In this document: piece by piece, positions 1 through 64,000 of the stretch | How positions within the stretch are numbered: the first letter of the stretch is position 1 | Layout: each line of letters opens with the position of its first letter | Source: a virus | Virus record (IMG/VR): IMGVR_UViG_3300045988_165521 | Length of the DNA stretch: 64,000 nucleotides | Reading direction: 5' to 3' (one strand) | Notes under the pieces: generated by a model | Databases searched by the model: none | What the model saw: the letters and a program-made list of their open reading frames with translations, nothing else | What the model was told of the DNA's origin: nothing | Program-made: the position numbers and the translations under genes

Positions 1-2971
1 GATTAGTAATTGAAAGAATTTCATCTATAATTTCTAATTCTACATCAGATTTAATATGTCCATTATAATAGTCTGTAATCATAGTTGCTAAAACTTCTTC
101 ATCAAAGTCAGATCCTTTCTTATTTTTATAATAAGGATTTTGTCGCATTTTATTTCATAATTCAGTATCCTGTATATTACCTAAAATCTTATAATAAGAC
201 TCGGCATACATATTTCTGGCATCTGCTAAGTATAGATGTGAGAATTCATGAATTAGAGTATCGTCTGTAGCTCTATCAATATTAATATAAATTATTCCTT
301 CTTTAATAAATCCTTTTGCATTTTTAGTTGCAGTATCTTCATTAATTACATCCTGATCTGTTACTAATCTTACATTTTGTAAAGAATTTACATTTTTTAC
401 TAATTCTGTAATCTTAGTAGACATTGGAGTTTTTAAGTCATAGAATTTGGTTGGTCCATTATTAAATAAAGTAAGTTGATTTGGATCAGTTCTAACAAAA
501 GCTCCTGAATTAAAGATAATATATTTTAGAGTTCTAGATATAAGATTTTTAGAAGATGTATTAGTATTATTAAACTCGTCTACTAATATGTTATGTTCAC
601 CTATTAGTTTATTAGTTACAGCATACATTCTTTGATCATATCCTTCATCAAATAACTCTGCTACACTTTCAGCTATACCTCATTCCGTATAATAGTCAAA
701 ATCAATGTAAGAAACAACTTCTTCATTATTTTTATCTGCTTTTGTTTCTGCAACTTCAATAATTTTAGCAATTTTTAAAGCTTCTTCAACAGATATGTCT
801 GTTTTAGGAATATTGAATCTTACTTGTCTATACTGTTCATTTCCATCAGATACTAATATTGGTTTAGTAGTGTCTGTAGTTGAATCATTATAATCTCTAT
901 CTAAAGAAGTGTTTTCTTCAGATTTAAATCCAATGGTTTCAACATTTTCATTTGCTGCATTAATAAGTACTGCTTCTGCTCTTTCTGCCATACTATCATT
1001 TGGATCTCGTTTTAGGAATGTATTAGCAAGTTCTTGTGGATTTTGTTGGTCAATTCAATTATTATAATCAACAACTCATAATGAATTATCTCCACTTGCT
1101 ACTAAGTCCTCAAACAAACGAGTTAATGAAGCCTGTCCAAAACCATCTTTATTAACAATTAAGTTATATAAATAGAAGGCATTAACAGGATTTAGAGCTC
1201 CAAATTCAGGAATCGTAACTTTATTTAAACTATTAAAATCTCGTAAGATTTGTTCATAAAGAGCTTTAGTCTTTTGACTATTATCTATCTGCATCATATT
1301 AAATGGAAGTTTATAAAAACCTCTTTCCTTACCTTCTGAATCAGTTTTTAATCCAAAGCATAAATATTTAATAAATGCATTATCAGGTAATTTTTCTTTA
1401 AGTGTAGGAATAATATAATCCTCAATATACATTCTAAATGAATCAATATTATCCTTACTGTCTAGATTAATTATAAAGTTTTCATCTTTATTAATTAAAA
1501 TAGAATTTTCTACCTTATATTTCTGATTAACTGGAACTTGAAAACTTAAATTTTTAGTTTTAATTCATGAATCAATTAAGAAATCATCAATATTATTTCT
1601 AGTTTGTCTAAATTCTTCTATAGATAACTTACTTCCTCTTTTAGGAGTAGTTTCATCTATAACAATAGATTCAACTTGATTTCTAACTGATAATCGATTA
1701 AGAACTTCATTATCAACACTTAGAATATTAAACATTTCTTTGAAGTGTGGAACACTAGCTATAACATCTAATATATTAAATGTAGTCTTAACTTTTTCAT
1801 AGTTATCAATTTGTTGTAATCTGTATTCTTCATTAGCAGCAAACTTTAGTAGATTAAATTTCTCTCCAATTTCATCTTTAAACTTATCATTAATAAATGT
1901 TTCAATTCCCTTAATATAAGAATACTTTCCTCATTTATCTGTAGGAAGTCCTTGATTAATTTTTAATAATCTACCTAGAATTCTAATTTCTTCTGCACCT
2001 TTAGCTTTCTTCTTTAATGTTTTAAATAAAATTTCAGTTCTCTCATTTGCTTTTTTAATATCAGCTTCAGATGCATTTGGTTTATAAACTGCATATCTTG
2101 AAGGATCCTCAATAGCTTGATCAATGAAATGAATTTTATTTTTTGGAATTGGATCTGTTCAAAGATTTGTATTATATTCCGATACAAGTTTAGTAACTTC
2201 TTCAGATACCATTAAATCTCCAATTCTTCTTAAGTCCTCTCCAAGCATTAAACTATATACATAAAGATCAACTCAATTAGAGTCTGCATTAATTTTCTTA
2301 AGAATTAACTCCTTAGCATTATCTGTTGCAGCATTCAGTAACTCTCCCATATCAAGAGATTTATCAGTTAATCTTCTTTGGAAGTCTATTAGCTGAATAA
2401 TATTATTTGCAATATCTGCAGGAACTGCATATTTAGAAATTCATTCAGGATCATTTTCAAACATAGAAAAATCTACATTTGCTAATGTAATTAATTGTTC
2501 TGTTCCATTACGTTGAGAACCTTTAATAAATGAATATCTACTTAAAAGTTGTCTAGTTGTATCAAAATCTCTATTTACAATACTATCATAAACTTGTTTA
2601 AATCTAGTATTATATAAGTTAGATAATGCAAAGAAACTCTTTAATCCTGTAGCAACATTACCAATTACAGTTTTACCAACCATATTTTGAATTTGCATTA
2701 AATATTTACTAGCAGAATTATAAGGATTCATAATTTTTGCACTTTCTCCTAATACAGATTTACTTGCAAGTTCTTGCATATGAGATGTTGTAATAGGCAT
2801 TGTAAGGTTAATCTGATTTTTAGGACTCAGTATTACATCAAATACACCATTTACAATTGCATTTCTTATAGCATCCTGTTTTAAGAATGGAGATATTTTT
2901 GGATCTTCTGCATTTGTAAGTAATTTTCCATTATCAGAAATAGAATAACCTAATATATAAACTTTATCGAT
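1..2971 (-). CDS. virion-packaged RNA polymerase, exon 2 (3' portion; gene continues past the left edge)
   Basis: Track fragments 2441-2974, 1076-1432, 680-991 and 155-628 share one frame and are broken only by TGA. I hand-translated 1432-2441 and 1-155 and found no TAA/TAG. The first codons ATC GAT AAA (IDK) complete DYD|ID after intron removal. An HEFSH (HExxH) motif lies at 236-250. Confidence 0.75.
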
Positions 2972-3280
2972 CATTTTTGTTAGCTTATACTTTCGTATAA
3001 GATCAGACTATATCTTATATTAAATTACTATTACCATAATTTAATATCCTCTTATTTCCATAAAATAATGTACTCTACTTGTTTATTCCTAATAATATTT
3101 CTTTATTAGTATACTTTCGATAGTCGTTGAACCCTTCTTTTCAGAATCGGCTGCTGATTGTCCAATACTTATAATTTTTAAACATTCACACTTAAATCAT
3201 TTTTAGATTTTATGTTGTAGTTTATAAGTCTCTAAGGAGTTTCCAGCAATTAAAGAGGTTTTATTATGACACGTAACTCT
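2972..3280 (-). ncRNA. group I intron (309 nt, no ORF) inside the RNAP gene
   Basis: The minus strand carries the canonical core elements in 5'-3' order: P AATTGCTGGAAA (3240-3251), Q AATCAGCAGCC (3149-3159), R GTTCAACGACTA (3121-3132), S AAGATATAGTC (3006-3016). P/Q can pair as UGCUG/CAGCA and R/S as GACUA/UAGUC. The internal guide GTCATAA (3264-3270) pairs with the exon end TTATGAT, with U.G at the splice site. The terminal G is at 2972. Excision restores the reading frame. Confidence 0.85.
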
Positions 3281-6200
3281 ATCATAATCAGACCCTTGCA
3301 ACCATGTCTGATTGGTTGGTACGTAGACCTCGTTTATGTCACTATCAGTAAATAGAACTACTTCCATTGGCATGAATGACTGCATTGACTGACAAGGAAT
3401 ACGAGTACCTACAAATCTTAAACTTTGCTCAAACGCTTTATATTTTCTATCAGCGATTTTCATAATTCTATTACTAAATCTAATATTTTGATTATCACTT
3501 AACATTTGAATTAGCACTTGAGGATTTATAGATTTGTAATCTAAAATTTCTCTAGTTTTAATATCTCCAAAATCATCATAATATGATAAAGTAACATTAT
3601 CTGACGTAAATTGATTTGCAATTAAGTTTTTGTAATTAGATAATGTATAGTTATACTTATAGTTATTATAGATTCTAGAGTTATTAATTTCAGAAAATCT
3701 TTCAAAGTTATCTACAATTACTAGGTCATGTATATTTCCCGCAGTATCAGTATATTTATAAAACTTCTTACCTTCTGCAGATGCTATTTCTTTTCCATTG
3801 TAGTAAACAGAATTATCAACTATAGTAAAATCTCCATTTGGAGTTAAAGTATCCTTATATAAATTATTCAGATTTTGGTCTCCAATTTTTACATAAAGTT
3901 TTTTTCCAGTTCCATCAAATAATATTATATCATAAGATTCAGGATCAGGATTATCATTGTTATAATAACCTTGAATTCTCTCTTTAAAGAACTCAGCTCC
4001 TCTTTGCTTAATTTTAGCTATAGAATCTCCTGGCAATAGACCTAATTGTTTAGCATATAATTTACCCATAATAATCTGGGCAGGAATTACTTGTACAGAT
4101 TCAGGTTGTACATATATACCTTTTCATTGGATCATCTTACCATCAGCTAAATCATTTAATAATTTTTGCTGAGATTTATGTAACGAGTTTTCTATAAAGT
4201 CAATATCGATTTCTCCCGCACTAGGAATTAATGTTCCTGCTGCTCTACGAATTAGAGCTATTCTCTCTGTAGTAATAATATTAACTCATTCTAGTTGCTC
4301 AGGGGTTAAATCTTTTTCAGGTTTTCCTTTAAGCCCAAGTTCCTTTTTAATATTAGATCTTAATTCATCATATAGAGATTCTACAGTAGTACTAGAGGTT
4401 CCATTAAGATAATGTAATGCACGAGTTATATCTCCTTCAAAAATACTATGTTTTTCTCCCTCAATAATAAATATTGTATCAGAGCCTTTAAGATTTTTTG
4501 GACGTAAAGATAATCTTTGTGCATATCTCTTATCTAAGTTTTTATACCAATCGTATTTTGAATAATTATCAATTTTTACAATATCATACATATCAGTAGT
4601 AACCTTTCCCATATATCCTTGATATAGTCTCTGTCCTTCTTCGTTTAATAAAGGTTCTTCTCCATTAAACATCGGATCATTATAAACTACTAATGTATCT
4701 TCAAAATCGATAGGATTTTCAGCAGTAAGTTCTGTAACAAATGGGTTAATAAGATTTTCTCCATTACGAGTAACAAAAGGACCTTGCATTGCTTCATTAA
4801 TAGTTAAATCTGCAAGACGAGGATCTGTAGCTCTACCTACCTTTCTTACTAAATCTAAAAGTTCATCGTAGTTATAGTTATATCCTCCTCAGTTAAAATA
4901 CTGTTGTATTCCATATGATGGATTTAATACAGATGCAACACCATCATAATGACGTCTAATTGCATCTTTTACTAAAGAAGATGTAACTGTTGAGTTAAAG
5001 ATACCATTAATAGTACCTGCACTAAAAGGAATTTTATAATCGATTTTCTTTTCATTAAAACTTTGTTGAGCAAGTTTTATAAAAGATTGTGCAAGTCCTA
5101 AAGTATCTTTATTATTTGTTTGAAAAGCTTTAACTAAAGCTTTACCATAAATTTCATATAAGGCTTGTTGATCTCCTGTTTCAAGAACTTCATGAATTTC
5201 TGCAATAGCATCATGACATAATTTACCAATTTCTTGATATACTTTTGTTGCTAAATCGTGTGTAAATCCATTTTGTTCAAGAGCACTAATCATCTGAGTC
5301 ATTTCAGTAACTTCTGCTTCATCAAGTTCGTGATCTGCATTCATCTGAACTCCTCCAAACTTAGTTGACATTGTAGTAAACCATAAATCAGAATCATTAG
5401 TTCAAATATCATCACCATTAACATTAGAAGCTCCTACTTTGATAGCAGACTTATTTACAAGATACCCAATCATATAGTCTTTTAGATTATTATCATTAAT
5501 AATATCATTAACAACATCTAAATTATTTTCTGATCAATATAATTGTTTCATGGTATCATTGTATTCCATTGATCATGCTCCACCAAATATTTGATCTAAA
5601 TCATATATACTACTAATTTTAATATCTGTATCGAGTATACTATTTTCTCCAATTATATTACCAAATATATCGGTTTCAATACGTTCTACTTGAGCTACAT
5701 TATTATTAATAACTACATGATTTATTTTCCAATAAGTTTGGTTATCAGGTTCTCTATAGAAGAGATTATCAAATACTTTGTCATAAACGATTGTTACACT
5801 AGGATCAAATAGTAAATTATGCATTTTTCTAAACATATTTTCTAACTTGATATCTGATCCCCATGATGTACGCCTATTAGCATTTGTAATCTCATATTCT
5901 GCTCACTTTAATAATTTAGGTAAACCATATTCTCCATTCATATCTGCTAAAATAGTCTTTTTATTTCTACCTACTTTAGCATCAATTAGTGATACATTTT
6001 GTTGTCTAGAAAAATACGGACTTGTAAATCCAGATCCGTCCATAGAATCAACACTATCAGTCATACCAGAAATATTTTGTACAGCAGCTCCAATATCTCC
6101 AACTACAGCCATTTTAACTTTTGGAGCAACTCCATTTTTTAATCCTTGTGCAAAGGAATGATGAGTAGCTCCATAAATAACCATACGTTTTACCTGAGAA

Positions 6201-8998
6201 ATTCATCTGCTTGCAAAACTATGTTCAAGATATCCTTCTGTTGCAGAAACCTCTTTATTCTTATTTGGGTGAGCGTAAACTCCTCCAACCATCATTTTAT
6301 TATATTCATTACTTAAAAATGAATCCATAATGAAATACGAATAAAGCATAGGATTTAATTTACCATCCTTATCATGTATTGTTACATAAGGAACTGTATA
6401 TGATATTGGCTCATCATTTTCATCAACAGTTTCAATAGTTCTTTCAGAAATTCAGTTACTTCATTTTCTAGCAGAAAATGCCTTATATACATTTTTGTCA
6501 GAAGATATACTCTCTCAAGCTTTTGAGCTGTCTTCAAGAAACCTATTTAATTGATAATTAATAAACTCATCAAATTGATTTCTTTCGCTGAATATATTAT
6601 AAAGATTTTCAAGTGTTTCATTAAAGACATTTTTCTTAGTATATGGATCTTTAGATATATGAACTTCTTCAATAAATTCTAATCCGCTGTCTCTAAATTT
6701 TTGCTTAATATCTGCAAGTTTTGTTTTTGCAATATATTCTTTTAGATCACTTATAGTCTTAAATTCTTTACCTGTAGCTTGAGTATAGTCGTTTAAGATT
6801 TTATTAATTAAGTTCGTATATTGACTTTGATTTGTTTTAAATCAAATATTCATAATAGGTTCTAAATCAGATACATTCTTACTAGAATAATATTTCTCTA
6901 AAACTTCCTTAAAATTAATTGAACCTAAATCTTTAAAATCTCAATTTTGACTTAAATCAAATTGCATTACAAAATGTTTATTTTTATCTGAATAAACTGT
7001 TGATTGCAATCCAATTACTCCATTTACCTTTCCACCCTGCTCAGAAACAGATTTACTTGAAGTTAATCCTTCAAAGAAATCATATACTATTGCAAGATGT
7101 ATTACTTCATCTTCAGTAAGATTACTAGATTGTTTAGTATAATCTCCAATAGTTACTTCTGCTCGAATCTTTGGATTTTTAATACGTTGAATATTGTTAA
7201 ATACAGCATTATCACTCATTACTGTATCAGATCCTCATCCAAGTTCATCATGTAAATATTGGCTCATTTTCTTATGAGAGTACGCTAAACAAACCATTTG
7301 ATATAATGGTAAATTGTTACCTTCTGCATTCTTAATAACATTAATTGTATCAGAACCATTAGTAACACTTAATACTTTTGCTAAATCATTTGCTTGCCCA
7401 AAGAAGCCATTTTTGCCTATATCAATAATTTGACCTGAGTTAGCACTATATAAAATACTACCTAATATTGGAGTTAATAATGTAATTTTATTTACATTTT
7501 TTTCTCTTGGGAATACTTGTTCTGCAACTTGATTAAAATCATCTGCTACTAAAAATGAAGCAAAATCCATAAGTAAATCGTCCATTAAAGTATCAGATAT
7601 TATTCCTGCAGAATTAATTTCTCCAGTATCAGGATTATATTTTAAATTTAAAGTATTACTGCCTTCTGTAATACTAATATTAGTTCCAATAATATTAATA
7701 TCATATTTTCCTAACTTATTTTGGAAGTTAGTTTTATTATCAATTCAGTAAGTACTTGCAGCTTTAATAATATCTGTAAGAAAATATCTCTGTATTTGTA
7801 CAGGTCTATCAGTTAAATTCTTACCAGTTAATTCTCCAGTTAAGTTATCTTTACCATAACTAATATAACTTGACAATACTGTCTTATTCATTAGATGTGT
7901 ATACATTTGTTTAATTGGAGTAGCCATTTTATCTGAATAGATAAACTTAGCAATACCTCTTAACTTATTTTGTAAGTAAGTTGTATGTTCTGGTGCTACA
8001 GATTTAGTTGCTAGTGCATTTAAATATTTTCCAATAATTTTACTCATATCCATATTGCCCTCTTTAGCTATTTCATCAACTATTTCAGGGTCAACACTTT
8101 CCTCCATAAATAATTTTACTTTACCCATAGCTGAATTAAATCCAGATAAGGTAATAGCTGTATTTTCTATAATAACACCATCTTCATTAACTTCAGGAAA
8201 ATATGAAAGTAAAATTTTTGCGAGGTCACTGACGGATTCTTCAGCTCCCATAAATTCATTATTACTAAAACCAGTATAGTGTGTAACATTCGGACCATCA
8301 TAATTATAACGTCCTACAGCATAAGTTGAACTATTTTTATATTCTGGTTTAATAGAAATAAATGGAGTATATAATCTCAATATATCATCAAAAGTTTTTA
8401 ATGTTACATATGCATTATATGCATTAAAATATTTTTGATCTTGAGTAAGTCCTGCATTTTTAATGTAGGCTTCATATTCTTTTATAGTATCTTCAAATAC
8501 ATTAATAATAGATTTAGGTTCTGAGTCAATGCTAATAGGAGTTAGAGGTTTTCCCATGAACTCACTAATAATAGATAAAAGTTCTTGTTTATATTTAAAA
8601 ATTCCAGTATTTAAATTGGAATAACTTCCTAAAGTAGCATTTGCATCTATAAAAGAATCAGAATTAATATCAAATACAGACATAGAAATAATCTTTTTTG
8701 CTGTATCGTCAATCATTTTATTATATTGTCTTGAATTATCAATATAATATTGTTGAGGTGAAGATCCTTCGGGAGGAAGTTCAATACCTAATCTACTACT
8801 AATCTTTTTAGGTTCAGATACAGGTGTTGGAGCGGAGTCTGTATAGACTCCACTCACAAACATATTAAACACCTCATCTGGATTTGTAAAATGCTCATTT
8901 ATGAACACTTTAAACGCATTTAAATCTGGTGAATCACCTCTAAGTAAGTTCTTCAGTAATGGATAATATGCTGAAGAATATCCACATTTAACACTCAT
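3281..8998 (-). CDS. virion-packaged RNA polymerase (crAss/phi14:2 gp66-like two-barrel RNAP), exon 1
   Basis: ATG at 8996-8998 overlaps the upstream TAA (8988-8990). Eight track fragments (7745-8998 down to 3203-4069) share one frame and are separated only by TGA; gaps 6184-6941, 7585-7745 and 7219-7235 were translated and are open. 1906 codons. The exon ends ..FVGTRIPCQSMQSFMPMEVV..VPTNQTWLQGSDYD, which resembles the RxP...NADFDGD double-psi beta-barrel of RNAP beta'. Confidence 0.75.
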
Positions 8999-11900
8999 TA
9001 TTTTCTAATTTTGCTATTAAGTATTTCTGTACATTTTCTCTTAACTCGTTGAGAGTTTCATTTGTACTAACTTCGTTATAATATGTACTTGCTATAGTTT
9101 CAGTTACTTCTGTATTTTGCATTAGAGCTTTAAGGTACATTAAAATATTAGGACTTGATTTATATAAATCTTTTGCAGAATTTAAATAATCTCTAAGTTC
9201 TATATATTCATTCATTGTATTAAACTCTCTAATTGAGTAAACTCCATCTTTATTTTCAAGTACAAAATTCTTTGAATTATTGTTCAAAGATACTAAAAAT
9301 GGTACAAATTTCAAATTATTTCTAGAGATAATTGTAACATCATCTGGATTCTCTCCATAAGCTTGTTTAAACAAATTCTTAAGCATAGGAGTAAGATCAT
9401 CCTTTATTTCCTTCATTACAATTTCAGGATTATTAGAGTCTCCAACAATTTGAATTATTGTATAATTTGGAGTAGTAACTTTATTTAATATTTCATTATT
9501 AACATCATTAACTGTTGATTCTAATAAGTCTATATTTGTAATTTGTTTGTTTACTCCAAACTGTTTAAACGCCTCATTAATTTTATTAATCTTTTGACGT
9601 TGTAAATCCTCTTGAATAGCTCTTTCAGGATTAACTTGAATCTTGTCATAATCTATAATAAAATCGTTTCCTATTAAATTAGAAGCATTTGTAGAATATA
9701 GTTTATTTGCAGTATCAACTTCATAGTAGAATTGAGATCCTGGAACTACTTTAACTATATTATCAAATACATAAATACCTTGCTTAAAGTTTGGATTGTT
9801 TTCAATATGTTCTTGAAGTTTTTCAGTTTTTCCAACAAAGTCTGCAAAGATATTATATATCATAAATGATGGATCATTAAATTCAAATTTACCAACTCTA
9901 CTAATGTAACCTGTTTGCATTAACATTTGATTAGAATCGAAAGATCCAAACTCATTATTTAGTAAAGAATCAAAATCAGAATAAGTTTTTCCATTAACAA
10001 CATATTGTCCATTCTCCATAGTTACTATTCTTTCAGTAACGTTTCCTCTATCAGCTTGAGTTACTTTATCTTCATAAGTAACTCTAATAGCATTAGTATA
10101 TCCTGATTGTGTATTTAATAATGCTCCTAATCTAAATAATATAGTACTCTTATAAGGAGAGAAATATGCAAGTGAAATCAATTGTCCAGCTCTTTCTCTG
10201 TTAAGATTATTTCTAACTTTAACATTTTTGTCTCCTGCTTTTCTTTGTGCATTAAATAAATTAACATTATTAATTGCAGTATGAATTATATTATCTAAAG
10301 AAGCAACACTATTTATTCCTATTAATCGAATTCTAGGATCATTTTGAACAGTATTTAAAATAGTTCCGTCTTCTGCTACTTGTGCTTTTAAGTGAGCTTC
10401 AAATTCCTTTTGACTAACTAATGGATCAGCAGAGAATAACATAAATGTATTTCCTCTATTCTGATACATAAATGCATAGTTTCTTGAATCTGCTTCAAAT
10501 GTGTTTCCTACTCATTTAATATGATCCTGCCAATCTGACTTACGTACTACTAAAGATACTAATTTTCCGTAAGAAGAGAATAAACCTCCTTTATTTAAGG
10601 CACTTGTATTAAAGTTAGATACATCAACAGTTGTTAACTCTCCTTCTCTTGTAAACTTAGCATAACTTCCAATTGTAAAATCTCCTGTATATATTCCAAA
10701 TCTTGGAGTTGTAAACAATAGAGGAATTTGTGCTGTTTTATCTTTTATCTGAATTTTTGCTACTAATAATCCTCTTCGCCCATTATCATATGGAACTACT
10801 TCAAAAATAGGTTTAGTTTTTAGTGCAGTTTCTAGTTCACTAAAAGCACGACCCATAGCTCTATCTTTATTTAAAGCTTGTCCTAATCGTACAATTTCTC
10901 TTGGATTTTTATAATATCCATATTTAAAATAAGCAGCAATTAAATTTAAAGCTCTAATATATTTAGGAGCTGCAAGTTTACCTTTTATTCCTAATATATT
11001 AAATAAAGAAGATTCTGTAGCTTGATCATAATTTCATAAATTATTTAAATAGAAATCTGCAATATCATTCCATTTAGAAATATTTAAAGGATTATCTGTT
11101 ATTCCTATATTCTGAGGAACTTCTTCAAGTATATCTACAGGAGGAGTAACAGATTGTTCAACATTAGGAGCATGTACTGGATTTTGATCTGTAACAGGAG
11201 GTTGTTCTCTAGTATTACTATTGAATGTTTGTTTGCTTTGTGCTTCAGCTACAGTATTTTTAGTCTCTGGTTCTACAGAAGCTTGTCTAACTGGTTCCTT
11301 AGGAGATTCACTAACTATTTCTGCTTCTGGTGTAGGTTCTACTCTTGGCTTAATATTTTGTTCTGAAGTTGGTATAACAGGTTCAGCTACAATTGGATTT
11401 GGATTTACTTCTTCATAATCAATAGATTCAGGACTATTCTCTAATAACTTAGTTCTTCAGTCTTTGAAATCACTAATTTGTTCAGGAGATACTTCAATAC
11501 TTCCTGCACTAGTCATATCATTAATTGTGTTTAACTTTAAATCTAGACTAATCCCGTTATCTACAATAATTGTACCTTTTGTAGAACGTTGAGTTAATGT
11601 ATATAAATCCTTAAGAGTTAAATAGTGTTTTCCACTCGTATCTTTCCAACTCTTGTCTATGATTGCAAATTCAAATTCATCACCTTGGACACTATCTAAT
11701 CCTACTACTTTAACATTATTAATAGCAGTATATTTAGCAGGATTATCAGTTATAATTGCAATATCATTAGATAGTTTAGATAACTTTTCTACTATTTTAG
11801 GTACTTCATCTGAACTATTAATAAATTTCTCCCCACCAAACGTTTCAGTAGTTTCAAAATATTTAAGTTTAATACTATTTTCAGATAATATCTGTTTCGT

Positions 11901-14900
11901 TAATAAATCGATCTCACTTTCAAGCATACTTGGATTATCATAGTATTTATCTCAAGTTTGATCTAATATGCTATTTAAAATAGTATAGTTATCATATTTT
12001 GCAATATTATTTGGACGTAATGGAGCAGTTAAATTTGGAGTACGTGTAAAATAAGTATCCTCAATTCCTAAATTTCTTCTTGCATTTTCATAGAAAATAT
12101 AAGCTGAATTTTGTTTATAATCTCCTAATCCAACAATTAAGATATTATTTTTATTTGCCCATCTTGTAATTAATTCAAGATCAATTTTAGAAAACTGACT
12201 AATTTCATCAATAAATATGATTCTATTCTCAGTTTCTGCAAACATTGTAGCTGGATTTAATTTTAAATCCTTAAGAGTATATGTAGGTATTTCATCACTT
12301 CCAACAATTTTATTAATATCTGATTCAGAAATTTGTTTTCCCAGAATCTGTTCAATTAATTCTGCTTTCGTATATGATAAACCGTCATGCTCAATTGCTG
12401 CAGATAATCGATCTGTTTGTTTTCTTGTTGGAGCTACAGTTACAATTTTATATGCAGGCATCATTTTACGTAGCACATAAGCTACACCTTGTGTTTTACC
12501 TGTACCTGCTCCTCCAAATGTTGCAATAAAGTTTAATAACTGACTTTTATTCTGTATATAGCTATCATCTGATGTAGCTTTTGCTTTTGCAGATAAATAT
12601 TTAACAAATTCATTAAATAAATCTTTTCTTTCAGATGTTGCGTGTATTAATCTAATTGCATATTCTTGAGAAAAAATTGGAGCTTTATTAAATGATTCAT
12701 CAGTAATAACAGTTTTTAAGTTGTTATAGAAATTTGCAGAAGGATATGCAATTAAAGACAATAAATAAACTGCCTGATCATAATCAGTAATCGCTTCAGT
12801 ATCTCTAGCAAGCTTAGTAGGTCTTGCTGTAATTAAAGAAGTTGGTTCGAATAGTGAAGTGATGCGGTCAACTATTTCGCTATTAGATAATTTTTGATCA
12901 TCTATAAGTTGATAGATTTTGGTTTCTAATCTAATAGAAGCCTCTTCAAATTCTTTAAAATTACTCTCCTTAATTTCTCCTGATGGAAAATCTGATTCAG
13001 CAATTAATTGGTTAAGATCTAAGTTAAATAATGATGCAAACTTATCTTTGATTACAGAATTTTCATTATTAAGTAACAGATTTGTAAATCTCTGTCTCAT
13101 ATTAATAGCAATATCTTTCTGTTCTCTAATTTTTTGTGCATTATTATTTTCTGCAATATTTATTAATGTATCAAGTCTAACCTTAATTGCTTTAAGATCT
13201 GAAGACATATTAACGGCAGTTTCTGTATCAATTTCTGCAAGTAGATCTTTAGCTAATTTTTTCTTGAACTTATTAATTTGAGTGTTATATCCTCCATCTA
13301 TAGAAGCAATAACAAGAGAATTTAAAATATCAATAAATCTACTGGTTTCTTTAAGTCTAGTTAAAGCATCCTTATTATTAATAATATAATCCTCTAATGA
13401 ATCACTATTAAGGTAACTATTATACTCTTTTACAATCAAATTAACAATATTTTGACTAATTCCATTAGTAGATACTGCAAATTTTTCTAATAACTCATAT
13501 GCAGGGGATACCTTAATTTCAGATTTAAGATCTGAAACCTCATTAATAAAATCAATAAACGTTCTTCCAGATATTCTCGGAATAATTCCAGCTAATATTT
13601 CATCTGCACTTTGTCCTAAAAAGTCTGATAAATTTACTAATCCATCACTTTGTAAAAGATTTTGATATGCAGTTTTAATTTGATTTATATCTCCTTTTGA
13701 TACAATATCTTGAAAAACAGCTAAGTCATTTGCAATTCCAAGAGTCATTGACTCATAGCCTACACTATCACCTTCTGTTCTTTCTATATATGTATTAATA
13801 GCTTTTTCTCAATTAGCTGCAGCAATTCCTTCAGTAAATCCATTTACATAAAAATAACTCTTCATTAATGCAACAAGGTCTACATCTGTTACATCAGTAT
13901 ATAAAGAATTGGTCTTTAAATAGTTTAAGAAGTCAATATAGCTATTTGCATATGTATTTAAGGCAGCTTCATTATCAGCTATAAATGTATCTGGTCTAGC
14001 TAATACTTTTCTACCTTCTTCACTCAGCTCCTGAGTTAATCCAAATTCATGTCTTTTAACTAAGAAATCTTTGTAGTTTTCAGTTAATTGTAATTTAGTT
14101 TGAAGTTCAGATACTTCTTCATTAATTTCAACTCCTTCGGGAAGTTTAGAAATAGCTTCATCTATTTGTGCCTTTAGATTAGCAATTTCTTTATCAATGT
14201 TTTTAATACGATTAGTTTGAATAGTTTCACCTGGAGCATAAGCTTTACTTAAGTCTACAGTTTTTTGAGATACAGCTACTAAATCTTGTGCAATAGATTC
14301 ATTTAGACTATTAAATAAATCATACGCAGCAAACACCTTTGTTTTCTCAGTTGATTTAGAATATTTTTCATATTCTTCTTTAATCACAACTTTTTCATCA
14401 GATGTTAATTGATCGAAGTCTTTCTGATATCGAACTTTGGTAAAATTATGAATACCTAAGTCATCAACAAAAGCAGTTGCTAATGCAGGAGTAGCTGCAA
14501 ATCTTGCTTGCCCAAAATAATAGTCATTAAGTTCTCCAGAGACTATTTTATCACGTCTTGCTCTTAAATCATCAAGTTTTGCTTTTAGTCTTTGAAATTC
14601 TACATCATTTTGAGCTGCTGCTATTTTGTTATCCACATCTTTAGGAGTTTTAGGCTCAAGTTCAGTAGGAGTAATCTTAGATTCTAAAGCTACTTTAGTT
14701 TTTAAGATATCTTCTGTAAGATCATTCCAATCAGAGAATATTTTACTATAAACTCCAGTTTCAATTAACTGATTTTTAAGGCTTTCTCTCTGAATATTCT
14801 TAGCTAAATTTTCAGTTACATTAATACCAGTCATAGCTGATAATGCTTGTAACTCTTCATCAGAAATGTTTAGTCCCTCTTCATTGATAATACTATCAAT

Positions 14901-16874
14901 CCGATCGATGTAACTATTAATTTGGTTATAAATAACATCGTTCTGAGATTCTCCTTCTTTTGCAGATTCGTAATTAATTTTATATCCGTCAGGCTCTTTA
15001 ACAAGTTCAAACGATTTACCCGAAAGATTTCTACTTCCAAGAGCTCCTTTATCACGTAATCTTGTTAATTCTCTTTTTAAATCAGAGGTTTTGCCATTTC
15101 TTATTAAGTATATAATTTCTTGTAGAGAATCATTAGGTTTTTGAATTGCCTCATCATTTATAGAATTAATTCTTGAATCTCATTTTTCATGTAAACTAAA
15201 TACAGCACCACCAATAGCACCTCCCATAAATGCAGAAGTATAACGTGCAAACGCTTCTTCTGTACTTATACCAAAATCGAGTTGTTTATCCTTATCTACA
15301 ATACCCATTGTGTTTAACGCTGAGTAAAGTGCTTTTACCATGTCAGATGAAACTTCTTCTGCTACTTCTTCAACTCCTTCATTAACACTGTCATATAAAA
15401 TATTTCCAGGTTTCATTTTAGAGATTCGTTGCTGAATTTGGTTTTTAGTTTTCATAACCCAATTTGCAGCAGCTTTAGGAGAAACAATTCCTTTGTTGAT
15501 GTTTTCATTAGTTACTTTTTCAGCAACGTCTTTAATAACTCCTTTTACAGATGTACGGTCGAGATATGTATCTTTAAACCAAAAATCTTTAAAATAGTCA
15601 TTATTCATTAATGCAAACATTGCTCCCATTACAGATAACATTCCTAATCCTGCAACTCTATCAGATGCTCCAGCTTGCTTAAACGCATCATAGGCATCTG
15701 TAGAAGAGGTTCCTGCCATATAAGCTAAAGATAAAGCTCTACCTCATTTAATTGTATTTTCACTAACATTTTCTTTACCTACTATTCACTTCGGTATTTG
15801 CCCAATTACTCTTTGTTGAAATAATTGTCTTGAGCTATCTTCAACTAATTTTCCAATATTTTCTACGTTTCAGAAACTATTTCTTCCATAATCAGAAACA
15901 CTTCCATCAAATCTAGAAAACCAAGCTTGAATATCGGTAGCAGTTTGTGCTGATTTAGAGTTAGTTAAATCTCCCTTAGCAATACCTTCGATACTTCTAA
16001 ATAATACTGGGAATAATTTTCCTATTTCAACAGCAGCTGTCATACCACCATATACTTGTCCAACATATGGAATAAGCATTGGACCTACTTTAAATAAAAC
16101 CTTTGCTAAGGTACCTCCAACACTTTTATCTAATCCATCTGAATCAAAGAAATCATATTTATTCCATTTACTTCCATCAACAGTTAATGTATCAGAGATA
16201 TGTAAAATATCTTTCCCTGTAAGTGGTCTATTTCCTAATGTTTCATAAAATGGATCTCCCTCACTATTAAATTTTAAATCTCCTGCTTTATGTGAAACAG
16301 TTCTTCCATTTACTTCATGAGTTCCATCTTCATCTCATTGAGCTAATACAAGTGTAGGACGAGCTATAGCACCTAGTCCACCTCATTCATTAGGTGTTCA
16401 ATCCTCAAACTTACCAGTATCATAATTAAATATCTTATTTGTTTGTGCTACTTCACGTATCGACATAGTTGGATCAGAAGTTTCATATAGATTAACTATA
16501 CCTCGACTTCTTCTTTCAGGATTAGAGAATTTAACTAATCTTGAACTAACATCCAGTACATCGCCGCCGAGAGGTGCAAAATAATCTGCAGGATCATATG
16601 TAAATGAATCCATAGCAGTACTTGCTAAATTAGCTTCATCTGCACGATTATATAAGTCTAAAACGTCTTTATAATATGTATCGAATTTTTGATTATCAAA
16701 TTCTCCTCTATCGTTTTTAAACGCCTCTTGTATTTCTGGTATACCTTTATAATATTCTCTATCTTTAACATTAGAGTTATCAGGAGTTATTCCTAAATTA
16801 ACTAACTCTTGAACACTTTTGTCTGGCTGAAAAAATAATGCCGCCAGCCAATCATTTTTCTTCTGATCCATCAT
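8988..16874 (-). CDS. giant cargo/ejection-type protein, 2628 aa, with embedded SF1 helicase domain
   Basis: ATG at 16872-16874 is preceded by an in-frame TAA (16878-16880); stop TAA at 8988-8990. Nine track fragments share one frame, and all eight gaps were translated and are interrupted only by TGA. Hydrophobic Gly/Ala-rich segments occur in the N-terminal third (VGPMLIPYVGQVYGGMTAAV, RVAGLGMLSVMGAMFALM, FMGGAIGGAVFSL). SF1 helicase motifs lie at about 11560-12560: GGAGTGKT, IIFIDEISQ, VGLGDYKQ, VQGDEFEFAII, LTQRSTKG. Confidence 0.8.
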
Positions 16875-16877
16875 ACT

Positions 16878-18773
16878 TTAAAAATTAGCTTTTATGCTTT
16901 GTTGTTGTTTTTTCAGATTTGCCTGATTATATATATCTCTATATTCACTAGCACTTCCAATTTCATGATTAGATGCAACAGTTGCAAGTTTAGAATCATG
17001 CATAGGCATAAATATCATTCCTTTATACATTGAATTTTTATTGCCATGAAATATTTTTCCAAAGAAGCCTGGCTTAAAGTTATCAACCTTTTTGTCTGAT
17101 TTCTTTACTACATCTCCTCCATAATTTACATAAGTTGAATAGATATCAAATATTCTATCTTTATCTGGTCCATCAACATGTCATAACCAAGGAGAATTAC
17201 TATCAAAGTCAATAGCTTTATCACTAGCATAACCTGATAATCCAAAAAATACCATCATATCTTCAGGTCTGAATTTTCATCTATTAGTTTCAGTATCAAA
17301 CTCTAAGTCTAGATCATATTCATGTAATTTTTCTATCATTCTTTGTCTAGATACATTAGGATTATCTTCAATTCATTCCTCAAATTTTGTATATCGATCA
17401 TATGCATCTAAGTCAGGCTTATAAACTCCCATTTGTTCTGCATCTCGATCTTTTGGAAGTCACATTCTACTAAGTGAACTAGAGCCATCTCACACAAGTC
17501 TATTTAAATCAATATCTGATATTCTTTGATCTCCAAAGAAAATAGAATTTTTATCAACAATATTACCTATTTCAGCCTTATCCAATACATTTTTTAATGT
17601 ATTTTGAGTTACTTGTGTGCCATTCTTATCTTGTAATGGATAATCCCTAGTTACAATTTCTAACCCTCCTTTGGCATCAGATGTTGATAAAACTGCAATT
17701 TTAGGATCTACAACTCTACCTGCAGCAATAGTTTCTAGAGAGCTTCTATTAACATCTTTATCAGTTCCTCCAGAACTTCCACTGCCTGCTTTAGATGCAG
17801 TTGAATCATAATCTAAAGCTTGTGTATTTTCTACACTATGATTTGTATGTTCAACTACAGCAATTTGTAGTAATCGTTTTACATCTTCAGGATTACTTGG
17901 ATTAAAACCTTCAGCAGCTGCTTGAGCTCTTAAAACGTTTTTCATATTTTGTGGAAGAGTCTTATATAAATAATTAACAGCTAAATCAAGACTTTCTTTA
18001 TCATGATATCCCTGATTAGATGTACTATTTGATTCTGTAACTTTATATATTCCATCTGGTCCATTAAATCCTAATAATTGTTCAAATCCTTTTTCAATTT
18101 TATTCTGATATTTAGAAGTATATCTATCAAACTGATTTGAGGATTTATTAGTTCCAAACGCTCCAATAGTAGCTTTTACATAATCTACTATAGATTTCAT
18201 TCCAACTGTATTAGATAAATCTGTAAGGATACTATTATTATATGCTAGTTCTGGACGTTCTTCTCGAAGATGAATTAATTGAGAATTAGTTAATGCTTGA
18301 TATTTTTGTGGATTTTTATAATAAGTATCTGCAGATATAGTCTTAATACTGCCGTCTTTATTATACACATATAAGCTACCTTCATTACTAATTGCAACTT
18401 CAGACCCAGATCCTTCTTTAATAATTTGTTCTGATGCAGTTTCATGTAATTCATTATTATGTTTAATTCTATTAGCTAAAGATTGTAATCTAATTAAATC
18501 AGACATATCATATTGATTACTCTGTCCAGATACAAATAATTCACCTAAGTTTTGAGATTTTCTTAAAAAACTATTAGCTCTATCTAAGAAGTAATCTACA
18601 TCATTAGGTAACCCATTCTCTTTAAGAACATTAATAATTTCTTTTTGAATAAGTTGTTCTTCTTTATTTTCACTTGTTTTAGAGGTCTGAGTAGCAACTT
18701 GTGTAGGCTCTGCAGCATCTCTAAAAAAGGGGGTATAACTAATACCCCCGTTTTGATATCTCTTTATCTTCAT
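16878..18773 (-). CDS. cargo/internal virion protein, 631 aa (function unassigned)
   Basis: ATG at 18771-18773 lies just after the upstream TAA (18776-18778); stop TAA at 16878-16880. Five in-frame TGA were translated through in 16881-17492. N-terminus is MKIKRYQNGG. Confidence 0.75.
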
Positions 18774-18775
18774 AT

Positions 18776-21700
18776 TTATGACATCATTTTTAGAAATAAC
18801 TTAATAATGTTATTATTTAGTTCTCCAACAGCCTTATTGATAGCTTTTTGCTGGTCTAGATATTGTTGCTCATCTGTTTTACGTAAATATCTACCGCCAG
18901 ATTTATAACTATAAGGTATAAATCTTTGAATAGGAATTTGCTCAGGATTAGTATAATTAATTAAATATGGTTTTGTATCTAATTTGTTTCCTCCAAGCCA
19001 AAATCTTCTTTGAGATTGCTGATAAGGATTAACTAAAGCCTCAATTCCATATTTACTTCTATTAGTAGCAATATCTCCAGAATATTTGTAATTTAAATAA
19101 TCATCGATTTTCCAACCACTATATTCTGGATTTTTACCCTCATTCTGTTGCCAATTATAGAACTCATTAATTTTACTATTTCTAAAATTAGTAAACCAAT
19201 TACTGAAATCTCCAGCAGCCTTTTGTTGTGCTAATTGAGCTTGTAAAGCTTGTTTTTCATTTAGATCCTTGGCATAGTCTCCTCTTAACTGATAAATAAG
19301 ATTCTTAACATTTTGAGTTTGTTGCGTAATCTTATTAGCATCAGCCATATCTAACTGAGCTAAACCTTGTGCTCAACGGTTTCTATTCTCATTAGTTATC
19401 TGAGTTCTAATATTAGCGTATTGTTGTTTTTGAGCAAGTAACTTATCATTATATTGATCTATCATTTGAGAAAATTTAGCATCTCTTTCTCCTTCTAATT
19501 GATCAACATTCATATCTCTCATAAGTCTTTCTGCTAATACTTTATTTGGATCACTAGTCGATGTCTTATATTGACGCATACTTTTAATGCGATCATTATA
19601 CATTCTATGCAACCCATTATCACTAAATCTAGAGTAAAACTCAGTAGGCATTTGTTGTTGAGAACCTATCATTCCTTTACGAATGGCATCTTTCATTTTT
19701 TGGGTAGTACGATTGATACCTATTGTAGAAGTAATAAAGTCTCCTATTCCCATTACCATATCAGGATTAATATTAAATCCTTTTCCTTTGCCATGTCCAA
19801 AAGCTGTATAATCAGAGTTATCTGTATTATATGAGGATCTGTTTAAATTAGACAAAGTTCTACTAGTAGAATCATTAAGTAATTCTTCTTTTGAATCTAA
19901 CCTTCCTTTAAACCCAAGATTATTATTAATTTGAGCCATTTTAGCATCATTTAAAATTGAATTATACTGATTCCTCACTACAGTATTTTGAGGTGATTGA
20001 ACAGCTTTATTTAAGCTTGTAGAAGCACGTTTAATAGGAGTTCCAACAACAGCAACTGGATCTACTTGTACATTAATCGGATTATTATTTTTATCTAGCA
20101 TATAATCAGCTACACTAGTTCAATTTTGATCTATTGGAGTACTAAATGTAGGATACTTAGTACCAGGTTGTGCTTTTATAATTTTACCGCCTTTTTTATA
20201 AAATACTGGATTATTCTCTGGTTTATAATACCAGAGATGTTGTGGTTGATTACTAAATATTCCTAAGTTAGGAGCTAAGTTAGAATAGATTGGCATTGTA
20301 ATAGGTCTCCGTTTTAGAGCTGTAACAGATGTAAACATTTCAGGTCCTCCGAAAAATCTTTGAACTTGAGAAGTTTGTTTATCTACATAGTTCTTAAAAT
20401 AAGGATTACTTCTATTAGTTTTTGCATCTCTAGTAGCAGCAGTCTTATTCCAATTTCACCAACCCATATCATCTGGATTTCTATAAGTACTAGGAAGTTC
20501 ATCATATTTAAATTGTCCTGTATTAAGTCCTTTACCTATTGAAGACTTCCAAGGTTTTCTCCAATTGAAATTTACATTAGAAGAACGTTTAATACCATAC
20601 TCAGAAAGTAAGTCAGTAACATTATCTGTTTTAGCTTTACCTAATTTTCCAATAATTATTTCCTCTAACTTTTCAGTTTTTTGATTTTTTGGAAGTGAAT
20701 TGACCGACTCAATCTCAGAACGACCTAATTTAATGGTAGGAAGATTTTTGTTATTAGTTGGTTTTAAAGTAACCATATCAGAGTTTCCTCCTTTTAATTT
20801 TGCACTTCCTGTGTTACGTTTTAAATTAGCAAAACCTCTAACTCCATTTAATACAGTACGAACATCTTTAATAGTTCATTTACCATCTTGAATATTTTCT
20901 CATGCAGTTGCTAATCCAGATGCAGCACTTCCAAAACTAACTCCTCTAGTTGCTCACTTAACAGCATTTGCGACAGCCTTAGATTTCTTTAAAGCTTTAG
21001 CTATTTTTGCTGCCTTAGCTCCTGAGCCAATCCCAGGAAGTAAAGTAGCTGCATCTAATCCTAGATTAAGTGCTAAATTACTAACATCGCCTCAATCTAA
21101 TCCATCTCTAGCAATATCTGCTCCAAAACCAGTTAATGAACCTACTGCACCAACTCCAGCTCCAGCAACATTGCCAAATCCTGGTACAAAAGTAGCACCT
21201 AAAGAAGCAGCATCTGCAACTAAAGCTGCAATTTCAGCTTTGTCAGCAGCAGTTAATTGTGTACCATCTCCAATAGTTTTTTCTTCTCCAGCAGCGCGAA
21301 GTTTTTTATCTGATTGTTGAATTGCTTGTTTACTAGCTTTTGCACTATTAACTCTATTTGCAGCAACTCCTCCAATTTGATATTTAATAACTCCTCCGTT
21401 TTTATTACTTGGAACTCTATAAGCTAAACCTAATTGTTCTAAGCCTTCAGGAGTAGTAATACTTCTTAGAGCAGAATTACCTCCTGTTCCTGAATATTGC
21501 TGTTGATACTTACCAAGCGTTTGAGTTTTAATTAAATCCTGAAATAATTGATATAAATCAGGATATTTTTGTCCAATAATTGGATTAAACTTAGCATGAC
21601 GAGTACTAATTGTAGCTATATATGGATTTCTAATAATATCACTAATATATCCCTTAACTTCTGGATCTCTTAAGATTTCAGGATGTTGCTCAATATATTG

Positions 21701-23386
21701 TCCTAAACGAGAATCAATATTCCAATAATAATTTCTCATACTATCTTCAGATCCAGGTAAACGACTATTTAATGTATAGTTATCATTTCCTGGGTTTTCG
21801 TCATGAAAATAGTATAATTGAGTTTGAGGATTATAATACAATGTAGCTCTTGTTTGAGGATTTGAAGCATCTCCAGTACTTGCTACTTCTTTATATCCTC
21901 CAGTATTTCCTATAGTATAGTAACTATTAAAAGCAGTTGTAGGATTATTTTCATAGTAAGAATTAACTATATTTGGATCTAATTGCTCTTGTAAAGTATT
22001 ATTATAATTAATTCTTTGTTTAGTTAAAGGATCAATATATACTCTTTCTGCTAAAGTTCTTAAAGGGTGTCCATAGGGATCAAACTGAGAAGAATCTTCA
22101 GGATTGTAATTAGGAAAATAATCATAAACTAAAGGATCACCTGCTTGTCTAACATAGTTACCAGTTAGATCTGCAGCATATCGATTTGGTTGAAAATACG
22201 GGGACCACATTGGATTACCTTCTGAATCAACAGAAGTACTAAACCATGGAGATCTAGAACGATTTTCATCCCAATATTGTTTAATAATTGAAGAATTACC
22301 AGCAGTTCTCTTATTATCTGCTACAAAATCTAAATACTTTTGAATTTTAGATAAACTATCTTGGTCATCACCCCTATATACTTTTCCATTAATAACAAAT
22401 AAACCAGAGTCATCTGGAATATAATCCGCATAACTTCCATATTTTCTTTTAAATTCATTATTAAGTCATGCATCTCCAGTTCCAATATATGATAATAATT
22501 CTGGATTATTTATAGTTACATTCCCATTTGAATCAACGTTAAATAGGTTATGGTACTTATCATAATCTCATCCTGCTTTACTTCAGTTTTCTTTTGTTTT
22601 CTTAAGTTCTTCTTGTGCAGGATCTACTTCTTTTTGAGCTTGAACAGGTTTACTTCCTCCTAAAAAGATACCAATATCATCTAATGCCATAGCATCTTCA
22701 TCCGTCCAATTTCCTTGTTCAAGCCTAGATATAATATCTTCTATGCCTTGCTCACCATATTTATTGTAAAAGTCTATATAAGCTTGCTTATCTAAATCAT
22801 TATAGCCTTTAAATTGATCATTATCCCCATAACCTGCAATATCTTTTAGACTACGAAGTCTTCTAGTTGCTTTTAGATTATTAGCTCCATTTATATAAAC
22901 TCTATTTCCATTTACTAATTCAAAATCTCCAGTATCTTTATTACGCTTATATTCCATAGTAATATCACTAGACCAATCTCTAATATTAATTGGATCTAAT
23001 GCTTCTACTGGCTTTTTATATTGAAAATCCTTTAAAGCATGAACTGCATTTCTTGCAGTATTTTCTTTTCCCCTTCATAGATTTCCAAAACTTCTGCCAA
23101 GTCTACTTCGACGTTTACCTAAACGTTCTGCTTGATTATTAGTAACATCAAACTGTACTCCTTCTAATCTATCGGCACTAGAATTATATGATAAATTAGC
23201 ACCTGATCTTAGAGCATCAGTTATTTTACTAAATTGATATGCAGTATCTTGATCTAATGTTTTTCCATAAGAAGACATCTGATTTAGAAAATCATCATCA
23301 ACCTGATATTGATTACCATCTATAGTAAAAGTGCCGTATTTTTGAGGAGTAGAACCACCTTGTTGATATTTAATTACTTGTGCCAT
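18776..23386 (-). CDS. giant cargo/ejection-type protein, 1536 aa
   Basis: ATG at 23384-23386; stop TAA at 18776-18778. Seven track fragments share one frame, and all gaps were translated and are broken only by TGA. N-terminus is MAQVIKYQQGG, with an internal VIKYQIGG at 21368-21391. A Gly/Ala-rich hydrophobic stretch (..LGATFVPGFGNVAGAGVGAVGSLTGFGADI..) is typical of ejection or tape-measure-like proteins. Confidence 0.75.
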
Positions 23387-23410
23387 TTTATCACACTTGC
23401 TTTATATATA

Positions 23411-23444
23411 AAAAGGGAGATTGATCATATCAAATCTCCCTTTT
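23411..23444 (-). terminator. hairpin terminator after the 109-aa gene
   Basis: GGGAGATTGAT-CAT-ATCAAATCTCCC (23415-23440, one bulge), flanked by A4 and T4. On the minus-strand RNA the stem is followed by TTTTTATATATA. Confidence 0.7.
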
Positions 23445-23461
23445 ATCTAATGATCATTAAA

Positions 23462-23791
23462 TTACTTTTTAGCAAAGAATTTATTTTTCATTTCCCCGCC
23501 ATTTTCTTTCTTAGCACATTTCTTGCGGCCTACCATCTTTCCACCTTTCTTAAATACAGGTTCTCCTTCAGGAACTTGTCCAACAGGACCTTGTGGTCCT
23601 TCGCTCATAGCTTGTTGTAAAAGAGCTAAGAAACCTTCACAGACTTGAGCCATTGCTTGACAGTCTTGCGTCTGTAATGCTTGAGCTGCCATTTCTGCTA
23701 ACATTTGTAGTGGATCTTGTCCACCTTGTGGACCAGCAGGTGCCGCAGGAACAGGAGCGGACCCGCCTTCTTGATACTTTTTAACTTTCAT
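23462..23791 (-). CDS. small abundant-looking internal protein, 109 aa, basic C-terminal tail
   Basis: ATG to TAA ORF with no TGA, visibly GC-richer than its surroundings. It has its own promoter-like element upstream and a terminator downstream. N-terminus is MKVKKYQEGG; the C-terminus reads ..PVFKKGGKMVGRKKCAKKENGGEMKNKFFAKK. Confidence 0.75.
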   Translation of the reverse strand: MKVKKYQEGGSAPVPAAPAGPQGGQDPLQMLAEMAAQALQTQDCQAMAQVCEGFLALLQQAMSEGPQGPVGQVPEGEPVFKKGGKMVGRKKCAKKENGGEMKNKFFAKK

Positions 23792-23859
23792 AATTTAAAT
23801 TATTTTAATTTTTATAGATATCTCATAACTCTATGATTGTCATATATTCATTTAATGCC

Positions 23860-23891
23860 CAAAGATAACACTTTAGTTCTTAATATCCAAA
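23860..23891 (-). promoter_or_regulatory. Bacteroidota-type promoter (-33 TTTG / -7 TAnnTTTG)
   Basis: The minus strand reads TTTG (23888-23891), a 20-nt spacer, then TATCTTTG (23860-23867), about 70 nt upstream of the ATG at 23791. Confidence 0.6.
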
Positions 23892-24071
23892 TAAAATTAC
23901 TAAAATTTTCATTTACACTAAATTTTTATGAAAACACTTGCTACATTAGCAATATTATATTATCTTTGTTCCACAACCCAAGAGTATAAAATGAGTCTAT
24001 TTCATTCTCTTTGGAGATGCTAGATTAAACATGAGGCAATATAGGGTTATAAAAGATAGTTAGTATCTTTT

Positions 24072-24097
24072 AAGGAGAGTAAGAAATTACTCTCCTT
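24072..24097 (-). terminator. stem-loop immediately after the DUF192-like gene
   Basis: AAGGAGAGTA-AGAAAT-TACTCTCCTT, a perfect 10-bp stem starting 10 nt after the TAG stop at 24107-24109. There is no U-run on the minus-strand side, so its role as a terminator is uncertain. Confidence 0.45.
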
Positions 24098-24106
24098 TTT
24101 CTTTAT

Positions 24107-24709
24107 CTATTTAGGAGATTCGATAAACTCACTTGGACGATTATCCTGTTCATTTATATATTTAAAAATCTTTTTTCCAAGTTTAGCATAATCAGAATCA
24201 GCTTTACTTTTATTAGCTCTTTTTGCTAATTTTATTAAAGTTCTAGAATTTTTTCTTGAGAAAATACGTTCGCCACCAACTAAATCCATTTGAGGTTTTC
24301 CATCAGATCCAAGAATATACATTTTATCAATTTCTTTTTCATCTATATCCTCTTCAAAGTCTAATTCGTCTCCAATCTGAATTCCAGAATTAGCATTAAC
24401 TTCTAATACATATTTAGTTCTTCCTTCTTCATCTTCAGGAGTAGAAATAATTGGTTCAGAACTATGAGCTTTACCTAATACTACATTATAAACTTCATCA
24501 TCTTGATTTATAAATACTAAATCAATATCGAATTCCATTTCCTCTGTATTAAATACTACTTGACCTTGATCTTCAGGCATTATAAATAACATACCCTCGT
24601 CATCATCCATAGATTCTACATTACCTAAACCCTGAATTCTTTCTTCTTCCGTTTCTGCTATTAGAACTTTATATTCTTTATCTGCTATTTCTATTTTTAC
24701 CTCTTTCAT
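24107..24709 (-). CDS. DUF192-like protein, 200 aa
   Basis: The ORF ends in TAG followed by a hairpin. The N-terminal half (KVLIAETEEERIQGLGNVESMDDDEGMLFIMPEDQGQVVFNTEEMEFDIDLVFINQDDEVYNV) fits the DUF192/COG1430 pattern (A.t...r..GLm....l..d.GMlF.f...FwMkn...pLDiiFid). Confidence 0.6.
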   Translation of the reverse strand: MKEVKIEIADKEYKVLIAETEEERIQGLGNVESMDDDEGMLFIMPEDQGQVVFNTEEMEFDIDLVFINQDDEVYNVVLGKAHSSEPIISTPEDEEGRTKYVLEVNANSGIQIGDELDFEEDIDEKEIDKMYILGSDGKPQMDLVGGERIFSRKNSRTLIKLAKRANKSKADSDYAKLGKKIFKYINEQDNRPSEFIESPK

Positions 24710-26052
24710 TATTTCACACTTTTAATTAGTCCACTTCTATCATCTGTATTCTTTAATAGTTCATGACAAACTAATTTTCCAGCTTCAATTGCAATTTCGT
24801 TGGATGAATCTTCTTGATATGCTTTATATAAAGCCTCAAGTTTATCAGTAAATTCTTTTCTAAGTGTCCATTCTTCCTTTTCAATTTCTGCTGTCTGAAC
24901 AATTCCTCCTTCAGATTGTGCTACTACAGGAATTCCTTTTTTAGTAATTTGATCTTTTAATTCTGGATTTACATTTTCTAAATGATGTTTATGTGCATGT
25001 AAGTTTCCTTCAGGAATTAAATTCATCTTACCTCCGAGTTGGAATTTTTGTGTTTCTGTAGATTGTGTTGGTCGTTTCTGTAAGAATGCTCTAGCTTCAT
25101 CTAATTCAGGAAATTTCATTCCGTTTTTAGCCAAGGAATACATATTATCTAATCCATTATAAGTATTGAAGTTTTTACTAGCAAGAGACTGACCTATTTG
25201 ATTATTCAGTCGCTTTTTACCTGCATCTGTAATATCTAAAGTAGTATTTTGCATTCTTCTAGCTCTAGTTATAGCATTTTGGCCTTTTCGATGAAATCCA
25301 AAGTCAAATAATCCAGCTTTTTTATTACTATATTTATCAATACTATTACTGATAAATTTCTTTGAACCACTATATTCGTTACTAATATCAGATGTATTAT
25401 CTACTAATTTATTAATACGCTTTCCTCCAATACCATTAATTAAATTTAATGCAGCTCCAGCAGCCATTCCAATAGGGCCAAGCATACTTAGACCATCACT
25501 TACCATTCCTTGTATTTGAGAACCAGTACCTTCAACACGATCTTTAGTTCCTCCAATAAGATTTCCTATAGTTTTAGCTCCAGTATTAATCATTCCACCC
25601 ATAGGATTAAATTGACTTACTACATTGTGTCCTATGTCTTTAACTCCAGACATTACTTGAGCAGTAGATCCAGTTTTCTCATTTCCTACAAGGGCTGTGT
25701 TAAGATTTCCAATGAACTGGTCTCCCATTTGAAAAGCTCCTCCAAATTTGCCATTTAGCTTATTTACAGTTTCTGCTCCAGCAAATGTATCATTCTGTCA
25801 ATTTCTAACAGAATCTACAGTTTTTTGTGAAAACATACCTTTTGCGGTAGAGAAAGGATTCCTTTTATCTGCATCAGAATCAGATTTAGTATCTTTAAAA
25901 TTTCCAATATCTGATTTGATTTTATTCATAGAAGCACTAATGAAAGCATTATAGTTTCCTAAGTTAAGACCAAGCTGTTTTAACATATCTGGACTAATAA
26001 TATTCCCAGAACTAACTCCTCCTATTTCCATTTTTTTTATTCTTTTATGCAT
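24709..26052 (-). CDS. virion/cargo protein, 447 aa (function unassigned)
   Basis: Fragments 25798-26052 and 24709-25728 share one frame and are joined through a single TGA (25798); the gap was translated and is open. N-terminus is MHKRIKKMEIGG, with an internal KFQLGG at 25030-25047. A Gly-rich central region is present. Confidence 0.75.
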
Positions 26053-29000
26053 AACTTTGAGTCATTAATGTTTGTAATGCAGTAATAATAACAAGTTTAT
26101 CACCTTTATATTTAACTCTAATTCTTGCATATTTATCTCGAACTTTAGTTGCCTTTAATGGAGATTCAAAATCATTAGAGCTTGTTTGTTCATAATATAT
26201 TGGTTGTACTTGGAAATACCAAGAATCTTCACTATAGTATATATTACCTAATCGTCTTCCATATTCTTTTATATTTAAACAATCTGCATGTACATTTAAG
26301 TAATATTCATTTCGAATTGGATCTCATGTAACTTCTGTTTTATATCCTTTAGATTCTTTATCTAAATAGATTTCTGGGAAATTAGCGTTTGTAGATTCAT
26401 TTTTATTAAAAGTTTTATTTCTATAAATAGCTCTTTTACTAAATTCATATACATCTCCAGTAATTTCTATTTCAATAGAATTTGGTTCAACATTATTAGA
26501 TATTATTACTAAATTGTCAAATATTTTATGAATTCCTTTTGGTTCATTAACTATAAATTCAAACTCAAAAGGTTCCTGTTTATTATATCATTTAGTAGGT
26601 AATATTTGATTTGTTTCATCACTATCAAAATAATTTATCTCATCAATAATGTTACTTCTACCATGTACGAAAATATTATATAATAGTGCCTTATTTCAAT
26701 CATCTTGATATTTCAACATGTCGAATTCTTTTAGCACCTCATAAGGAATAATAGCTCCAGCTGTATATGATCGTTCAATTCCAAAAACAATACAATTACT
26801 CATAAGATTTCCACTCTCATCTTCAGAAGGATTATCTTCTGATGAAGTTACAACATATGGAGTATATTTTACTTCAATAGTATAATATAAATAGCCTCTA
26901 TCCTCTTTTCTGTATAGATCTTTAAATTCTATTGAAAATGGAGCCGCATCCTTCTGTTCAAGATAATTAGCATAGATTATTTTCTGACGGTCCTCTTCTG
27001 ATTCAGCATCTATAGCATTTCCAACATTTTTATTTTTAATTTCAACCCAATTCTCACTTACTTCATCCATAAGCCAGGTTTCTTCATTTGCTTTGCATTC
27101 AATAAGTGAATCAGTTTTTATTTCATCTTCGTCTCAGTAATATCCTTTTATAACGACACTATTAACATTATATCCATCATATCCATCAACTGTGAAAGTA
27201 AACTTTGAGTATTCTCTATCAGAAGTAACATATTTTCCAGTTCATTCTTCTCCTACCTTTACAAGATCATCAGTTTTCCGAAGATTATTACTTATTATAC
27301 TAAATATTTTACTCTTAAGCAAATCAAAACTAAAATATGTATTATTTATATTTTCTGATAATAAAGGAACTCACGAATATCTAGTAACTCACATGCTACG
27401 TACTTCATTATAACATATATTCCAAATTTTATCATTATTATAAAAAGTGAACATAACATCATTTTTATAAGCATTAAAGTGAGTTTTAACATTTCTCGTT
27501 CCTAATGCTACTGTTTTTTCAAGTTCCTTAAGATTTATTTCATCATTAAGGAATCTTTGAATTGTAAAATCAGATATAAGTTCAAGACCTCTATCAGAAA
27601 ATCTCCAAATTTTCTTAGTATATGTATCAACACCATATACTGCCCTAGGAGTTCTTATAATAGAGTCTTTTCATATAGAACCATACATATCAGATATAAT
27701 TGTCATTTGCTTTTGTAATACTCCAGATCCATACATATGAATATTTTGCCCAGTAATAGTTTGAATAAGAGCTTTTTCATTTATTGGAACAATAGCTATA
27801 GCATGTTCAAATACAGTTAATAGATTTCCTCCTCAAGGAAGAATTTTTACTATACCTCCATATTGTCTATCTAAATCTTCATATGATAATCCTTGGAATA
27901 CCTTATATGAGTTCTTAAAGTTTCCATCTACCTGAATATCACTAAACATTATACGAGTATCAAACTCGTCAACCTCATAAGGTACATCTATGTGCTTATA
28001 ATTTCTTTTAAATCCTAGAGTAGTACTATATCCTCTATTATATAAGTTACTTTCTGGAATTTTAGCAGAAGATTTAGTAGACATACCTTGTATAGGATAA
28101 AATCCTCTTGGATTTCCCATTAATGCAATTTCTTCTGTATTAAACTCATCAATACTTCTAAGAGAAATATTATTATTAGATAATCCTTTAAATGTTACTC
28201 AACTTCCAATAGCTACTGCATTAATATCTCCAATATTTATATCATCCCAGTTTTCAGTATTTCTAATACCTTTAAAATTATCTTTTCAAGTATTAAAATC
28301 TACTATTGTATCATTTGTAGGAACTGTTTGAGAAGTGAAGTTTCTATGTAACCTAATGGTAGTTGTATAAGTAAAGCAATCACCACGATATAATATTGGA
28401 ATCATACTCCAATTAAATTCTATAGAATTACCTTCCACGTCTTTATAATCAGTAGTACAATCTGTAATATCTTTGTCTTTTATTACACTAGTATCTGTAG
28501 CATATCTATCAGATACTGCAAAGTAAGGAGAATTATCATCGATTCTTATTTGAAAATATTCCTTATTAAATGTTTCGGAGTAATTTTTTATATAAACATT
28601 ATATAATGATGATTTACCAAGTAAAGTGTTACATCCTACAAAATCAGTAAATACTCCTCTAACTAATTGAGCATCGCTTGATTCTATATCCTCTTTTCCA
28701 AAACAGGTTTGTTGTTTAATTTCTTCTTGCATTCCTGCTCTAGTACAAAAGATATTATCATTAATAATTTTCTGAGGAATATCCGAGTCTATATATAAAA
28801 GTTCGCTTGTTGTTTCTGCATTTGTACTTTCAACATTTGTTAAATCTAAGGTATAACTTCTTCCTGATGCGTTATATTGATTAAACTTGTATGCTTCTAC
28901 TAATTTATATCTATCTGAGTTAAGTAGAGATTGCATTTGCTTATCACACTTAACATCTGCTGATAATAATCCTGAATAGCTACAATTGTTACTATATATA

Positions 29001-30565
29001 AGTTTTGAATCATAATCGTTAATCAATACCTTATTTTTATTTACAAAAGATTCTGTTACAAGCTTTGGATTTTGGCCTCCTTCAGAAAGATCAAGACAAG
29101 GAACTCCACTTACAGTGTCAACTCCTATAGATAACCCAGAGAATAAAAATGTTGGAATACGCTGTTGCCTAACAAAGTAGTATCCCTTAATATTCAGTTC
29201 TTTAAGTTTATTAATTACAAATTCAGGGATTCTAATTTTTAATCCCAATGGCTTCACAGATTTTCCGTCATGATCAATAATAGTCTTATCTTTAGTAAAT
29301 CTAAATACTCCTCTTGTATTTTCTAAAGTTTCTAAAGATATAAAATCTTTATTTTCTATAGTTTCAGGATCTCTTAAGTCTATATTATAATCATAATTAC
29401 ATTTATTACTTGATATTATCTCTCCATTATCCCCTTTTTCTTTAAAATGATAAGTTGAAAGATTAAAATCAATACCTCTAAGATTATATACAGGAGATAA
29501 ATGCTCATCATTATATATAAATACTACTCCTAGTCTATAAATTTCTCCAGGGAAATATCCAAGTCTATAATATATATTATATGGAGAATAGTATTCTGCA
29601 GCAGTAATATCCCCTTTATAAATTCCATATTTATCTGTAATATATCCTATATCATGTTCTTGACATTCTTCTACATTAATATATAACGCAAGATTACTTA
29701 AAGTGGCAGAGTCTTCTTTAAGTTTTGAAACATTTGCAAAGAATAATCTATTTTGAACTTGTGCCTGGCTTTTTACAGACTCTACATAGTTATATTGTAT
29801 ATTTAAATCTTCTGCAGTTATGTCTTCAAGTTCTTCAAATCCATTAATGGTTATTGTTTGATTGACATCAGTTATTTCATAAGTCTTTTTTATTTTATGA
29901 AAATCTGTTTTAGAAATACCATTTACATCACAACTTGTTCTACTATAATATATATTTATATAACTAAAAGACGTATCTATATTCTTAAGATAAAGTATTA
30001 TAGATTTATCAGTACGTTCATCCATATAAGCTCCAACACAAGTCTTAGGATTTGATAAATCTCCTTTAAATACAGACACTATTCCTGATTCAGCAACAAT
30101 ATCAGTTTCATTATAGTCACTATCAGAATATTTTATATAAAATATATAATTCCCTCCTTTGAGAGTTCCAAAGTAATCTACATTTTTAAATTGAATCTTT
30201 GGAATTCTAGTAACGTTTCTAAATAACCTAGTTTGTTGATCTAATTCATTTTCTGTATATAAATTAGATTGTTTAATTTGGTTTCGATTTATAATTTTAT
30301 ATCTATTATTTTCTAATAACGCTACTCTAGTATTTATTATTCTAGGAGGATTTTTATCATCGTTGAATATTAAATTTGTACTTCCATCATAAGAACTTTG
30401 ACATTCTATGTCTATAGGATTTTCTAGATCTAATTTTAATTGAGAATTACTTACTGTAAAATCATCAATCTGATCATCAGATTTTTTTAAATTACGTAAA
30501 GGATTATACTCTCAAGCAATATCTCCAGTATCCTTGTACTTTTTTACTTTCAGTTTTATATCCAT
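26045..30565 (-). CDS. very large tail/virion protein, 1506 aa (function unassigned)
   Basis: ATG at 30563-30565 overlaps the upstream TAA (TAATG). Fragments 28286-30079, 27833-28120 and 26696-27070 share one frame. Gaps 30079-30565, 28120-28286, 27070-27833 and 26045-26696 were all translated and are broken only by TGA. Stop TAA at 26045-26047. Confidence 0.8.
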
Positions 30566-33500
30566 TATTGCCCGTCATCATATATATTAGAAATAAACTC
30601 TCTTGCTACAGAACGCGTATTATTATCTGTCTCTCTCATAAACAATTCTAAAGTAGCATCCATATTAGATCTTACTTGATCTGTAAACACCATACTTTTT
30701 ATAGCATTAGTTAATTTCACTTTATTTGCATTCTCATTATACTCATGAATAAGATACAGGTCTCCACTTTTTATATTCGGCTGTCTTTCTAATTCATCTA
30801 CTTTAATTCTTACATCACTATTCTTATTATCTATTAACCTTTGGAGTTCATATTTAAAAGATTCATCAGGAGTAACTATACAATTAAAATTGACATTTGT
30901 ATTTGTAGATATCACATTATTGTCTGCAAAAGATACTCCATTAAATATTGAATCTATTTCATCTGGAATGTCAACTCCCTCATCCATGAAATATTTTCAA
31001 TTATATGTTCCAGAAAGATTAATAGTTTTTATATATACTGGATTTATAAGAGATTCTCTATAGTTATATAAAGAATAATAAATTATATTATTTTTAGAAG
31101 ACATACAATATCTTAAACAGTATATCATCATAAGATAGGAATATATACAAGTTTTAGAAATATAAGAAGCATCTTTCTCTGAAGGCGCCTTATTAGCACA
31201 GTAATATATACAAGGTCATGAATTTTTTGTTTCATATGACATTGCAAGACAGAAATTATTTGCAGATCCGTATCTGCTAAAGAAACCAGAATCTCCAGAA
31301 TGGCTACTATCATTACCATATTTTGCATTATAGAAATTATATATATTAAATCCATAATCATCTGCATAACTTTTTGTACTAGTTGCAGAATGGCCATTTG
31401 GTTTTCAATCTGTTCTATGCCAATTAGTTCCACTTGAAATATTTAAATCTCCAAGAACACTAGGTCAGTTCTTTTCTGGAGTGAATGCTTCTGTATTCTC
31501 ACCATAATACAACTTATTGTTTTCAAACCTAATAGTAAAAGGACCTACCTCTTTCCACCAGAAACACATTGATCATTTATCTCTTCCAGAACCGTCTTTT
31601 CTAAATTCTACATATTCAGGTCTATATTCTATTGTATGAGTATCGTCTTTATCTGTAACTTTAGTTTTAGTTTTTCCAATAGGATGATATTCATATAAAT
31701 ATTTATCACTACTACTGATTTCTTTTACAATATTATATTCAGTATTTGTAACTGTAAAAGTATTAAACAAATCAAATGAAAAAGATCCATCTATTTTATT
31801 AAAGAGTAGTGTATAAGTATTGCCTTTAGAATCTATAGCCTTGCCATTGTTAACAGTAACGCCTTTAGAAGTGATTCATCTTCATAATCTACCGTCATCT
31901 CCATTTTGGTCTTTTGGAACAGATATAGTATATACTTCAGAGTTTCCTACCTTTTTAATAGAATATGTATTGCCTTGTTTAAATATAGTCTTAATTCCAA
32001 TCTTAGAAGTATCATACGTTTCTCCAGGAGGTTCTGGATATACTAATTTAATTTCACTAAAATAGTCACTAGAATCAAATGAATAATTATTTATTTTTTC
32101 ATCTTTTGAATCTTCATTACCTCTTCGTTTTAGAAAAGCAGTTTCTGTAAACGCATAATTACCTGAATTAAGTTCGAGTTTTATATAATCAGCAAAGTAA
32201 TTTACAAGGTCTTGTCCTGTAATATCCTTAAAGTTATCTTTAACATAATATCACCTATTTACAAGTTCTGTGGCATAAATTCTATTTTCGGCAGGTTCTA
32301 TATCTCCTCTAATAGGATTTCCAGATTCAATATTAATAACATAACGAAGACTTAGAAAGTATATATCCTCTTTATTAAAATTAACTTTTTTTATCTTAGG
32401 TTCTCCAGTTTGAGTAGTATCATACTCTGCTATGTCTTCATTATTTTCAGAAAAGGGTATATCTATAATAATAGTTCCATTACTTATTATATCAGAAACC
32501 GAAGTCCAATCAATAGCAGTATAGGGGTTGTCTGAATCTGAAGTAGAATATCTTTCTAACTTATATTCAAGGCTAACTCCAGGAAAACTTTCTCAAGAAG
32601 TAAGCATTGTTAGAGAATTATCTCCTACAAAATATTTAAAATAATTTCTTCCAAAGTGTATTTCATTAGGATCTATTGTTATAGGATCTCTAGAAATTGT
32701 TTGTGTAAATTGACTATATATTATATAATTTTTCTTACCTTCATTTTCAACTAATAATGCGGGAGTAATATATTTGTAGTTTCCAAGCGTTTTTGCCTCA
32801 ATAGTATTAAATATTATAGACTGGAAATTATTATAAGATATTAATTGATTAGGCTCTAGACTTATTGGAGATAATTTACTTATATTTTTTTCATCTAAAG
32901 TATCATAATCATGTAAAAAATATACTAAATTATTTTGAATCTTATCTAAATCTCCATCAGCATAATTTACAAGATTCCAATAAGTTTGTACTCTAAGATC
33001 TCCGCCTGGATAAACTTTTATAGCATTTGAATCACTATTATCTACATATATCTTACTTTTATCAAAATATATATTAAATTGTTCTGGAACCGTAATACTA
33101 AACTTTACAGCAAGCCAACCAGGAATATCCCAAGATACAGGAATCCAATCACTTCTATTAGTTGTGGATTTATCGACTTGTAATTCAAGAAGCCCATCTA
33201 TATTATACAATTTATTTTCATCTGTAAGAATATAAGGAACTAAGTGTCTATAGTATTTATTGTTTAACTGTTCAAGTGCTTCCTTAAAGGAATATTCATC
33301 TAAATTTTCATATATAAGAAGATACTTATCTCCTGGATTTAAATAAAAATTAGGATCTTTACTAAGAAGTATGATTTTAGTTTCACCTTCTAAATCTTTA
33401 TATAAAGATGTTTTATCAATAATAATATCCTCAATTGTAGCATCCTTATTATCTACAATTGGGGTAAAGATTGTTTGTTGTGATGGAAAACTTCCAATTT

Positions 33501-33768
33501 CTACTTTGTCGTCAATTGGATTATATGAAATAATATATAATACTCCTTGGTGTTCTTTCATTCCAACAGGAACAAAACCATTACTCAAAGCTCCATTTTT
33601 AAACCCATAATTACCCATATCGTTCTGTAAGGCAAATTCATTACCATTATAAGTAATTAAAGTGCCGTTTAAACAATCAGTCATTACAGTATTTGGAACC
33701 ATTAATGGTTCTATATCCTTTATCATTCCTCCATTAAACTGATTTATTTGATTTAATTTGTTCTTCAT
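30565..33768 (-). CDS. large tail/virion protein, 1067 aa (function unassigned)
   Basis: ATG at 33766-33768. Fragments 32593-33768, 31573-31770 and 30565-30987 share one frame. Gaps 31770-32593 and 30987-31573 were translated and are broken only by TGA. Stop TAA at 30565-30567. Confidence 0.8.
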
Positions 33769-33773
33769 AGTTA

Positions 33774-35603
33774 TTATGTAGTTATTGCTGCAGAAGGAAC
33801 CTTAACTTCTCCAGATGCAGATATAGTAATTTGAGTATCTCCACTTCCTAAAGTTGCAGAACCATCTTCATATACAATTAAAGGTCCAAACTTACAAAAA
33901 GTATCATAGTTATTAATATTATATAGATTGCCTCTCTTCAAACTACATTTACCTGTATTTTCGATACTAATTCAATTTTCTTGAGCATCATTTATTCCAA
34001 CGAATGATGTTCCTGAAGCAGATATTTTAAGATAACTCTTTTGTTCAGCACTATTGTATAGGTATATAGTTGGGTTATTTAAATAACAGTTATCACTATA
34101 AATCCCTATTCCAGAAGGATTTAGTATATCGTCTGATATTACAGATAAATTTCCAATAACTGTATTACTAGTTTGATAAAAACCGATAGATTCAGGATTA
34201 GTTTCTAGTATAATATTATAATACTCTGAAGTTTCTTCAGGCTCTTGATAATATTGTACATTAATTGAGGTAAACGGTTGTTCTTCAGTATCTGAAGTTA
34301 GATTCTCAGCTTCTGAATATGCATACAACCCAATAGATTCTGAAGAAAGAGCTAGAAAGCTTGCTTTATCTGAAATGTATGTAGTATGTACATATATTTC
34401 GTCATTATTAATACCTGTGACTATGAACTTTGCACTAATATTCTCAATCTCCTCAGATGTATCTTTTTTGTATTCATTTATAATTAATTCTCCCTCTGTA
34501 CCAGGAGTAACAAATCCTGAATCTATATATAATTTTAAAACGACACCATTAAATGTAGATTTATTTTCCTCTGGAATAATGTAAATTTTTGTTATAATCT
34601 CATTATATAGATTAGATGAACGTGCAATATTTTCTGCACTTTCAGTAATTTCTGTATCTTCTGTAATTTCTTCAGGATCTATATAATAATTATCTGCAAC
34701 AGATAATGGTATGCACGAAATATTCTTTCAAGATTCAATGTTTATTGGCTCCCAATAAAAAGATTCTGATAAAAGTTGTTTATCAAAATCTAATTGATGA
34801 GAGGTATATGTTGATGGAGTTTGTCAATTATAACTTGTATTTACAGATTTTACAAGATCTTTAGCAAACTCAACGAATGTAGTCTTACTAGTATTTATTC
34901 CTTTTACAGAATATAATTTATATAGAAGCTGTAAAATATTTATTCCAAGATCATATAGATTTCCATCAATATCTAGCTCGCTTGCTGTAACACTTATATT
35001 TCCTCCAATTGAGATATTTCCAGAAAGAGTTTCAAAACTAAGTTTTTTAATATTAGCATTACTACAAACTACTGTATTACATGTAACTTTCCCATCTTCA
35101 GCTATAAATTTTCCATCTGTAGTTTCTAATGTATTAAAAGAGATGTTCTGTTTATTTAATAATGCTTGAATATCATTTCAACTATGCCCATCAATAAACT
35201 GTGCATTAAGATTACTTATAACTTCTGAACTACTTAATTTAAATGGAGGGGTTCCATTAAATATTACAGTATTATCAAATATTATATTCCCTTCAAGAGA
35301 AGCATCTGAATTTTGAGAATCACTAAAACTAAAATAACTATTATCTAATGTATAATAAATTCCTCCGTTTAATGCAAAGATTATTTTTCTATCTCCAGGA
35401 TATTCATACTGCCCTGTCTCATATAATAATATATCGTCTACAATTATAATTTTAGACTCTATAGATTCTTCGTCTTCATCATCAGTTGTTTCTTTATCAT
35501 AATTTAACTTATAATATTTATCTCCAACTTTTACTCTTATTACCCCACTAGTTTCAAAAACTAAATTTCTTCTAGGAGACCCTATTATTTCTTCTTTTGC
35601 CAT
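33774..35603 (-). CDS. tail/virion protein, 609 aa (function unassigned)
   Basis: ATG at 35601-35603. Four in-frame TGA (35178, about 34823, about 34708, 33972). The whole 33774-35178 stretch was translated and is open. Stop TAA at 33774-33776. Confidence 0.8.
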
Positions 35604-35604
35604 A

Positions 35605-36141
35605 TTAAATCATTATTATTTTATTTTTTACATCTCTATATGCTATATATTCAAAGTTTCTTGTTGTGATTTCACTTTTTAAAAATGTCCATCCAACATC
35701 AATTGGATAGTATAATTTAAAGAAATGTGTTCTAGATCTATCTAAATAACACTCTTCTTGTATTTTATATAACTTCAAATCTCTAAACTTTATTTTAGAT
35801 CTACGCTTTGAAGTTATCTGAGTTTTATAAAATTCTCACTCAGCTTCAGTTAGACCGAAATAGTACGCTCCGTTATATACTTCTTGAGCGTACTTATATT
35901 TCAGTCTTAATTTAATACGATGTTTAATATTATTATATCTAACTCTTTTATAATCATCAAAAAACATCTTTCCACAAAAAGCAGTATAGTTATGATTTCC
36001 TAAAACTACATCTGCTCCACTTTTAGCTAATAAATGAAAACTACTAAAACCGTGTTCTATAACTCTTTTTAACTCATCTTTTGAGATCTTTGGATATTTT
36101 TCTTGTATAATACCTAAATAATCGTCTAATTCTTTAATCAT
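35605..36141 (-). CDS. small protein, 178 aa; possible IHF/HU-like DNA-binding protein (second of a pair)
   Basis: ATG at 36139-36141, one TGA (35836), stop TAA at 35605-35607. ..ISKDELKRVIEHGFSSFHLLAKSGADVVLGNHNYTAF.. loosely fits the HU/IHF N-terminal pattern. A pair of IHF-like genes sits at this position in crAss-like genomes. Confidence 0.4.
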
Positions 36142-36143
36142 AA

Positions 36144-36581
36144 TTAATAGTACACTTTTGCTTCTTCAGTATATTGATCTATGAGTTTTTTAAGATATTT
36201 ATCAACATAGATTGGTTTTTCCATAGTTTCTTTATTATGCTTCATATATCTATATACTAGCTGGTTTCCTGTAAATTGAGATAATACAAAATCAATATTA
36301 TTAAATTTACCTCTTCTATATGCTTGTTTAAAGTCTTCATCTGCAATTTGTTTCATAGAAATTTCTCCATAATTCCCAAAACGCAGAGGTAGTACAAAGG
36401 TAACATTATTATTTATAATATCCAATAAGATCTCATAAAAACAGTCATCAAAAATCTTAGCAGCTAGATTCTTACGATCTTTATATCTATTTTTTACTCA
36501 TCTTCCTTTTAATAACTTAGGATTTAACCCATTATATAGTTCCCTAGAGTTAAAACCATGAGGAAACATTTTTTTATTCAT
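36144..36581 (-). CDS. small protein, 145 aa; possible IHF/HU-like DNA-binding protein (first of a pair)
   Basis: ATG at 36579-36581 overlaps the upstream TAA (TAATG). One TGA; stop TAA at 36144-36146. ..AAKIFDDCFYEILLDIINNNVTFVLPLRFGNYGEI.. is a weak fit to the HU/IHF pattern. Confidence 0.35.
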
Positions 36582-37270
36582 TAGTTAACAGGTTTAAATG
36601 ATTTCTTATATTGCTTTCTATCCCAACGTGTACGAGCATCAAGAATCTCATTCATTTCATTTTGCGAGATATGTTCAGGAACTCTGGCATCACTACAAGC
36701 TCTCAATCATTCTTGTTTAACTGCTTGAGCTATTTGAAAAGAATTACTATCTCTTAATACAAGACTCTTTTTATATAAATCAATATATGCGGCATATGCA
36801 GCTAACGCAGTTAATTCTTTATCTGTTATAAGTGGCAGTCCATCATCATCTACAATTACACCATGATATAGTACAGATACATTCGAATAATCTCTATCAA
36901 ACTCTAATGCATTATTTATCTCATTATAATTTAATAGTTTTCCTGATTGGTATAATGGATCTTTATTCCATTTTCAAGCTTCATTATATCTTTCATAATA
37001 AGCATTTTGAACTAATGGGAAGATACTAGTGTCTGAAGTAGATTGAAAGTCTTCAAATGGAATTGTTACAGATTCTATAAAAGATAAATTGCAAGGTAAT
37101 TCTAGTATTCTATTTGTAGTATCTCCTACATATCTATACATTCTAGAATGTTTATTACCTATTAACTGTAAACCATTTAAAACTATATCCTCAAAATTAT
37201 CAGGATTTATTGTAACCCCATATAATATATTGGCAAGAGAATATACAGAATTTATATTATTTAACTTCAT
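36581..37270 (-). CDS. structural protein, 229 aa (function unassigned)
   Basis: ATG at 37268-37270. In-frame TGA at 36974 and about 36700. The stretch 36581-36974 was translated and is open. Stop TAA at 36581-36583. Confidence 0.75.
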
Positions 37271-37272
37271 AA

Positions 37273-37944
37273 TTATTTAGGAGTTTGATCGTTAGGCGTA
37301 ACAGGAGTTGCAAGTTGACGATACCAGCGAATATATTTCTCAGTCATTCTTTTAATAATTTCATCAGATAAAATTCCACAATCTAGATATACCTCAGGGT
37401 TTTCAGAACAACAATCTCATTCTAAAAGCTTTCTTGGATCTAAGAATAGTGCAATTACAGATATATATTTTACAAAAGGAACATTAAAAATATATCCGTC
37501 CATATTACCATTAGAATTAATTGCAGTATCTATATAGACATATGGACTTCCTGGTTTATTTTTTCTATACTTATGAAATCTATAAGTTTCATCTGTATAA
37601 ATATTATAACGAGTATGTCTATCTATACTGCCAACAAATCTTATTGTATCAATTCCGTTTATATAAATAATCGGTGGAATTTCAAAATGTAATGCTTTTT
37701 CTCCAACTTGCAAATTACAACATTTTGACATGTAATCACAATCAACTTCAATACAATTAATTGCTAAAAACAATTCATCTAAATTAAGAATTCCTTTTAA
37801 AAGAAATTCTCTCATTATTTGATTACGCTCTGCCACTACTTCATCCTGAAGTTGCTCTACAGATATTTTTGGATTTGAAGTGATTCCTGCTAATCCAGTT
37901 ACTGTATTATTATATACAGCACTTGCTATTGCTTCTATTGTCAT
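37273..37944 (-). CDS. structural protein, 223 aa (function unassigned)
   Basis: ATG at 37942-37944; one TGA (37417), then 47 more codons to TAA at 37273-37275. Confidence 0.75.
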
Positions 37945-37954
37945 AAACTTCAGT

Positions 37955-37996
37955 TTAAAAATTAAAGGCAGGACAGGGAAATTACCCCGCCCTGCC
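37955..37996 (-). terminator. strong rho-independent terminator closing the capsid operon
   Basis: The minus-strand RNA reads GGCAGGGCGGGG-UAAUUU-CCCUGUCCUGCC: a 12-bp stem in which two positions are G.U on the minus strand but A/C mismatches on the plus strand. It is followed by UUUAAUUUUU. Confidence 0.8.
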
Positions 37997-38026
37997 TTCT
38001 TCTAGTGATATATGTTAAAAGGAGTA

Positions 38027-39187
38027 TTAAGCTCCTACTGTAAACTCTTGTTCTGCTACAGCATTACCATAAGAGGCTTTAACTGTAAACTTATCACCTT
38101 CTGCTGCAGTTTGTCCTTTTTTTACAGTAAGCTTACCATCGTTATCGATTTGATACTTACTATCTTCTTCTTTAATTGAATATTTAATAAGATTTGGACT
38201 AACAGCGGGACCAGATACATTTGCTTTAATTATTGCTTTTCCTTCGTTAATATCCTGTACTGAAACCTTAAGTGCAGATACGAATTCGATATTAATTAAT
38301 TCAGTATTATCAGGACTAACAACTTTAATTGAATCGTCTCCAAATACTTTTTTCAGATCCTCTTCAAACTTATCAACAAGTGATGATAATACATAGAACG
38401 TATGTGTCGTAACTGATTTAAGAGCTTGTCCTACTGTTCCCTGTCCATGAAGCCCCTTACGAGGCATGCAATATAAGAATGAGAATTGAGTATACAAACC
38501 TCCGTTTACTGGATACTCCTCTTCATTGAGAGCTGCATAACGTATATTAGGATAACTTGGGAAACGTAGATTCTCCTGAAGCCAAGCAGCAGTACCAATT
38601 TCCATTTTATTCTTAGTTACTTCTACAGCCTCATCAACCGTTACATATTGCTTCTCAGTGCAACTATCAGGACAACTAATACCTCTTTGTTCCTGAAGTT
38701 CAGCTACAGTAATGACCTGATGTGAATCAGTGCAACTTACAAGTACTTTGCCTGAATCTTCTGCAGATACTCTTACATATCTGTAGTTTTCAGGAATAGC
38801 CATTTCGATAGCCTTAATCATTTTTTCCTGAAGTTCTTTAGTCTTTTCTAAATCTTCAGCAGAAACCTCAAATTCAGCAAGTACAGCCTTACCAAAATTT
38901 GACCAAGGCATAGCGTAATCTGCAAGGTATTTACCGATTAGAGTAATACCAATTACTACTCTATAAGTACCTTCTTTCGTAGGTAAATTAAATGCTGCAC
39001 TAGCGACTTGGCCTTTTTCTGCTGGAGTTTTGTAAATAACTCCTTCGACTAAGCCTTCTTTTCTATAGTCTGCACAACGTAATACTCGAAATAATTTAAC
39101 AGGACCATCCATAACCATAAAACGAGGATTTACACCATCGTCAAGCAGGTTTGAATTAATTATTACTTCTTTTTGAAAATCAAACAT
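38027..39187 (-). CDS. abundant virion protein, 386 aa, with C-terminal Ig-like domain (candidate auxiliary capsid/decoration protein)
   Basis: Intact ORF with no TGA; both Trp codons are TGG; GC-richer than its surroundings. It is the last gene before a strong terminator. The C-terminal ~90 aa (..VSVQDINEGKAIIKANVSGPAVSPNLIKYSIKEEDSKYQIDNDGKLTVKKGQTAAEGDKFTVKASYGNAVAEQEFTV) look like a bacterial Ig-like (BIG2-type) domain. Confidence 0.55.
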   Translation of the reverse strand: MFDFQKEVIINSNLLDDGVNPRFMVMDGPVKLFRVLRCADYRKEGLVEGVIYKTPAEKGQVASAAFNLPTKEGTYRVVIGITLIGKYLADYAMPWSNFGKAVLAEFEVSAEDLEKTKELQEKMIKAIEMAIPENYRYVRVSAEDSGKVLVSCTDSHQVITVAELQEQRGISCPDSCTEKQYVTVDEAVEVTKNKMEIGTAAWLQENLRFPSYPNIRYAALNEEEYPVNGGLYTQFSFLYCMPRKGLHGQGTVGQALKSVTTHTFYVLSSLVDKFEEDLKKVFGDDSIKVVSPDNTELINIEFVSALKVSVQDINEGKAIIKANVSGPAVSPNLIKYSIKEEDSKYQIDNDGKLTVKKGQTAAEGDKFTVKASYGNAVAEQEFTVGA

Positions 39188-39213
39188 AATTTTTAATTTT
39201 TAAGTTAATAAAT

Positions 39214-40086
39214 TTATTTATTTCCAGGAACTGCTATAGTCTGATTAATAGGAACGTTTGTTTGTAATCTTGGATCACCTGCATTCTCTAATAATAGTCT
39301 AGTTACGATATTAATAATCTCGTAACAAACATAGTCTGGAAATTCCAGGGTTTGAGTATTATCTTCTGGTAATAATACATCATCCTGAGTCATGGAAACA
39401 TACATAGGAGCTTTTACATAAGTAATATATACATTATTTAAACTTCAATTCGAATCGCCACTATGTATTTCCAAATTTACAGAAGATTGATTTACAATCC
39501 TTTTATATGGTTCTTTTAATGCATAAAATCGATATTTTCCATCCTCTGTTTTAATATAATTAGGACGATAACTACCTTCTTTAATTTCATTATCCATAAC
39601 AGGATTTGTTACTGGTTGATCTTTTTCATTTCTATTAATAATATAATAATATGGCTTCTTATGTGAAGGTTTCATATAATAATTATTAATAATACCTGCA
39701 TAAAGATCTGCAGTTAATCTTTGACATGTTGAAGTAATAGTTCTTTGCACTCCATTTCCACATCTAGATTTATTTGAATCACTACCTGTAAATTCTGCAA
39801 TACAATTCAACATATGTAAGTAATCTTTAGGAAGTTGTAGCTCTCAAACAGTATCATTAAATTCCTGTCTTGGAGCAATTTTACCTACTTTAATTACTGA
39901 TGTAGTTTGTAAAAATCCTAAGTCATCTGAACTTTGTTGATTGTACTCACTTCTATTATATACACTATTTATATATTGTTGAATTGCTTTATTAAACAAG
40001 TATATGAAGTCCTCAAGTAAAACTTGAGGAGCTTTCACCTTGTTGCATTCAACTAAAATGTATTCATATGCTTGTCTAATAGTCAT
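39214..40086 (-). CDS. structural protein, 290 aa (possible head completion/adaptor; function unassigned)
   Basis: Fragments 39844-40086, 39445-39813 and 39214-39405 share one frame and are joined by two TGA; both gaps were translated and are open. Stop TAA at 39214-39216. Confidence 0.65.
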
Positions 40087-40095
40087 TATATATTG

Positions 40096-41001
40096 TTATT
40101 TATTGCTTTTCTTCTTTTCCGTCTTTTCAACTTTTTCCTCAGCTTTATCTTCAACTTTTTCCTCAGCTTTATCTTCAGCCTTTTCCTCTACTGTTTCTTT
40201 TAAACTTAGTTTCTGAAGATCAGGGTATGTCTCTAATGTAATACCCTCGTAGATAGTTTTATTTGCAGGAATCTTCAAGAAGAGTAAGATAGATTCGTCA
40301 GTTGTACCTAGACGAACATCCCCATACATCCAAACTCCACTTTGAAGGTTGATAACACGTTGTTCTTTTGCGTCAATAAGCAGCAGTTTAAGTGCTGTAT
40401 CTGATCCTGTATAAAGGTCAATAACAACCATTGGATCTTTTTCCGCTCTTTGATATAAATAGTCCTGAACATCTGAGTCAGGAGCATTTCTCATTGATTT
40501 GCCAAGTAACCTTGTTTTGGTAAGTCTTCCTTTAGCAGAATCTTGTTCAATATAAGTGAACGCTTTTGTTACAAGCTTCATACGTTCGATACGTTTTTCA
40601 GATTCAACTCCAGGTCTTTCTACATAGAATTCAGCTTGACCATAACGTTTTGGACCTCCGTCAATTAAAAGATTACCTTTTGAATCTTTAGAATCTCTTT
40701 CAGGTGCAATTAAGAATGAATCTTTAATGCAAGTCCAAATATTTCTTTCTAGAGGATTATCTAAATCAAACGTTTTACCATCATAAATCTCTATTCGTTC
40801 ATCTTCCTTAATAAAGTAATTACTATCAGGACTATTAATTTCTGCTTCACTTAAGATCATTTCTGTATCTCCACTAGCGTCTACCTGACGAACTCTTTTT
40901 ACAAAAGGATAGTTTGAACCATTTGCTTGTTTTAAAGGATTAATAAAGCAATGTGCTTTTTCCTTACCATATACATTTCTTAAAGTTACTATATTATTCA
41001 T
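40096..41001 (-). CDS. capsid-module protein, 301 aa, with K/E-rich repetitive C-terminus
   Basis: Intact ATG-TAA ORF with no TGA. The C-terminus reads EEKAEDKAEEKVEDKAEEKVEKTEKKKSNK. Confidence 0.7.
   Translation of the reverse strand: MNNIVTLRNVYGKEKAHCFINPLKQANGSNYPFVKRVRQVDASGDTEMILSEAEINSPDSNYFIKEDERIEIYDGKTFDLDNPLERNIWTCIKDSFLIAPERDSKDSKGNLLIDGGPKRYGQAEFYVERPGVESEKRIERMKLVTKAFTYIEQDSAKGRLTKTRLLGKSMRNAPDSDVQDYLYQRAEKDPMVVIDLYTGSDTALKLLLIDAKEQRVINLQSGVWMYGDVRLGTTDESILLFLKIPANKTIYEGITLETYPDLQKLSLKETVEEKAEDKAEEKVEDKAEEKVEKTEKKKSNK
40127..40188 (-). repeat. 24-nt tandem repeat (2.6 copies) encoding the E/K-rich tail
   Basis: TCAACTTTTTCCTCAGCTTTATCT occurs at 40127-40150 and identically at 40151-40174, followed by a partial copy to 40188. 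Confidence 0.85.
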
Positions 41002-41064
41002 ATTTATTCTTATTAAATTTATCTATACCAAATAATGATATCTAAGTTTTAAATATTTTGTAGA

Positions 41065-41082
41065 CTTCTCCCGAAGGAGAAG
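41065..41082 (-). terminator. UUCG-tetraloop hairpin just downstream of the MCP gene (attenuator or mRNA stabiliser)
   Basis: The minus-strand RNA reads CUUCUCC-UUCG-GGAGAAG, a perfect 7-bp stem about 30 nt after the MCP stop. Only a weak U-run follows. Confidence 0.45.
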
Positions 41083-41112
41083 CCTACTAATATTCTATTC
41101 TATCTTTTTATA

Positions 41113-42522
41113 TTACTTTTCACTAACTAAGATAAAGCTACGATATGGGTTGAATACACCAACACCAGCATAACCCCAGTCAATAAGTTTAGTTGCAGCT
41201 ACTGGGCTTGCAACAGGACCACTTTCACGTCCACTTCTACGACCAACACCCTCTAACCAGTTATGGCAGAACTCATTGTTCTTGAATGTGAACATTGCAA
41301 TAGCGGGTTTTCCACTAGCAGCATCAGCAGTCAGATCAAGGAAGATACCATATTTCTTCTCAGGGAATTCGTTATCAAGAGCACGGTCAACTTTGAAAGT
41401 TACAGTATTACCTGCATACTCGTATGAGTTATAGGTTGCACCAACTTTGATATAATCATTAGCACCCTTAGAGAACATGAATGTACCAACAGTCTTCCAG
41501 TCACGAAGATATCCTGACAGACTATCTTGAATTTCAGCCCACATAGGAGTATTGCAAATAAAGATATATTTATTGCCAGTAGGATTATTTGATTTAGCGA
41601 TCATGGCAAGGATAGCGGTATTCATAACTTTATTAGTCATCTTTGAATACACATATTTACCTGCGAAACGCTCAATCTGAGGAATAATACCATCGCCAGA
41701 GATAATAGGCTCACCTGTTTCAGGATCAAAGATCTTAGGTTTACCATTCTTATCTACGTTAGTCTTACCCCAAAGCAGTGCATTTGCACGAGCAGCCATG
41801 AAGCTATCAAGACAATCTTTTTCTGCAGCATTCATTTTGTAAACAGGATCACTTTCTGTTCCTTTACCAATCTGAATGAAAACGTCCTCCATTGCACGAT
41901 ACTTAGCAGTGTAGTCTACATCTGCACGGTGTGTTGCAATAAATGTACGATGCTTTTCAACATTTGACTGATACTTAACGTATCCTTCCTCATGCATTTC
42001 AGGCTGATAGTTCGTTAAGAAACGAGTCTTCATACCTGGCTGGCAGAATTCAACATCAAGAGTAGCATTGTAATCTGAATCTTGTAGTTTACCTACAATC
42101 TCCCAGTCTCTATCTGATCTACGAACAGGACGTGACAGGAAGATAACTTGCTGACGTGATCCTTCGATGATCATTACGTCATTTCTCTGATAATAATTTT
42201 CAGGGAAGTGGAAGATGATATCGGTACCCTGAGCACCATCGCCATCAGGAACCTGTAGGAAAGGAATTCTCTTAATAAATCCTACATTAATGTCCCACTC
42301 TACCATAAATGAATTAATACTTTGGAAACTATTTTTCTTGTCTTTTTCCATTGTATATATATTCATCAGAGATTCAGTAAGGTACGATGCGGTATACTGC
42401 TCATAAAGTGATGATACAATACCAAGACGTGCAGGTTTTTCACCTAAAAATTTGTAAAAATCCTCATATGTACGAGTTGAACTCATCTGAGGACGTACTG
42501 TACTAAAACTAGAAATTCTCAT
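41113..42522 (-). CDS. major capsid protein (HK97-fold type expected), 469 aa
   Basis: Intact ORF directly downstream of an acidic scaffold-like gene. No in-frame TGA; all 7 Trp codons are TGG. It is the GC-richest long gene here. Size and position match crAss-like MCPs. Confidence 0.75.
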   Translation of the reverse strand: MRISSFSTVRPQMSSTRTYEDFYKFLGEKPARLGIVSSLYEQYTASYLTESLMNIYTMEKDKKNSFQSINSFMVEWDINVGFIKRIPFLQVPDGDGAQGTDIIFHFPENYYQRNDVMIIEGSRQQVIFLSRPVRRSDRDWEIVGKLQDSDYNATLDVEFCQPGMKTRFLTNYQPEMHEEGYVKYQSNVEKHRTFIATHRADVDYTAKYRAMEDVFIQIGKGTESDPVYKMNAAEKDCLDSFMAARANALLWGKTNVDKNGKPKIFDPETGEPIISGDGIIPQIERFAGKYVYSKMTNKVMNTAILAMIAKSNNPTGNKYIFICNTPMWAEIQDSLSGYLRDWKTVGTFMFSKGANDYIKVGATYNSYEYAGNTVTFKVDRALDNEFPEKKYGIFLDLTADAASGKPAIAMFTFKNNEFCHNWLEGVGRRSGRESGPVASPVAATKLIDWGYAGVGVFNPYRSFILVSEK

Positions 42523-42544
42523 ATTGTTTAATTTAATTGTTTAT

Positions 42545-43612
42545 TTATAATTCGTCATCTCATAATGACGCGATTGATTTATCTGGATTTGATTTATTTT
42601 TCTCTTCATTAGTAGGTATTACAGTTGAAGGTTTAGGAGGCTCATTCTTAGGAGCTGCGGGCTTCCTAGTTTCCTTAATTAAACTCTTATAATACTGAGA
42701 AATACCTGAAATAGCATCTTTACCAAAGAGACGATACCAAGCGAGCTCTACAAGAACTTGTGGATCATTTAAATCTTTAAAGAACTGGCTAGCTCCATTT
42801 TCATCTTGATCTAGAATATAACTAAAGATCTCTTGTTTATCGTGATCTTCAATTTGTAAACTATCAGATTTTTCATCTTGATAGTCAAGAGAGATTTCAT
42901 TGAAATTTACTAACTGTTCCTCAAGTGTTGATTTAAATGCGTTATACTGTTCCTCTTGAGCTCTTTGTGCATCTTCTACTGCTTTATCTTCTTGTGCTTT
43001 ATATTGGTTTCGAATTGTCTCTACCTTTTTCTTAAATAAGTCTTCATTACTCTTTGCTAAGTCTAAATCTGCTTGAATTTCCTCTTCAGTCATACCTTCA
43101 AACTTAGATTTAAGATCGGCAATATACAATTCTTCATCAGAGTAGTCATCTACAGAATAAGCTTTATTAACAGGTCCATTCTGATTAATGTAGTCCTGTA
43201 CTGCTTTTTGAGAATAGTATTCAACAACATCTTGAATTGTAAGATTGTTGTTACGAAGGTACTCAATAGTATGAACTTCATCTTCAGTTAAGTCAGGTTT
43301 TGCTAATTCATTTAAAATATTTAGTTGTTCTTCCCTATCTAAAGTATTGAAATCTACTTCTTGTTCATTACCTTCTTCATCTTGATAAATTAATGTTTTT
43401 CCATCTCTTAAACCTCTTCCTTTTAAGAATTCACTAAATACATCAAGATCTTTATCTTTTGGTTCAGGATCTGAGTTAGTGTCATTAGGGATTGGTTCAG
43501 GAGTTGGATCATTTTGGTTATCAGGATTTGTATCTCCTTCGAGATTAGTTTTTGTGTCAGAATCATCTGGTTCTAGCAGATTATCCCAATGATTTTGTCC
43601 GTCGATAATCAT
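42545..43612 (-). CDS. scaffold-like acidic coiled-coil protein, 355 aa
   Basis: Strongly acidic, low-complexity N-terminus and a heptad-like E/K/Q-rich middle, immediately upstream of the MCP. The track ORF ends at TGA (42560); reading continues W-D-D-E-L to TAA at 42545-42547. Confidence 0.6.
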
Positions 43613-43664
43613 AATTCTTATTTTTCCTTATTAATTGATTATTAATGTGTTTTAATATTCGCAG

Positions 43665-43696
43665 CAAATATAATATATAAATTTCTAATTTCCAAA
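43665..43696 (-). promoter_or_regulatory. Bacteroidota-type promoter of the capsid operon
   Basis: The minus strand reads TTTG (43693-43696), a 20-nt spacer, then TATATTTG (43665-43672), 53 nt upstream of the ATG at 43612. Confidence 0.65.
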
Positions 43697-43717
43697 TAAA
43701 ATAGAATAAATTTTATA

Positions 43718-44050
43718 TTAATTCTCACTTTGAATAGCTTCTACAAAGTCTAAGATATTATCAGTAATAGATCCAGCTTTATCAAGCTTTTCAATAATTG
43801 ACTTTAAGAATCCAATTTCACTGTCTGTAAATTCAACTGTTAATAGTTCCTTTTCAGGAGACCACACAATTCTACCATCTTTATTCTCAATCTTCAATGC
43901 TTCGACTTCCTCACTTGAAAAGTCAATCTTTTTCCGAACATTTCTTTTTGAAATCATTTCAGTTACAGAACCTTGCTCAGGAAGATTCATCAGTAACATT
44001 AATCGAGTAGCTACATTTAAATCAATTTTTTTCATTTTAGTTTTATTCAT
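43718..44050 (-). CDS. hypothetical protein, 110 aa
   Basis: Intact ATG-TAA ORF, bracketed by a terminator plus promoter upstream and another promoter downstream. Confidence 0.7.
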   Translation of the reverse strand: MNKTKMKKIDLNVATRLMLLMNLPEQGSVTEMISKRNVRKKIDFSSEEVEALKIENKDGRIVWSPEKELLTVEFTDSEIGFLKSIIEKLDKAGSITDNILDFVEAIQSEN

Positions 44051-44078
44051 ATTAGTTCATATTTTTAATTTGTATTTG

Positions 44079-44110
44079 CAAAGTTATAGATTATTTAATA
44101 AATAAACAAA
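44079..44110 (-). promoter_or_regulatory. Bacteroidota-type promoter
   Basis: The minus strand reads TTTG (44107-44110), a 20-nt spacer, then TAACTTTG (44079-44086), 29 nt upstream of the ATG at 44050. Confidence 0.65.
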
Positions 44111-44130
44111 TTTTTATCTAATTTATTGTA

Positions 44131-44162
44131 TATAAACAAAAAATGCCGCATTTCTGCGGCAT
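44131..44162 (-). terminator. rho-independent terminator
   Basis: ATGCCGCA-TTTC-TGCGGCAT (44143-44162), followed on the minus strand by TTTTTTGTTTAT. Confidence 0.8.
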
Positions 44163-44174
44163 ATCTTGTAAAAA

Positions 44175-44621
44175 TTAATCTTTTTTATCTATTTCTTTTA
44201 TTTCTATGACTAGCTTTTGACGACAATCATCACATAAAAATCTTTTAGCTATTTTAAACATACTTTGACCAATTTCACCTGTTAAGTATTGATATTCTTC
44301 TCCATATGGTTTAATTTTCAATGCTGAACTAATATGCATTGCTAAATGACCTTTTTCATGATCAAATGTATTTTGAAATTCTTCAGCAGATGTTGTCAAT
44401 CCAATAACTACAATGGAACATTTATGTTTGAAGTTTGAATAGGTAATTCCTATATTATATTGGTTACTTCTTAATAAATTTTCTGCTTTTACAAGTTCAG
44501 ATCAACTACATCCTATTAGTTCTAATTCTTCTAGAATTTCATCTGTATAATAAGTATCTACTGCATAATATACAGTTACGTGCCAATCTCAATCCTCCAA
44601 ATAAATGTTCTGTACTACCAT
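44175..44621 (-). CDS. small HExxH protein, 148 aa (putative zinc metallopeptidase-like)
   Basis: ATG at 44619-44621. Three in-frame TGA (EDWDWH, CSWSEL) precede track fragment 44175-44399. Motifs are DHEKGHLAMH and a C-terminal CDDC. Confidence 0.55.
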
Positions 44622-44622
44622 A

Positions 44623-45042
44623 TTAGATCATATCTTCTCACATTATTGGAGTTCCTGAGCCTATGCAGTCTGCATAAAATCTTGTTAGAGCCTTTCCATC
44701 ATATCCATCTATATCATCTAAGTAATCTTTAACAAACTGTAATAAATACTGTTCGCTAATAATAGATGATTCAAAAAAATCTGATTTGGCCATATGGTAT
44801 ACATACATTACATCGTATCCTACACAATTATCTACTTTTATTCCATAGTTTCTAAACAATTGCTCTAATTCGCTTTTAGGAGTTAATGTTACCTCTTCAG
44901 GCTTTCCATTAGCTCCTCTTTTGCGCATTTTAGATACAGCTCAATCACATAGCTTTTTATTAAAATGCCATCCGTTTTGTGCCAGATATTCTTCCATTCC
45001 TGAAGGCATTTTGTCTCTAATATCTAGTCTATCTCTTTTCAT
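44623..45042 (-). CDS. hypothetical protein, 139 aa
   Basis: ATG at 45040-45042, directly after the TAG of the upstream gene. It uses both TGG (NGWHF) and TGA (CDWAVS; terminal W-E-D-M-I). Stop TAA at 44623-44625. Confidence 0.65.
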
Positions 45043-45044
45043 AA

Positions 45045-45254
45045 CTACCGACCTCCACGATATCCAGAACGATAAGATGATCTATAACCTGATCGTTCTC
45101 CCATCATTTCTTCCATAGCTTTTTCGTATCCGTCTTCATAGCCACATTCGTATGCTTCTCTTTCAGCTTTTTCCATTTTTTCTGACTTATCACGCATACC
45201 CATTCTGTAGTCCATTTCTCTGTCGCGGCCTTCTCTAATTTCCCACACTCTCAT
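45045..45254 (-). CDS. small highly charged protein, 69 aa, R/G/Y-rich C-terminus
   Basis: ATG-TAG ORF. The sequence reads ..EREAYECGYEDGYEKAMEEMMGERSGYRSSYRSGYRGGR. Confidence 0.55.
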   Translation of the reverse strand: MRVWEIREGRDREMDYRMGMRDKSEKMEKAEREAYECGYEDGYEKAMEEMMGERSGYRSSYRSGYRGGR

Positions 45255-45257
45255 ATA

Positions 45258-45770
45258 TTACTCCTTTTTTAATTGTAACATTAATTCTCTATTTAATTCC
45301 ATTAATTCAGTAATACTTTTAGACATTTCTCCTACTTGATTTTTTAAAGAATTTATTTCAGATTGTTGCTGTTGTTTTTCTGCAAGTTCTGGATTTAATT
45401 CTGTTAAAATGCGATCAAAGCAGGTTATCATTTCTTTGTGGAAATCTACACTACTTATAATGGCTGCACTTTTTTGTTTTAGGCTGCCAATCTCTGCATT
45501 CATCGCTTCTCTACTATCAGATAATACTATATTACTGTTATTAAAATCTGCAATATCTAAATTAGCTGGAATTTTTTGATATGTAACGTCTTGGTTATTA
45601 ACCTTAACGGTAATATCAACAACCATCTCTTGTGGCTGTCCAAACATTGGTTGAATTGGATATTTAGGGACAGGCATTGAAACACTTACAACAGAACCAA
45701 CATCTAAACGTGGAGATGCGTCTTTATATAAAATATATATCTGACTATTTGGCCTTAAGTTTGAAAACAT
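45258..45770 (-). CDS. hypothetical protein, 170 aa, C-terminal coiled coil
   Basis: Intact ATG-TAA ORF with no TGA. Confidence 0.7.
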   Translation of the reverse strand: MFSNLRPNSQIYILYKDASPRLDVGSVVSVSMPVPKYPIQPMFGQPQEMVVDITVKVNNQDVTYQKIPANLDIADFNNSNIVLSDSREAMNAEIGSLKQKSAAIISSVDFHKEMITCFDRILTELNPELAEKQQQQSEINSLKNQVGEMSKSITELMELNRELMLQLKKE

Positions 45771-45787
45771 ATATTACAAATTATTTG

Positions 45788-46231
45788 CTAAGCAGCTGAT
45801 GCTGCTGGGTTAGTAAACTCTAAAAATCTTATTACGCCCGTACTCTTATTGATATACGCTAGACGTTGGGTATTTCCTTGTACATTTGAACCAGTAACGT
45901 TAGAACCTTGACTATCTACAACACTGATTTTAGTTTTTCCTGTAGTGTCTCCACTCGATATTGTTGAAGCTCCACTAGGAACTCCTACTAATACAGGTAA
46001 ATCTTCGCCACCAGTAGGTGCGTCAGCGTGTATTGTCAACAGTACTATACTCTCACATGGTAATTTACTATATAAACAAGGATTAATACCATAATCAACA
46101 GAGCTCTCTGTAAGAGCTACTGCATTAGTGGATAACTTATAAATACCTCCAATATCAATTCTTGGAAGTCCTTCATTTCGAACAGGTACGGGACCTAAAT
46201 TCCACCAATAAGGATCAATAATATTAATCAT
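45788..46231 (-). CDS. hypothetical protein, 147 aa
   Basis: Intact ORF ending in TAG. Trp codons are TGG (PYWWNLG). Confidence 0.7.
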   Translation of the reverse strand: MINIIDPYWWNLGPVPVRNEGLPRIDIGGIYKLSTNAVALTESSVDYGINPCLYSKLPCESIVLLTIHADAPTGGEDLPVLVGVPSGASTISSGDTTGKTKISVVDSQGSNVTGSNVQGNTQRLAYINKSTGVIRFLEFTNPAASAA

Positions 46232-46245
46232 AATCTATATATTTA

Positions 46246-47148
46246 TTAGCAACCACATAAAGTAGTATAAGGATTAACACTAAAGTTAACAGGCTGACTA
46301 TAGCTTACAGGAACTAAATTACCCATTGCTGGGATGTAAGGAATAGTTACTGTAGCAGGCTGTTTACACTCTATTGCACCTAGTCTTGCACTTAAGTCTT
46401 GAAGAGCCGCGTTCACTGGAGCAATCGTTTGAGCTTGGAAAGCTTGAATAGCATTTGTTTGATGCTCTTGAGAAAGCTGATTGATAAGCGCAGATTTATC
46501 CTCACGTAAAGCGTCGATTTTGTTCTGCAATTCTCTCATTTCAAGCTGACAAAATTTATCACTAATAAGAGTAGTTTGCTGATCTATCTTACTTCCAAGA
46601 GTATTAGTTTGGTTCAGAGTAGCTAACTGGCCTTCATATCCCTGACGTTCAATAGCTGTACGAACATCGCAGCAGCATGATGCAATTTGTGATGCAATCT
46701 GGCAATTACCTGCTTGGATAGCATTGATAATTTGCTGTCCACTCATACCTACCTGATTACCTACAGACTGAATCTGACTTTGAACTGAATTAATAGCTGA
46801 CTGTACAGCATTAATATCGCAATTTAATGTAGTAGCTAACTGACTAATTGCATTTCCGTTTCCATTAATAGCTTGTAATAGCATCTCTCTACCATAATCA
46901 TTATTAAGCTGATTGCCTAAACCACCAGCACCATTATTACCAAATCCGTTACCTCCTCAGCCCATAAGGAAGAACAAGAAAATTACCCAGATGAACCATC
47001 CACCTTCTCCAAAACCATCATTGTTACGGCCTTGCATTGCTAATAGAACGTTTGGATCTACACCTCTTTGTGAAAGCATAGGACCTAAAAGACCTAATAT
47101 TCCGTTATTTGCGCTTTCACCAAACACATAAGTTTTTTCTTCTGCCAT
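46246..47148 (-). CDS. membrane-anchored coiled-coil, Cys-containing protein, 300 aa
   Basis: Fragments 46957-47148 and 46246-46884 share one frame and are joined by one TGA (46957); the gap was translated and is open. The predicted TM segment GGWFIWVIFLFFLMG lies immediately before the TGA. The protein contains a CCC triplet and ends ..TTLCGC. Confidence 0.7.
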
Positions 47149-47204
47149 ATTAAAAAATACTTAAATTGTTAAACATTTTGTTTTTGTTTTGTTGATCAAC
47201 AGTA

Positions 47205-47212
47205 CAAATTTA
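47205..47212 (-). promoter_or_regulatory. possible -7 promoter box (TAAATTTG) without an exact -33 partner
   Basis: The minus strand reads TAAATTTG, 57 nt upstream of the ATG at 47148. There is no TTTG at the 19-21 nt spacing. Confidence 0.3.
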
Positions 47213-47246
47213 CAATAGCAAAAGACTAAAACATAACGTTACTATT

Positions 47247-47285
47247 AAAATAAAAAATCCCCTTAAGTTTCTCAACTTAAGGGGA
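47247..47285 (-). terminator. strong rho-independent terminator
   Basis: The minus-strand RNA reads CCCCUUAAGUU-GAGA-AACUUAAGGGG (11-bp stem, 47258-47285), followed by AUUUUUUAUUUU. Confidence 0.85.
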
Positions 47286-47300
47286 TTACAAAGATCCATA

Positions 47301-47320
47301 ATTAGTAACTTGTTACTAAT
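47301..47320. promoter_or_regulatory. perfect palindrome ATTAGTAAC-TT-GTTACTAAT (candidate operator)
   Basis: 9-bp inverted arms with a 2-nt spacer. It overlaps the TAG stop of the HTH ORF and lies upstream of the terminator and the next operon. Confidence 0.35.
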
Positions 47321-47609
47321 TGTTTTCTATAAATTTATCTAAGTCTTTCTTATATCAAAACAATTCTTTAAAACCTATTTGTTTACGACCATTAGGAATC
47401 TTCTTTGCCTTAACATAATTGTCAAAAGTCGCTCTACTAACTTTTAAGTATTTACATGCTTGATACTTGCTAAGTTTTTCATTCTTATTAGTTATTCCAG
47501 AAAGATATTCAATTACTTCTTCGCACTCTTCTGGACTAAGATTAGAATTACCAGTATCGATATCGTTAACAATTTTTAATAAAATTTCTCTAATAATCTT
47601 TAATATAAT
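47316..47609 (-). CDS. HTH_17 / excisionase-AlpA-type helix-turn-helix DNA-binding protein (about 90-97 aa; start codon uncertain)
   Basis: Not in the ORF track. The frame is open from about 47624 to TAG (47316-47318) with one TGA. ..LSKYQACKYLKVSRATFDNYVKAKKIPNGRKQIGFKELFWYKKDLDKFIENN fits the MerR/Xis-type HTH_17 pattern. There is no in-frame ATG, GTG or TTG; the only candidates are ATT (47607-47609) and ATA (47604-47606). Confidence 0.55.
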
Positions 47610-49483
47610 TAACCATAAATTGCCCCATTAACTAAAACAACGCCTCTAACATAAGTTATACAGTAGCATTTGTAGTTTCCGCCAGATAAACTATCAATTC
47701 CATCCATTTTGTGATAGTTTTCTCCAAAAGTTACATCAACAGTATTCGCTACTAAGATAATAGCATCAGGATTATTTTCTGTAACATATACTTCAGTTAC
47801 ATTCACAGAGCCACTGCTAGCAAAATACAATCCTGGTTTACCTGGAGTGTCTACAGAAGGTAGTTTTTTTGCATAAATATTATCTAAATCAATAGTAGAT
47901 GCTGAAGATCCTGTATAACTTGTAGTTGAACCTCCTGCAGTAACATTTAATGCATATGGGTTTGGAAGTGCGATAGGAATTTCAGGTATATCGTTAACAT
48001 TTGCTGGAGTAAAGCCTAAAGCAGTTTTAACTGTAGTATCTTTTAAGAGAGTATAAGCAGTACCATCCTCTAAGACATATATGGCCATTTCAGCACCTCC
48101 AGACTCTGTATATCCTGTCTTAATTCCTCCTAAAACATTATTTTTAGCTACAGGCAATGTATATGAAGATCCAGGAGCACTATTAGTAATAGTTAAAGTT
48201 CCATTAGAAAATGATAGACCAATACCAGTACCATTAGCAATAGTTAATGTAGTAGAACTATCATTTAAAGTTGTACTTCCAACTTTAACTGGTCTTCAAG
48301 TATTCTCGGTGGAATATCCTTGGCCCGTAACTCAACTTTGAGTAGCATATCCACTTAAAGATGGTATTTCACTCTTTAATGCTAAATTAGAAAGTGTCTG
48401 TCCAGAATTTTTAATAGATTTAGGTCCCGCTCCAATTATAATATAATCTACAGCAAGATTTCCACTAGCCATTACATCTCCACCACCTGCTGAACCAATT
48501 TTTTCATCAATTTCAGATTGAGAATAAGTTTCAGACTTTGTATAACGATTATTTAATGCTTCAGTAACTACTTTATTTTGGACAGGATTAACAGAACTTG
48601 TACTTAAAGAAGAATCAACTACAGTTCCATCAGGTATATCAAAATTAAGATCTGATTCATCAACTTTGTCTTTATAAGCAAGAGCTCCTGCATCTGTAAT
48701 TTGAGCTAGAGGATGAGTATGTGCTGCAGGAACATAAGTTTCTGGTTTTCCTGTAACTTTATCTCATGCTATTTCTTTCTCATCAACATATGACTTTAAT
48801 GCTAAATTATTAATTAAAATACCTGAATCTTTAACAGTTTTTCCTGGACCATTAGAAGTTATTACTCTATCCGCAGTAGTAAATGCCTCTGCTGCAATTA
48901 CATCTCCTGCTCCAAAACCTGTTAACTTATCGTCAACTTCGTCTCTTGTATAATAATTAGAAAGATCAATTTCTGTATCACCAATCTTCTCTCATTTTCC
49001 ATCAACAAATACATATTCATCATGTATATCTGGAGCAGAACCAGATTTCTTAACAAGATAAATAATATTTGTCTCTCCAACACTTGGAAATTGATCAACA
49101 ATCTCAATTTGAAGATTAGCTAAATTAGCAATCATTTCTTTTAAGATTCTTCCTTGGTTTGCAGATAATGATTTATCAGCAGCAAGAGACTCTAAATTAT
49201 CTACAATTGAACTTTTTATCTGATTATTAATAGTTGTATGTACATTATCAATAGCTTGTCACACTCCTCCAGAAGTAATTAAATTTTTACTTCCTTCTGT
49301 CGGCTCTTCTTCTATTGAATTAATAATTTTTGGTATATCAGTTAATACTTTAGCATATTCTTCTTTAGTGCCTGTATACCCATTTTCTTGTGCAATAAGA
49401 TAAGCATCTTTACCAGGAGCACCAATTGTTCCAGGAAAAATAATCCATTTCTTTTGCTTTTTATCATAAATTTTTACACTCAT
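47609..49483 (-). CDS. fibre protein, 624 aa
   Basis: ATG at 49481-49483. The entire 48157-49259 stretch was translated and is broken only by TGA. Typical fibre motifs are present: GKDAYLIAQENGYTGTKEEY, AAHTHPLAQITD and SLSGYATQSWVTGQGY. The C-terminus ..DGIDSLSGGNYKCYCITYVRGVVLVNGAIYG is paralogous to that of the next fibre. Confidence 0.8.
47970..48019 (-). repeat. 50-nt segment identical to 49849-49898 (fibre-fibre repeat, copy 1)
   Basis: GCGATAGGAATTTCAGGTATATCGTTAACATTTGCTGGAGTAAAGCCTAA is identical in both fibre genes and encodes ..LGFTPANVNDIPEIPIA.. Confidence 0.9.
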
Positions 49484-49502
49484 AATTTATATATTTTTAA
49501 GA

Positions 49503-51395
49503 TTATGCATATACTGCACCATTAACTGCAATTTTGCTATTTGCCATATAACTTAAGCAATAGATATATCACGTCCCAGATAAATCATCTAATCCATCCA
49601 TTTTAATAACATTACTTGCAGTAAATGTAAGTTTAGCACTACTTATAATAACTGAATCAGGATTGGTTGAAGAAAATCCATTTAAAGTTGATATAGCTTT
49701 TGATGTATCACAACTGTAACTATATCCTGCATCAACTGTTGAACTAGTCAACATTCTTACACTTAAAGGTTTTGAAGTACTAATAGATACTGCAGATGAA
49801 CCTGTGTATGAAGTTCCATTAATTGTTAATGCATATGGATTAGGTAATGCGATAGGAATTTCAGGTATATCGTTAACATTTGCTGGAGTAAAGCCTAATG
49901 CTGCAGTTACGGCTCCTTTAGTAACAGCTATATATGCTTGATTTGAACTGTTTAAAACTAAAGGTAAATTAACCCCTGAAGCAGTAGCTCCAATCTTTAT
50001 ACCTCCAGCTTCTGTTGATGTAGCTATATAATTAAATCTGCCGAAGGCGTTAAATTCAAGGGAGCTCCCAATGATAAGATCTGAAATATTAGCATCCTGA
50101 GCTGATATACCTCCCCTAAATATTTTTTCTCCTGCAAATGACTGATCTCCAGTAGTTACTACACCAGATTGTGTAGCAGAAGCTGAAGGGATTGCTCCAA
50201 ATGAAACTGTACTCATTCCAGAACCAGTTAAAGAACCTGTTGGTCCTGCTGTTGTTCCATTAGTCCAAGTAAACGTTGTTGGATAATAATTTGTATTAGT
50301 GTCTGTCCAAGGCACATTTACATAGGCTTTACCATTACTTAATTGTACAGCATAGTTTTTGTCACTTGTTGTATATCCAATTTGAATTCCTCCATAAGCA
50401 CTAGAGGTTGCGGCAGGAATACTTGTTAAATATCCTTGACTAGTTACTCAATTTTGAGTAGCATACCCCGATAAGGATGGGATAGTTGGTTTATTAGTTA
50501 AGTCATTATAAGATCCACTTGTAGCTACAGTAGCGAATGTTGGTTTACCTGTTACTCCAGACCAAGGTACACTAGTTGCACTTCCTGCTGTGAATTCTTT
50601 AAATTTAGTAGCAAAAGTAGATGCAGATTCTGATACGCAGAAGTACATAGGACCTCCTGAACTAATCTGAACAACATCTCCCTCTTGAACATCTACACTC
50701 ATTGCGGCAGATTGAGAATCTACTACAAACAGCCTTTCTAATGCAGCTGCAGGAATTTTTTCAATAGGAATTTCTGGCAATCTATCTACATTAATAATTC
50801 CAGTAAGTTTTTCAGCATTAATAGTACTTATTGTTGTGTTTATAGTCACATTTTTAGATCCATTAAACGATTCTGTAGTAGAACCAGTGACATCTCCGTC
50901 TAAAAATATATTTCTACCATACATTAATGTTTCTGCGGATGATGTTTTAGAAGCATAAGGTATAGTAAACTCTGTAGAGGTTTTATTTCCAACAGTTATT
51001 TTTATAGTATTACCATTATTAATAAATGAAGGTGCACTTGCAAGATTTGTAGCTGTAGTAGCTGTAGCTGCATTACCAGTTATGTTAACTTGTTCTGGAT
51101 GCCTATGATCTTCACGTGCATATTTTGTAGATGTTCCAACTGCTGCAGTACCTGCAATAAGTGGTGCTACTGTCGCAGGACTAATTTTTCCTGCATTAAC
51201 TAAAGCTTCAACTTCTGAAGCACTGATATCACATTTATATTCTTTACCCCAAGTACAGATCATTGGACCTTCATCAATAAAGGATATATATGCGTCAAAT
51301 ACTTTACGTTCCTCTGTTCCTGCAGTAGTTTTTGCTCTTTCGGCTTCGTATGATGCTTTAGTTTTAAAATGTAAAAATTTTGTTTTATATGCCAT
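49503..51395 (-). CDS. fibre protein, 630 aa
   Basis: ATG at 51393-51395. Fragments 50448-51395 and 49569-50315 share one frame and are joined by TGA. The TGA at 49569 is followed by 21 codons (YIYCLSYMANSKIAVNGAVYA) to TAA at 49503-49505. Confidence 0.8.
49849..49898 (-). repeat. 50-nt segment identical to 47970-48019 (copy 2)
   Basis: Direct comparison of the two stretches. Confidence 0.9.
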
Positions 51396-51433
51396 AGCGT
51401 CTATATTTTTATAGCACCTATAATATTATAGGT

Positions 51434-51467
51434 TAAAAATAAAGGGAATAGGGAAATCCCTATCCCC
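51434..51467 (-). terminator. rho-independent terminator after the 534-aa fibre gene
   Basis: The minus-strand RNA reads GGGGAUAGGG-loop-CCCUAUUCCC (one G.U pair), followed by UUUAUUUUUAACC. Confidence 0.7.
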
Positions 51468-51480
51468 TTATTATCTTAAT

Positions 51481-53085
51481 TTATTCGAATTCAACCCAAG
51501 TCATTAAACCATCAGCATAAGCTTTTACATCACTAGCTTCAGCAAGACCTTTAGCAGTTGAACTTGCACTAGCTACAGCCTGCAGCATAGAAGTAACTGT
51601 TACTGTAGTTTCACTTTTACTAGTTGCGATATAATTAGAAACAGTGCCATTAACTACCTGAATTGCAGAATCAGCTTTAGCACCTTGAGCAGAAGTTGCA
51701 TAAGCACTTGATTCGGTATAAGCTGCACTCTTAAGACCATTAACTGTACCTTTAAGCTGTTTACTAGACATGCTAAATTTAACCTGTCCATTAGTAGTAT
51801 TAGCTGTATCTACAGTAATAGCTCCAGTCTGTCCTCCAAATGATTGAACTCTAGAAGCAGCGGCAGAAGTAATTCTGCTATCCATTGCTTCAATTGCAGT
51901 TTGAAGATCATTCTCACCATATGTTCCATCACCTCCAACTAGAATATCTGCACCAGCAAGTACTACATTAGCTGATAATGGTTTACTATTAACAGTTCTT
52001 GTAGTTGGAACCTTTCCATTAAGAGCAGTATCAAGTCCAGAGATTTTAGAAATAGCTAAAGTAGGAATATCACCTGCTACAAGAGCTCTGCGGGAAACAG
52101 TAATAATACCATTAGTTTCAGAAACTGCAGAAACAACTTGTCCAGCGACAGCCGTATCAGTTTTATCTAAAGTTCCAATCTTAGTGCTAATTTCACTTGT
52201 AACTGTGGTTTTAGTAGCATAAGCAGATAGATCAATTGTTCCACCTAGCTTATCCCACATTCCTATTTTATTTCCTGCACCAGCTTTAATTGCTACAAAG
52301 TTTGAACCAGCTTCAAAAGCTTCTCCATTTAGAGTGCCTGCAGCAACTACATTATAAACATCGCCAATAACAACTCCTGTAAGAGCAGTAAGAGCTGAAG
52401 CATCATCTACAGAACCCTTCGTCTTGTATACACTACCAACAGCAGAAGCTACTTTTTTATCAACTTCTTCTTTAGTGTACGTAGTAGCTTGAGGAGCTGC
52501 TGCTTCAGCTGTAGCTTTAACTGCATTAAGAGCAGTTGTAGTAGCTTTAGCCTCAAGGACAGCTGTCAATCCAGAAACTTTACTTTGCTCAATTGTACCT
52601 ACAGCAAATGTAACAGTACTATCACCACTATCACGACTTTGTGTAATAGTAGTACCGTCTGCTCTATAAACAATAGCGGCAGGAATTTTGCCAATCTCAG
52701 TGTCTGTATATGATTTAGCTGAACTAATTGCAGACGATTTTGCTTCATCTGTATATTTCTTCAGTCCATAATAACTCTGTACAGTTGAGGCATCTCCAGA
52801 TGCTCCAATATTTAACTTCTTTGCTAGCTCTGTAGTAACTGCAGAAGCTGAGGCTACATCTGATAGATTTAGAGAAATCTCTTCTCCACTTTCGTTAATA
52901 ATTTTAAGGGTTTTAGCACTCTCATCCCAACTTGCAGACTTGACGCCATCACCGAATTTATCAACAGCAGTAGCACTTGTTGCTACTTTAATCATACCTG
53001 TTGATGTTTCAAAGTAAATTCTACCAACTACAAGACCACTTGCTGGAACTGTAGCAATTTTTTGAAAACTTAAATTTGTTGCCAT
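51481..53085 (-). CDS. Ala/Thr-rich fibre protein, 534 aa (possibly a high-copy head or tail fibre)
   Basis: Intact ORF with no TGA (3 Trp, all TGG), GC-richer, and flanked by hairpins on both sides. It shares the GDVYNVVAAG...MWDKLGGTIDLSAYATK module with the neighbouring fibre (GDVWNVVAAH...KWDPLGGTIDLSGYYTK). Confidence 0.7.
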   Translation of the reverse strand: MATNLSFQKIATVPASGLVVGRIYFETSTGMIKVATSATAVDKFGDGVKSASWDESAKTLKIINESGEEISLNLSDVASASAVTTELAKKLNIGASGDASTVQSYYGLKKYTDEAKSSAISSAKSYTDTEIGKIPAAIVYRADGTTITQSRDSGDSTVTFAVGTIEQSKVSGLTAVLEAKATTTALNAVKATAEAAAPQATTYTKEEVDKKVASAVGSVYKTKGSVDDASALTALTGVVIGDVYNVVAAGTLNGEAFEAGSNFVAIKAGAGNKIGMWDKLGGTIDLSAYATKTTVTSEISTKIGTLDKTDTAVAGQVVSAVSETNGIITVSRRALVAGDIPTLAISKISGLDTALNGKVPTTRTVNSKPLSANVVLAGADILVGGDGTYGENDLQTAIEAMDSRITSAAASRVQSFGGQTGAITVDTANTTNGQVKFSMSSKQLKGTVNGLKSAAYTESSAYATSAQGAKADSAIQVVNGTVSNYIATSKSETTVTVTSMLQAVASASSTAKGLAEASDVKAYADGLMTWVEFE

Positions 53086-53090
53086 GTTTA

Positions 53091-53138
53091 TTTTTTTTTA
53101 AATTTTAATCCCCCCCCCTCACTAAATGTGAGGAAGGG
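53091..53138 (-). promoter_or_regulatory. T9 and C9 homopolymer tracts plus hairpin in the 5' region of the 534-aa fibre gene
   Basis: T9 at 53091-53099 and C9 at 53110-53118. The hairpin at 53112-53138 has two G.U pairs on the minus strand only. No U-run follows it on the minus strand. Confidence 0.4.
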
Positions 53139-53159
53139 AGAAATTATTATTTATTCAAT

Positions 53160-55529
53160 TTATGATCAAAATATATCAAGCTTACCGTCTGTTCCAACTT
53201 GGATAGATGAACTTGTTGATACTAATTTAGACATATCTACAGCTAAACCTCTAGAAGTACCTTCACCAGTTACCTTAATAGTATTATCGGGACTAGTAAT
53301 AGATGTAATGCCACCTGCAACAGCAGTTTTAATACTATCACTAAGAGCCTGCATACCAGCAGCGATTGTTTGATCTGCACCAATTTCAGCACCACCAGTA
53401 ATGGAAACTCCAACTTTTACAGTTGAGCCTTTTATTCCACTAAGATCCAACTTAAGACCTTCGGCTGATTTTGATAGTGCTTCATTTGAAGCTGGATCTA
53501 ACTTAACATCAATAACATTTTCTTCTGTAATTGAAACTGCATTACCAGGAGTTAATTCGTCTTGCTTACCTCCAACAGATGTTTGTAAAGATTCAATGTC
53601 AGATTTATTAGTTCTGATTTGATTTAAATCAGTATCAGAAATTAAACCTGAACCTTCAACTTTATCAACTTTGTTATTAAGCTGATTAGTAACTGTAGTA
53701 ATCTGTCCTTCTAAAGCTGTATCTGCAGCCTCTAGTTCTGTTTTTGCTGCAGAAATTGCATCATCTACTTGTGACTTTGTATAGTATCCTGAAAGATCAA
53801 TTGTACCTCCCAGTGGATCCCACTTGGCACCATCCCAAGCATAATTAGTTCCAGCAGGAGTAGTTCCATGAGCTGCAACGACATTCCATACATCACCTTT
53901 CTTATTTCCAGAAGATGGAAGTTGGTCGTAACTATCTTTAGTACCTTTATAATCAAGAGCTGCAGCCACAGAAGCTTTCAGATCATCTATAAGAGTTTTT
54001 AAAGCTTTACCTTGTGCCGCAGAGAGTGCAGCATCCGTTTTATCACTTTCAAGTGAATCAATAATCTCAACTATTCCTGCTGTATTAGGAAATGATTTTC
54101 AAGCAGCTTCGAATTGTTCTTGATTGAGAGTACCACCAACAGCAATATAAGAATTGTATAAAAAGTCTTGAACTGAATATTCATCCATGGATTCATCACA
54201 AGGATCATATCAAATCTTATCGTGCTCTGGTTCGTTATTTGGAAAATCAGATTGACATCCGATTGCTATATTTTCATCACCAGGATCTCCTTTTTCTCCC
54301 TGAGGAATTCCAAATTTAAGATTTGCATCACTAATATCTGGATTTAAATCAGTTACATAAGGTTGTGCATCTGGTGCTAATTTTTCTACTTCAGAAACTA
54401 CAGTTACTGTAGCAGGTTTTCCTTTAGGAACTTTTACATTTAAAGCTCATTCTCTAGGAGCATTAGTTTTATCAATTACTAATGACGGATTTTGATCTCA
54501 CTCAACAGTTTCAATAGTTCCTGCATTAAATCTTGGAAGAACAGAACCAGTAGAAGTAATCACTTTACTTGATTCCATAGTTAATTCCAAATGACCTTCT
54601 GCATCACTAATATTAACTGATTTAATACTATCTCCTCTTAATTCTTCTAAATAGCATAGTGTAACCCATTCACTAGTAGGATCTCCTAAATATCCCCATA
54701 GAATTCTATCATCTGTTAAATTATCAGGATCTCCAAATTTTCTAACAAGTGCAGGTGTTCTTCCAGAATCTCCTTTAGGTCCCTGAGGTCCTTGTGCTCC
54801 AGTAGCTCCAGTATTTCCCTTGTCGCCCTTGTCACCTTTGGCTTGTCCTAATTTAATTCATGATTTTGGTGGATCATTCTTATCATAAGAAACAAACCAA
54901 TATCCGTCTTCAATTTTCAATTGAGGCGTTATACCATCTTCACCGTCTTCTCCAGGAATGCCAGGTGCTCCAGTAGCTCCTGTTAAACCTTCAGCTAAAA
55001 CTCTTTGTCCACTATCGTCAAATATTCATTCAGTTTTTTCATTAATAGATACTGTTCAATAATAATGATTATTAGATGTATCCTTTTTAATGCCGATAAT
55101 AGGAGTATCTCCAGCGGGGCCTTTAAGATCACTTATTGAGGTTGAACTTGGAGGAGTATTACTTTCTTTTCAAGAAAGTATTCCGTTATTAATCTCTGGA
55201 ACTCATACTTTTCCTGTAGGTCCTTCAACTCCCGCCATTACAAAAGCTCAGAAAAGATTTGGTTTAATACCAATGATTTTATCGTTTTCTCGAACTAATT
55301 CAGGCATATTTAACGAAGATGATGTATGACTTCTAATGCAAGACAATAAAGCTCCTTCAAATGATACAAAATCTACAATATATTCGTCATTAAAATAGTG
55401 AGTATTTGTTATTCATTCTCCCGCCATCTTAAAGGAAGTTCCCTTATAGAAATCTCTTGAATTATAAGCTCCAGAATACTCTCTTGAATTTTGTAGATCT
55501 ATAGTAGGTAATATATTATTTTTCTTCAT
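53160..55529 (-). CDS. collagen-like-repeat fibre protein, 789 aa
   Basis: ATG at 55527-55529. The full 53969-55529 stretch was translated and is broken only by TGA. G-X-Y runs are present (GATGAPGIPGEDGEDG; KGDKGDKGNTGATGAQGPQGPKGDSG). The N-terminal domain is paralogous to the upstream fibre. The gene ends ..LDIF-TGA-TCA-TAA. Confidence 0.8.
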
Positions 55530-55535
55530 AGTTTA

Positions 55536-58500
55536 TTATTTTGACCCTAATATTAAAAATGGAACACTAATACTTGTTGTTGGTACTTTGCCGTCTGCAG
55601 TTCTTACATCTAAAAAAGCTCCATTAATCCTGCCTCTTGCTGAACCATAGAACATTTTTAGCATAGCTCCATCTCATATAGGTTGTGAAAAAGCTATTGC
55701 ACTTATTGATAAAGTTCTACTATTATAAATACTTGTTAAATCTAAATTTGCAGAAAAATTTCCAGATTGACTTACAGTTAATACTAAATCAGTTCTACAT
55801 CTAGAAAAACCAGATAAAGATGGTACCCCAGATGAATTAAAATAAACTTCTCCACATGCTAAAAATGAATCACTATTATAATCGTCATAACTTTTATAAT
55901 AAAGATCTGAACGTAGCGTTCCATTTTGTTTCCATGTTTTTAACTCAAAATCTGATGTATTCTCTACTCAAATTGTTCCAACATAGTAATTATTAACTAT
56001 TGAAGATGGAACAAATTTAAATTCTAATACTCCTCCAGCTGGAAGTAAAATTTGAGAAGCATTAAAAAGAATTGGTTCATCATAACTGAATAGTAATCTA
56101 CCATTATAATAACCACAAATTTTAATAGATTCATCATCGTTTCCATTATCAAATGGATATATAAATAATTGTTTATCCGACTTATTATGAATTACTCCCG
56201 AATACGAATCATCAATATTTAATTGATATTCAGAAGCATTTACTTTAAGAGTTACATCTTCGTGTATCGTTGGCGAATATATAATTTCAGAATATAATGA
56301 ATCTAGTATATGTGGATCAGATGACTGAGTAAGACTATATTGTTTAATGTTTTGAATAATAGCATTATTAATTTTAATGTTAGTTAAATCAACACTTCCA
56401 TCACTACCAAACTTAATCTTTCCAGCAGCCATATGTCCAGCTCCAGTTCTAAAATCAAATAGTATATTTGGAGTAAACTCACCTTCTGTAGGAATTTCTG
56501 GATCAAAGTTTTGATATTGTGTAGATATTTGTCCACTTGCATCAATACCTTGTTGGCTAAACATATAGTTTCCATTAAATACAGCAGATCCAATAAGACC
56601 GTTAGCGATAATCCCAATTTTAGTATACAGCGCCTCAAATGCATCTAATTTAACTCAACTATTACTAGTATCAGTGCTAGGAGATTCATTACTGTGTAAT
56701 GTTCCTTGCCAAGTTCCTACTATGTTTAAAACATAATAGTTAGCATCATTAGAATCATATACATAAGGAGTTTTATCTGCGGTTCCTTGATATACAGTAT
56801 TAACATTATAAATACCTTCAGGATAAATTATTTGTCCTTTAGAACCATTCTCTCCATTTAATCCATTAGTTCCACTTAATTTAGTAGGAGTACTTCAACT
56901 ACCTTCAATTGTACCAACTTTATCAGTGTTACTTGTATAATTTACTCTAGCTTGAATAAACCAAATATAAGGAGTCTCTTCAGTTGGAGTTGGAACCGCT
57001 AAATCCCAACCTGTTGGCTGTCTTGTTGTTCCAGGAGTACTTGTTCCTCCATAAATAGTTGTAGTTCCTAAGCAATAACGAACTTCAATACCAATTCCAG
57101 GTAACCCATCAACTCCATCTTTACCTGCTGGACCAGGATCACCAGTAATTCCAGGTTCTCCTTTTATTTTGGTTCATTTATAGTCAGAAGGATCATCACT
57201 ATCATTTATATTATAATCTACATAAATTCCAATTCAAGCACCTGGATCTTCTCCATTGTTACCTGTAAAGGTTACACCTCCATCATTAGAGTATTTAATA
57301 TGTAGATAACTTGTTTTTCCATCTTCTCCGTTAGTACCTGGGATTCCTTGTTCTCCCTTTTCTCCTTGAATTCCTTCAAATCTTGCCCAAGTATAGTCAG
57401 AGGGATCTGTACTATCTGCTTGAGTAAAATCTACATAAGTTCCAATATATGTACTTGGAGTTTCAGTCATTTGACTTGAAGAAGTAGGGTTGGCAACAGC
57501 AGAATATTTAATATGAAAATATGTAGTTTTTCCATCTTCTCCTGGAGTTCCAGGAATTCCGTCTGTACCATTCGTACCATTTTCTCCACTTATAACAACT
57601 GGAGCAGTCCAGTTTGTATTTAAAGTATCATCAGGATTAATAGTTGCTGTAGTCATCCAGAGATATCCATCTTTAGATTTTTCAGGAGGAACCACAGACC
57701 ATCCTGAAGGAGTTCTTACTGTTGCGTTTAATGTAGGAGGATTTGAATTACTTGTATTTACAGCAAATCTAAATTCTGTAAATTTGCCATCTTGAGCTTG
57801 GCCATCTCTACCATTAACTGGTATTACTTCTGACCATTCAGTTACAAGTCCTGTTTCTCCATTAACTGTTCCAATACATTGCCACCAGTTTCCACTAGTT
57901 GTAGGATAATCTTCCCATTCAGACGGACTAGGACTATTTCCTGTAGGTTTTGATGGTTTACTATCACTTAATTTATAAACGTATGTTTTCCAATTTGGTA
58001 TTACTGCATCCTGTCCCTTTTCTCCTGTCATTTGAACAGGATCTGACCATTCTCCAACAAGAGTAGAATCTCTAAAAGATGCTGTAATTGACCATATAAT
58101 TTCAGAGGATGTGTGAATTGGAACAACTGTACTTCATACAGAACCAGGATTTGCATTAGTTTTATTTACAACAGGAGGAGTATTGACACTTCCACTCTTT
58201 GCATACATTAACTTAATACCTAATCCATCCTCTCCATTAGAACCATCAGTCCCATTTGTTCCGTCCTTGCCATTCTCTCCATCTTTACCATCAGCTCCTT
58301 TAGGTAATCCAAAACTAAATTTAAATATATCTCCTTCTAAAACTACATTAGCATTAGCTTCAGTTGTTGAAGAAACACTAGCTACTTCTGCATCAAAATT
58401 AGGAATTTCTCCGCCTTCAGAAATAGTTTTTCATTCTGTATCATAATCTGCATCAGATTTTTTAACTAATGCTTGACCAGTAGTTCCTCCAGGAATTACT

Positions 58501-59009
58501 CCAATTCCATCAGAGCCATTCTTTCCATCAGTTCCATTTTGCCCAGGATCACCTGTAGCTTGGCCTATATCTTGTCAAGTTTGACCTTTATCCATTGAAA
58601 GTAGTCAACGACCGTCTTCAATTTTTAATTGTGGAGTAATACCATCAGTTCCACTTGGTCCGATAGGACCAATATCGCCTTTATCTCCTTTTTGACCTTT
58701 ACCACTATTTCCCATAATAAAAGCTCAATACGGATTAGATTCTACACCAACAATTATATCGTCTTTATAAATTAGATTCGGCTTATTTCATTCTGATGAT
58801 AAATGACCTCTTAGACAATACAATAAAGCTCCTTCACAAGATATAAAATCAATAATATGTTCATCGTTGAAATAATGAGTGTCTGGAGTTCAGGCTCCTG
58901 CCATCTTAAAAGATGTTCCTCTATAAAAATCTCTAGAACTATACATTCTATAATAGTCTTGAGAATTTATTGCATTATCTATGATTACATTAACATTAGA
59001 TCTCTTCAT
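55536..59009 (-). CDS. large collagen-like-repeat fibre protein, 1157 aa
   Basis: ATG at 59007-59009. Fragments 57234-58031 and 55968-56564 share the frame; 55536-55968 and 56564-57234 were translated and are open. There are many G-X-Y runs and repeated DGKT.Y.HIKYS...DPSDY.W modules. Stop TAA at 55536-55538. Confidence 0.8.
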
Positions 59010-59193
59010 AATATTGAATTATTTTGATTATTTCATTATTAGTTGGATTACCGTGTTCAATATAATCAATTGCATTAATTAATTCGTTCATTGTAAATAA
59101 TGCTTTTTTATCAGGTAAATGCCCAATATTAATATTAATTAATTCTTGAACAAATATTTTATATAATTCATTATATAGAATTTCCACAACCAC
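58996..59193 (-). CDS. small hypothetical protein, about 65 aa
   Basis: The track ORF starts at GTG (59191-59193) and overlaps both neighbours. It would fill an otherwise 160-nt gap. Confidence 0.35.
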   Translation of the reverse strand: MVVEILYNELYKIFVQELININIGHLPDKKALFTMNELINAIDYIEHGNPTNNEIIKIIQYYEEI

Positions 59194-59944
59194 AACTATT
59201 ATTTATATTACCTAATTCCTCTCCACATAAAGAATTACATGAAGATAAATTATCTAATATTCTTTGTGCTTCTGTAAAGTTCCCCATATCTTTTAGATAA
59301 TCAAACACATACATAGCACTTAATAAGAAATCTCTGCGATTCCTTAAATTTTCATCTGTTTTACATTTATCATAACTACATATTTTACTGTTATTCAACA
59401 GTAATTGCCGTTGCAAATATACTAAACATCTTTGTAATTTGCAAACACTAAAGACATTTTTTATTGGACAATAGAAAGTTTGTGAAGCCTTATTTTCTTG
59501 CACAAATTCATATGCTTCTTTATAATCAATAATTTCAGAACTTTCAATTACTTCGTCTAATGTATATCCTTCCTGGTCTGTAATATTAGATTTATAAAGA
59601 TCTCCATTAAAAAAAAATAATTCATCTATTAAATTAATATATTTATCAGGCTCTTTATCGTCTTGAAAATGCATTAATTGTGGAACTACTAATTTATAAT
59701 AAGAATAAGTTCCATCAACATTTAATGTAAATTCAGATGCAAATCTACTTAAATAGTGTCCTCGATTATGTAATTCCTTTCTTATTTTTACTGATTCTGG
59801 GAGTAAATTTTCATCAGTATTATAAGATAGAAATTCTAACATTATATACTGACTTAAATCTACACCTAAATAATCACTATTATCTACAGCAATTAATTTA
59901 CAATCAGATCTAACAATTACATCAATATTTATTTTTTTATTCAT
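59171..59944 (-). CDS. Cys-rich hypothetical protein, 257 aa
   Basis: ATG at 59942-59944, directly after the portal TAA. No TGA. The C-terminal half is Cys-rich and ends ..NNSCGCGNSI. Confidence 0.7.
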   Translation of the reverse strand: MNKKINIDVIVRSDCKLIAVDNSDYLGVDLSQYIMLEFLSYNTDENLLPESVKIRKELHNRGHYLSRFASEFTLNVDGTYSYYKLVVPQLMHFQDDKEPDKYINLIDELFFFNGDLYKSNITDQEGYTLDEVIESSEIIDYKEAYEFVQENKASQTFYCPIKNVFSVCKLQRCLVYLQRQLLLNNSKICSYDKCKTDENLRNRRDFLLSAMYVFDYLKDMGNFTEAQRILDNLSSCNSLCGEELGNINNSCGCGNSI

Positions 59945-59945
59945 A

Positions 59946-60986
59946 TTATACAACTTGTTTTATTTTATCATTATAAGGATTAGTATCAACTGTTTCTGCA
60001 GCTTGAATTTGAACTTGTTGCTGTTTTGTTTCAATAAGTTTATCGTTATAATCCTTATCGTTTTTAACTTTTTCTCTTTCAATAGCTACTTTTTCAGCTT
60101 CAAGTTGTAGTCTAGCTTGACTATTTTGTTTAAGTTGATTTTGTGATTGACCTAATTCCCTTTGTAATTGTTCATTTTGTTTCTGTAACTGTTGCAGATT
60201 TTGTTCATATTGCTGAAGTTGTTGCTGCAACTGAGAAACACTATTATTTTCTTCCTTCTTAACAGCAGTAGCTTTAGCTACATAACGTTTAAGTTCGGAC
60301 ATACTATTGGCAGTTGCAATACTTACTGCCATATCGGGATCTGACATTCCAGCTTTAATTAATTCAATATTAAGAGCCTTTACAGTTTCCATATCTTTAA
60401 AAGACTTAGAACTATCCTCAATATGTAAATCAAAATCTGTAAGTGTATAATGTTCAGGAAGTGCAGTAAATATTCTTGAATATTTATTACCTAACACAAT
60501 AGTACCAGTAATACCATTTGGATATACTAATTTAGCTAAATTAAGCATATCATAATTAGCTTCTTTATAAATTATATCCATGGTTTCAAAATATTGTTTA
60601 GTTAATAAACCTGACATTTTAACTCCAAGTTGAACATTAGATACAGCATCTCTCTGTTCATATTGAGCTAACCTCTCAGGTAACACTCCTGTAATTGAAG
60701 AAGCTTGTTGTTCTACAGCTTGAATAGCTAATTGAATACCTTGAATAGCTTGAGCTTTAACTGTATCATCAAATCCATTAAAAATAGTATTAGGCATACC
60801 TTCATTACCTTCCTCCTTACTATTTATTAATGCTAAGCCATTCTTTTTATATGCTTGTCAAGCTTTAACTCGATCTGTTAATTTTTCACCTAAAAACGAA
60901 GGAATAAAAGAAACATCCATCCAATCTCCAACTCCTCCTGAAGAAGCAATAAGATTATCTCTAAAATATATAAGTAAATCATATTT
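59946..60986 (-). CDS. portal protein, exon 2
   Basis: Starts AAA TAT GAT (KYDLLIYFRDNLIASSGGVGDWMDV..) in frame with track ORF 59946-60797 through one TGA. The C-terminus is Q-rich coiled coil. Stop TAA at 59946-59948. Confidence 0.75.
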
Positions 60987-61314
60987 CATTGTTTATTCGA
61001 TATAGGTCGTTAATCTATATCCGTCTTTTTGACTGCTGCATGTCACCATGCAGATTAGACTATATCATACAAATTTGATTTAAAATTAATTCAAATAAAT
61101 TCTGTTTCATTATATTTCATAACTACTTATAATTAATTTTAAATTAAACTTGTCCCCGCACTTCCACTTACTTAAGTGTACTCCTTTCGGATAGTCGTTG
61201 AACTTTCAAAGATATTTCTATCTAAGCTTAGCTGCTGATTGTCTTAAATTTACTATTATTCAATTTAAGGTTTTCCAGCAATTCACGGGGTTTATACAGG
61301 ACTCATATAATTTA
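60987..61314 (-). ncRNA. group I intron (328 nt, no ORF) inside the portal gene
   Basis: Minus-strand P AATTGCTGGAAA (61272-61283), Q AATCAGCAGC (61231-61240), R GTTCAACGACTA (61191-61202), S GATATAGTC (61058-61066). The guide GTCCTGTA (61295-61302) pairs with the exon end TACAGGAT over 8 bp, with U.G at the splice site. The terminal G is at 60987. Excision is in frame. Confidence 0.85.
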
Positions 61315-62490
61315 ATCCTGTAGGTCCATAGTATGTGCTATTAATGAATATGGATCTCCATTTTTATCTAAGAAAAACATTCCATTAACAGATAATCTGC
61401 ATCTACTAGGACAATCTGCACTTCTTACAATATACTTTGATTCTCCACGAGTAATGTATACTTCTGAACCAATTTTTACTCCTTCATGTCTTGTTAATTC
61501 TCCAGTTTTATAATCTGCTTCAATTCATTCAACTTCATATACAGGAATAAGATGATTTTTTATAGGTTCTATTGAATCATAATCTCCAGGTCATCCTGGA
61601 TGTGCTTCAAGTCCTGCAAGAATACCTGTATGTAAATTATCCGCTCGTAAATTAGGTTCAGCAGGTTTACCAACATATCTAACCAAATAAGTAGGAGATG
61701 TTGAATCAGCAGTTTGTTGCATATCTCTAATTTTCTTAGCTGCTTCTGTAGTTAATTCTGATCTGAATGTATTTAAGATATCCTCTCTTGACATTCATTT
61801 TCTAATAACAACTCTCTTAGAATCTGCAAGATAAGGAGAATTTGGATTACGTTCTATAAATGTATTAACGGGATTTAAAATTTCAATATTGACATTTGAA
61901 TTACTTTCTGTAGGTTTTACTCTATAGTAACAAGTACCTGTAACAAGTAAATCTGTAAGTAATTCTGCCATTTTACGTTTTAAATCGATGTTTCTTGATT
62001 GTCTTAAATAATCAAGAATATTTTGTGCAGCAATTTCATATTCCGAAACAAAAGATTGATCAATATCTTGTTGAATTGAGTTGATTTCTTTTTCAATAAA
62101 AGGATCATTTACAATTTCTTTATTTTCAATAATAGCTGCAATAATGTTATTCTTTAAATACTGTTGCAAATAATTAAATACTTCTGCACTAATTTTAAGT
62201 TGCTTTTCTCTCATTATATTTGAAACAGTCTTTTCATCTTTGCAAGATACTTTTAAATCTTGATTTAAACCTAGATATTCTCCAACTAATACATCAATAT
62301 GTTTCTTAATTAATGGTGTAAAACTAACTGATGTAGGAGTCCCAATTCCGTAATTTTCTTCTAGGTGTTTGAATTGATCTGCATCTCTACGACAATGATA
62401 ATATCCATAAGCTTTTCTTATAGCAACTTTATCATATACAAGATTACCTATCGCATCATTAATCTTCTTTACTTCATTCTCTATCACCAT
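61315..62490 (-). CDS. portal protein, exon 1
   Basis: ATG at 62488-62490. Fragments 61795-62490 and 61591-61794 plus 61315-61591 were translated as one frame broken only by TGA. 392 codons, ending ..SLIAHTMDLQD. It sits immediately downstream of TerL. The spliced product is 738 aa. Confidence 0.75.
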
Positions 62491-62767
62491 ATTCTAATAC
62501 TATATATTGATTTCCTTCACCTGGAGTAGTCATTTCTCCAGAATAATATTTTGTTCTATCTAGTTGTCTGTTTCTAAGTTCTTTTTCAAGAAATTCGAAA
62601 AAACCTTCTTCATCACCTTCATAGACTAAAACTAGTGGAGCTTTTCATTGATTTAAATCTAAACTTAATTTCCATTGATTACCATCTATAGTTAATGTAA
62701 AGTCTCCAGTGTAATATGCACACATAGCCTTTTCAATTATTTCATATACTTTATCAACGAGTTCCAT
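62459..62767 (-). CDS. small ORF, 102 aa, between TerL and portal (overlaps both)
   Basis: ATG at 62765-62767, inside the last TerL codons. Two in-frame TGA. TAA at 62459-62461, 32 nt inside the portal ORF. Confidence 0.4.
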
Positions 62768-64000
62768 TCTTTTGCGGTATTACTCCATATTCTTTATAGC
62801 CTTTTTCATTAGTGAACCATCCAATATTTTCTCATTCTTTTGCTAATTTATCTTGAGCGGCAGGTCGTATATTCATTAGCTCTTCATCTGCAATTTCCGC
62901 CATTTCCATGCTCGCGATAATATCAAACTTTCGTTTATTTTCTCAAGAATATTTTAACAATTGCTCAAGCATTTCATCAATATCAATTGAATAACAGTAA
63001 TCATTAACAAAATTATTAATTAATTCAAGACCATGCTTGATAATAGCTTCTGTAGCTGGTACACCAATCATTTGTGAGTTGCCTCTTTTCATATCTCCAA
63101 GAGTTGAAGCAGGACGTTTCATAAATAGACTATCTTTCTTTTTTTCTTTAAAATATGTAACAATACTAATCTTAGTATGTTCAAGTAGTGCTTTACAATT
63201 ATATCATACTAATAACTTCATTGCTACATCATACGCTTCTCGAATATCTCGAGGACGATCTTTATAGATCGCAACATATTTCGCTTCTTGTAATCCATAT
63301 ATACGTTTCTTAATAACTATACAGAAATCAGATACATCTGTTGAGGTAGAAGAATCTCCAGAACCTTGGTCAATAGAGTCTATTCCTGCAACATATAAAT
63401 TTTTTAATACAAGACCATCTTCGTCACGAAGTGGCCTTTCATATATAGCAATTTTACTATTTGGATTATTTATAACTTTTACTTTTGTTAAATCAGGAGT
63501 ATCTCCAGAACGATCTCATAATAATGATACATACTCTGGTTTTAATCCTGCTTTAAATATCCTAATTTGGGTTAATCTATCTGCAATTGCAATTGAATCA
63601 AAGATATTTTCACCCTGCTTATATAATGCTTCATTTGGAATAAAACAGTGCTCTGCACAATAATCAAGTAGGTCTTTGCCACTTAATTTTTTACGTTCTT
63701 CCTCATAAAACTTTTTAAATTCTTCAGATTGTGTAACGCCTCTTGTATCTAAGAATTCTTCTCGTAAACTAAACTTATGAGCTGGAATAAAGAAAGCTGT
63801 TAATTGTGGTTTTCTATCTTCTGTATCATAGTTTTTATATGGAAGTACATTATACCCTTCTGGTTTTGCAAAAATGTTTGATAAACCTTCAAGTGCCATA
63901 TCATCACCACCTGTACCTAAAGCAATACGTGTTCCAAAATGATAACCACCAAGCTCAACAAGAGCATTACCTTGAATCCAACTTTTAGTTAAATATTTAT
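62751..64000 (-). CDS. terL: terminase large subunit, C-terminal (nuclease) part; 5' end beyond the right edge
   Basis: One frame from 64000 to TAA (62751-62753), broken only by TGA; 62751-63516 was fully translated. ..NLYVAGIDSIDQGSGDS.. and ..DYCAEHCFIPNEAL.. fit the RNase-H-like nuclease domain of TerL. The portal gene follows. Confidence 0.8.

Follow-up and report, generated by a model that had tools for sequence, protein, structure and literature searches.

A human-gut crAss-like phage that very probably reads UGA as tryptophan, with a split tRNA(UCA) as a probable decoder

The 64,000-nt stretch of viral DNA analysed here (IMG/VR record IMGVR_UViG_3300045988_165521, hereafter the window) is one co-directional arm, read from the minus strand throughout (1..64000), that carries genes for packaging, head, tail fibres and giant proteins and in which TGA appears to stand for tryptophan, with TAA and TAG as the only stops. 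When TGA is read as sense, 37 genes totalling 20,597 codons cover the minus strand almost without gaps, with 134 in-frame TGA and 106 TGG codons among them. One gene crosses the window edge, and the 36 complete ones end in TAA (32 genes) or TAG (four genes) and never in TGA; a 103-aa HTH ORF, whose TAG makes five such ends in all, lies outside the 37-gene set. The preliminary description of this DNA had given TAA and TAG as the real gene ends, naming TAG at 24107, 45045, 45788 and 47316 with hairpins after the first and last of these, all of which we find; it omitted a fifth, at 40308, and two apparent TAA ends prove to be internal to introns.

The C-terminal part of the large terminase (62751..63998; phrog_6681, E 1e-36; five TGA, two TGG) leaves the window at its end, and the complete ORF, present in locus L036, is 771 aa long with 10 TGA. 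Beyond the portal gene lie two paralogous fibre-like genes, of 1,157 aa (55536..59009; 13 TGA, 15 TGG) and 789 aa (53160..55529; 12 TGA, six TGG), then two paralogous tail-fibre genes (49503-51395 and 47609-49483, within 47609..51395) and the small HTH protein (47316..47627), which has a TGA within the sequence ELFWYKKDL and a TAG stop located in a short hairpin. The major capsid protein gene (41113..42522; PF23898 Crass_capsid; phrog_11589) has no TGA and seven TGG. Further on are a 1,506-aa gene (26045..30565), restored by reading through 12 TGA and collinear with a 1,570-aa ORF of a standard-code relative, a 200-aa gene (24107..24709) with a TAG end followed by the hairpin GGAGAGTAA/TTACTCTCC, and genes of 1,536 aa (18776..23386; 11 TGA, 15 TGG) and 2,628 aa (8988..16874; 12 TGA, 10 TGG). 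The last two had been described as single frames broken into seven and nine fragments; each is indeed one frame, but the TGA codons divide them into 12 and 13 fragments respectively. The 50 TGA-terminated fragments reported for the whole arm compare with 51 of at least 100 codons in our count, the true number of in-frame TGA being 134. An endolysin-like M15 peptidase adjoining the arm also contains TGA.

Two genes are interrupted by introns. Exon 1 of the portal gene (61315..62490; three TGA; phrog_6547 positions 52-325), whose end was set against the intron-less allele L028, and exon 2 (59946..60986; phrog_6547 positions 441-770) flank a group I intron (60987..61314) that scores 56.9 bits against Rfam RF00028 (gathering score 50) and is missing from L028 and from the relative MT835470. 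In the giant gene at the other end of the window, exon 1 (3281..8998) and exon 2 (2..2971), which leaves the window at its start and continues in L055, are separated by a 309-nt group-I-like intron (2972..3280) with the core motif GATATAGTC at 3006-3014; strains L047 and L054, which are 96-98% identical, do not have this segment, and splicing gives an open frame of at least 2,896 codons in which there are 24 TGA and five TGG. Both introns follow a terminal U of the 5' exon and end in G, and the apparent TAA stops at 61312-61314 and 3203-3205 fall within the portal and giant-gene introns respectively.

The window is most likely the arm for packaging, virion and giant proteins in a crAss-like phage that is highly prevalent in the human gut and has a genome of roughly 170 kb; the Zeta group is its most likely affiliation, judged from the Pfam match of the capsid protein (34.7 bits against PF23898, cut-off 27, E 9e-9) and from genome features. 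The exact capsid protein also occurs on contigs as long as 169-173 kb. A phmmer search of PDB chains with the capsid protein gave no match, and tblastn of a phage collection matched only MT835470 and MT835492, both of them unannotated. The ORF translations include the crAss replication set (DnaG primase, DnaB and SNF2 helicases, AAA ATPase, Thy1, dUTPase and RNR), of which RNR, the AAA ATPase and SNF2 are split by HEG insertions, as is PolB, and group-I-like introns occur in the portal gene, the giant gene and a tRNA gene. The regular expression D.D.D, representing the DxDxD motif of RNAP-like giant proteins, is absent from the five largest window proteins; for Zeta-group phages, Yutin et al. 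(2021; PMC7886860) report frequent disruption of the motif. The next giant gene falls outside the window.

Nearly all genes of the window use TGA as a normal sense codon with the same meaning as TGG. Under table 11 the longest stop-to-stop ORF is 741 aa and ORFs of at least 100 aa total 18,354 aa; reading TGA as sense, the comparison that the preliminary description had proposed, raises these figures to 2,629 aa and 29,152 aa, while reading TAG as sense leaves the longest ORF at 741 aa. In-frame TAA and TAG are absent, while the remaining two frames contain 0.085 of them per codon; the chance of a 2,628-codon open frame is about -233 as ln P, and TGA occurs at 0.0065 per codon in frame against 0.034 off frame. 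That the TGA codons might be true stops, in pseudogenes, through assembly errors or with low-level read-through, has nothing in its favour except the table-11 reading itself, and we give it next to no credence: 134 in-frame TGA stand alongside not one in-frame TAA or TAG, the recoded frames are collinear with uninterrupted ORFs of the standard-code relative MT835470, and the same TGA positions are retained in many independent assemblies. These three observations refute TGA as a genuine stop.

The residue at these codons is well supported as tryptophan, with UAA and UAG the only stops, by four independent lines of sequence comparison that agree with the earlier assignment: strain polymorphism, conserved columns, likelihood and codon frequency. 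Among strains 85-99% identical, 11 of the 12 variant TGA sites change to TGG and 12 of the 13 variant TGG sites change to TGA, an exchange pattern equal to that of TAT/TAC or TTT/TTC. Alignments were made with MT835470 (standard code) and MT835492 (TAG-recoded). At 28 columns where both relatives have W, the window has 12 TGG, six TGA, five F and three Y, and at about 240 columns where both have G it has no TGA. The empirical likelihood is best for W, with F at -4.2, Y at -6.6, Ser at -134 and Gly at -152 ln units. Tryptophan would make up 0.51% of codons with TGG alone and 1.17% with TGA included, where the aligned relative has about 0.9% W. Paralogs within the window tell the same story as described before, and at the same places: the fibre-like pair has TGG (54897-54899) in QLKIEDGYWFVSY and TGA (58605-58607) in QLKIEDGRWLLSM, KMAGxW contains TGA at 58890-58892 (KMAGAW, in the 1,157-aa gene) and 55413-55415 (KMAGEW, in the 789-aa gene), YATQxWV contains it in both tail-fibre paralogs (50448-50450 and 48332-48334), and the TGA of ELFWYKKDL is likewise confirmed.

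No tRNA gene was found within the 64-kb window. In same-species contigs (loci 94-99.6% identical to one another and to the window), a TGA-free early operon outside the window ends with a gene derived from tRNA-Trp that a putative intron splits, found at L187 (4488-4927) and 17 other loci. This candidate group-I-like intron would be inserted directly after U34, with the junction CUU|CAAA; it carries the core motifs AGACUAAA and GAUAUAGUC, but its RF00028 scores of 18.0 bits (E 0.04) and 15.0 bits (E 0.23) fall far short of the gathering score of 50. In locus L207 the intron at the identical site is longer and contains an HNH endonuclease ORF, and the relatives L267 and L268 have intron-less tRNA(tca) genes at the syntenic site. 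Cyanobacterial and plastid tRNA-Leu(UAA) genes contain a self-splicing group I intron in the anticodon loop just after U34. The candidate intron here has the same position, but its host gene is a putative Trp-type phage suppressor, and it has alleles with and without an HNH endonuclease ORF.

When the exons are joined in silico, ARAGORN calls tRNA(tca) for all four exon variants, and RNAalifold folds the product into a five-arm cloverleaf in which nine of 26 pairs are compensatory. Joined in this way, the tRNA carries the anticodon UCA and the discriminator G73, and its D and anticodon arms are of the Trp type. Annotated phage tRNA-Trp genes match its 3' part, and both halves of the split gene resemble L269 and L270, which are canonical tRNA-Trp(CCA) genes. 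At the variable-arm position stands an extra arm that duplicates the Trp anticodon arm and retains its loop, CUCCAAA, with the anticodon CCA; this loop is conserved, whereas the stem covaries. In the intron-less relative L267 the extra arm has no CCA-type loop, and therefore any role of the loop is not general. The split tRNA(UCA), encoded outside the window and in close relatives, is a probable decoder of UGA. By analogy with relatives, the remaining several tens of kilobases of the genome should include a block of about 20 tRNA genes, and a conventional suppressor could lie there.

The shape of the candidate tRNA bears on whether TGA might be sense but specify another residue, be it Gly (code 25), Ser or Leu through a type-II-shaped tRNA(UCA), or Sec. 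Long extra arms are typical of tRNA-Ser, Leu and Sec; ARAGORN labels the candidate 'SeC', its best Rfam match is tRNA-Sec (31.6 bits, under the gathering score), Ser could be compatible with the tRNA judged alone, and opposite TGA in distant relatives Y and F are almost as common as W. We nevertheless hold such a residue to be highly improbable, since the acceptor, D arm, anticodon arm, T arm and G73 look like those of tRNA-Trp, 23 of 25 polymorphic sites exchange TGA with TGG and none goes to a Ser, Leu or Gly codon, and both the empty Gly columns and the very low likelihoods of Gly and Ser given above stand against it.

Two further readings accept tryptophan. In the model of Borges and colleagues TGA acts as a late-gene timer, confined to structural and lysis genes, whose translation would thereby be held back to the late phase, while replication genes keep the standard code; the TGA-rich window, being one structural arm, the TGA in the adjacent endolysin-like peptidase, the arm-specific TAG recoding of the sister phage MT835492 and the small upstream block without TGA all fit it, and the preliminary description had likewise framed the recoding in terms of the late arm. 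The early arm of the same-species contig 3300045988_177012, however, holds 71 TGA and 74 TGG in 49 genes (all 49 ORF ends are TAA or TAG, TGA being scored as sense by construction), so that TGA makes up 49% of Trp codons there against 56% in the window (Fisher p = 0.21). The genes using TGA include those for the primase, DnaB-like helicase, SNF2 helicase, PolB, ligase, ribonucleotide reductase and dUTPase; in same-species contigs the primase has four TGA, PolB two downstream of its ExoI motif, and the DnaB-like helicase four, with no TGG, past its first ATG. Because the helicase, primase and PolB each require read-through, any switch must precede replication rather than the late phase, and we consider the timer unlikely for this phage. 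The recoding is genome-wide and not late-specific, the whole genome being effectively in code 4; the exceptions are the capsid gene, whose avoidance of TGA (binomial p = 0.003) accompanies a GC3 of 0.30 against 0.11-0.15 in other genes, and the short early operon upstream of the tRNA (IMPDH-like protein, MoxR ATPase and VWA protein), which has no TGA and nine TGG (Fisher p = 0.004 against the remaining early arm). Such breadth would suit a phage that merely mirrors a host with native code 4, for example a Mycoplasmatota-like gut bacterium, and itself drives no recoding, as would the fact that about 135 kb of same-species sequence revealed no gene for a release factor or TrpRS. In Mycoplasma and Spiroplasma, which use code 4, a tRNA-Trp derivative with U34 reads UGA, and TGA and TGG coexist in AT-rich genomes. 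Those systems are cellular, genome-wide and RF2-less; here the probable decoder is viral and the host presumably of standard code. A native code-4 host appears very unlikely to us, given that the phage has a conserved tRNA(UCA) gene of its own in an operon wholly avoiding TGA, that the capsid gene avoids it too, that of the syntenic sister phages MT835470 keeps the standard code and MT835492 recodes TAG, and that Zeta phage hosts are predicted to be standard-code Bacteroidales or Firmicutes (PMC12386605).

We consider it very probable that this human-gut crAss-like phage reads UGA as Trp, with UAA and UAG as stops, and the split tRNA(UCA) is its probable decoder. The proposed course of events begins with the TGA-free operon, which would terminate in the phage tRNA gene of tRNA-Trp ancestry with its mobile group-I-type intron after U34. 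Self-splicing would yield a tRNA with anticodon UCA, G73, Trp-type D and anticodon arms and the extra CUCCAAA arm; the host TrpRS would charge it with Trp, and the charged tRNA(UCA) would outcompete RF2 at UGA. The TGA-containing genes downstream would be translatable only once tRNA(UCA) had been made, because the tRNA and its operon could be expressed in the standard code of the host.

Zeta-group crAss-like phages are already on record as reading TGA as Trp (Yutin 2021), and therefore the recoding itself is not new here, as had been correctly noted. Phages of this group alternate among TAG, TGA and standard code, their PolB exons and intron ORFs contain TGA, and their suppressors are often undetectable (PMC7886860; PMC12386605). 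The present phage resembles the opal members in its human-gut habitat, a genome size in the range of 145-192 kb, TAG-recoded and standard lineages on adjacent branches, a split PolB and many introns and homing endonucleases; it differs in that reassignment was reported mainly for late genes whereas its replication genes are equally TGA-dense, and the suppressors of several opal genomes were left unidentified in those papers (PMC7886860; PMC12386605). Phage Lera (Echekvirus), also a Zeta crAss-like phage, has TGA as Trp in TerL, structural and lysis genes, but in only about 18% of its ORFs, and its tRNA-Sup(TCA) is a continuous gene found by tRNAscan-SE (PMC12386605), where the candidate here is split. 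The TGA-recoded Jade and Agate phages likewise place a suppressor tRNA(UCA) in a standard-code-compatible block upstream of the recoded genes and have homing endonuclease ORFs that favour TGA, but their replication genes keep the standard code, their tRNAs are continuous genes, and some add TrpRS and RF1, neither of which is seen here (Borges et al., bioRxiv 10.1101/2021.08.26.457843).

A suppressor is detectable in only 35% of code-4 phages (bioRxiv 10.1101/2021.08.26.457843), and a tRNA gene split by a group I intron may explain the 'missing' opal suppressors. Whether the missing suppressor of this abundant Zeta-like clade is a tRNA-Trp derivative whose UCA anticodon loop a mobile group I intron breaks after U34, with two anticodon-type arms when mature, we regard as an evenly balanced question. 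If it is, the extra arm may serve as a built-in identity decoy that keeps TrpRS charging the tRNA despite its changed anticodon, and splicing of the intron could act as a gate on the infected cell's change to code 4.

When only TAA and TAG are read as stops, the minus strand of the window, which carries all of its genes, resolves into 37 genes in near-gapless tiling at a G+C content of 30.7%. These genes comprise 20,597 codons, with 134 TGA and 106 TGG in frame; 32 end in TAA, four in TAG and none in TGA, and one extends beyond the window. Counted from stop to stop, ORFs of 100 aa or more total 18,354 aa under translation table 11 (longest 741 aa) versus 29,152 aa under table 4, with TGA as a sense codon (longest 2,629 aa), while freeing TAG instead leaves the longest ORF unchanged at 741 aa. 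TAA and TAG are absent in frame inside the genes but occur at 0.085 per codon in the other two frames, and TGA itself is five-fold rarer in frame than off frame (0.0065 vs 0.034 per codon). By chance, an open frame of 2,628 codons would arise with a log-probability of about -233, and the open-frame pattern under this code is far beyond chance. The preliminary description, which took TGA as sense and TAA and TAG as stops, is confirmed by these counts, and its four TAG stops, two hairpins and the motifs KMAGxW, YATQxWV and ELFWYKKDL were all found in place, as was its paralogous pair with the motif QLKIEDG(Y/R)W, in which Trp is written TGG at 54897-54899 and TGA at 58605-58607. Its 50 fragments agree with the 51 fragments of 100 codons or more that end in TGA here but understate the in-frame TGA codons, and its two example genes hold 12 and 11 TGA rather than the 8 and 6 implied.

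A megablast search of 20 kb of the window against the phage collection gave no match, and tblastn with the capsid protein recovered only two relatives there, both unannotated and both collinear with the window: MT835470, which uses the standard code (longest table-11 ORF 2,970 aa), and MT835492, which is TAG-recoded on one strand. Opposite window TGA the distant relatives have W (18%), Y (16%) or F (13%), against background frequencies for the same comparison of 0.9% for W and 4% for G, which points to an aromatic residue with W as the best candidate. At the 28 columns with W in both relatives the window has 12 TGG, six TGA, five F and three Y, and at the roughly 240 columns with G in both it never has TGA. 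Because summed BLOSUM62 scores did not by themselves distinguish W from Y (114 vs 111), an empirical likelihood and a polymorphism test were added. With substitution frequencies drawn from the same window-relative alignments, the likelihood ranks W first, followed by F (4.2 ln units behind) and Y (6.6), with all others more than 50 units behind and Gly at 152. We regard as decisive the polymorphism test, made on strains 85-99% identical in IMG/VR: 12 of 94 covered TGA sites vary, 11 of them to TGG, and 13 of 66 covered TGG sites vary, 12 of them to TGA, an exchange with the pattern of the synonymous pairs TAT/TAC and TTT/TTC in the same strain data. Counting TGA also raises the frequency of Trp codons from 0.51% (TGG alone) to 1.17%. 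The relatives' columns, the likelihood, the strain polymorphism and the Trp codon frequency thus support the assignment of TGA to Trp, as the preliminary description had proposed.

Two other readings of the TGA codons bear weighing at this point. That they are real stops and the genes pseudogenes is ruled out by the frame statistics and by conservation, and its probability is negligible. The Sec-like shape of the candidate tRNA discussed below could favor decoding as Gly, Ser, Leu or Sec, but this is contradicted by the polymorphism and alignment data to the point of exclusion, and we consider it extremely improbable.

For two window genes, correct models also require removal of introns. The portal gene (phrog_6547) consists of exons 61315-62490 and 59946-60986 (minus strand), with a group I intron (Rfam RF00028, 56.9 bits) lying between them at 60987-61314. 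The allele in L028 and MT835470 are without this intron; whole-window Rfam scans gave no match, and the intron surfaced only in the scan of a 900-nt slice. What were first called as separate genes, 3203-8998 and 2-2974, form a single giant gene of at least 2,896 codons, into which a group-I-like intron of 309 nt is inserted at 2972-3280 (minus strand). This intron has the group I core motif GATATAGTC, obeys the U...G splice-site rule and is exactly missing from two strains (L047 and L054) that are 96-98% identical. Two TAA codons taken as gene ends in the preliminary description, one in each of these genes, therefore fall inside introns and do not end proteins. In some strains an extra gene for a 239-aa NUMOD1-domain protein of homing-endonuclease type (L275 4575-5294 and L278 4551-5270) is flanked by the homologs of window genes 40096-41001 and 39214-40086; it is missing from the window itself.

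The minus strand of the window also encodes the large terminase (62751-63998; phrog_6681), the major capsid protein (41113-42522; Pfam Crass_capsid, 34.7 bits vs a cut-off of 27), fibre-like paralogs and giant proteins of 1,500-2,900 aa; in the giant proteins no DxDxD motif was found. The fibre genes form two paralogous pairs, 53160-59009 and 47609-51395 (minus strand), with common N-terminal or internal motifs. In the second pair the two genes also have a near-identical segment, TALGFTPANVNDIPEIPIALPNPYAL, in common, suggesting that receptor-binding parts are exchanged as cassettes. A phmmer search of the capsid protein against the PDB gave no match, but the exact protein occurs in 1,941 indexed public-assembly blocks, on contigs as long as about 173 kb, so the phage is very common in the gut. 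Its features agree with the published description of the Zeta group of crAss-like phages, which have genomes of 145-192 kb, TAG, TGA or standard codes on neighbouring branches, intron-split PolB genes with TGA in exons and intron ORFs, and suppressor tRNAs that are frequently undetectable (PMC7886860; PMC12386605). Membership in this group is likely, though not proven. Whatever the exact placement, TGA to Trp recoding is already in the literature for these phages (PMC7886860; PMC12386605), and the preliminary description was right not to call it novel in itself.

Near-identical contigs (94-99.6% identity) allowed about 70 kb to be read beyond the window. Beyond the window end the arm runs on for another 7 kb, and next to it comes a divergent cluster that includes an HNH gene and one for an M15 peptidase, with TGA throughout. 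On the other side, past the window start, the arm ends after one further gene of 1,479 aa and meets a replication arm, convergent with it and more than 45 kb long, that encodes dNMP kinase, AAA ATPase, VWA protein, ThyX, thioredoxin, PolB, ligase, helicases, dUTPase, RNR, primase, and DnaB-like and SNF2 helicases. Genes for GIY-YIG, LAGLIDADG or HNH endonucleases break up many members of this set, among them PolB, RNR, the AAA ATPase and the SNF2 helicase on contig IMGVR_UViG_3300045988_177012 (L063/L121/L153). The GIY-YIG ORFs of that contig write Trp solely as TGA (3-7 TGA and 0 TGG each), and its LAGLIDADG and HNH ORFs use TGG too. The 49 genes of the replication arm contain 71 TGA and 74 TGG, versus 134 and 106 in the window (p = 0.21), including two TGA downstream of the ExoI motif in PolB, four in the primase and, after the first ATG, four TGA with zero TGG in the DnaB-like helicase. 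TGA is used there as in the window, and the recoding is genome-wide, extending beyond the late arm in which it was first described. Among the early genes seen, those furthest upstream (IMPDH-like, MoxR ATPase and VWA protein) contain no TGA but nine TGG (Fisher p = 0.004 vs the remaining early arm), and none of the seven Trp codons of the capsid gene is TGA (p = 0.003). The capsid gene is a codon-usage outlier (GC 38.7%; GC3 0.30 vs 0.11-0.15 in other genes), for which high expression and a recent transfer from a relative with the standard code are possible reasons.

No tRNA gene was found in the window, nor by ARAGORN in same-species loci; ARAGORN runs at relaxed thresholds yielded nothing but noise. 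A relative with 75% identity does have a tRNA of 91 nt with anticodon UCA, immediately 3' of the VWA gene (L267 14230-14320; also L268). At the same spot, after identical upstream sequence, same-species contigs carry a 440-nt structure (L187 4488-4927), present in 18 loci (L187, L188, L190-L194, L199-L202, L205, L207-L210, L214 and L215), in which a 5' exon, GCGAGCTTGGTGTAATGGTAGCACAGCGGTCTT, and a 3' exon, CAAAACCGTATTGTAGGGCTCCAAACCCTACGGTCTCTGTTCGAATCGGAGAGCTCGTG, flank an insert of 346-385 nt; the exon-pair signature is GTGTAATGGTAGCACAGCGGTCTT ... CAAAACCGT. The split falls after U34 of the anticodon. The insert begins after U, has G as its last base, and gives sub-threshold Rfam group I matches (18 and 15 bits) that include the canonical cores AGACUAAA and GAUAUAGUC; at the same site L207 and L199 have a longer insert, which in L207 encodes an HNH endonuclease. 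It looks like a mobile group I intron. Joining the exons in silico yields the anticodon loop CUUCAAA, after which ARAGORN recognizes a tRNA(tca) of 93-94 nt in each of the four exon variants. RNAalifold folds the spliced sequence into a five-arm cloverleaf with compensatory double changes in 9 of 26 pairs and invariant D and UCA arms.

A BLAST search of the spliced sequence against E. coli genomes gave no match, but its 3' part matches annotated tRNA-Trp genes of many phages, and two gut-phage records have canonical tRNA-Trp(CCA) genes similar to both halves. Judged by these matches, the split gene is of tRNA-Trp ancestry, a tRNA-Trp in which two arms of anticodon type stand in tandem. The first arm has mutated to UCA and contains the intron; the second occupies the variable-arm position, keeps the Trp loop CUCCAAA and has a covarying stem (GTAGGG/CCCTAC, ACTGG/CCAGT, GGAG/CTCC). 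The extra arm of the intron-less relative differs. The spliced tRNA, the probable decoder of TGA, retains G73 and the anticodon bases C35-A36, and would be charged by TrpRS and read UGA; as speculation, the CCA-type loop of the extra arm may aid TrpRS recognition. Lying at the end of the TGA-free operon, the tRNA would be made under the standard code of the host before the TGA-bearing genes are translated.

Among other records, TAG-recoded MT835492 (11783-13885 and 12473-12540) has six tRNAs (Asn, Asp, Thr (UGU, Rfam only), Met, Tyr and Ala), with no CUA suppressor among them. A sub-threshold HDV-like ribozyme match (RF02682, 28.9 bits) directly after tRNA-Met is reminiscent of theta ribozymes. 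On a 144-kb contig (L043, reverse complement, 9500-13308), the 26-31% GC DNA of the phage gives way to a 42-48% GC stretch with standard-code ORFs, explicable as a junction with host DNA, a mobile element or an assembly chimera; a stretch of about 30% GC follows and runs up to a tRNA-Leu(UAA) with a tRNA-like remnant beside it, which was dropped as a candidate, having no Rfam match and adjoining possibly foreign DNA.

The genome-wide distribution of TGA bears on two broader explanations. The late-gene timer of Borges et al. (bioRxiv 10.1101/2021.08.26.457843), in which TGA is kept to late genes, does not fit this lineage as stated and is unlikely here, since replication genes carry TGA as often as virion genes and the late arm is not special. 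Genome-wide TGA use would be accounted for by a host that natively uses code 4 and is merely mirrored by the phage, but such a host leaves unexplained why the phage has a conserved tRNA(UCA) of its own, why the operon and the capsid gene lack TGA, and why sister phages use other codes, and we find it still less plausible than the timer. In this lineage the code switch must come directly after the short TGA-free early operon.

Table 11 gives wrong models for every gene of the window and of the whole widespread phage. The recoding itself is textbook; what goes beyond the standard picture, and merits follow-up, is its genome-wide extent and the split five-arm tRNA(UCA), both lying outside the window. 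We found no description of an intron-split five-arm tRNA(UCA) of this kind in the searchable literature. Most TGA-recoded phages have no detectable suppressor tRNA according to three papers (PMC7886860; PMC12386605; bioRxiv 10.1101/2021.08.26.457843), and a gene of this form offers a concrete reason why suppressors go undetected, one that surveys could address by seeking tRNA halves flanking group I cores.

Follow-up and report, generated by a model that had tools for sequence, protein, structure and literature searches.

The window, a 64,000-nucleotide stretch of viral DNA, belongs by every sign to a crAss-like phage of the Zeta-group type reading TGA as tryptophan. Its minus strand carries a giant gene homologous to crAss-like virion RNA polymerases, interrupted at the codons of the catalytic motif by 309 nt that very probably represent a functional group I intron without an ORF of its own. 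The rest of the window includes the major head protein, portal and terminase genes on the same strand, a content that fits the late-gene block of crAss-like phages. The polymerase locus is composed as follows.

3281-8998, minus strand: first exon of the polymerase gene (1906 codons), with ..WLQGSDYD at its end and 15 in-frame TGA read as Trp
3281-3289, minus strand: GAT TAT GAT, coding for D-Y-D with catalytic aspartates 1 and 2
2972-3280, minus strand: ORF-less group I intron, 309 nt
2966-2971, minus strand: ATC GAT, coding for I-D at the start of exon 2, with the third catalytic aspartate
1-2971, minus strand: second exon of the polymerase gene, at least 990 codons from IDKVYILGY onward, leaving the window at its left edge

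The minus-strand frame opens with an ATG at 8998 and reaches the left edge of the window, and every TAA or TAG in it falls within 3010-3205, inside the intron, while the 8.7 kb of exons contain neither. The preliminary description had announced an otherwise continuous frame of more than 8.7 kb; this stands with regard to TAA and TAG outside 3010-3205, but requires that 24 exonic TGA codons be read as sense. Indeed, 25 in-frame TGA are distributed from 7747 to 157, all exonic except the one at 3199 in the intron, and the spliced coding sequence has 24 TGA versus 5 TGG. At the positions of the window's TGA codons, the relatives carry TGA, TGG, or codons for hydrophobic or aromatic residues. Since TGA is a stop under the standard bacterial code, the region then appears as a string of short ORFs, and with table 11 the gene splits into about 20 of them. 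No tRNA gene, including a suppressor tRNA for TGA as Trp, was found in the 64,000-nt window. The recoding of TGA to tryptophan is documented for Zeta-group crAss-like phages (text of PMC7886860; PMC12386605). It had also been foreseen that gene callers would report separate ORFs at this locus, and public protein sets contain precisely such products: an exon-1 fragment that continues into intron sequence (P0014, a cluster with 94 members) and separate exon-2 ORFs of relatives that start at the intron-terminal ATG. This final ATG of the intron is in frame with exon 2, and gene callers therefore begin an ORF there.

The intron is very A+T-rich (26% G+C), has stops in all three frames and, when examined with tables 4 and 11, contains no ORF of 60 aa or more. 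An intein or another protein insertion is ruled out by the stops in all frames and by the absence of the block from close relatives; a group II intron was considered as well and rejected. In a local scan of 2700-3600 (901 nt), the group I model RF00028 matched over its full length at 2984-3336 on the minus strand, with 34.9 bits and E 4.8e-7, which is below the Rfam gathering score of 50 for this family, a database threshold and no biological criterion. Large insertions, one in P5 and one at P7.1/7.2, lower the score, as does the missing P2. Scans of the whole window, at the gathering threshold and at an E-value threshold, both remained without a match to the intron because the speed filters discarded it. 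Thus, the covariance check suggested in the preliminary description succeeds in part: the local scan does find the match, though sub-threshold, but the whole-window scans are empty and, since the filters drop the match, taking a missing hit as a refutation would give a false negative. The Q..R pattern occurred in none of 100 shuffles of the window; at the DNA level, it is common to group I introns in general, matching at least 120 unrelated IMG/VR contigs, and is useless for tracing this intron family.

A second ORF-less intron was noticed in the portal gene of the window, where a local scan with RF00028 gives 56.9 bits, above the gathering score. The default Rfam pipeline missed both introns of the window, including the one in the portal gene that exceeds the gathering score locally.

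The elements of the polymerase intron are listed below in 5' to 3' order, with the evidence for each.

3264-3270, minus strand: internal guide GTCATAA, the intron strand of P1; folds, and a guide that varies with the exon in relatives
3253-3258, minus strand: 5' strand of P3, CCTCTT; duplex with 3048-3053, 6 of 6 pairs covarying in relatives
3243-3249, minus strand: 5' strand of P4, TTGCTGG, the P element; model alignment and fold
3161-3238, minus strand: P5 with a long P5a-c extension; folds, 96% identity to the extension of the L011 intron
3151-3157, minus strand: 3' strand of P4, TCAGCAG, the Q element; model alignment and fold
3133-3150, minus strand: P6 hairpin with a GAAA loop; folds and relatives
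3121-3132, minus strand: R element GTTCAACGACTA, containing the 5' strand of P7 (A, a bulged C, then GACUA) and presumably the guanosine-binding G-C pair, a role we take over from the Tetrahymena model
3060-3109, minus strand: two hairpins that separate P7 from P3', placed like P7.1/P7.2 of subgroup IA; folds
3048-3053, minus strand: 3' strand of P3, AAGAGG; fold and covariation
3017-3047, minus strand: P8 hairpin; variable in sequence, a hairpin in every relative
3005-3016, minus strand: S element AAGATATAGTCT, comprising J8/7 and the 3' strand of P7
2984-3001, minus strand: P9 hairpin with a GAAA loop; model alignment and folds
2972-2983, minus strand: 3' tail CTAACAAAAATG, closing with base 2972, the G of the 3' splice site

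All four core elements (P, Q, R and S) lie on the minus strand, in the right order and at the places given to them in the preliminary description. The core order P3-P4-P5-P6-P7-P3'-P8-P7', with its P/Q and R/S pairings, is satisfied in the model alignment as well as in sub-domain and whole-intron folds. An unconstrained fold of the intron with 10 exon bases yields P1, P3, P4, P5, P5a, P6, P7.1, P7.2, P8 and P9, that is, it recovers every helix except the pseudoknotted P7, and its energy has a z of -2.66 versus shuffles. No P10 pairing is evident. The architecture is IA-like. P5 bears a long extension, P2 is absent, and the two hairpins predicted at 3060-3109 stand where subgroup IA has P7.1/P7.2; the intron may belong to this subgroup.

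The boundaries of the intron can be set to the nucleotide. The exon strand of P1 is TTATGAT (3281-3287), with the U at 3281, opposite G3270 of the guide, marking the 5' splice site. Its pairing with the guide at 3264-3270, the U.G pair at the splice site and the G at base 2972 that ends the block are all present as first described. Excision of 2972-3280 gives ..NQTWLQGSDYD/IDKVYILGYSISDNGK in frame (the slash marks the junction), a sequence of at least 2896 codons whose junction-spanning stretch reads ..TWLQGSDYDIDK. The same product could come only from a 1-nt shift of both boundaries, and such a shift violates the U(-1) and terminal-G rules. The intron falls exactly between the second Asp codon and the Ile codon of D-Y-D-I-D. 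The proposal that exact excision restores this motif is borne out by close intron-less relatives, which read GSDYDIDKVYILGY unbroken.

Seven distinct related introns fold into the same helix set. In a helix table registered by hand from each sequence's own fold, 24 of the 41 registered helix positions are changed on both sides, with 2 non-pairs overall. Pairing is seen at 224 of 225 positions with their own partners versus 70% with partners swapped between sequences, figures that lean towards structure because the helices were taken from each sequence's own fold. A plain MAFFT alignment misaligned P1, P3', P8 and P9 and was therefore unusable for an independent pair count. That helices of unrelated sequence recur at homologous places is, for its part, independent of the bias of hand curation; P3, P5, P6, P8 and P9 differ in sequence across the relatives and keep their pairing. 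Furthermore, the exon and guide strands co-vary (TTATGAT/GTCATAA, ACTTGGAT/GTTCAAGT, ACTACGAT/GTTGTAGT and GTGATTAT/GTAATCAC): position 1 of P1 is U.G in 7 of 7 relatives and 4 of the 5 other positions covary. Exon 1 ends in T in every variant, and all 15 related introns have the terminal G. By its sequence, by its structure and by comparison with its relatives, the block is a group I intron.

To place the intron among its relatives, 41 related loci were gathered by a protein search and an IMG/VR scan, on contigs of up to 174 kb. An intron is present at the DxDxD codons in 14 of the 41, which is a presence/absence polymorphism. The alleles are given below, a slash marking the point of insertion.

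27 of 41 loci: no intron, colinear at the DxDxD codons; 11 of them have 96-98% protein identity to the window and read WLQGSDYDIDKVYILGY
5 of 41 loci, from 4 metagenomes: the 309-nt intron of the window, with zero differences
7 of 41 loci: intron of 926-930 nt at the same site, D-x-D/I-D-K, with a LAGLIDADG ORF
2 of 41 loci: intron of 935 nt, 6 nt upstream, G-S-D/Y-D-I-D-K, with a LAGLIDADG ORF
GenBank MT835470: intron of 1075 nt, 3 nt upstream, D-Y/D-I-D-K
L165, a Logan contig: ORF-less intron of 254 nt at the -6 site

Judging from these sequences, insertion here is polymorphic and concentrated in a hot spot of three staggered points (0, -3 and -6 nt). The source of the window is presumably a metagenome assembly, so an artefact or a chimeric contig could be thought of; however, identical sequence and boundaries recur in independent assemblies and related introns occupy the same codons in GenBank, IMG/VR and Logan contigs, which makes such an origin virtually inconceivable. 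One further contig of 1 kb (L166) carries the 3' end of an intron followed by ..LLIIRDLDIDK.

In the homologous introns of L033 and L030, which share the site of the window's intron, and in those of L042, L011 and L002, the LAGLIDADG ORF lies between P7 and P3', where the window has its P7.1/P7.2 hairpins. Three of the LAGLIDADG ORFs, scanned against Pfam, gave LAGLIDADG_2 with E from 1e-18 to 1e-26. Among the relatives that recode TGA, the endonuclease ORFs stay open only when TGA counts as sense, so that these endonucleases too depend on the phage recoding; that of MT835470 is open under the standard code. The intron of the window has no homing endonuclease and is therefore unable to home by itself: it is a non-autonomous, endonuclease-less member of a mobile intron family. 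It is also a mosaic, with a P5 extension 96% identical to that of the -6 intron of the near-identical phage L011, and with a 5' part (P1 loop, guide, P3) and a P6 that differ from those of L011. Possible traces of exchange are visible in the flanking exons as well. Upstream of the site, the final 1.1-2 kb of the intron-less alleles L010 and L008 match the window almost perfectly, in L008 not before about -1200. Over the first 400-500 nt downstream, both alleles show 3-6 differences per 100 nt, and beyond that they are largely identical again. This downstream patch looks like a co-conversion tract left by the gain or the loss of the intron through recombination.

The lost endonuclease gene, the sub-threshold RF00028 score and the 26% G+C would also agree with a decayed, splicing-dead remnant; in that case, the polymerase gene would be a pseudogene or the phage would depend on another polymerase. 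Against such decay, the core helices and splice-site rules are all intact, the flanking 8.7-kb frame is open apart from the recoded TGA, the allele is unchanged in 4 metagenomes and in the 94-member protein cluster, and the ORF-less relative at the -6 site (L165) retains the fold. We consider decay very unlikely, and a functional intron remains the preferred reading.

Sequence comparisons support the assignment of the interrupted gene to the gp66 family of crAss-like virion RNA polymerases. A profile of the Zeta-type family, with the window as first sequence and the classical sequences left out, was compared by hhalign with eight classical Crassvirales polymerases, including phi14:2 g066; the two match (98.9%, E 1.3e-17, 184 columns) with GSDYDIDK of the Zeta-type family aligned onto GSDFDIDK of the classical enzymes. 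By tblastn, the window protein reaches crAss-like phages, among them cr114_1 (Suoliviridae), the alignment falling at RIPxQS...GSD(F/Y)DIDK. A transitive chain leads from the window to cr114_1 with E 7e-10, and from the cr114_1 segment to PDB 6VR4 (phi14:2 gp66) with E 6.4e-28. A family profile that includes cr114_1 likewise finds 6VR4, with E 4.4e-20; a profile of Zeta-type homologues without cr114_1 gave no match to it. Direct searches of PHROGs, Pfam and PDB (phmmer) with the window protein (a 384-aa stretch around the junction) gave no match, nor did megablast against GenBank phages, the protein being too divergent from gp66 for direct sequence detection. An AlphaFold2 model of the homologue P0007, in which the two double-psi beta-barrel fold of the gp66 family was looked for, was poor (pLDDT 69.8, pTM 0.38, motif region below 50), and Foldseek of this model against the PDB gave no match at E <= 0.001.

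In alignments of 17-23 homologues, G-S-D-x-D-I-D is the sole invariant block, and none of them carries a protein insertion at the motif, an outcome in line with the alignment check that the preliminary description had proposed. After in-silico splicing, DYDID fits the D-F/Y-D-I/V-D motif of the gp66 family, with its I/V at position 4. The likeness to phi14:2 gp66 (6VR4) concerns both this fourth position (DFDID versus DYDID) and the flanking RIPxQ and DNAK motifs, which are colinear. In gp66, the catalytic motif is 1361-DFDID-1365 and each of its aspartates is essential (preprint 10.1101/2020.03.07.982082). Since DYDID aligns on this essential DFDID, in the alignment as well as in the profile-profile comparison, the intron sits between catalytic aspartates 2 and 3, as had been claimed for it. 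The two proteins differ in size, gp66 having 2180 residues and the window protein at least 2896, and the gp66 gene is intron-free. By analogy with phi14:2 gp66, the polymerase of the window would be packaged in the virion and would transcribe early genes; splicing would then be obligatory for an active enzyme.

The in-frame ATG at the end of the intron allows one to imagine a polymerase that is split with no RNA splicing, composed of exon 1 plus 25 intron-encoded residues and of a second chain starting at this ATG. Polymerases of cells and of jumbo phages consist of several subunits, and split polymerase genes are common in phages. According to the text of Yutin et al. (PMC7886860), protein boundaries vary among close Zeta phages. 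However, the break would fall within a metal-binding loop of five residues, the ATG at the intron's end is not a conserved feature, with introns of relatives ending in TTG or ACG, and relatives with 96-98% identity encode a single continuous chain. Furthermore, in a split enzyme there would be no reason for a conserved ribozyme fold to covary with the exon. Taken with these points, a split polymerase is highly improbable.

A spliced gene is the reading we prefer, with an intron RNA that would be catalytically active. In the late transcript, P1 would be formed by the exon UUAUGAU and the guide GUCAUAA. An external guanosine would attack directly behind the U at 3281, and docking of the intron's last base, the G at 2972, would then lead to exon ligation. 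The spliced mRNA would direct the synthesis of a single polypeptide of at least 2896 residues with the metal-binding loop intact. Translation of the unspliced RNA would stop 26 codons past the 5' splice site, leaving the active site incomplete. The intron was probably acquired by homing or recombination and would now be inherited with the gene.

Classical group I introns of phages are those of T4 td, nrdB and sunY, of the SPO1, SP82 and Bastille DNA polymerase genes, and of Twort. They are often IA-type, occur with or without a homing endonuclease gene, and mostly carry GIY-YIG or HNH enzymes. The intron of the window shares with such introns its conserved active-site location, its presence/absence polymorphism and the apparent co-conversion of flanking exons (PMC12908238). 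It differs from them in its host gene, and the endonuclease of its relatives is of the LAGLIDADG type instead of GIY-YIG or HNH. That introns occupy those parts of essential phage genes which encode active sites is well known (PMC12908238), and the element is a further example of the known group I class, not a new class of element. In phage PhiPA3, an intron with a homing endonuclease resides in an RNA polymerase subunit gene, and its endonuclease targets the intron-less virion-polymerase allele of the co-infecting relative PhiKZ (PMC12908238). Both in PhiPA3 and in the window, the intron thus interrupts a phage RNA polymerase gene. PhiPA3, however, is a nucleus-forming jumbo phage with a multisubunit enzyme, whereas the host enzyme in the window is presumably of the single-chain, two-barrel crAss type; the PhiPA3 intron carries an endonuclease and the copy in the window has none.

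Another form of recoding could in principle skip the 309 nt, for instance translational bypassing or an expression mechanism of a new kind. This length far exceeds any bypass known to us, and the block has every group I hallmark, which provides a sufficient and known mechanism; such recoding is therefore scarcely credible. What speaks for it is the text of Yutin et al. 2021 (PMC7886860), which reports that stop codons and frameshifts interrupt the DxDxD motif in Zeta polymerases and invokes for them 'additional, yet unknown expression mechanisms'. A 2023 review (PMC10136315) repeats the DxDxD disruption as unexplained, and a 2025 paper on Zeta phages (PMC12386605) mentions homing endonuclease ORFs only.

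The same text also reports introns in these phages. It gives a very high intron density for the Zeta group, with up to 14 introns per genome, and the legend of its Fig. 3 notes an intron LAGLIDADG in the transcription block. With the Zeta-group (and Delta-group) phages described there, the window shares TGA recoding and relatives with contigs of up to 174 kb, and also the block of RNA polymerase, MCP, portal and TerL. The introns of that study, according to its text, were detected via endonuclease protein domains, whereas the intron of the window is ORF-less; ORF-less introns were therefore invisible to the method. Neither its text, figures aside, nor the other texts consulted describe this intron, its precise position and ribozyme structure, the alleles that lack it or the staggered sites.

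A small ORF-less group I intron offers an ordinary explanation for the published break in DxDxD and removes part of the mystery. The polymerase gene, 'broken' in earlier surveys, can be annotated as a single protein. Since both endonuclease-domain searches and default Rfam miss such introns, the intron counts of these abundant gut phages are probably underestimates. The value of the finding is thus that a published oddity is explained, a detection blind spot exposed and an insertion hot spot revealed. Moreover, the locus is a compact natural system, usable to study the spread and the loss of introns and possible interference between phages: it combines three staggered insertion points no more than 6 nt away from an active-site motif, introns of the autonomous and of the non-autonomous kind, and near-identical phages that lack an intron.

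Finally, we tentatively suggest a broader interpretation, which seems to us possible though hardly the safer bet: the DxDxD codons of the Zeta-type polymerase could be a contested homing site, at which the ORF-less intron persists as an immunity allele, and ORF-less introns could explain much of the mystery of fragmented genes. The related introns at 0, -3 and -6 nt, with guides fitted to each site and with or without a LAGLIDADG gene, point to such a contest. If the immunity reading is true, the ORF-less intron would interrupt the recognition sequence of endonucleases present in co-circulating relatives, a phage-phage interference as shown for PhiPA3 and PhiKZ. Likewise, missed ORF-less introns would account for much of the 'unknown expression mechanism' of fragmented Zeta-group genes.

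Within the D-x-D-x-D codons that encode the catalytic aspartates of the giant RNA polymerase, related phages carry introns close to, though not exactly at, the position occupied by the polymerase intron of the window:

L011/L018, 3060-3994: related intron, 6 nt upstream of the window's site
L002 (GenBank MT835470), 7935-9009: related intron, 3 nt upstream of the window's site
L165 (Logan contig), 2750-3003: related intron, 6 nt upstream of the window's site

Counting the window's own site, the -6 and -3 introns bring the insertion points to three, staggered over 6 nt, and the guide sequence of each of these introns fits its own exon. L166 (Logan SRR33283143), 1-260, holds a partial ORF-less intron that resembles the polymerase intron in its P7.1/7.2 region and is followed by ..LLIIRDLDIDKQY; its exon 2 is not placeable because no G-S precedes the first aspartate.

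Comparison with the -6 intron of the near-identical phage L011 revealed that the P5 extension (window 3161-3238) is identical at 72 of 75 positions, whereas the 5' part, comprising the P1 loop, guide and P3, and the P6 helix match at only 22 of 37 and 10 of 17 positions, respectively. The polymerase intron is thus a mosaic, which suggests inter-intron recombination. The flanking exon also bears a divergent patch: relative to the intron-less alleles L008 and L010, window 2470-2971 shows 3-6 mismatches per 100 nt, beginning at the insertion site and extending 400-500 nt downstream. Around the site these alleles are nearly identical to the window except in this stretch, and the patch looks like a co-conversion tract.

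In relatives, another intron hot spot is found within the polymerase gene, 3' of ..LLNAATD and 5' of NAKELILKKINA, where the intron carries a LAGLIDADG gene:

L165, 3661-4911: intron, LAGLIDADG gene at 3772-4626
L167, 717-1956: intron
L011, L013, L016 and L019: intron starting about 600 nt past the DxDxD site

The polymerase gene of the window has no interruption at this second hot spot, the motif of which is also kept in the homologue phi14:2 gp66 (DNAKDPY). Many database protein fragments end at ..ATD.

Three further features lie on the minus strand of the window:

60987-61314, minus strand: second group I intron, ORF-less, 328 nt, RF00028 match
62751-63899, minus strand: terminase large-subunit ORF, PHROG profile match
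8988-16874, minus strand: 2628-codon ORF immediately upstream of the polymerase gene

The second intron scored 56.9 bits against RF00028 (E 1.2e-13) in a local scan, above the gathering score, and was absent from the results of both whole-window Rfam scans. It appears to split the portal gene into ORFs 61312-62490 and 59946-60989. Its guide GTCCTGTA pairs with exon TACAGGAT, and its 3' end, ..AATG, is the same as that of the polymerase intron. The terminase ORF covers only positions 343-735 of the 758-position profile; its N-terminal half either lies past the right edge of the window or is set apart by another insertion. The 2628-codon ORF, which overlaps the polymerase gene start by 11 nt and contains a P-loop-like motif (GGAGTGKT), presumably encodes a further crAss transcription-block protein.

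TGA is a sense codon in window 1-8998 and in most minus-strand genes; the polymerase gene uses 24 TGA and 5 TGG codons. Since the 64 kb hold no tRNA gene, a suppressor must be encoded elsewhere or supplied by the host. The LAGLIDADG genes within the introns of L033, L030, L042 and L011 contain in-frame TGA codons, so that expression of their endonucleases depends on the phage's own recoding, whereas the intron ORF of MT835470 can be read without a break in the standard code.

What the first reader, a model, noticed from the sequence alone, without database searches (positions are those of the whole stretch)
18744..26052. Recurrent N-terminal K-Y-Q-x-G-G motif on consecutive cargo proteins: candidate capsid-targeting or processing signal
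Four proteins in this block begin with the same short motif:
- MKIKRYQNGG (18744-18773)
- MAQVIKYQQGG (23354-23386)
- MKVKKYQEGG (23762-23791)
- the looser MHKRIKKMEIGG (26017-26052)

Related copies occur internally: VIKYQIGG (21368-21391), KFQLGG (25030-25047), FKKGGK (about 23540-23557), plus YKKGGK and YKSGGR in the 1536-aa protein.

The motif resembles, in position and partly in sequence, the T4 internal-protein capsid targeting sequence (MKTYQEFIAE, removed by the prohead protease). The invariant GG recalls GG|X processing sites, such as those used by adenovirus- and ASFV-type proteases and double-glycine leaders. I do not know of a described signal of this kind for crAss-like cargo proteins. 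It could be how proteins destined for ejection are recruited into the procapsid and/or trimmed.
Basis: inference. Interest (0 to 1): 0.65.

Follow-up and report, generated by a model that had tools for sequence, protein, structure and literature searches.

The report
Shared peptide tag on crassvirus cargo proteins
Several proteins that this gut crAss-like phage most likely carries in its head and injects into bacteria share a tiny conserved peptide (basic residues, an aromatic residue, then Gln-x-Gly-Gly) at their floppy ends; it looks like a common recognition tag that has not been described and could explain how these proteins are loaded, ordered or trimmed.

Summary
The window is a crassvirus with every gene on the minus strand and TGA read as Trp. 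[KR][YF]Q.GG occurs 5 times in 20,528 residues (0.03 expected). All five lie in four adjacent genes between the muzzle gene and the virion RNA-polymerase genes, and three sit at residues 5-11.

Homologues were fetched with queries from which the motif had been removed. They keep it down to 23% identity: 115 of 120 homologues of the 631-aa protein have GG within the first 13 residues, and G9/G10 are two of only eight invariant columns. Ten syntenic lineages using three genetic codes keep it on the ~95-aa, ~1500-aa and ~620-aa proteins.

A second form, PV[FY][KR][KR]GG[KR], sits near C-termini. AlphaFold places both forms in disordered tails. Looser copies occur in the first cargo protein (C1) of crAss001, DAC15 and Suoliviridae.

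My best reading is a trans-recognised short linear motif that tags ejection proteins for loading or positioning. Cleavage after GG is possible but unsupported: no conserved protease was found, and the T4 likeness is only positional. I found no published description. This is a new variant of a known kind, and the function is untested.

The parts
26045..30565 (-). Muzzle protein gene (1506 aa), the upstream boundary of the cargo module
   Evidence: Pfam crAss_MUZ, E=6e-28
24709..26052 (-). C1-position cargo protein, 447 aa. It has a loose N-terminal copy (KMEIGG), a Gly-zipper hydrophobic segment, and a KFQLGGKMN copy just before a conserved C-terminal domain.
   Evidence: Weak match of the Gly-zipper segment to crAss001 gp45, E=0.005.
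26017..26034 (-). KMEIGG, loose N-terminal copy (aa 7-12)
   Evidence: This N-terminus is variable in relatives.
25030..25047 (-). KFQLGG (aa 336-341), conserved as KF.xGGK[VM]N directly upstream of the domain IPEGxLHAHKHH..TKKGIPVV..AEIE
   Evidence: Alignment of 10 lineages; alignment A3
24107..24709 (-). DUF192 protein (200 aa), a conserved module member that lacks the motif in this phage
   Evidence: Pfam PF02643, E=8e-17. Syntenic.
23462..23791 (-). Small 109-aa protein: N-terminal motif, Pro/Ala-rich linker, helical hairpin, C-terminal motif, basic tail
   Evidence: AlphaFold: helices 27-63 at pLDDT ~82, both ends at 43-54.
23762..23779 (-). KYQEGG, N-terminal copy (aa 5-10)
   Evidence: K5, Q7, G9 and G10 are invariant in 17 homologues
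23540..23554 (-). FKKGG, C-terminal-type copy (aa 80-84), consensus GEPV[FY][KR][KR]GG[KR][LMI]V
   Evidence: P78, G83 and G84 are invariant. 26/30 homologues keep it.
18776..23386 (-). Giant 1536-aa protein with copies at the N-terminus, at a fixed internal site and near the C-terminus
23354..23371 (-). KYQQGG, N-terminal copy (aa 6-11)
   Evidence: Present in 8 of the 10 lineages whose cargo module was delimited, all but L020 and L040
21368..21385 (-). KYQIGG (aa 668-673), at the start of the conserved Gly/Ala-rich hydrophobic central region
   Evidence: The BLASTP alignments that reach this point carry a copy at the equivalent place in L047 (YQQGG, aa 633), L019 (YFQQGG, aa 462) and L020 (HQWGG, aa 485)
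20186..20200 (-). YKKGG (aa 1063), C-terminal-type copy
18893..18907 (-). YKSGG (aa 1494), C-terminal-type copy 38 residues from the end. Equivalents in relatives: YAKGGR, YKKGGK.
16878..18773 (-). C2-position cargo protein, 631 aa
   Evidence: AlphaFold mean pLDDT 74; residues 1-36 at ~30.
18744..18761 (-). RYQNGG, N-terminal copy (aa 5-10), continuing as GG[IV]xYTPF
   Evidence: G9/G10 are among 8 invariant columns in 37 homologues down to 22% identity. 115/120 keep GG.
8988..16874 (-). First giant vRNAP-module protein (2628 aa), the downstream boundary of the cargo module. It has no copy of the motif.
   Evidence: Homologous ORFs in relatives carry AAA_19/AAA_30 hits.

Best explanation
The peptide [KR][KR]-aromatic-Q-x-G-G, and its near-C-terminal form PV-[FY]-[KR][KR]-G-G-[KR], is a short linear recognition motif.

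It sits on flexible ends and inter-domain linkers of the non-polymerase ejection ('cargo') proteins of this crassvirus lineage. One common partner reads it in an extended conformation, so that otherwise unrelated proteins are recruited to the same place. The most likely place is the assembling head or the portal-tail axis, where they would be loaded and positioned for ordered ejection.

Shown:
- the motif's existence;
- its restriction to the cargo module;
- its extreme conservation;
- its terminal or linker position;
- its predicted disorder;
- its looser presence in C1 proteins of other crassvirus families.

Inferred:
- that these proteins are virion cargo (by gene position relative to crAss001 gp45/gp46);
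- that the motif is bound in trans;
- that binding serves packaging or positioning.

The partner is unknown. Whether the tag is later cut off after GG is open.
For: - Enrichment: 5 observed against 0.03 expected, all in four adjacent genes. Over 10 lineages, [FY]xxGG occurs at 2.05 per 1000 aa in cargo-module ORFs against 0.15 in flanking ORFs.
- Unbiased conservation: homologues found with motif-free queries keep the motif down to 23% identity.
- Synteny: MUZ, C1-like, DUF192, small, giant, C2 and vRNAP genes keep this order, with the motif in the same places, in genomes using the standard code, TGA=W or TAG=Q.
- Selection acts on the protein: the GG codons differ, and the Q can be a recoded TAG.
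- The most conserved segment is structurally disordered: residues 1-36 of the 631-aa protein have pLDDT ~30, and both ends of the 109-aa protein have 43-54. This is the signature of a motif bound in trans rather than a fold element.
- C1 proteins elsewhere carry aromatic-x-x-GG copies: crAss001 (FDTGG aa 17, FAEGG aa 260, FAYGG aa 559), DAC15 (six copies) and Suoliviridae (KYVGGG at the N-terminus, FAKGG, FASGG).
- Precedent: the 10-residue T4 CTS is sufficient to load foreign proteins into heads (PMC9026906).
Against: - No partner was identified.
- The vRNAP-module proteins, the bulk of the presumed cargo, lack the motif, so it cannot be a universal loading signal.
- In the crAss001 cryo-EM structure, the modelled parts of gp45 (214-245, 425-552) exclude its FAEGG and FAYGG copies. 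In the mature virion these copies are therefore not held in a symmetric, ordered site.
- An absolutely invariant GG with a free residue before it is also what a GG-specific protease site looks like.
- Cargo status of the four window proteins rests on gene position only. Profile comparison found no homology to gp46 or to the portal-binding domain of gp45.
Confidence: 0.45

Rival explanations
1. The motif is a proteolytic processing site. A GG-specific protease, phage or host, cuts after Gly-Gly. This removes ~10-residue N-terminal and ~10-40-residue C-terminal propeptides and splits the 1536-aa protein into modules, as T4 gp21 or the phiKZ/SPN3US prohead proteases do with internal proteins. The tag could target first and be removed afterwards.
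For: - GG is invariant in >140 sequences, the residue before it is free, and the positions at -5 and -4 show preferences. This resembles the narrow S1/S2 pockets of xGG-cutting proteases (own knowledge).
- Copies lie close to both termini and at a fixed internal module boundary.
- T4 Alt loses propeptides at both ends (PMC9026906).
- Zincin-like peptidases are proposed to process virion-packaged multidomain proteins (PMC5512222).
- The window encodes a 148-aa HEKGH protein in the head module (44175-44621). It has a weak SprT-like hit, and a homologue is annotated as a PolyVal metallopeptidase.
Against: - Pfam scans of all but five of the 37 window proteins found no clan CE, C39 or assemblin-type protease. 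The five not scanned were four collagen/fibre proteins and the small ORF 62459-62767.
- The HExxH gene is not a conserved companion. It is absent by tblastn from MT835470 and MT835492. No HExxH ORF lies in the 7 kb upstream of the scaffold/MCP genes of MT835470, which has the full motif set.
- The segment just after GG in the 631-aa protein (IxYTPFF) is as conserved as the tag itself.
- No proteomic evidence either way. The crAss001 MALDI peak lists do not even identify gp45 or gp46 in bands 1-10.
Confidence: 0.27
2. The motif acts after ejection. It could be an epitope that binds a host envelope or periplasmic component, or a clip by which the ejected, refolding proteins assemble into the trans-envelope channel (ejectosome). 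It would resemble the short binding epitopes in the disordered translocation domains of colicins.
For: - The motif sits on disordered, basic leading ends.
- crAss001 cargo is proposed to leave N-terminus first and to build a channel (PMC10172136).
- Motif-bearing proteins carry Gly-zipper or hydrophobic membrane-type segments directly after a copy.
- An SLT lytic transglycosylase gene sits in the same module in one lineage.
- The gp45 copies are unordered in the mature virion.
Against: - There is no similarity to TonB- or TolB-box sequences (own knowledge).
- No host partner can be named.
- Conservation of one motif across phages with presumably different hosts argues for a phage-encoded partner.
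Confidence: 0.18
3. There is no common function. The copies would be chance, compositional bias of Gly-rich proteins, or a translation-start effect of A-rich lysine codons.
For: - GG dipeptides are 2.8-fold enriched in the cargo ORFs in general.
- MK.K starts are common in AT-rich genomes (own knowledge).
Against: - The specific pattern is enriched about 13-fold beyond flanking ORFs.
- It is invariant over 23%-identity distances, with varying codons.
- It is also found internally and near C-termini.
- Shuffles give 0.03 copies.
Confidence: 0.03

Closest known systems
T4 capsid targeting sequence (CTS) of internal proteins IPI/II/III and Alt
   Same: A peptide of about 10 residues at the N-terminus, shared by several otherwise unrelated proteins that are packed in the head and ejected. 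Alt also has a processed C-terminal end (PMC9026906).
   Different: - No sequence relationship beyond K-x-Y-Q.
- The T4 CTS ends in a Glu site cut by the gp21 serine protease and binds the gp22 scaffold core.
- Here the invariant feature is GG, no gp21-like gene is seen, copies also occur internally, and cleavage is unproven.
crAss001 cargo proteins C1 (gp45) and C2 (gp46)
   Same: Same genomic slot between the muzzle and vRNAP genes. gp45 has a basic N-terminus, three aromatic-x-x-GG copies and a Gly-zipper transmembrane segment like the window's 447-aa protein.
   Different: - No detectable homology of the 631-aa protein to gp46.
- No detectable homology of the 447-aa C-terminal domain to gp45 residues 401-571.
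- This lineage has extra module members: DUF192, a ~95-aa protein and a ~1500-aa protein.
- gp46 has no GG (FVSGAKFRPF).
Encapsulin cargo-loading peptides
   Same: A short conserved Gly-containing peptide on a disordered terminal extension of cargo. It is bound in trans by the inner face of an HK97-fold shell (own knowledge).
   Different: The consensus is different (GSLxIGSLKG-type), it is usually C-terminal, and there is no evidence here that the capsid protein is the receptor.
GG-directed cleavage signals (adenain/ASFV pS273R/Ulp1-type sites; double-glycine bacteriocin leaders)
   Same: Invariant Gly-Gly. The N-terminal copies would release a short leader.
   Different: - The register differs: the aromatic residue is at -5 and Q at -4, instead of M/L/I at -4.
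- The leader is 9-13 basic residues, not the 15-30-residue LSxxELxxIxGG.
- No clan CE or C39 peptidase was found in the window.
Staphylococcal phage 80alpha capsid and scaffold N-terminal motif cut by the host L27 protease Prp
   Same: Several head proteins share one conserved N-terminal peptide (own knowledge).
   Different: That motif mimics a host ribosomal protein and is cut by a host cysteine protease. No host counterpart is known here.

Membership tests
T4-type capsid targeting sequence | N-terminal ~10-residue peptide shared by several internal/ejected proteins | tested here: met
   Three proteins carry the strict motif at aa 5-11 and a fourth a loose copy. It is conserved in relatives.
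T4-type capsid targeting sequence | Ends in an L/I-x-E site and is removed by a gp21/assemblin-family prohead protease encoded by the phage | tested here: not met
   The tags end in GG, not Glu. No such protease appeared in Pfam scans of the window proteins. Only 64 kb of a ~170-kb genome was seen.
T4-type capsid targeting sequence | The peptide alone is sufficient to load a foreign protein into the head | not testable with these tools
   Needs a reporter-fusion experiment.
Double-glycine (C39) leader peptides | 15-30-residue leader with hydrophobic positions at -4, -7, -12 (LSxxELxxIxGG) and a cognate C39-ABC transporter | tested here: not met
   The leader is 9-13 residues, basic, with the aromatic residue at -5. 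No C39/ABC gene is in the window.
Clan CE (adenain/pS273R/Ulp1) GG-X sites | (M/L/I)-X-G-G|X consensus and a clan CE cysteine protease in the genome | tested here: not met
   Position -4 is Q in 54/60 (C2) and 14/17 (small protein) distinct N-terminal windows, or K/R in the C-terminal form. No such protease domain was detected in the window.
Crassvirus cargo proteins (C1/C2 of crAss001) | Encoded between the muzzle gene and the vRNAP genes | tested here: met
   crAss_MUZ at 26045-30565. Giant vRNAP-module ORFs lie downstream. crAss001 gene order.
Crassvirus cargo proteins (C1/C2 of crAss001) | Sequence homology to gp45 or gp46 | tested here: not met
   hhalign probability <1% for the 631-aa family against gp46 and for the 447-aa C-terminal domain against gp45 residues 401-571. 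Only a Gly-zipper segment matches, E=0.005.
Crassvirus cargo proteins (C1/C2 of crAss001) | Physically present in virions and ejected | not testable with these tools
   No isolate or proteome of this lineage is available.
Short linear motif (SLiM) | 3-10 conserved residues inside an intrinsically disordered, otherwise fast-evolving segment, recurring in non-homologous proteins | tested here: met
   pLDDT is ~30 and 43-54 at the motif sites. G9/G10 are invariant while the flanks vary. The motif is present on four unrelated proteins.

The most novel reading that the evidence does not exclude
The two forms of the motif are complementary connectors. The C-terminal-type copy (PV[FY][KR][KR]GG[KR]) of one protein would pair with the N-terminal-type copy ([KR][KR][FY]QxGG) of the next. 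This would chain the ejection proteins head-to-tail in gene order: C1-like, then small, then giant, then C2. Such a 'cargo train' would fix the order in which unfolded proteins thread through the portal and tail.

The small 109-aa protein, a helical hairpin with one copy on each flexible arm, would be a dedicated coupler.
Probability: 0.08. Interest if true: 0.85.

Novelty: new variant of a known kind. Interest (0 to 1): 0.6.

Why it matters
Crassviruses are the most abundant phages of the human gut. They carry several megadaltons of protein cargo, and the 2023 structural atlas could not say how that cargo is selected, arranged or released.

A conserved 6-10-residue tag shared by the non-polymerase cargo proteins gives a concrete handle. 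It can be mutated, fused to reporters, used as bait to find the receptor or protease, and searched for by mass spectrometry in cultured relatives. DAC15 C1 has six copies and crAss001 gp45 has three.

It would also be a practical annotation marker for otherwise unrecognisable cargo genes in metagenomic crassvirus genomes. If it is sufficient for loading, it would offer a way to package foreign proteins into Bacteroides phages.

Tried and rejected
- **PHROGs and Pfam on the four motif proteins:** nothing useful.
- **Megablast of the block against GenBank phages:** no match.
- **First locus scan with an alignment:** it used the motif itself as a search pattern, so its hits are biased for that protein. 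I replaced it with motif-free protein queries.
- **631-aa protein as a gp46 homologue:** rejected by hhalign. Only the PF.Y stretch after the tag looks alike by eye.
- **C-terminal domain of the 447-aa protein as the gp45 portal-binding domain:** my by-eye alignment was not supported by hhalign or by a profile search of PDB sequences.
- **Foldseek of the 631-aa model against the PDB:** no hit.
- **DUF192 as a clue:** the PDB relatives are uncharacterised and the literature is silent. The 120 listed homologues were all short and close, so no natural motif-DUF192 fusion could be folded.
- **crAss001 2018 MALDI peak lists:**
  - Band 3 is gp47/gp50 and band 4 is gp49.
  - gp45 and gp46 are not identifiable in bands 1-10, and bands 11-13 are not held.
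  - None of the intact or post-GG N-terminal masses is present, so the data are uninformative.
- **HExxH protein as the cognate protease:** weakened by its absence from distant motif-bearing relatives.
- **Rfam and tRNA scans of the window:** empty.
Full report
**What the window is**

All long ORFs lie on the minus strand, and in-frame TGA codons interrupt them. Reading TGA as Trp gives a gapless array of 37 genes. Markers place it in Crassvirales:
- Crass_capsid on 41113-42522.
- CrAss_Ring_1 on 36581-37270.
- crAss_MUZ on 26045-30565.

Near-identical IMG/VR contigs reach 168-174 kb. The GenBank phage collection holds no close relative by megablast of the cargo block. Its only relatives by protein search with the 631-aa protein and the capsid protein are two unannotated human-faecal scaffolds, MT835470 and MT835492. 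These are ~27% identical in the 631-aa protein and ~53% in the capsid protein.

**The observation**

With TGA=W the four proteins are:
- 447 aa (24709-26052)
- 109 aa (23462-23791)
- 1536 aa (18776-23386)
- 631 aa (16878-18773)

A DUF192 protein (24107-24709) lies between the first two. FKKGGK is the one small exception, at 23537-23554.

Strict [KR][YF]Q.GG is expected 0.033 times in the 20,528 residues of the window. It is seen five times, only in these four genes, and three times at residues 5-11. P is about 1e-11 for the N-terminal coincidence. The looser [FY][QKA].GG gives 8 hits in the 2,723 cargo residues and none in the other 17,805.

**Conservation, tested without circularity**

One locus scan turned out to use the motif itself as its search pattern. 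I therefore queried the protein database with the 631-aa protein lacking its first 19 residues.
- Of the 120 listed homologues (99% down to 23% identity), 115 have GG within the first 13 residues and 109 have [FYH]xxGG.
- The five without GG are N-terminally truncated gene calls. For P0079, the locus shows the true start MKIKRHQVGG upstream.
- In a 37-sequence alignment, G9 and G10 are two of only eight invariant columns.

The 109-aa protein was queried with its motif-free middle.
- 25 of 30 homologues keep the N-terminal copy and 26 of 30 keep a C-terminal copy.
- K5, Q7, G9, G10, P78, G83 and G84 are invariant.

Codons differ between lineages (GGG GGT, GGC GGG, GGA GGA; TAT/TTT/TTC/CAT). In one TAG=Q lineage the residue before GG, a Q, is written TAG. 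Selection is therefore on the peptide.

**The module**

I examined the neighbourhoods of seven diverse 631-aa homologues, the two GenBank scaffolds and three IMG/VR lineages. They share this gene order:
- muzzle
- ~450-580-aa protein
- DUF192 (one lineage has an SLT gene upstream of it)
- ~95-aa protein
- ~1450-1550-aa protein (some ~950)
- ~620-aa protein
- giant vRNAP-module proteins

They use the standard code, TGA=W or TAG=Q.
- The small, giant and ~620-aa proteins almost always begin with [KR][KR]-aromatic (or L/M)-Q-x-G-G.
- The small protein ends with GEPV[FY][KR][KR]GG[KR][LMI]V.
- The giant protein has a similar copy 40-70 residues from its end.
- Where alignments reach it, the giant protein carries an internal copy at the equivalent place (window aa 668; L047, L019, L020), at the start of its Gly/Ala-rich hydrophobic region.
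- The post-muzzle protein has KF.xGGK[VM]N immediately before a strongly conserved C-terminal domain, IPEGxLHAHKHH..TKKGIPVV..AEIE.NEIIF.

Over ten lineages, [FY]xxGG occurs 61 times in 29,709 cargo-module residues. It occurs 6 times in 39,155 flanking residues. The vRNAP-module proteins and the muzzle have none.

**Structure**

AlphaFold with a 37-sequence alignment folds the 631-aa protein reasonably (mean pLDDT 74). It leaves residues 1-36, the best conserved part, at pLDDT ~30.

The 109-aa protein is a helical hairpin (27-63, pLDDT ~82) with both motif-bearing arms at 43-54.

Strong conservation, disorder and recurrence on unrelated proteins together define a short linear motif read by a partner in trans. 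The motif is not a fold element.

**Other crassviruses**

The first protein after the muzzle (C1) carries looser aromatic-x-x-GG copies:
- crAss001 gp45: FDTGG aa 17, FAEGG aa 260, FAYGG aa 559.
- DAC15: six copies.
- Several Suoliviridae: KYVGGG at the N-terminus; FAKGG, FASGG.

The second protein (C2, gp46-like) lacks GG there.

crAss001 gp45 and gp46 are experimentally shown virion cargo. gp45 residues 425-552 bind the portal wing and residues 214-245 bind the tail barrel. gp45 is proposed to exit N-terminus first (PMC10172136). Its motif copies lie outside the modelled segments.

Homology of the window proteins to gp45/gp46 could not be shown. The one exception is a Gly-zipper transmembrane-like segment (E=0.005). 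'Cargo' is therefore an inference from gene position.

**Mechanism**

I favour a shared address or docking tag for loading and positioning of the non-polymerase ejection proteins (0.45).

The main rival is a GG-specific cleavage site, possibly combined with targeting as in the T4 CTS (0.27).
- The invariant GG and the near-terminal placement at both ends fit cleavage. T4 Alt loses both ends.
- No conserved protease could be found. The only peptidase-like gene in the window is a 148-aa HEKGH protein at 44175-44621. It is missing from distant relatives that have the full motif set.
- Pfam scans found no clan CE, C39 or assemblin-type domain. Four fibre proteins and one small ORF were not scanned.
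- Published crAss001 gel-band peak lists were re-analysed but do not resolve gp45 or gp46.

A post-ejection role, in host-envelope binding or ejectosome assembly, remains possible (0.18). Chance or composition is excluded for practical purposes.

**Comparison and novelty**

Functionally the nearest analogues are the T4 CTS and encapsulin cargo-loading peptides. By sequence and by defining features this motif is a member of neither. It is also not a member of the double-glycine leader family or the adenain-type site family (see membership tests).

Full-text searches found no description of such a motif in crassviruses.

I rate it a new variant of a known kind: a shared terminal signal on phage internal proteins. 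The existence and conservation of the motif are solid. Its function is still inferred.

Noticed in passing
window 1-64000, minus strand: Every gene in the window needs TGA read as Trp: 11 in-frame TGA in the 1536-aa gene and 5 in the 631-aa gene. Distant relatives of the same module use TAG=Q or the standard code. No suppressor tRNA gene lies in the window.
   Followed up: partly
window 59946-62490 (-), gap 60990-61311: The portal gene appears as two ORFs in different frames (392 aa, and 347 aa with a P22_portal hit), separated by 322 nt without an ORF. This could be an intron or another intervening element. There is no Rfam hit at gathering threshold.
   Followed up: partly
window 44175-44621 (-): A 148-aa protein with an HEKGH zincin motif and a weak SprT-like hit lies between the portal and scaffold/capsid genes. 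A homologue in Bacteroides phage C3_41T2LP is annotated as a PolyVal metallopeptidase. It is present in some Steigviridae (cr116_1, IAS virus) but not in MT835470.
   Followed up: partly
window 16770-16874 (-), and the equivalent ORFs in L019, L040, L046, L048-L052: The first giant vRNAP-module protein has its own conserved N-terminal peptide, K-x-N-D-W-[LFI]-[AV]-A-x-[LI]-x-x-P (MMDQKKNDWLAALFFQPD here). It is unrelated to the GG motif and may be a second terminal signal.
   Followed up: no
window 24709-25050 (-): The C-terminal ~110 residues of the 447-aa protein form a strongly conserved domain (IPEGxLHAHKHH..TKKGIPVV..AEIE.NEIIF..AIEAGKL..NT.D) with 21 invariant columns. There is no Pfam, PHROG or PDB-sequence match.
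   Followed up: partly
L060 (DAC15) 10574-13072; L021 (crAss001 gp45) aa 372-428; L048 4377-4616: A small Cys-containing module, GG(G)IHIKK-NRGKFT-YCGG-VT..C..G.NS..P..RKRA.FA.NARKW..(E)GG, is duplicated in DAC15 C1. It occurs once in crAss001 gp45 and as a free-standing 79-aa ORF in one epsilon-like lineage.
   Followed up: no
window 53160-59009 (-): Two large proteins (789 and 1157 aa) share an N-terminal domain and carry collagen-like G-x-y runs (GPQGPKGDSG, GDKGDIGPIGPSGTDG). They are probably head or tail fibres.
   Followed up: no
L047 2961-3920, L048 3357-4370, L050 236-1255: In some lineages the DUF192 protein is 320-340 aa. Its N-terminal extension itself contains an aromatic-x-[DE]-GG copy (NYGEGG, KHADGG, AFGEGG).
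   Followed up: no

Follow-up and report, generated by a model that had tools for sequence, protein, structure and literature searches.

Portal gene and insert

The window analysed here is the whole 64,000-nt (64-kb) stretch from IMG/VR virus record IMGVR_UViG_3300045988_165521. Read under code 4, it consists of tightly packed long ORFs that all lie on the minus strand. Across the window TGA encodes an amino acid (Trp), with about 20 or more in-frame TGA codons in each giant ORF, and no tRNA gene, hence no suppressor tRNA, was found within the 64 kb. The genes for TerL (phrog_6681) and the portal protein come first in the gene order, followed by an MCP candidate (phrog_11589) and, at the end, by several proteins of 1000–2600 aa. 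The only named homologs of the portal protein are those of Crassvirales, at 21–28 % identity, and the longest of the related contigs has 177,852 bp. The intron described below resides in what appears to be a crAss-like phage with TGA=Trp and a large genome of about 170 kb.

The two largest coding gaps in the code-4 gene map are two introns, one in the portal gene and one in an RNAP-like gene. The next-largest gaps lacking a long minus-strand ORF are at 23795–24106 (312 nt) and 47161–47315 (155 nt). Elsewhere in the map, the large consecutive minus-strand ORFs at 16878–18800, 18776–23401 and 23462–23794 have in common an N-terminal K(K/R)YQxGG motif (examples are MKIKRYQNGG, MAQVIKYQQGG and MKVKKYQEGG), which is also present in a weaker form in those at 24709–26064 and 26045–30586. 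Virion cargo proteins might use it as a shared signal for targeting or processing.

The portal gene is arranged as follows.

62490 to 59946, minus strand: portal gene, two exons around a 328-nt insert
61315..62490, minus strand: exon 1, 392 codons, translated under code 4, ending ..ATG GAC CTA CAG GAT
60987..61314, minus strand: insert, 328 nt, 5' end UAAAUU (with an in-frame UAA), 3' end ..ACAAUG
59946..60986, minus strand: exon 2, 346 codons and a stop, starting AAA TAT GAT TTA
Predicted ligation junction: GGACCTACAGGAT joined to AAATATGATTTAC

When the insert is removed, ..MDLQD is joined in frame to KYDLL.. and a portal protein of 738 aa results. The initial annotation had proposed a 328-nt group I intron at 60987–61314 whose excision joins the two halves of the gene in frame, and both the block, with these exact boundaries on the minus strand, and the joining are confirmed. 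The 738-aa product that it gave is also obtained after excision, but the portal gene contains four in-frame TGA codons and the ORF has this length only when they are read as Trp, which had not been mentioned. The spliced protein has one Pfam match, to P22_portal, which covers residues 156–679 and so spans the join at residue 392/393, and it also matches the PHROG portal families phrog_6547 and phrog_156. Stop codons are found throughout all three frames of the insert, and an intein or other coding insertion was rejected for this reason. A group II intron was rejected because the insert fits the group I model, and translational bypassing because 328 nt is too long.

In order to compare the join with uninterrupted genes, IMG/VR was searched with the spliced portal and the 74 loci retrieved were examined by tblastn under code 4. 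More than 50 of the portals, ranging from 97 % down to 51 % identity, are encoded by single uninterrupted genes, as are the portals of two GenBank faecal phage contigs that share 43–47 % identity with that of the window. All of the 23 representative portals that were aligned read LQD(K/R)YDLL across the join with no indel, and the flanking residues are near-invariant. The join is colinear, with no gap, with over 50 intron-less homologs of 43–97 % identity, and portal homologs that are naturally split into two genes at this position, which the initial annotation had set against an intron, were not seen among them. One intron-less portal gene (GenBank accession number MT835539.1, 33165–37793; 43 % identity) includes several in-frame stops even under code 4, which suggests that the phage concerned has a different stop-codon reassignment, probably of TAG.

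Group I core of the insert

An Rfam scan of positions 60000–62300 returned a match to RF00028 at 61324..61036 on the minus strand, which covers the full model (1–253) and scores 56.9 bits (E-value 3e-13) where the gathering score is 50. The same models detected both introns of the window only when such sub-window (2.3-kb) slices were scanned, and scans of the whole 64-kb window at the gathering threshold and at E ≤0.01 returned neither. Presumably, these A+U-rich introns were lost to the speed filters, and the miss is a caution for routine annotation rather than counter-evidence. The elements of the intron are listed in 5' to 3' order.

61315..61322, minus strand: P1 5' strand, exon sequence UACAGGAU, with the 5' splice-site U at 61315
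Intron nt 2–10: P10 candidate, AAAUUAUAU, can pair with exon 2 nt +3 to +11
61295..61302, minus strand: P1 3' strand and internal guide, GUCCUGUA, intron nt 13–20
61284..61290, minus strand: P3 5' strand, CCCCGUG; P3 has 2 compensatory pairs
61233..61280, minus strand: P4–P5 domain, P4 UGCUGG/UCAGCA (the classical P and Q elements) around the P5 hairpin
61192..61203, minus strand: R element, GUUCAACGACUA, containing the P7 5' strand GACUA (61196..61192)
61165..61191, minus strand: P7.1 (UCC-GAAA-GGA) and P7.2 (CACUU-AAGU-AAGUG), between P7 and the P3 3' strand
61154..61160, minus strand: P3 3' strand, UGCGGGG
61069..61153, minus strand: P8, long and A+U-rich, intron nt 162–192 paired with 217–246
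61058..61066, minus strand: S element, GAUAUAGUC, containing the P7 3' strand UAGUC
61036..61053, minus strand: P9 hairpin, CUGCAUG-GUGA-CAUGCAG; 5 compensatory pairs
60999..61021, minus strand: P9.2 hairpin, GAUAUAG/CUAUAUC, loop AUUAACGAC; 7 compensatory pairs

P1 is formed by UACAGGAU and GUCCUGUA, and reading of the sequence bears out the 8-bp helix with U.G at the 5' splice site that had been claimed for it. Two further introns, diverged in sequence, interrupt portal genes at the same codon boundary. One is a 360-nt intron at positions 4186–4545 of contig L076, whose portal is 53 % identical to that of the window, and the other is a 1131-nt intron at positions 2829–3959 of contig L074, whose portal is 64 % identical. 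All three introns retain the U.G pair. The P10 candidate, also read from the sequence, lies two bases off the splice site, and where L076 has G instead of A at exon position +3, the guide of its intron has C instead of U. The P/Q/R/S core was claimed to be common to the portal and RNAP introns and this is also correct; the P element (AATTGCTGGAAA, AAUUGCUGGAAA) and the Q element (CAATCAGCAGC, CAAUCAGCAGC) are identical in the two, and R GTTCAACGACTA and S GATATAGTC are common to the portal intron and the second intron near 3000–3300. The last nucleotide is indeed G (omega-G, position 60987), as it is in the L076, L074 and RNAP introns. P7.1 and P7.2 are extra hairpins typical of subgroup IA; P7.1 is missing from the L076 and L074 introns. 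A P2 helix is absent, with just 4 nt (UAAA) lying between P1 and P3, and the Rfam alignment deletes P2, an omission that is atypical among td-like introns. The minimum free energy fold recovers P1, P3, P4, P5, P6a, P7.1, P7.2, the long P8, P9 and P9.1 unaided, with a z-score of −5.4, and none of 100 shuffled sequences folded as well.

Covariation was counted in an alignment of the window, L076 and L074 introns for P1, P3, P4, P7 (as a pseudoknot), P7.2, P9 and P9.2. Paired cells make up 98.5 % of the total and 17 pairs are changed on both sides, a level reached in none of 500 shuffles, while controls in which the 3' partner was slid gave 0–5 two-sided changes. P4 and P7 are invariant across the three introns and so provide no covariation information, and P7.2 contributes three compensatory pairs. 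The clearest case is P9.2, in which every pair of the stem has changed while the window and L076 share an identical loop, AUUAACGAC. Taken together, the RF00028 score above threshold, the 17 compensatory pairs and the colinearity of the predicted junction with over 50 homologs that have no intron support the view of the initial annotation that this is a true group I intron with precisely these ends. By its sequence elements it appears to be an IA-type, td-like intron, not formally assigned to IA2 because P2 is absent.

That the portal is instead made as two polypeptides, a 392-aa N-terminal piece ending at the UAA and a C-terminal piece starting from the ATG at 60989–60987, with the insert as a spacer or dead intron between them, is very improbable. 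The last three bases of the insert do form an in-frame ATG, ORF calling with table 11 gives MKYDLL.. as an ORF start, and the L076 and RNAP introns also end in AUG. However, the diverged L074 intron ends ..AAACG and has no AUG. Moreover, all of the more than 50 homologs examined are single genes, the break would fall inside a near-invariant motif, and the supposed spacer holds a complete ribozyme core kept by covariation.

Alleles with and without the intron

The closest portal clade (at least 97 % identity) includes 21 independent metagenome contigs with the intron and six relatives, with portals 97 % identical, without it. The ORF-less intron seen in the window is present in 20 contigs, between residues 392 and 393, and is 328 nt long except in L061, where it is 327 nt. 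These 20 copies differ only by four substitutions, each of which is in a loop or swaps one standard pair for another, and by the deletion of one base in the unpaired 3' tail of the L061 copy. The portal exons of the contigs that carry the ORF-less form are intact and at least 99 % identical, and the insert was found in contigs from many different samples.

The 21st contig, L031, carries the window intron plus 806 nt, making an intron of 1134 nt (4177–5310) that includes an ORF of 288 aa. This ORF starts in apical P8, crosses the P8 3' strand and ends at a TAG in the S element, and the L074 intron contains a homologous ORF of 287 aa in the same place. The 288-aa product matches phrog_681, labelled 'endonuclease', with an E-value of 3e-17 and has a weaker match to an HNH-endonuclease PHROG; NCBIfam and PDB searches found no match and Pfam returned just a sub-threshold match to DUF723. 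Both ORFs encode a CxxH..CxxC pair and a C-terminal block of the YKIGIS type, and the matches of both are confined to PHROG 'endonuclease' families, with none in NCBIfam or PDB or above the Pfam cut-off. They may represent an uncharacterised homing-endonuclease family. The window intron has stops in all frames and no homing endonuclease ORF, but comparison with the 1134-nt intron of L031 allowed the two ends of one to be recognised.

61060..61120, minus strand: endonuclease ORF remnant; the start and 8 codons (MKYNETEF) lie out of frame with the last approximately 13 codons, and the original TAG stop is inside the S element

As homologous ORFs are present in diverged introns and both ends of the ORF survive in the window copy, the window form would have arisen by deletion of the ORF more parsimoniously than the longer form by insertion.

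The 806-nt deletion might be thought to have damaged the intron, leaving it real but splicing-dead in genomes that are defective or rely on a helper. Though the deletion did take most of the ORF in the P8 loop and altered apical P8, it spared the P8 stem, J8/7 and P7, and the deleted form recurs in 20 independent assemblies with just the four structure-compatible substitutions and the single-base deletion in L061. The portal exons that flank it are also intact and at least 99 % identical, and we consider a dead intron highly unlikely. That the block is an artefact of assembly or resembles a group I intron by chance, for which the empty whole-window Rfam scans could be cited, is refuted by the RF00028 match in the targeted scan (E-value 3e-13) and by the identical insert in contigs from many samples.

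An insertion site without the intron, of the type found in L003, reads as follows.

L003-type intron-less site: CTACAAGAT followed directly by AAGCTAGATCTC

When the window portal gene was compared with the six intron-less alleles of the closest clade, 13, 18 and 14–15 differences per 100 nt were counted in three bins around the insertion site, and 0–8 elsewhere. One contig, L043, has an intron-containing gene whose informative sites are nearly all of the L003 type, apart from a window-type block from −240 to +182 (about 420 bp). This mosaic is the product expected of exon co-conversion during homing and, as read from the alleles, is a signature of homing. In the portal clades at 65 % and 51–56 % identity, the intron is found in single members only, and its sporadic presence points to lateral spread.

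The best explanation, to which we would assign a probability of about 0.93, is that the portal gene of a large TGA=Trp crAss-like phage is interrupted by a phage IA-type group I intron, which arrived by homing and later lost its endonuclease gene. Comparison with relatives supports an origin in which homing driven by the endonuclease placed the intron in the near-invariant LQD/KYDLL site and carried a few hundred bases of donor exon along with it. In the lineage of the window, 806 nt of the endonuclease gene were later lost from the P8 loop, so that this copy can no longer promote its own spread, but it would still have to splice for the phage to be viable.

Self-splicing, the order in which it proceeds and what the in-frame stop does are inferred. 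The portal gene would be transcribed as one pre-mRNA, and a ribosome reaching an unspliced junction would halt at the UAA that forms the first three bases of the intron. The RNA would fold into the P3–P9 core, after which exogenous guanosine would attack following the U of the P1 U.G pair (61315), and the freed exon 1 would in turn attack following the terminal G (60987), joining GAU to AAA and giving the 738-aa portal. The viral and metagenome contig collections do not contain a 26-mer spanning the ligated junction, a result that speaks neither for nor against splicing.

It is conceivable, but rather doubtful, that the ORF-less form is kept frequent (20 of 27 near-identical portal alleles) by a benefit to the phage and is not merely a decaying selfish element. 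The intron might block the endonuclease target during co-infection, or it might gate late-gene expression together with the TGA recoding. If the former were true, loss of the target site would shield the portal gene from relatives that bear the endonuclease.

Companion intron and known phage introns

The initial annotation had also placed an intron in an RNAP gene of the same window, and this claim holds, its boundaries being fixed at 3280..2972 by alleles with and without the intron.

2972..3280, minus strand: intron in the giant RNAP-like gene, 309 nt; P1 AUUAUGAU/GUCAUAAU, perfect, with U.G at the splice site; interrupts ..LQGSDYD/IDKVY..
Predicted RNAP junction: ..TCTGATTATGAT joined to ATCGATAAAGTT..

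In the sub-window scan, RF00028 matched this intron at 3336..2984 with 34.9 bits, which is below the gathering score of 50. The P1 that Rfam implied (3336..) was rejected, as the AUUAUGAU/GUCAUAAU pairing was found and the intron-less alleles agree with it. A second IMG/VR search recovered 11 loci of 97–99 % identity and others of 53–64 % that read GSDYDIDK uninterrupted. Five loci have exactly 309 extra bases at the insertion point, and L105, L106 and L116 (and probably L110–L115) have much longer inserts there, of about 935 nt or more. The portal and RNAP introns assort independently, with several contigs carrying the portal intron but not the RNAP intron. The portal intron of L076 has the same P9 (CUUAUAC-GAAA-GUAUAAG) as the RNAP intron in the window (2972–3280), and hence introns of the two genes may exchange segments or have a recent common ancestor.

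Joining of the RNAP exons recreates DYDID, and the intron splits a catalytic-type motif (D[FY]DxD) as DYD/ID. A DFDxD catalytic motif, which DYDID fits, is reported for the large RNA polymerase that crAss-like phages package in their virions (bioRxiv 10.1101/2020.03.07.982082). PHROG and PDB searches with the RNAP-like segment found no match, and its probable identity is based on the DYDID motif, the size and position of the gene, and the literature.

The core of the portal intron matched 665 phage records in a blastn search. The best matches were to Intron_gpI features annotated in a Twort-like Staphylococcus phage (Silviavirus), with 78 % identity across half of the intron, and to the T-even td intron, which in phage LZ2 shares 81 % identity with the 3' part (J8/7-P7-P9-P9.2); overall, the DNA is similar to that of td, Twort-like and phiKZ-like phage introns. 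The portal intron shares core sequence elements and P7.1/P7.2 with the T4 td and Twort-like introns (IA2) but differs from them in having no P2, in the unclassified family of the endonuclease ORF in its P8 loop, and in its host, which is a virion gene and not a nucleotide-metabolism gene. In 2000, Foley et al. reportedly described an intron in the lysin gene, a late gene, of Streptococcus thermophilus phages, for which an ORF-containing form and ORF-deleted derivatives occur in one population at the same site (cited in PMC8541194). The portal intron likewise has ORF-bearing and ORF-deleted forms, but in a different host gene and a different phage group.

Among the crAss-like phages, the Zeta group is described by Yutin et al. 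2021 (PMC7886860) as having genomes of 145–192 kb, TGA=Trp, an interrupted RNAP and as many as 14 introns in one genome. Like the phage of the window, whose introns are predicted to be self-splicing, members of the group are gut phages that use TGA=Trp and have many self-splicing introns in core genes that include RNAP. With related contigs of up to 178 kb, TGA=Trp and an intron in the RNAP-like gene, the phage described here would fit this group. According to the accessible part of that paper, the introns were found via endonuclease domains and the named hosts were MCP, PolB, primase, ATP_43b and RNAP, with portal not among them (PMC7886860); an approach of this kind, as described there, would miss an ORF-less copy such as that in the window. 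The Jug jumbo gut phages also have essential genes split by many group I introns (terL, nrdD), with the portal fragmented and/or divergent, and metatranscriptome reads confirmed splicing for about half of the introns (PMC12880540). They are likewise gut phages of Bacteroidota type, but have genomes of 360–402 kb and introns averaging ~206 nt, and are unrelated to crAss-like phages (PMC12880540). As intron-rich crAss-like phages (PMC7886860) and other intron-rich gut phages (PMC12880540) are already published, the portal intron is an ordinary, though unusually well-illustrated, case of a known class.

For annotation, the consequence is that in this lineage of abundant gut phages the portal gene and the RNAP gene will each come out as broken fragments whenever TGA=Trp or ORF-less introns are left out of account, and that too few ORF-less group I introns will be called when A+T-rich phage genomes like this one are annotated routinely. 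The portal site presents four stages of the homing cycle in public metagenomes, namely the intron with its endonuclease, the intron with the endonuclease deleted, the empty site and the co-conversion mosaic. It is a useful natural system that leaves what is known of group I introns and of crAss-like phages unchanged.
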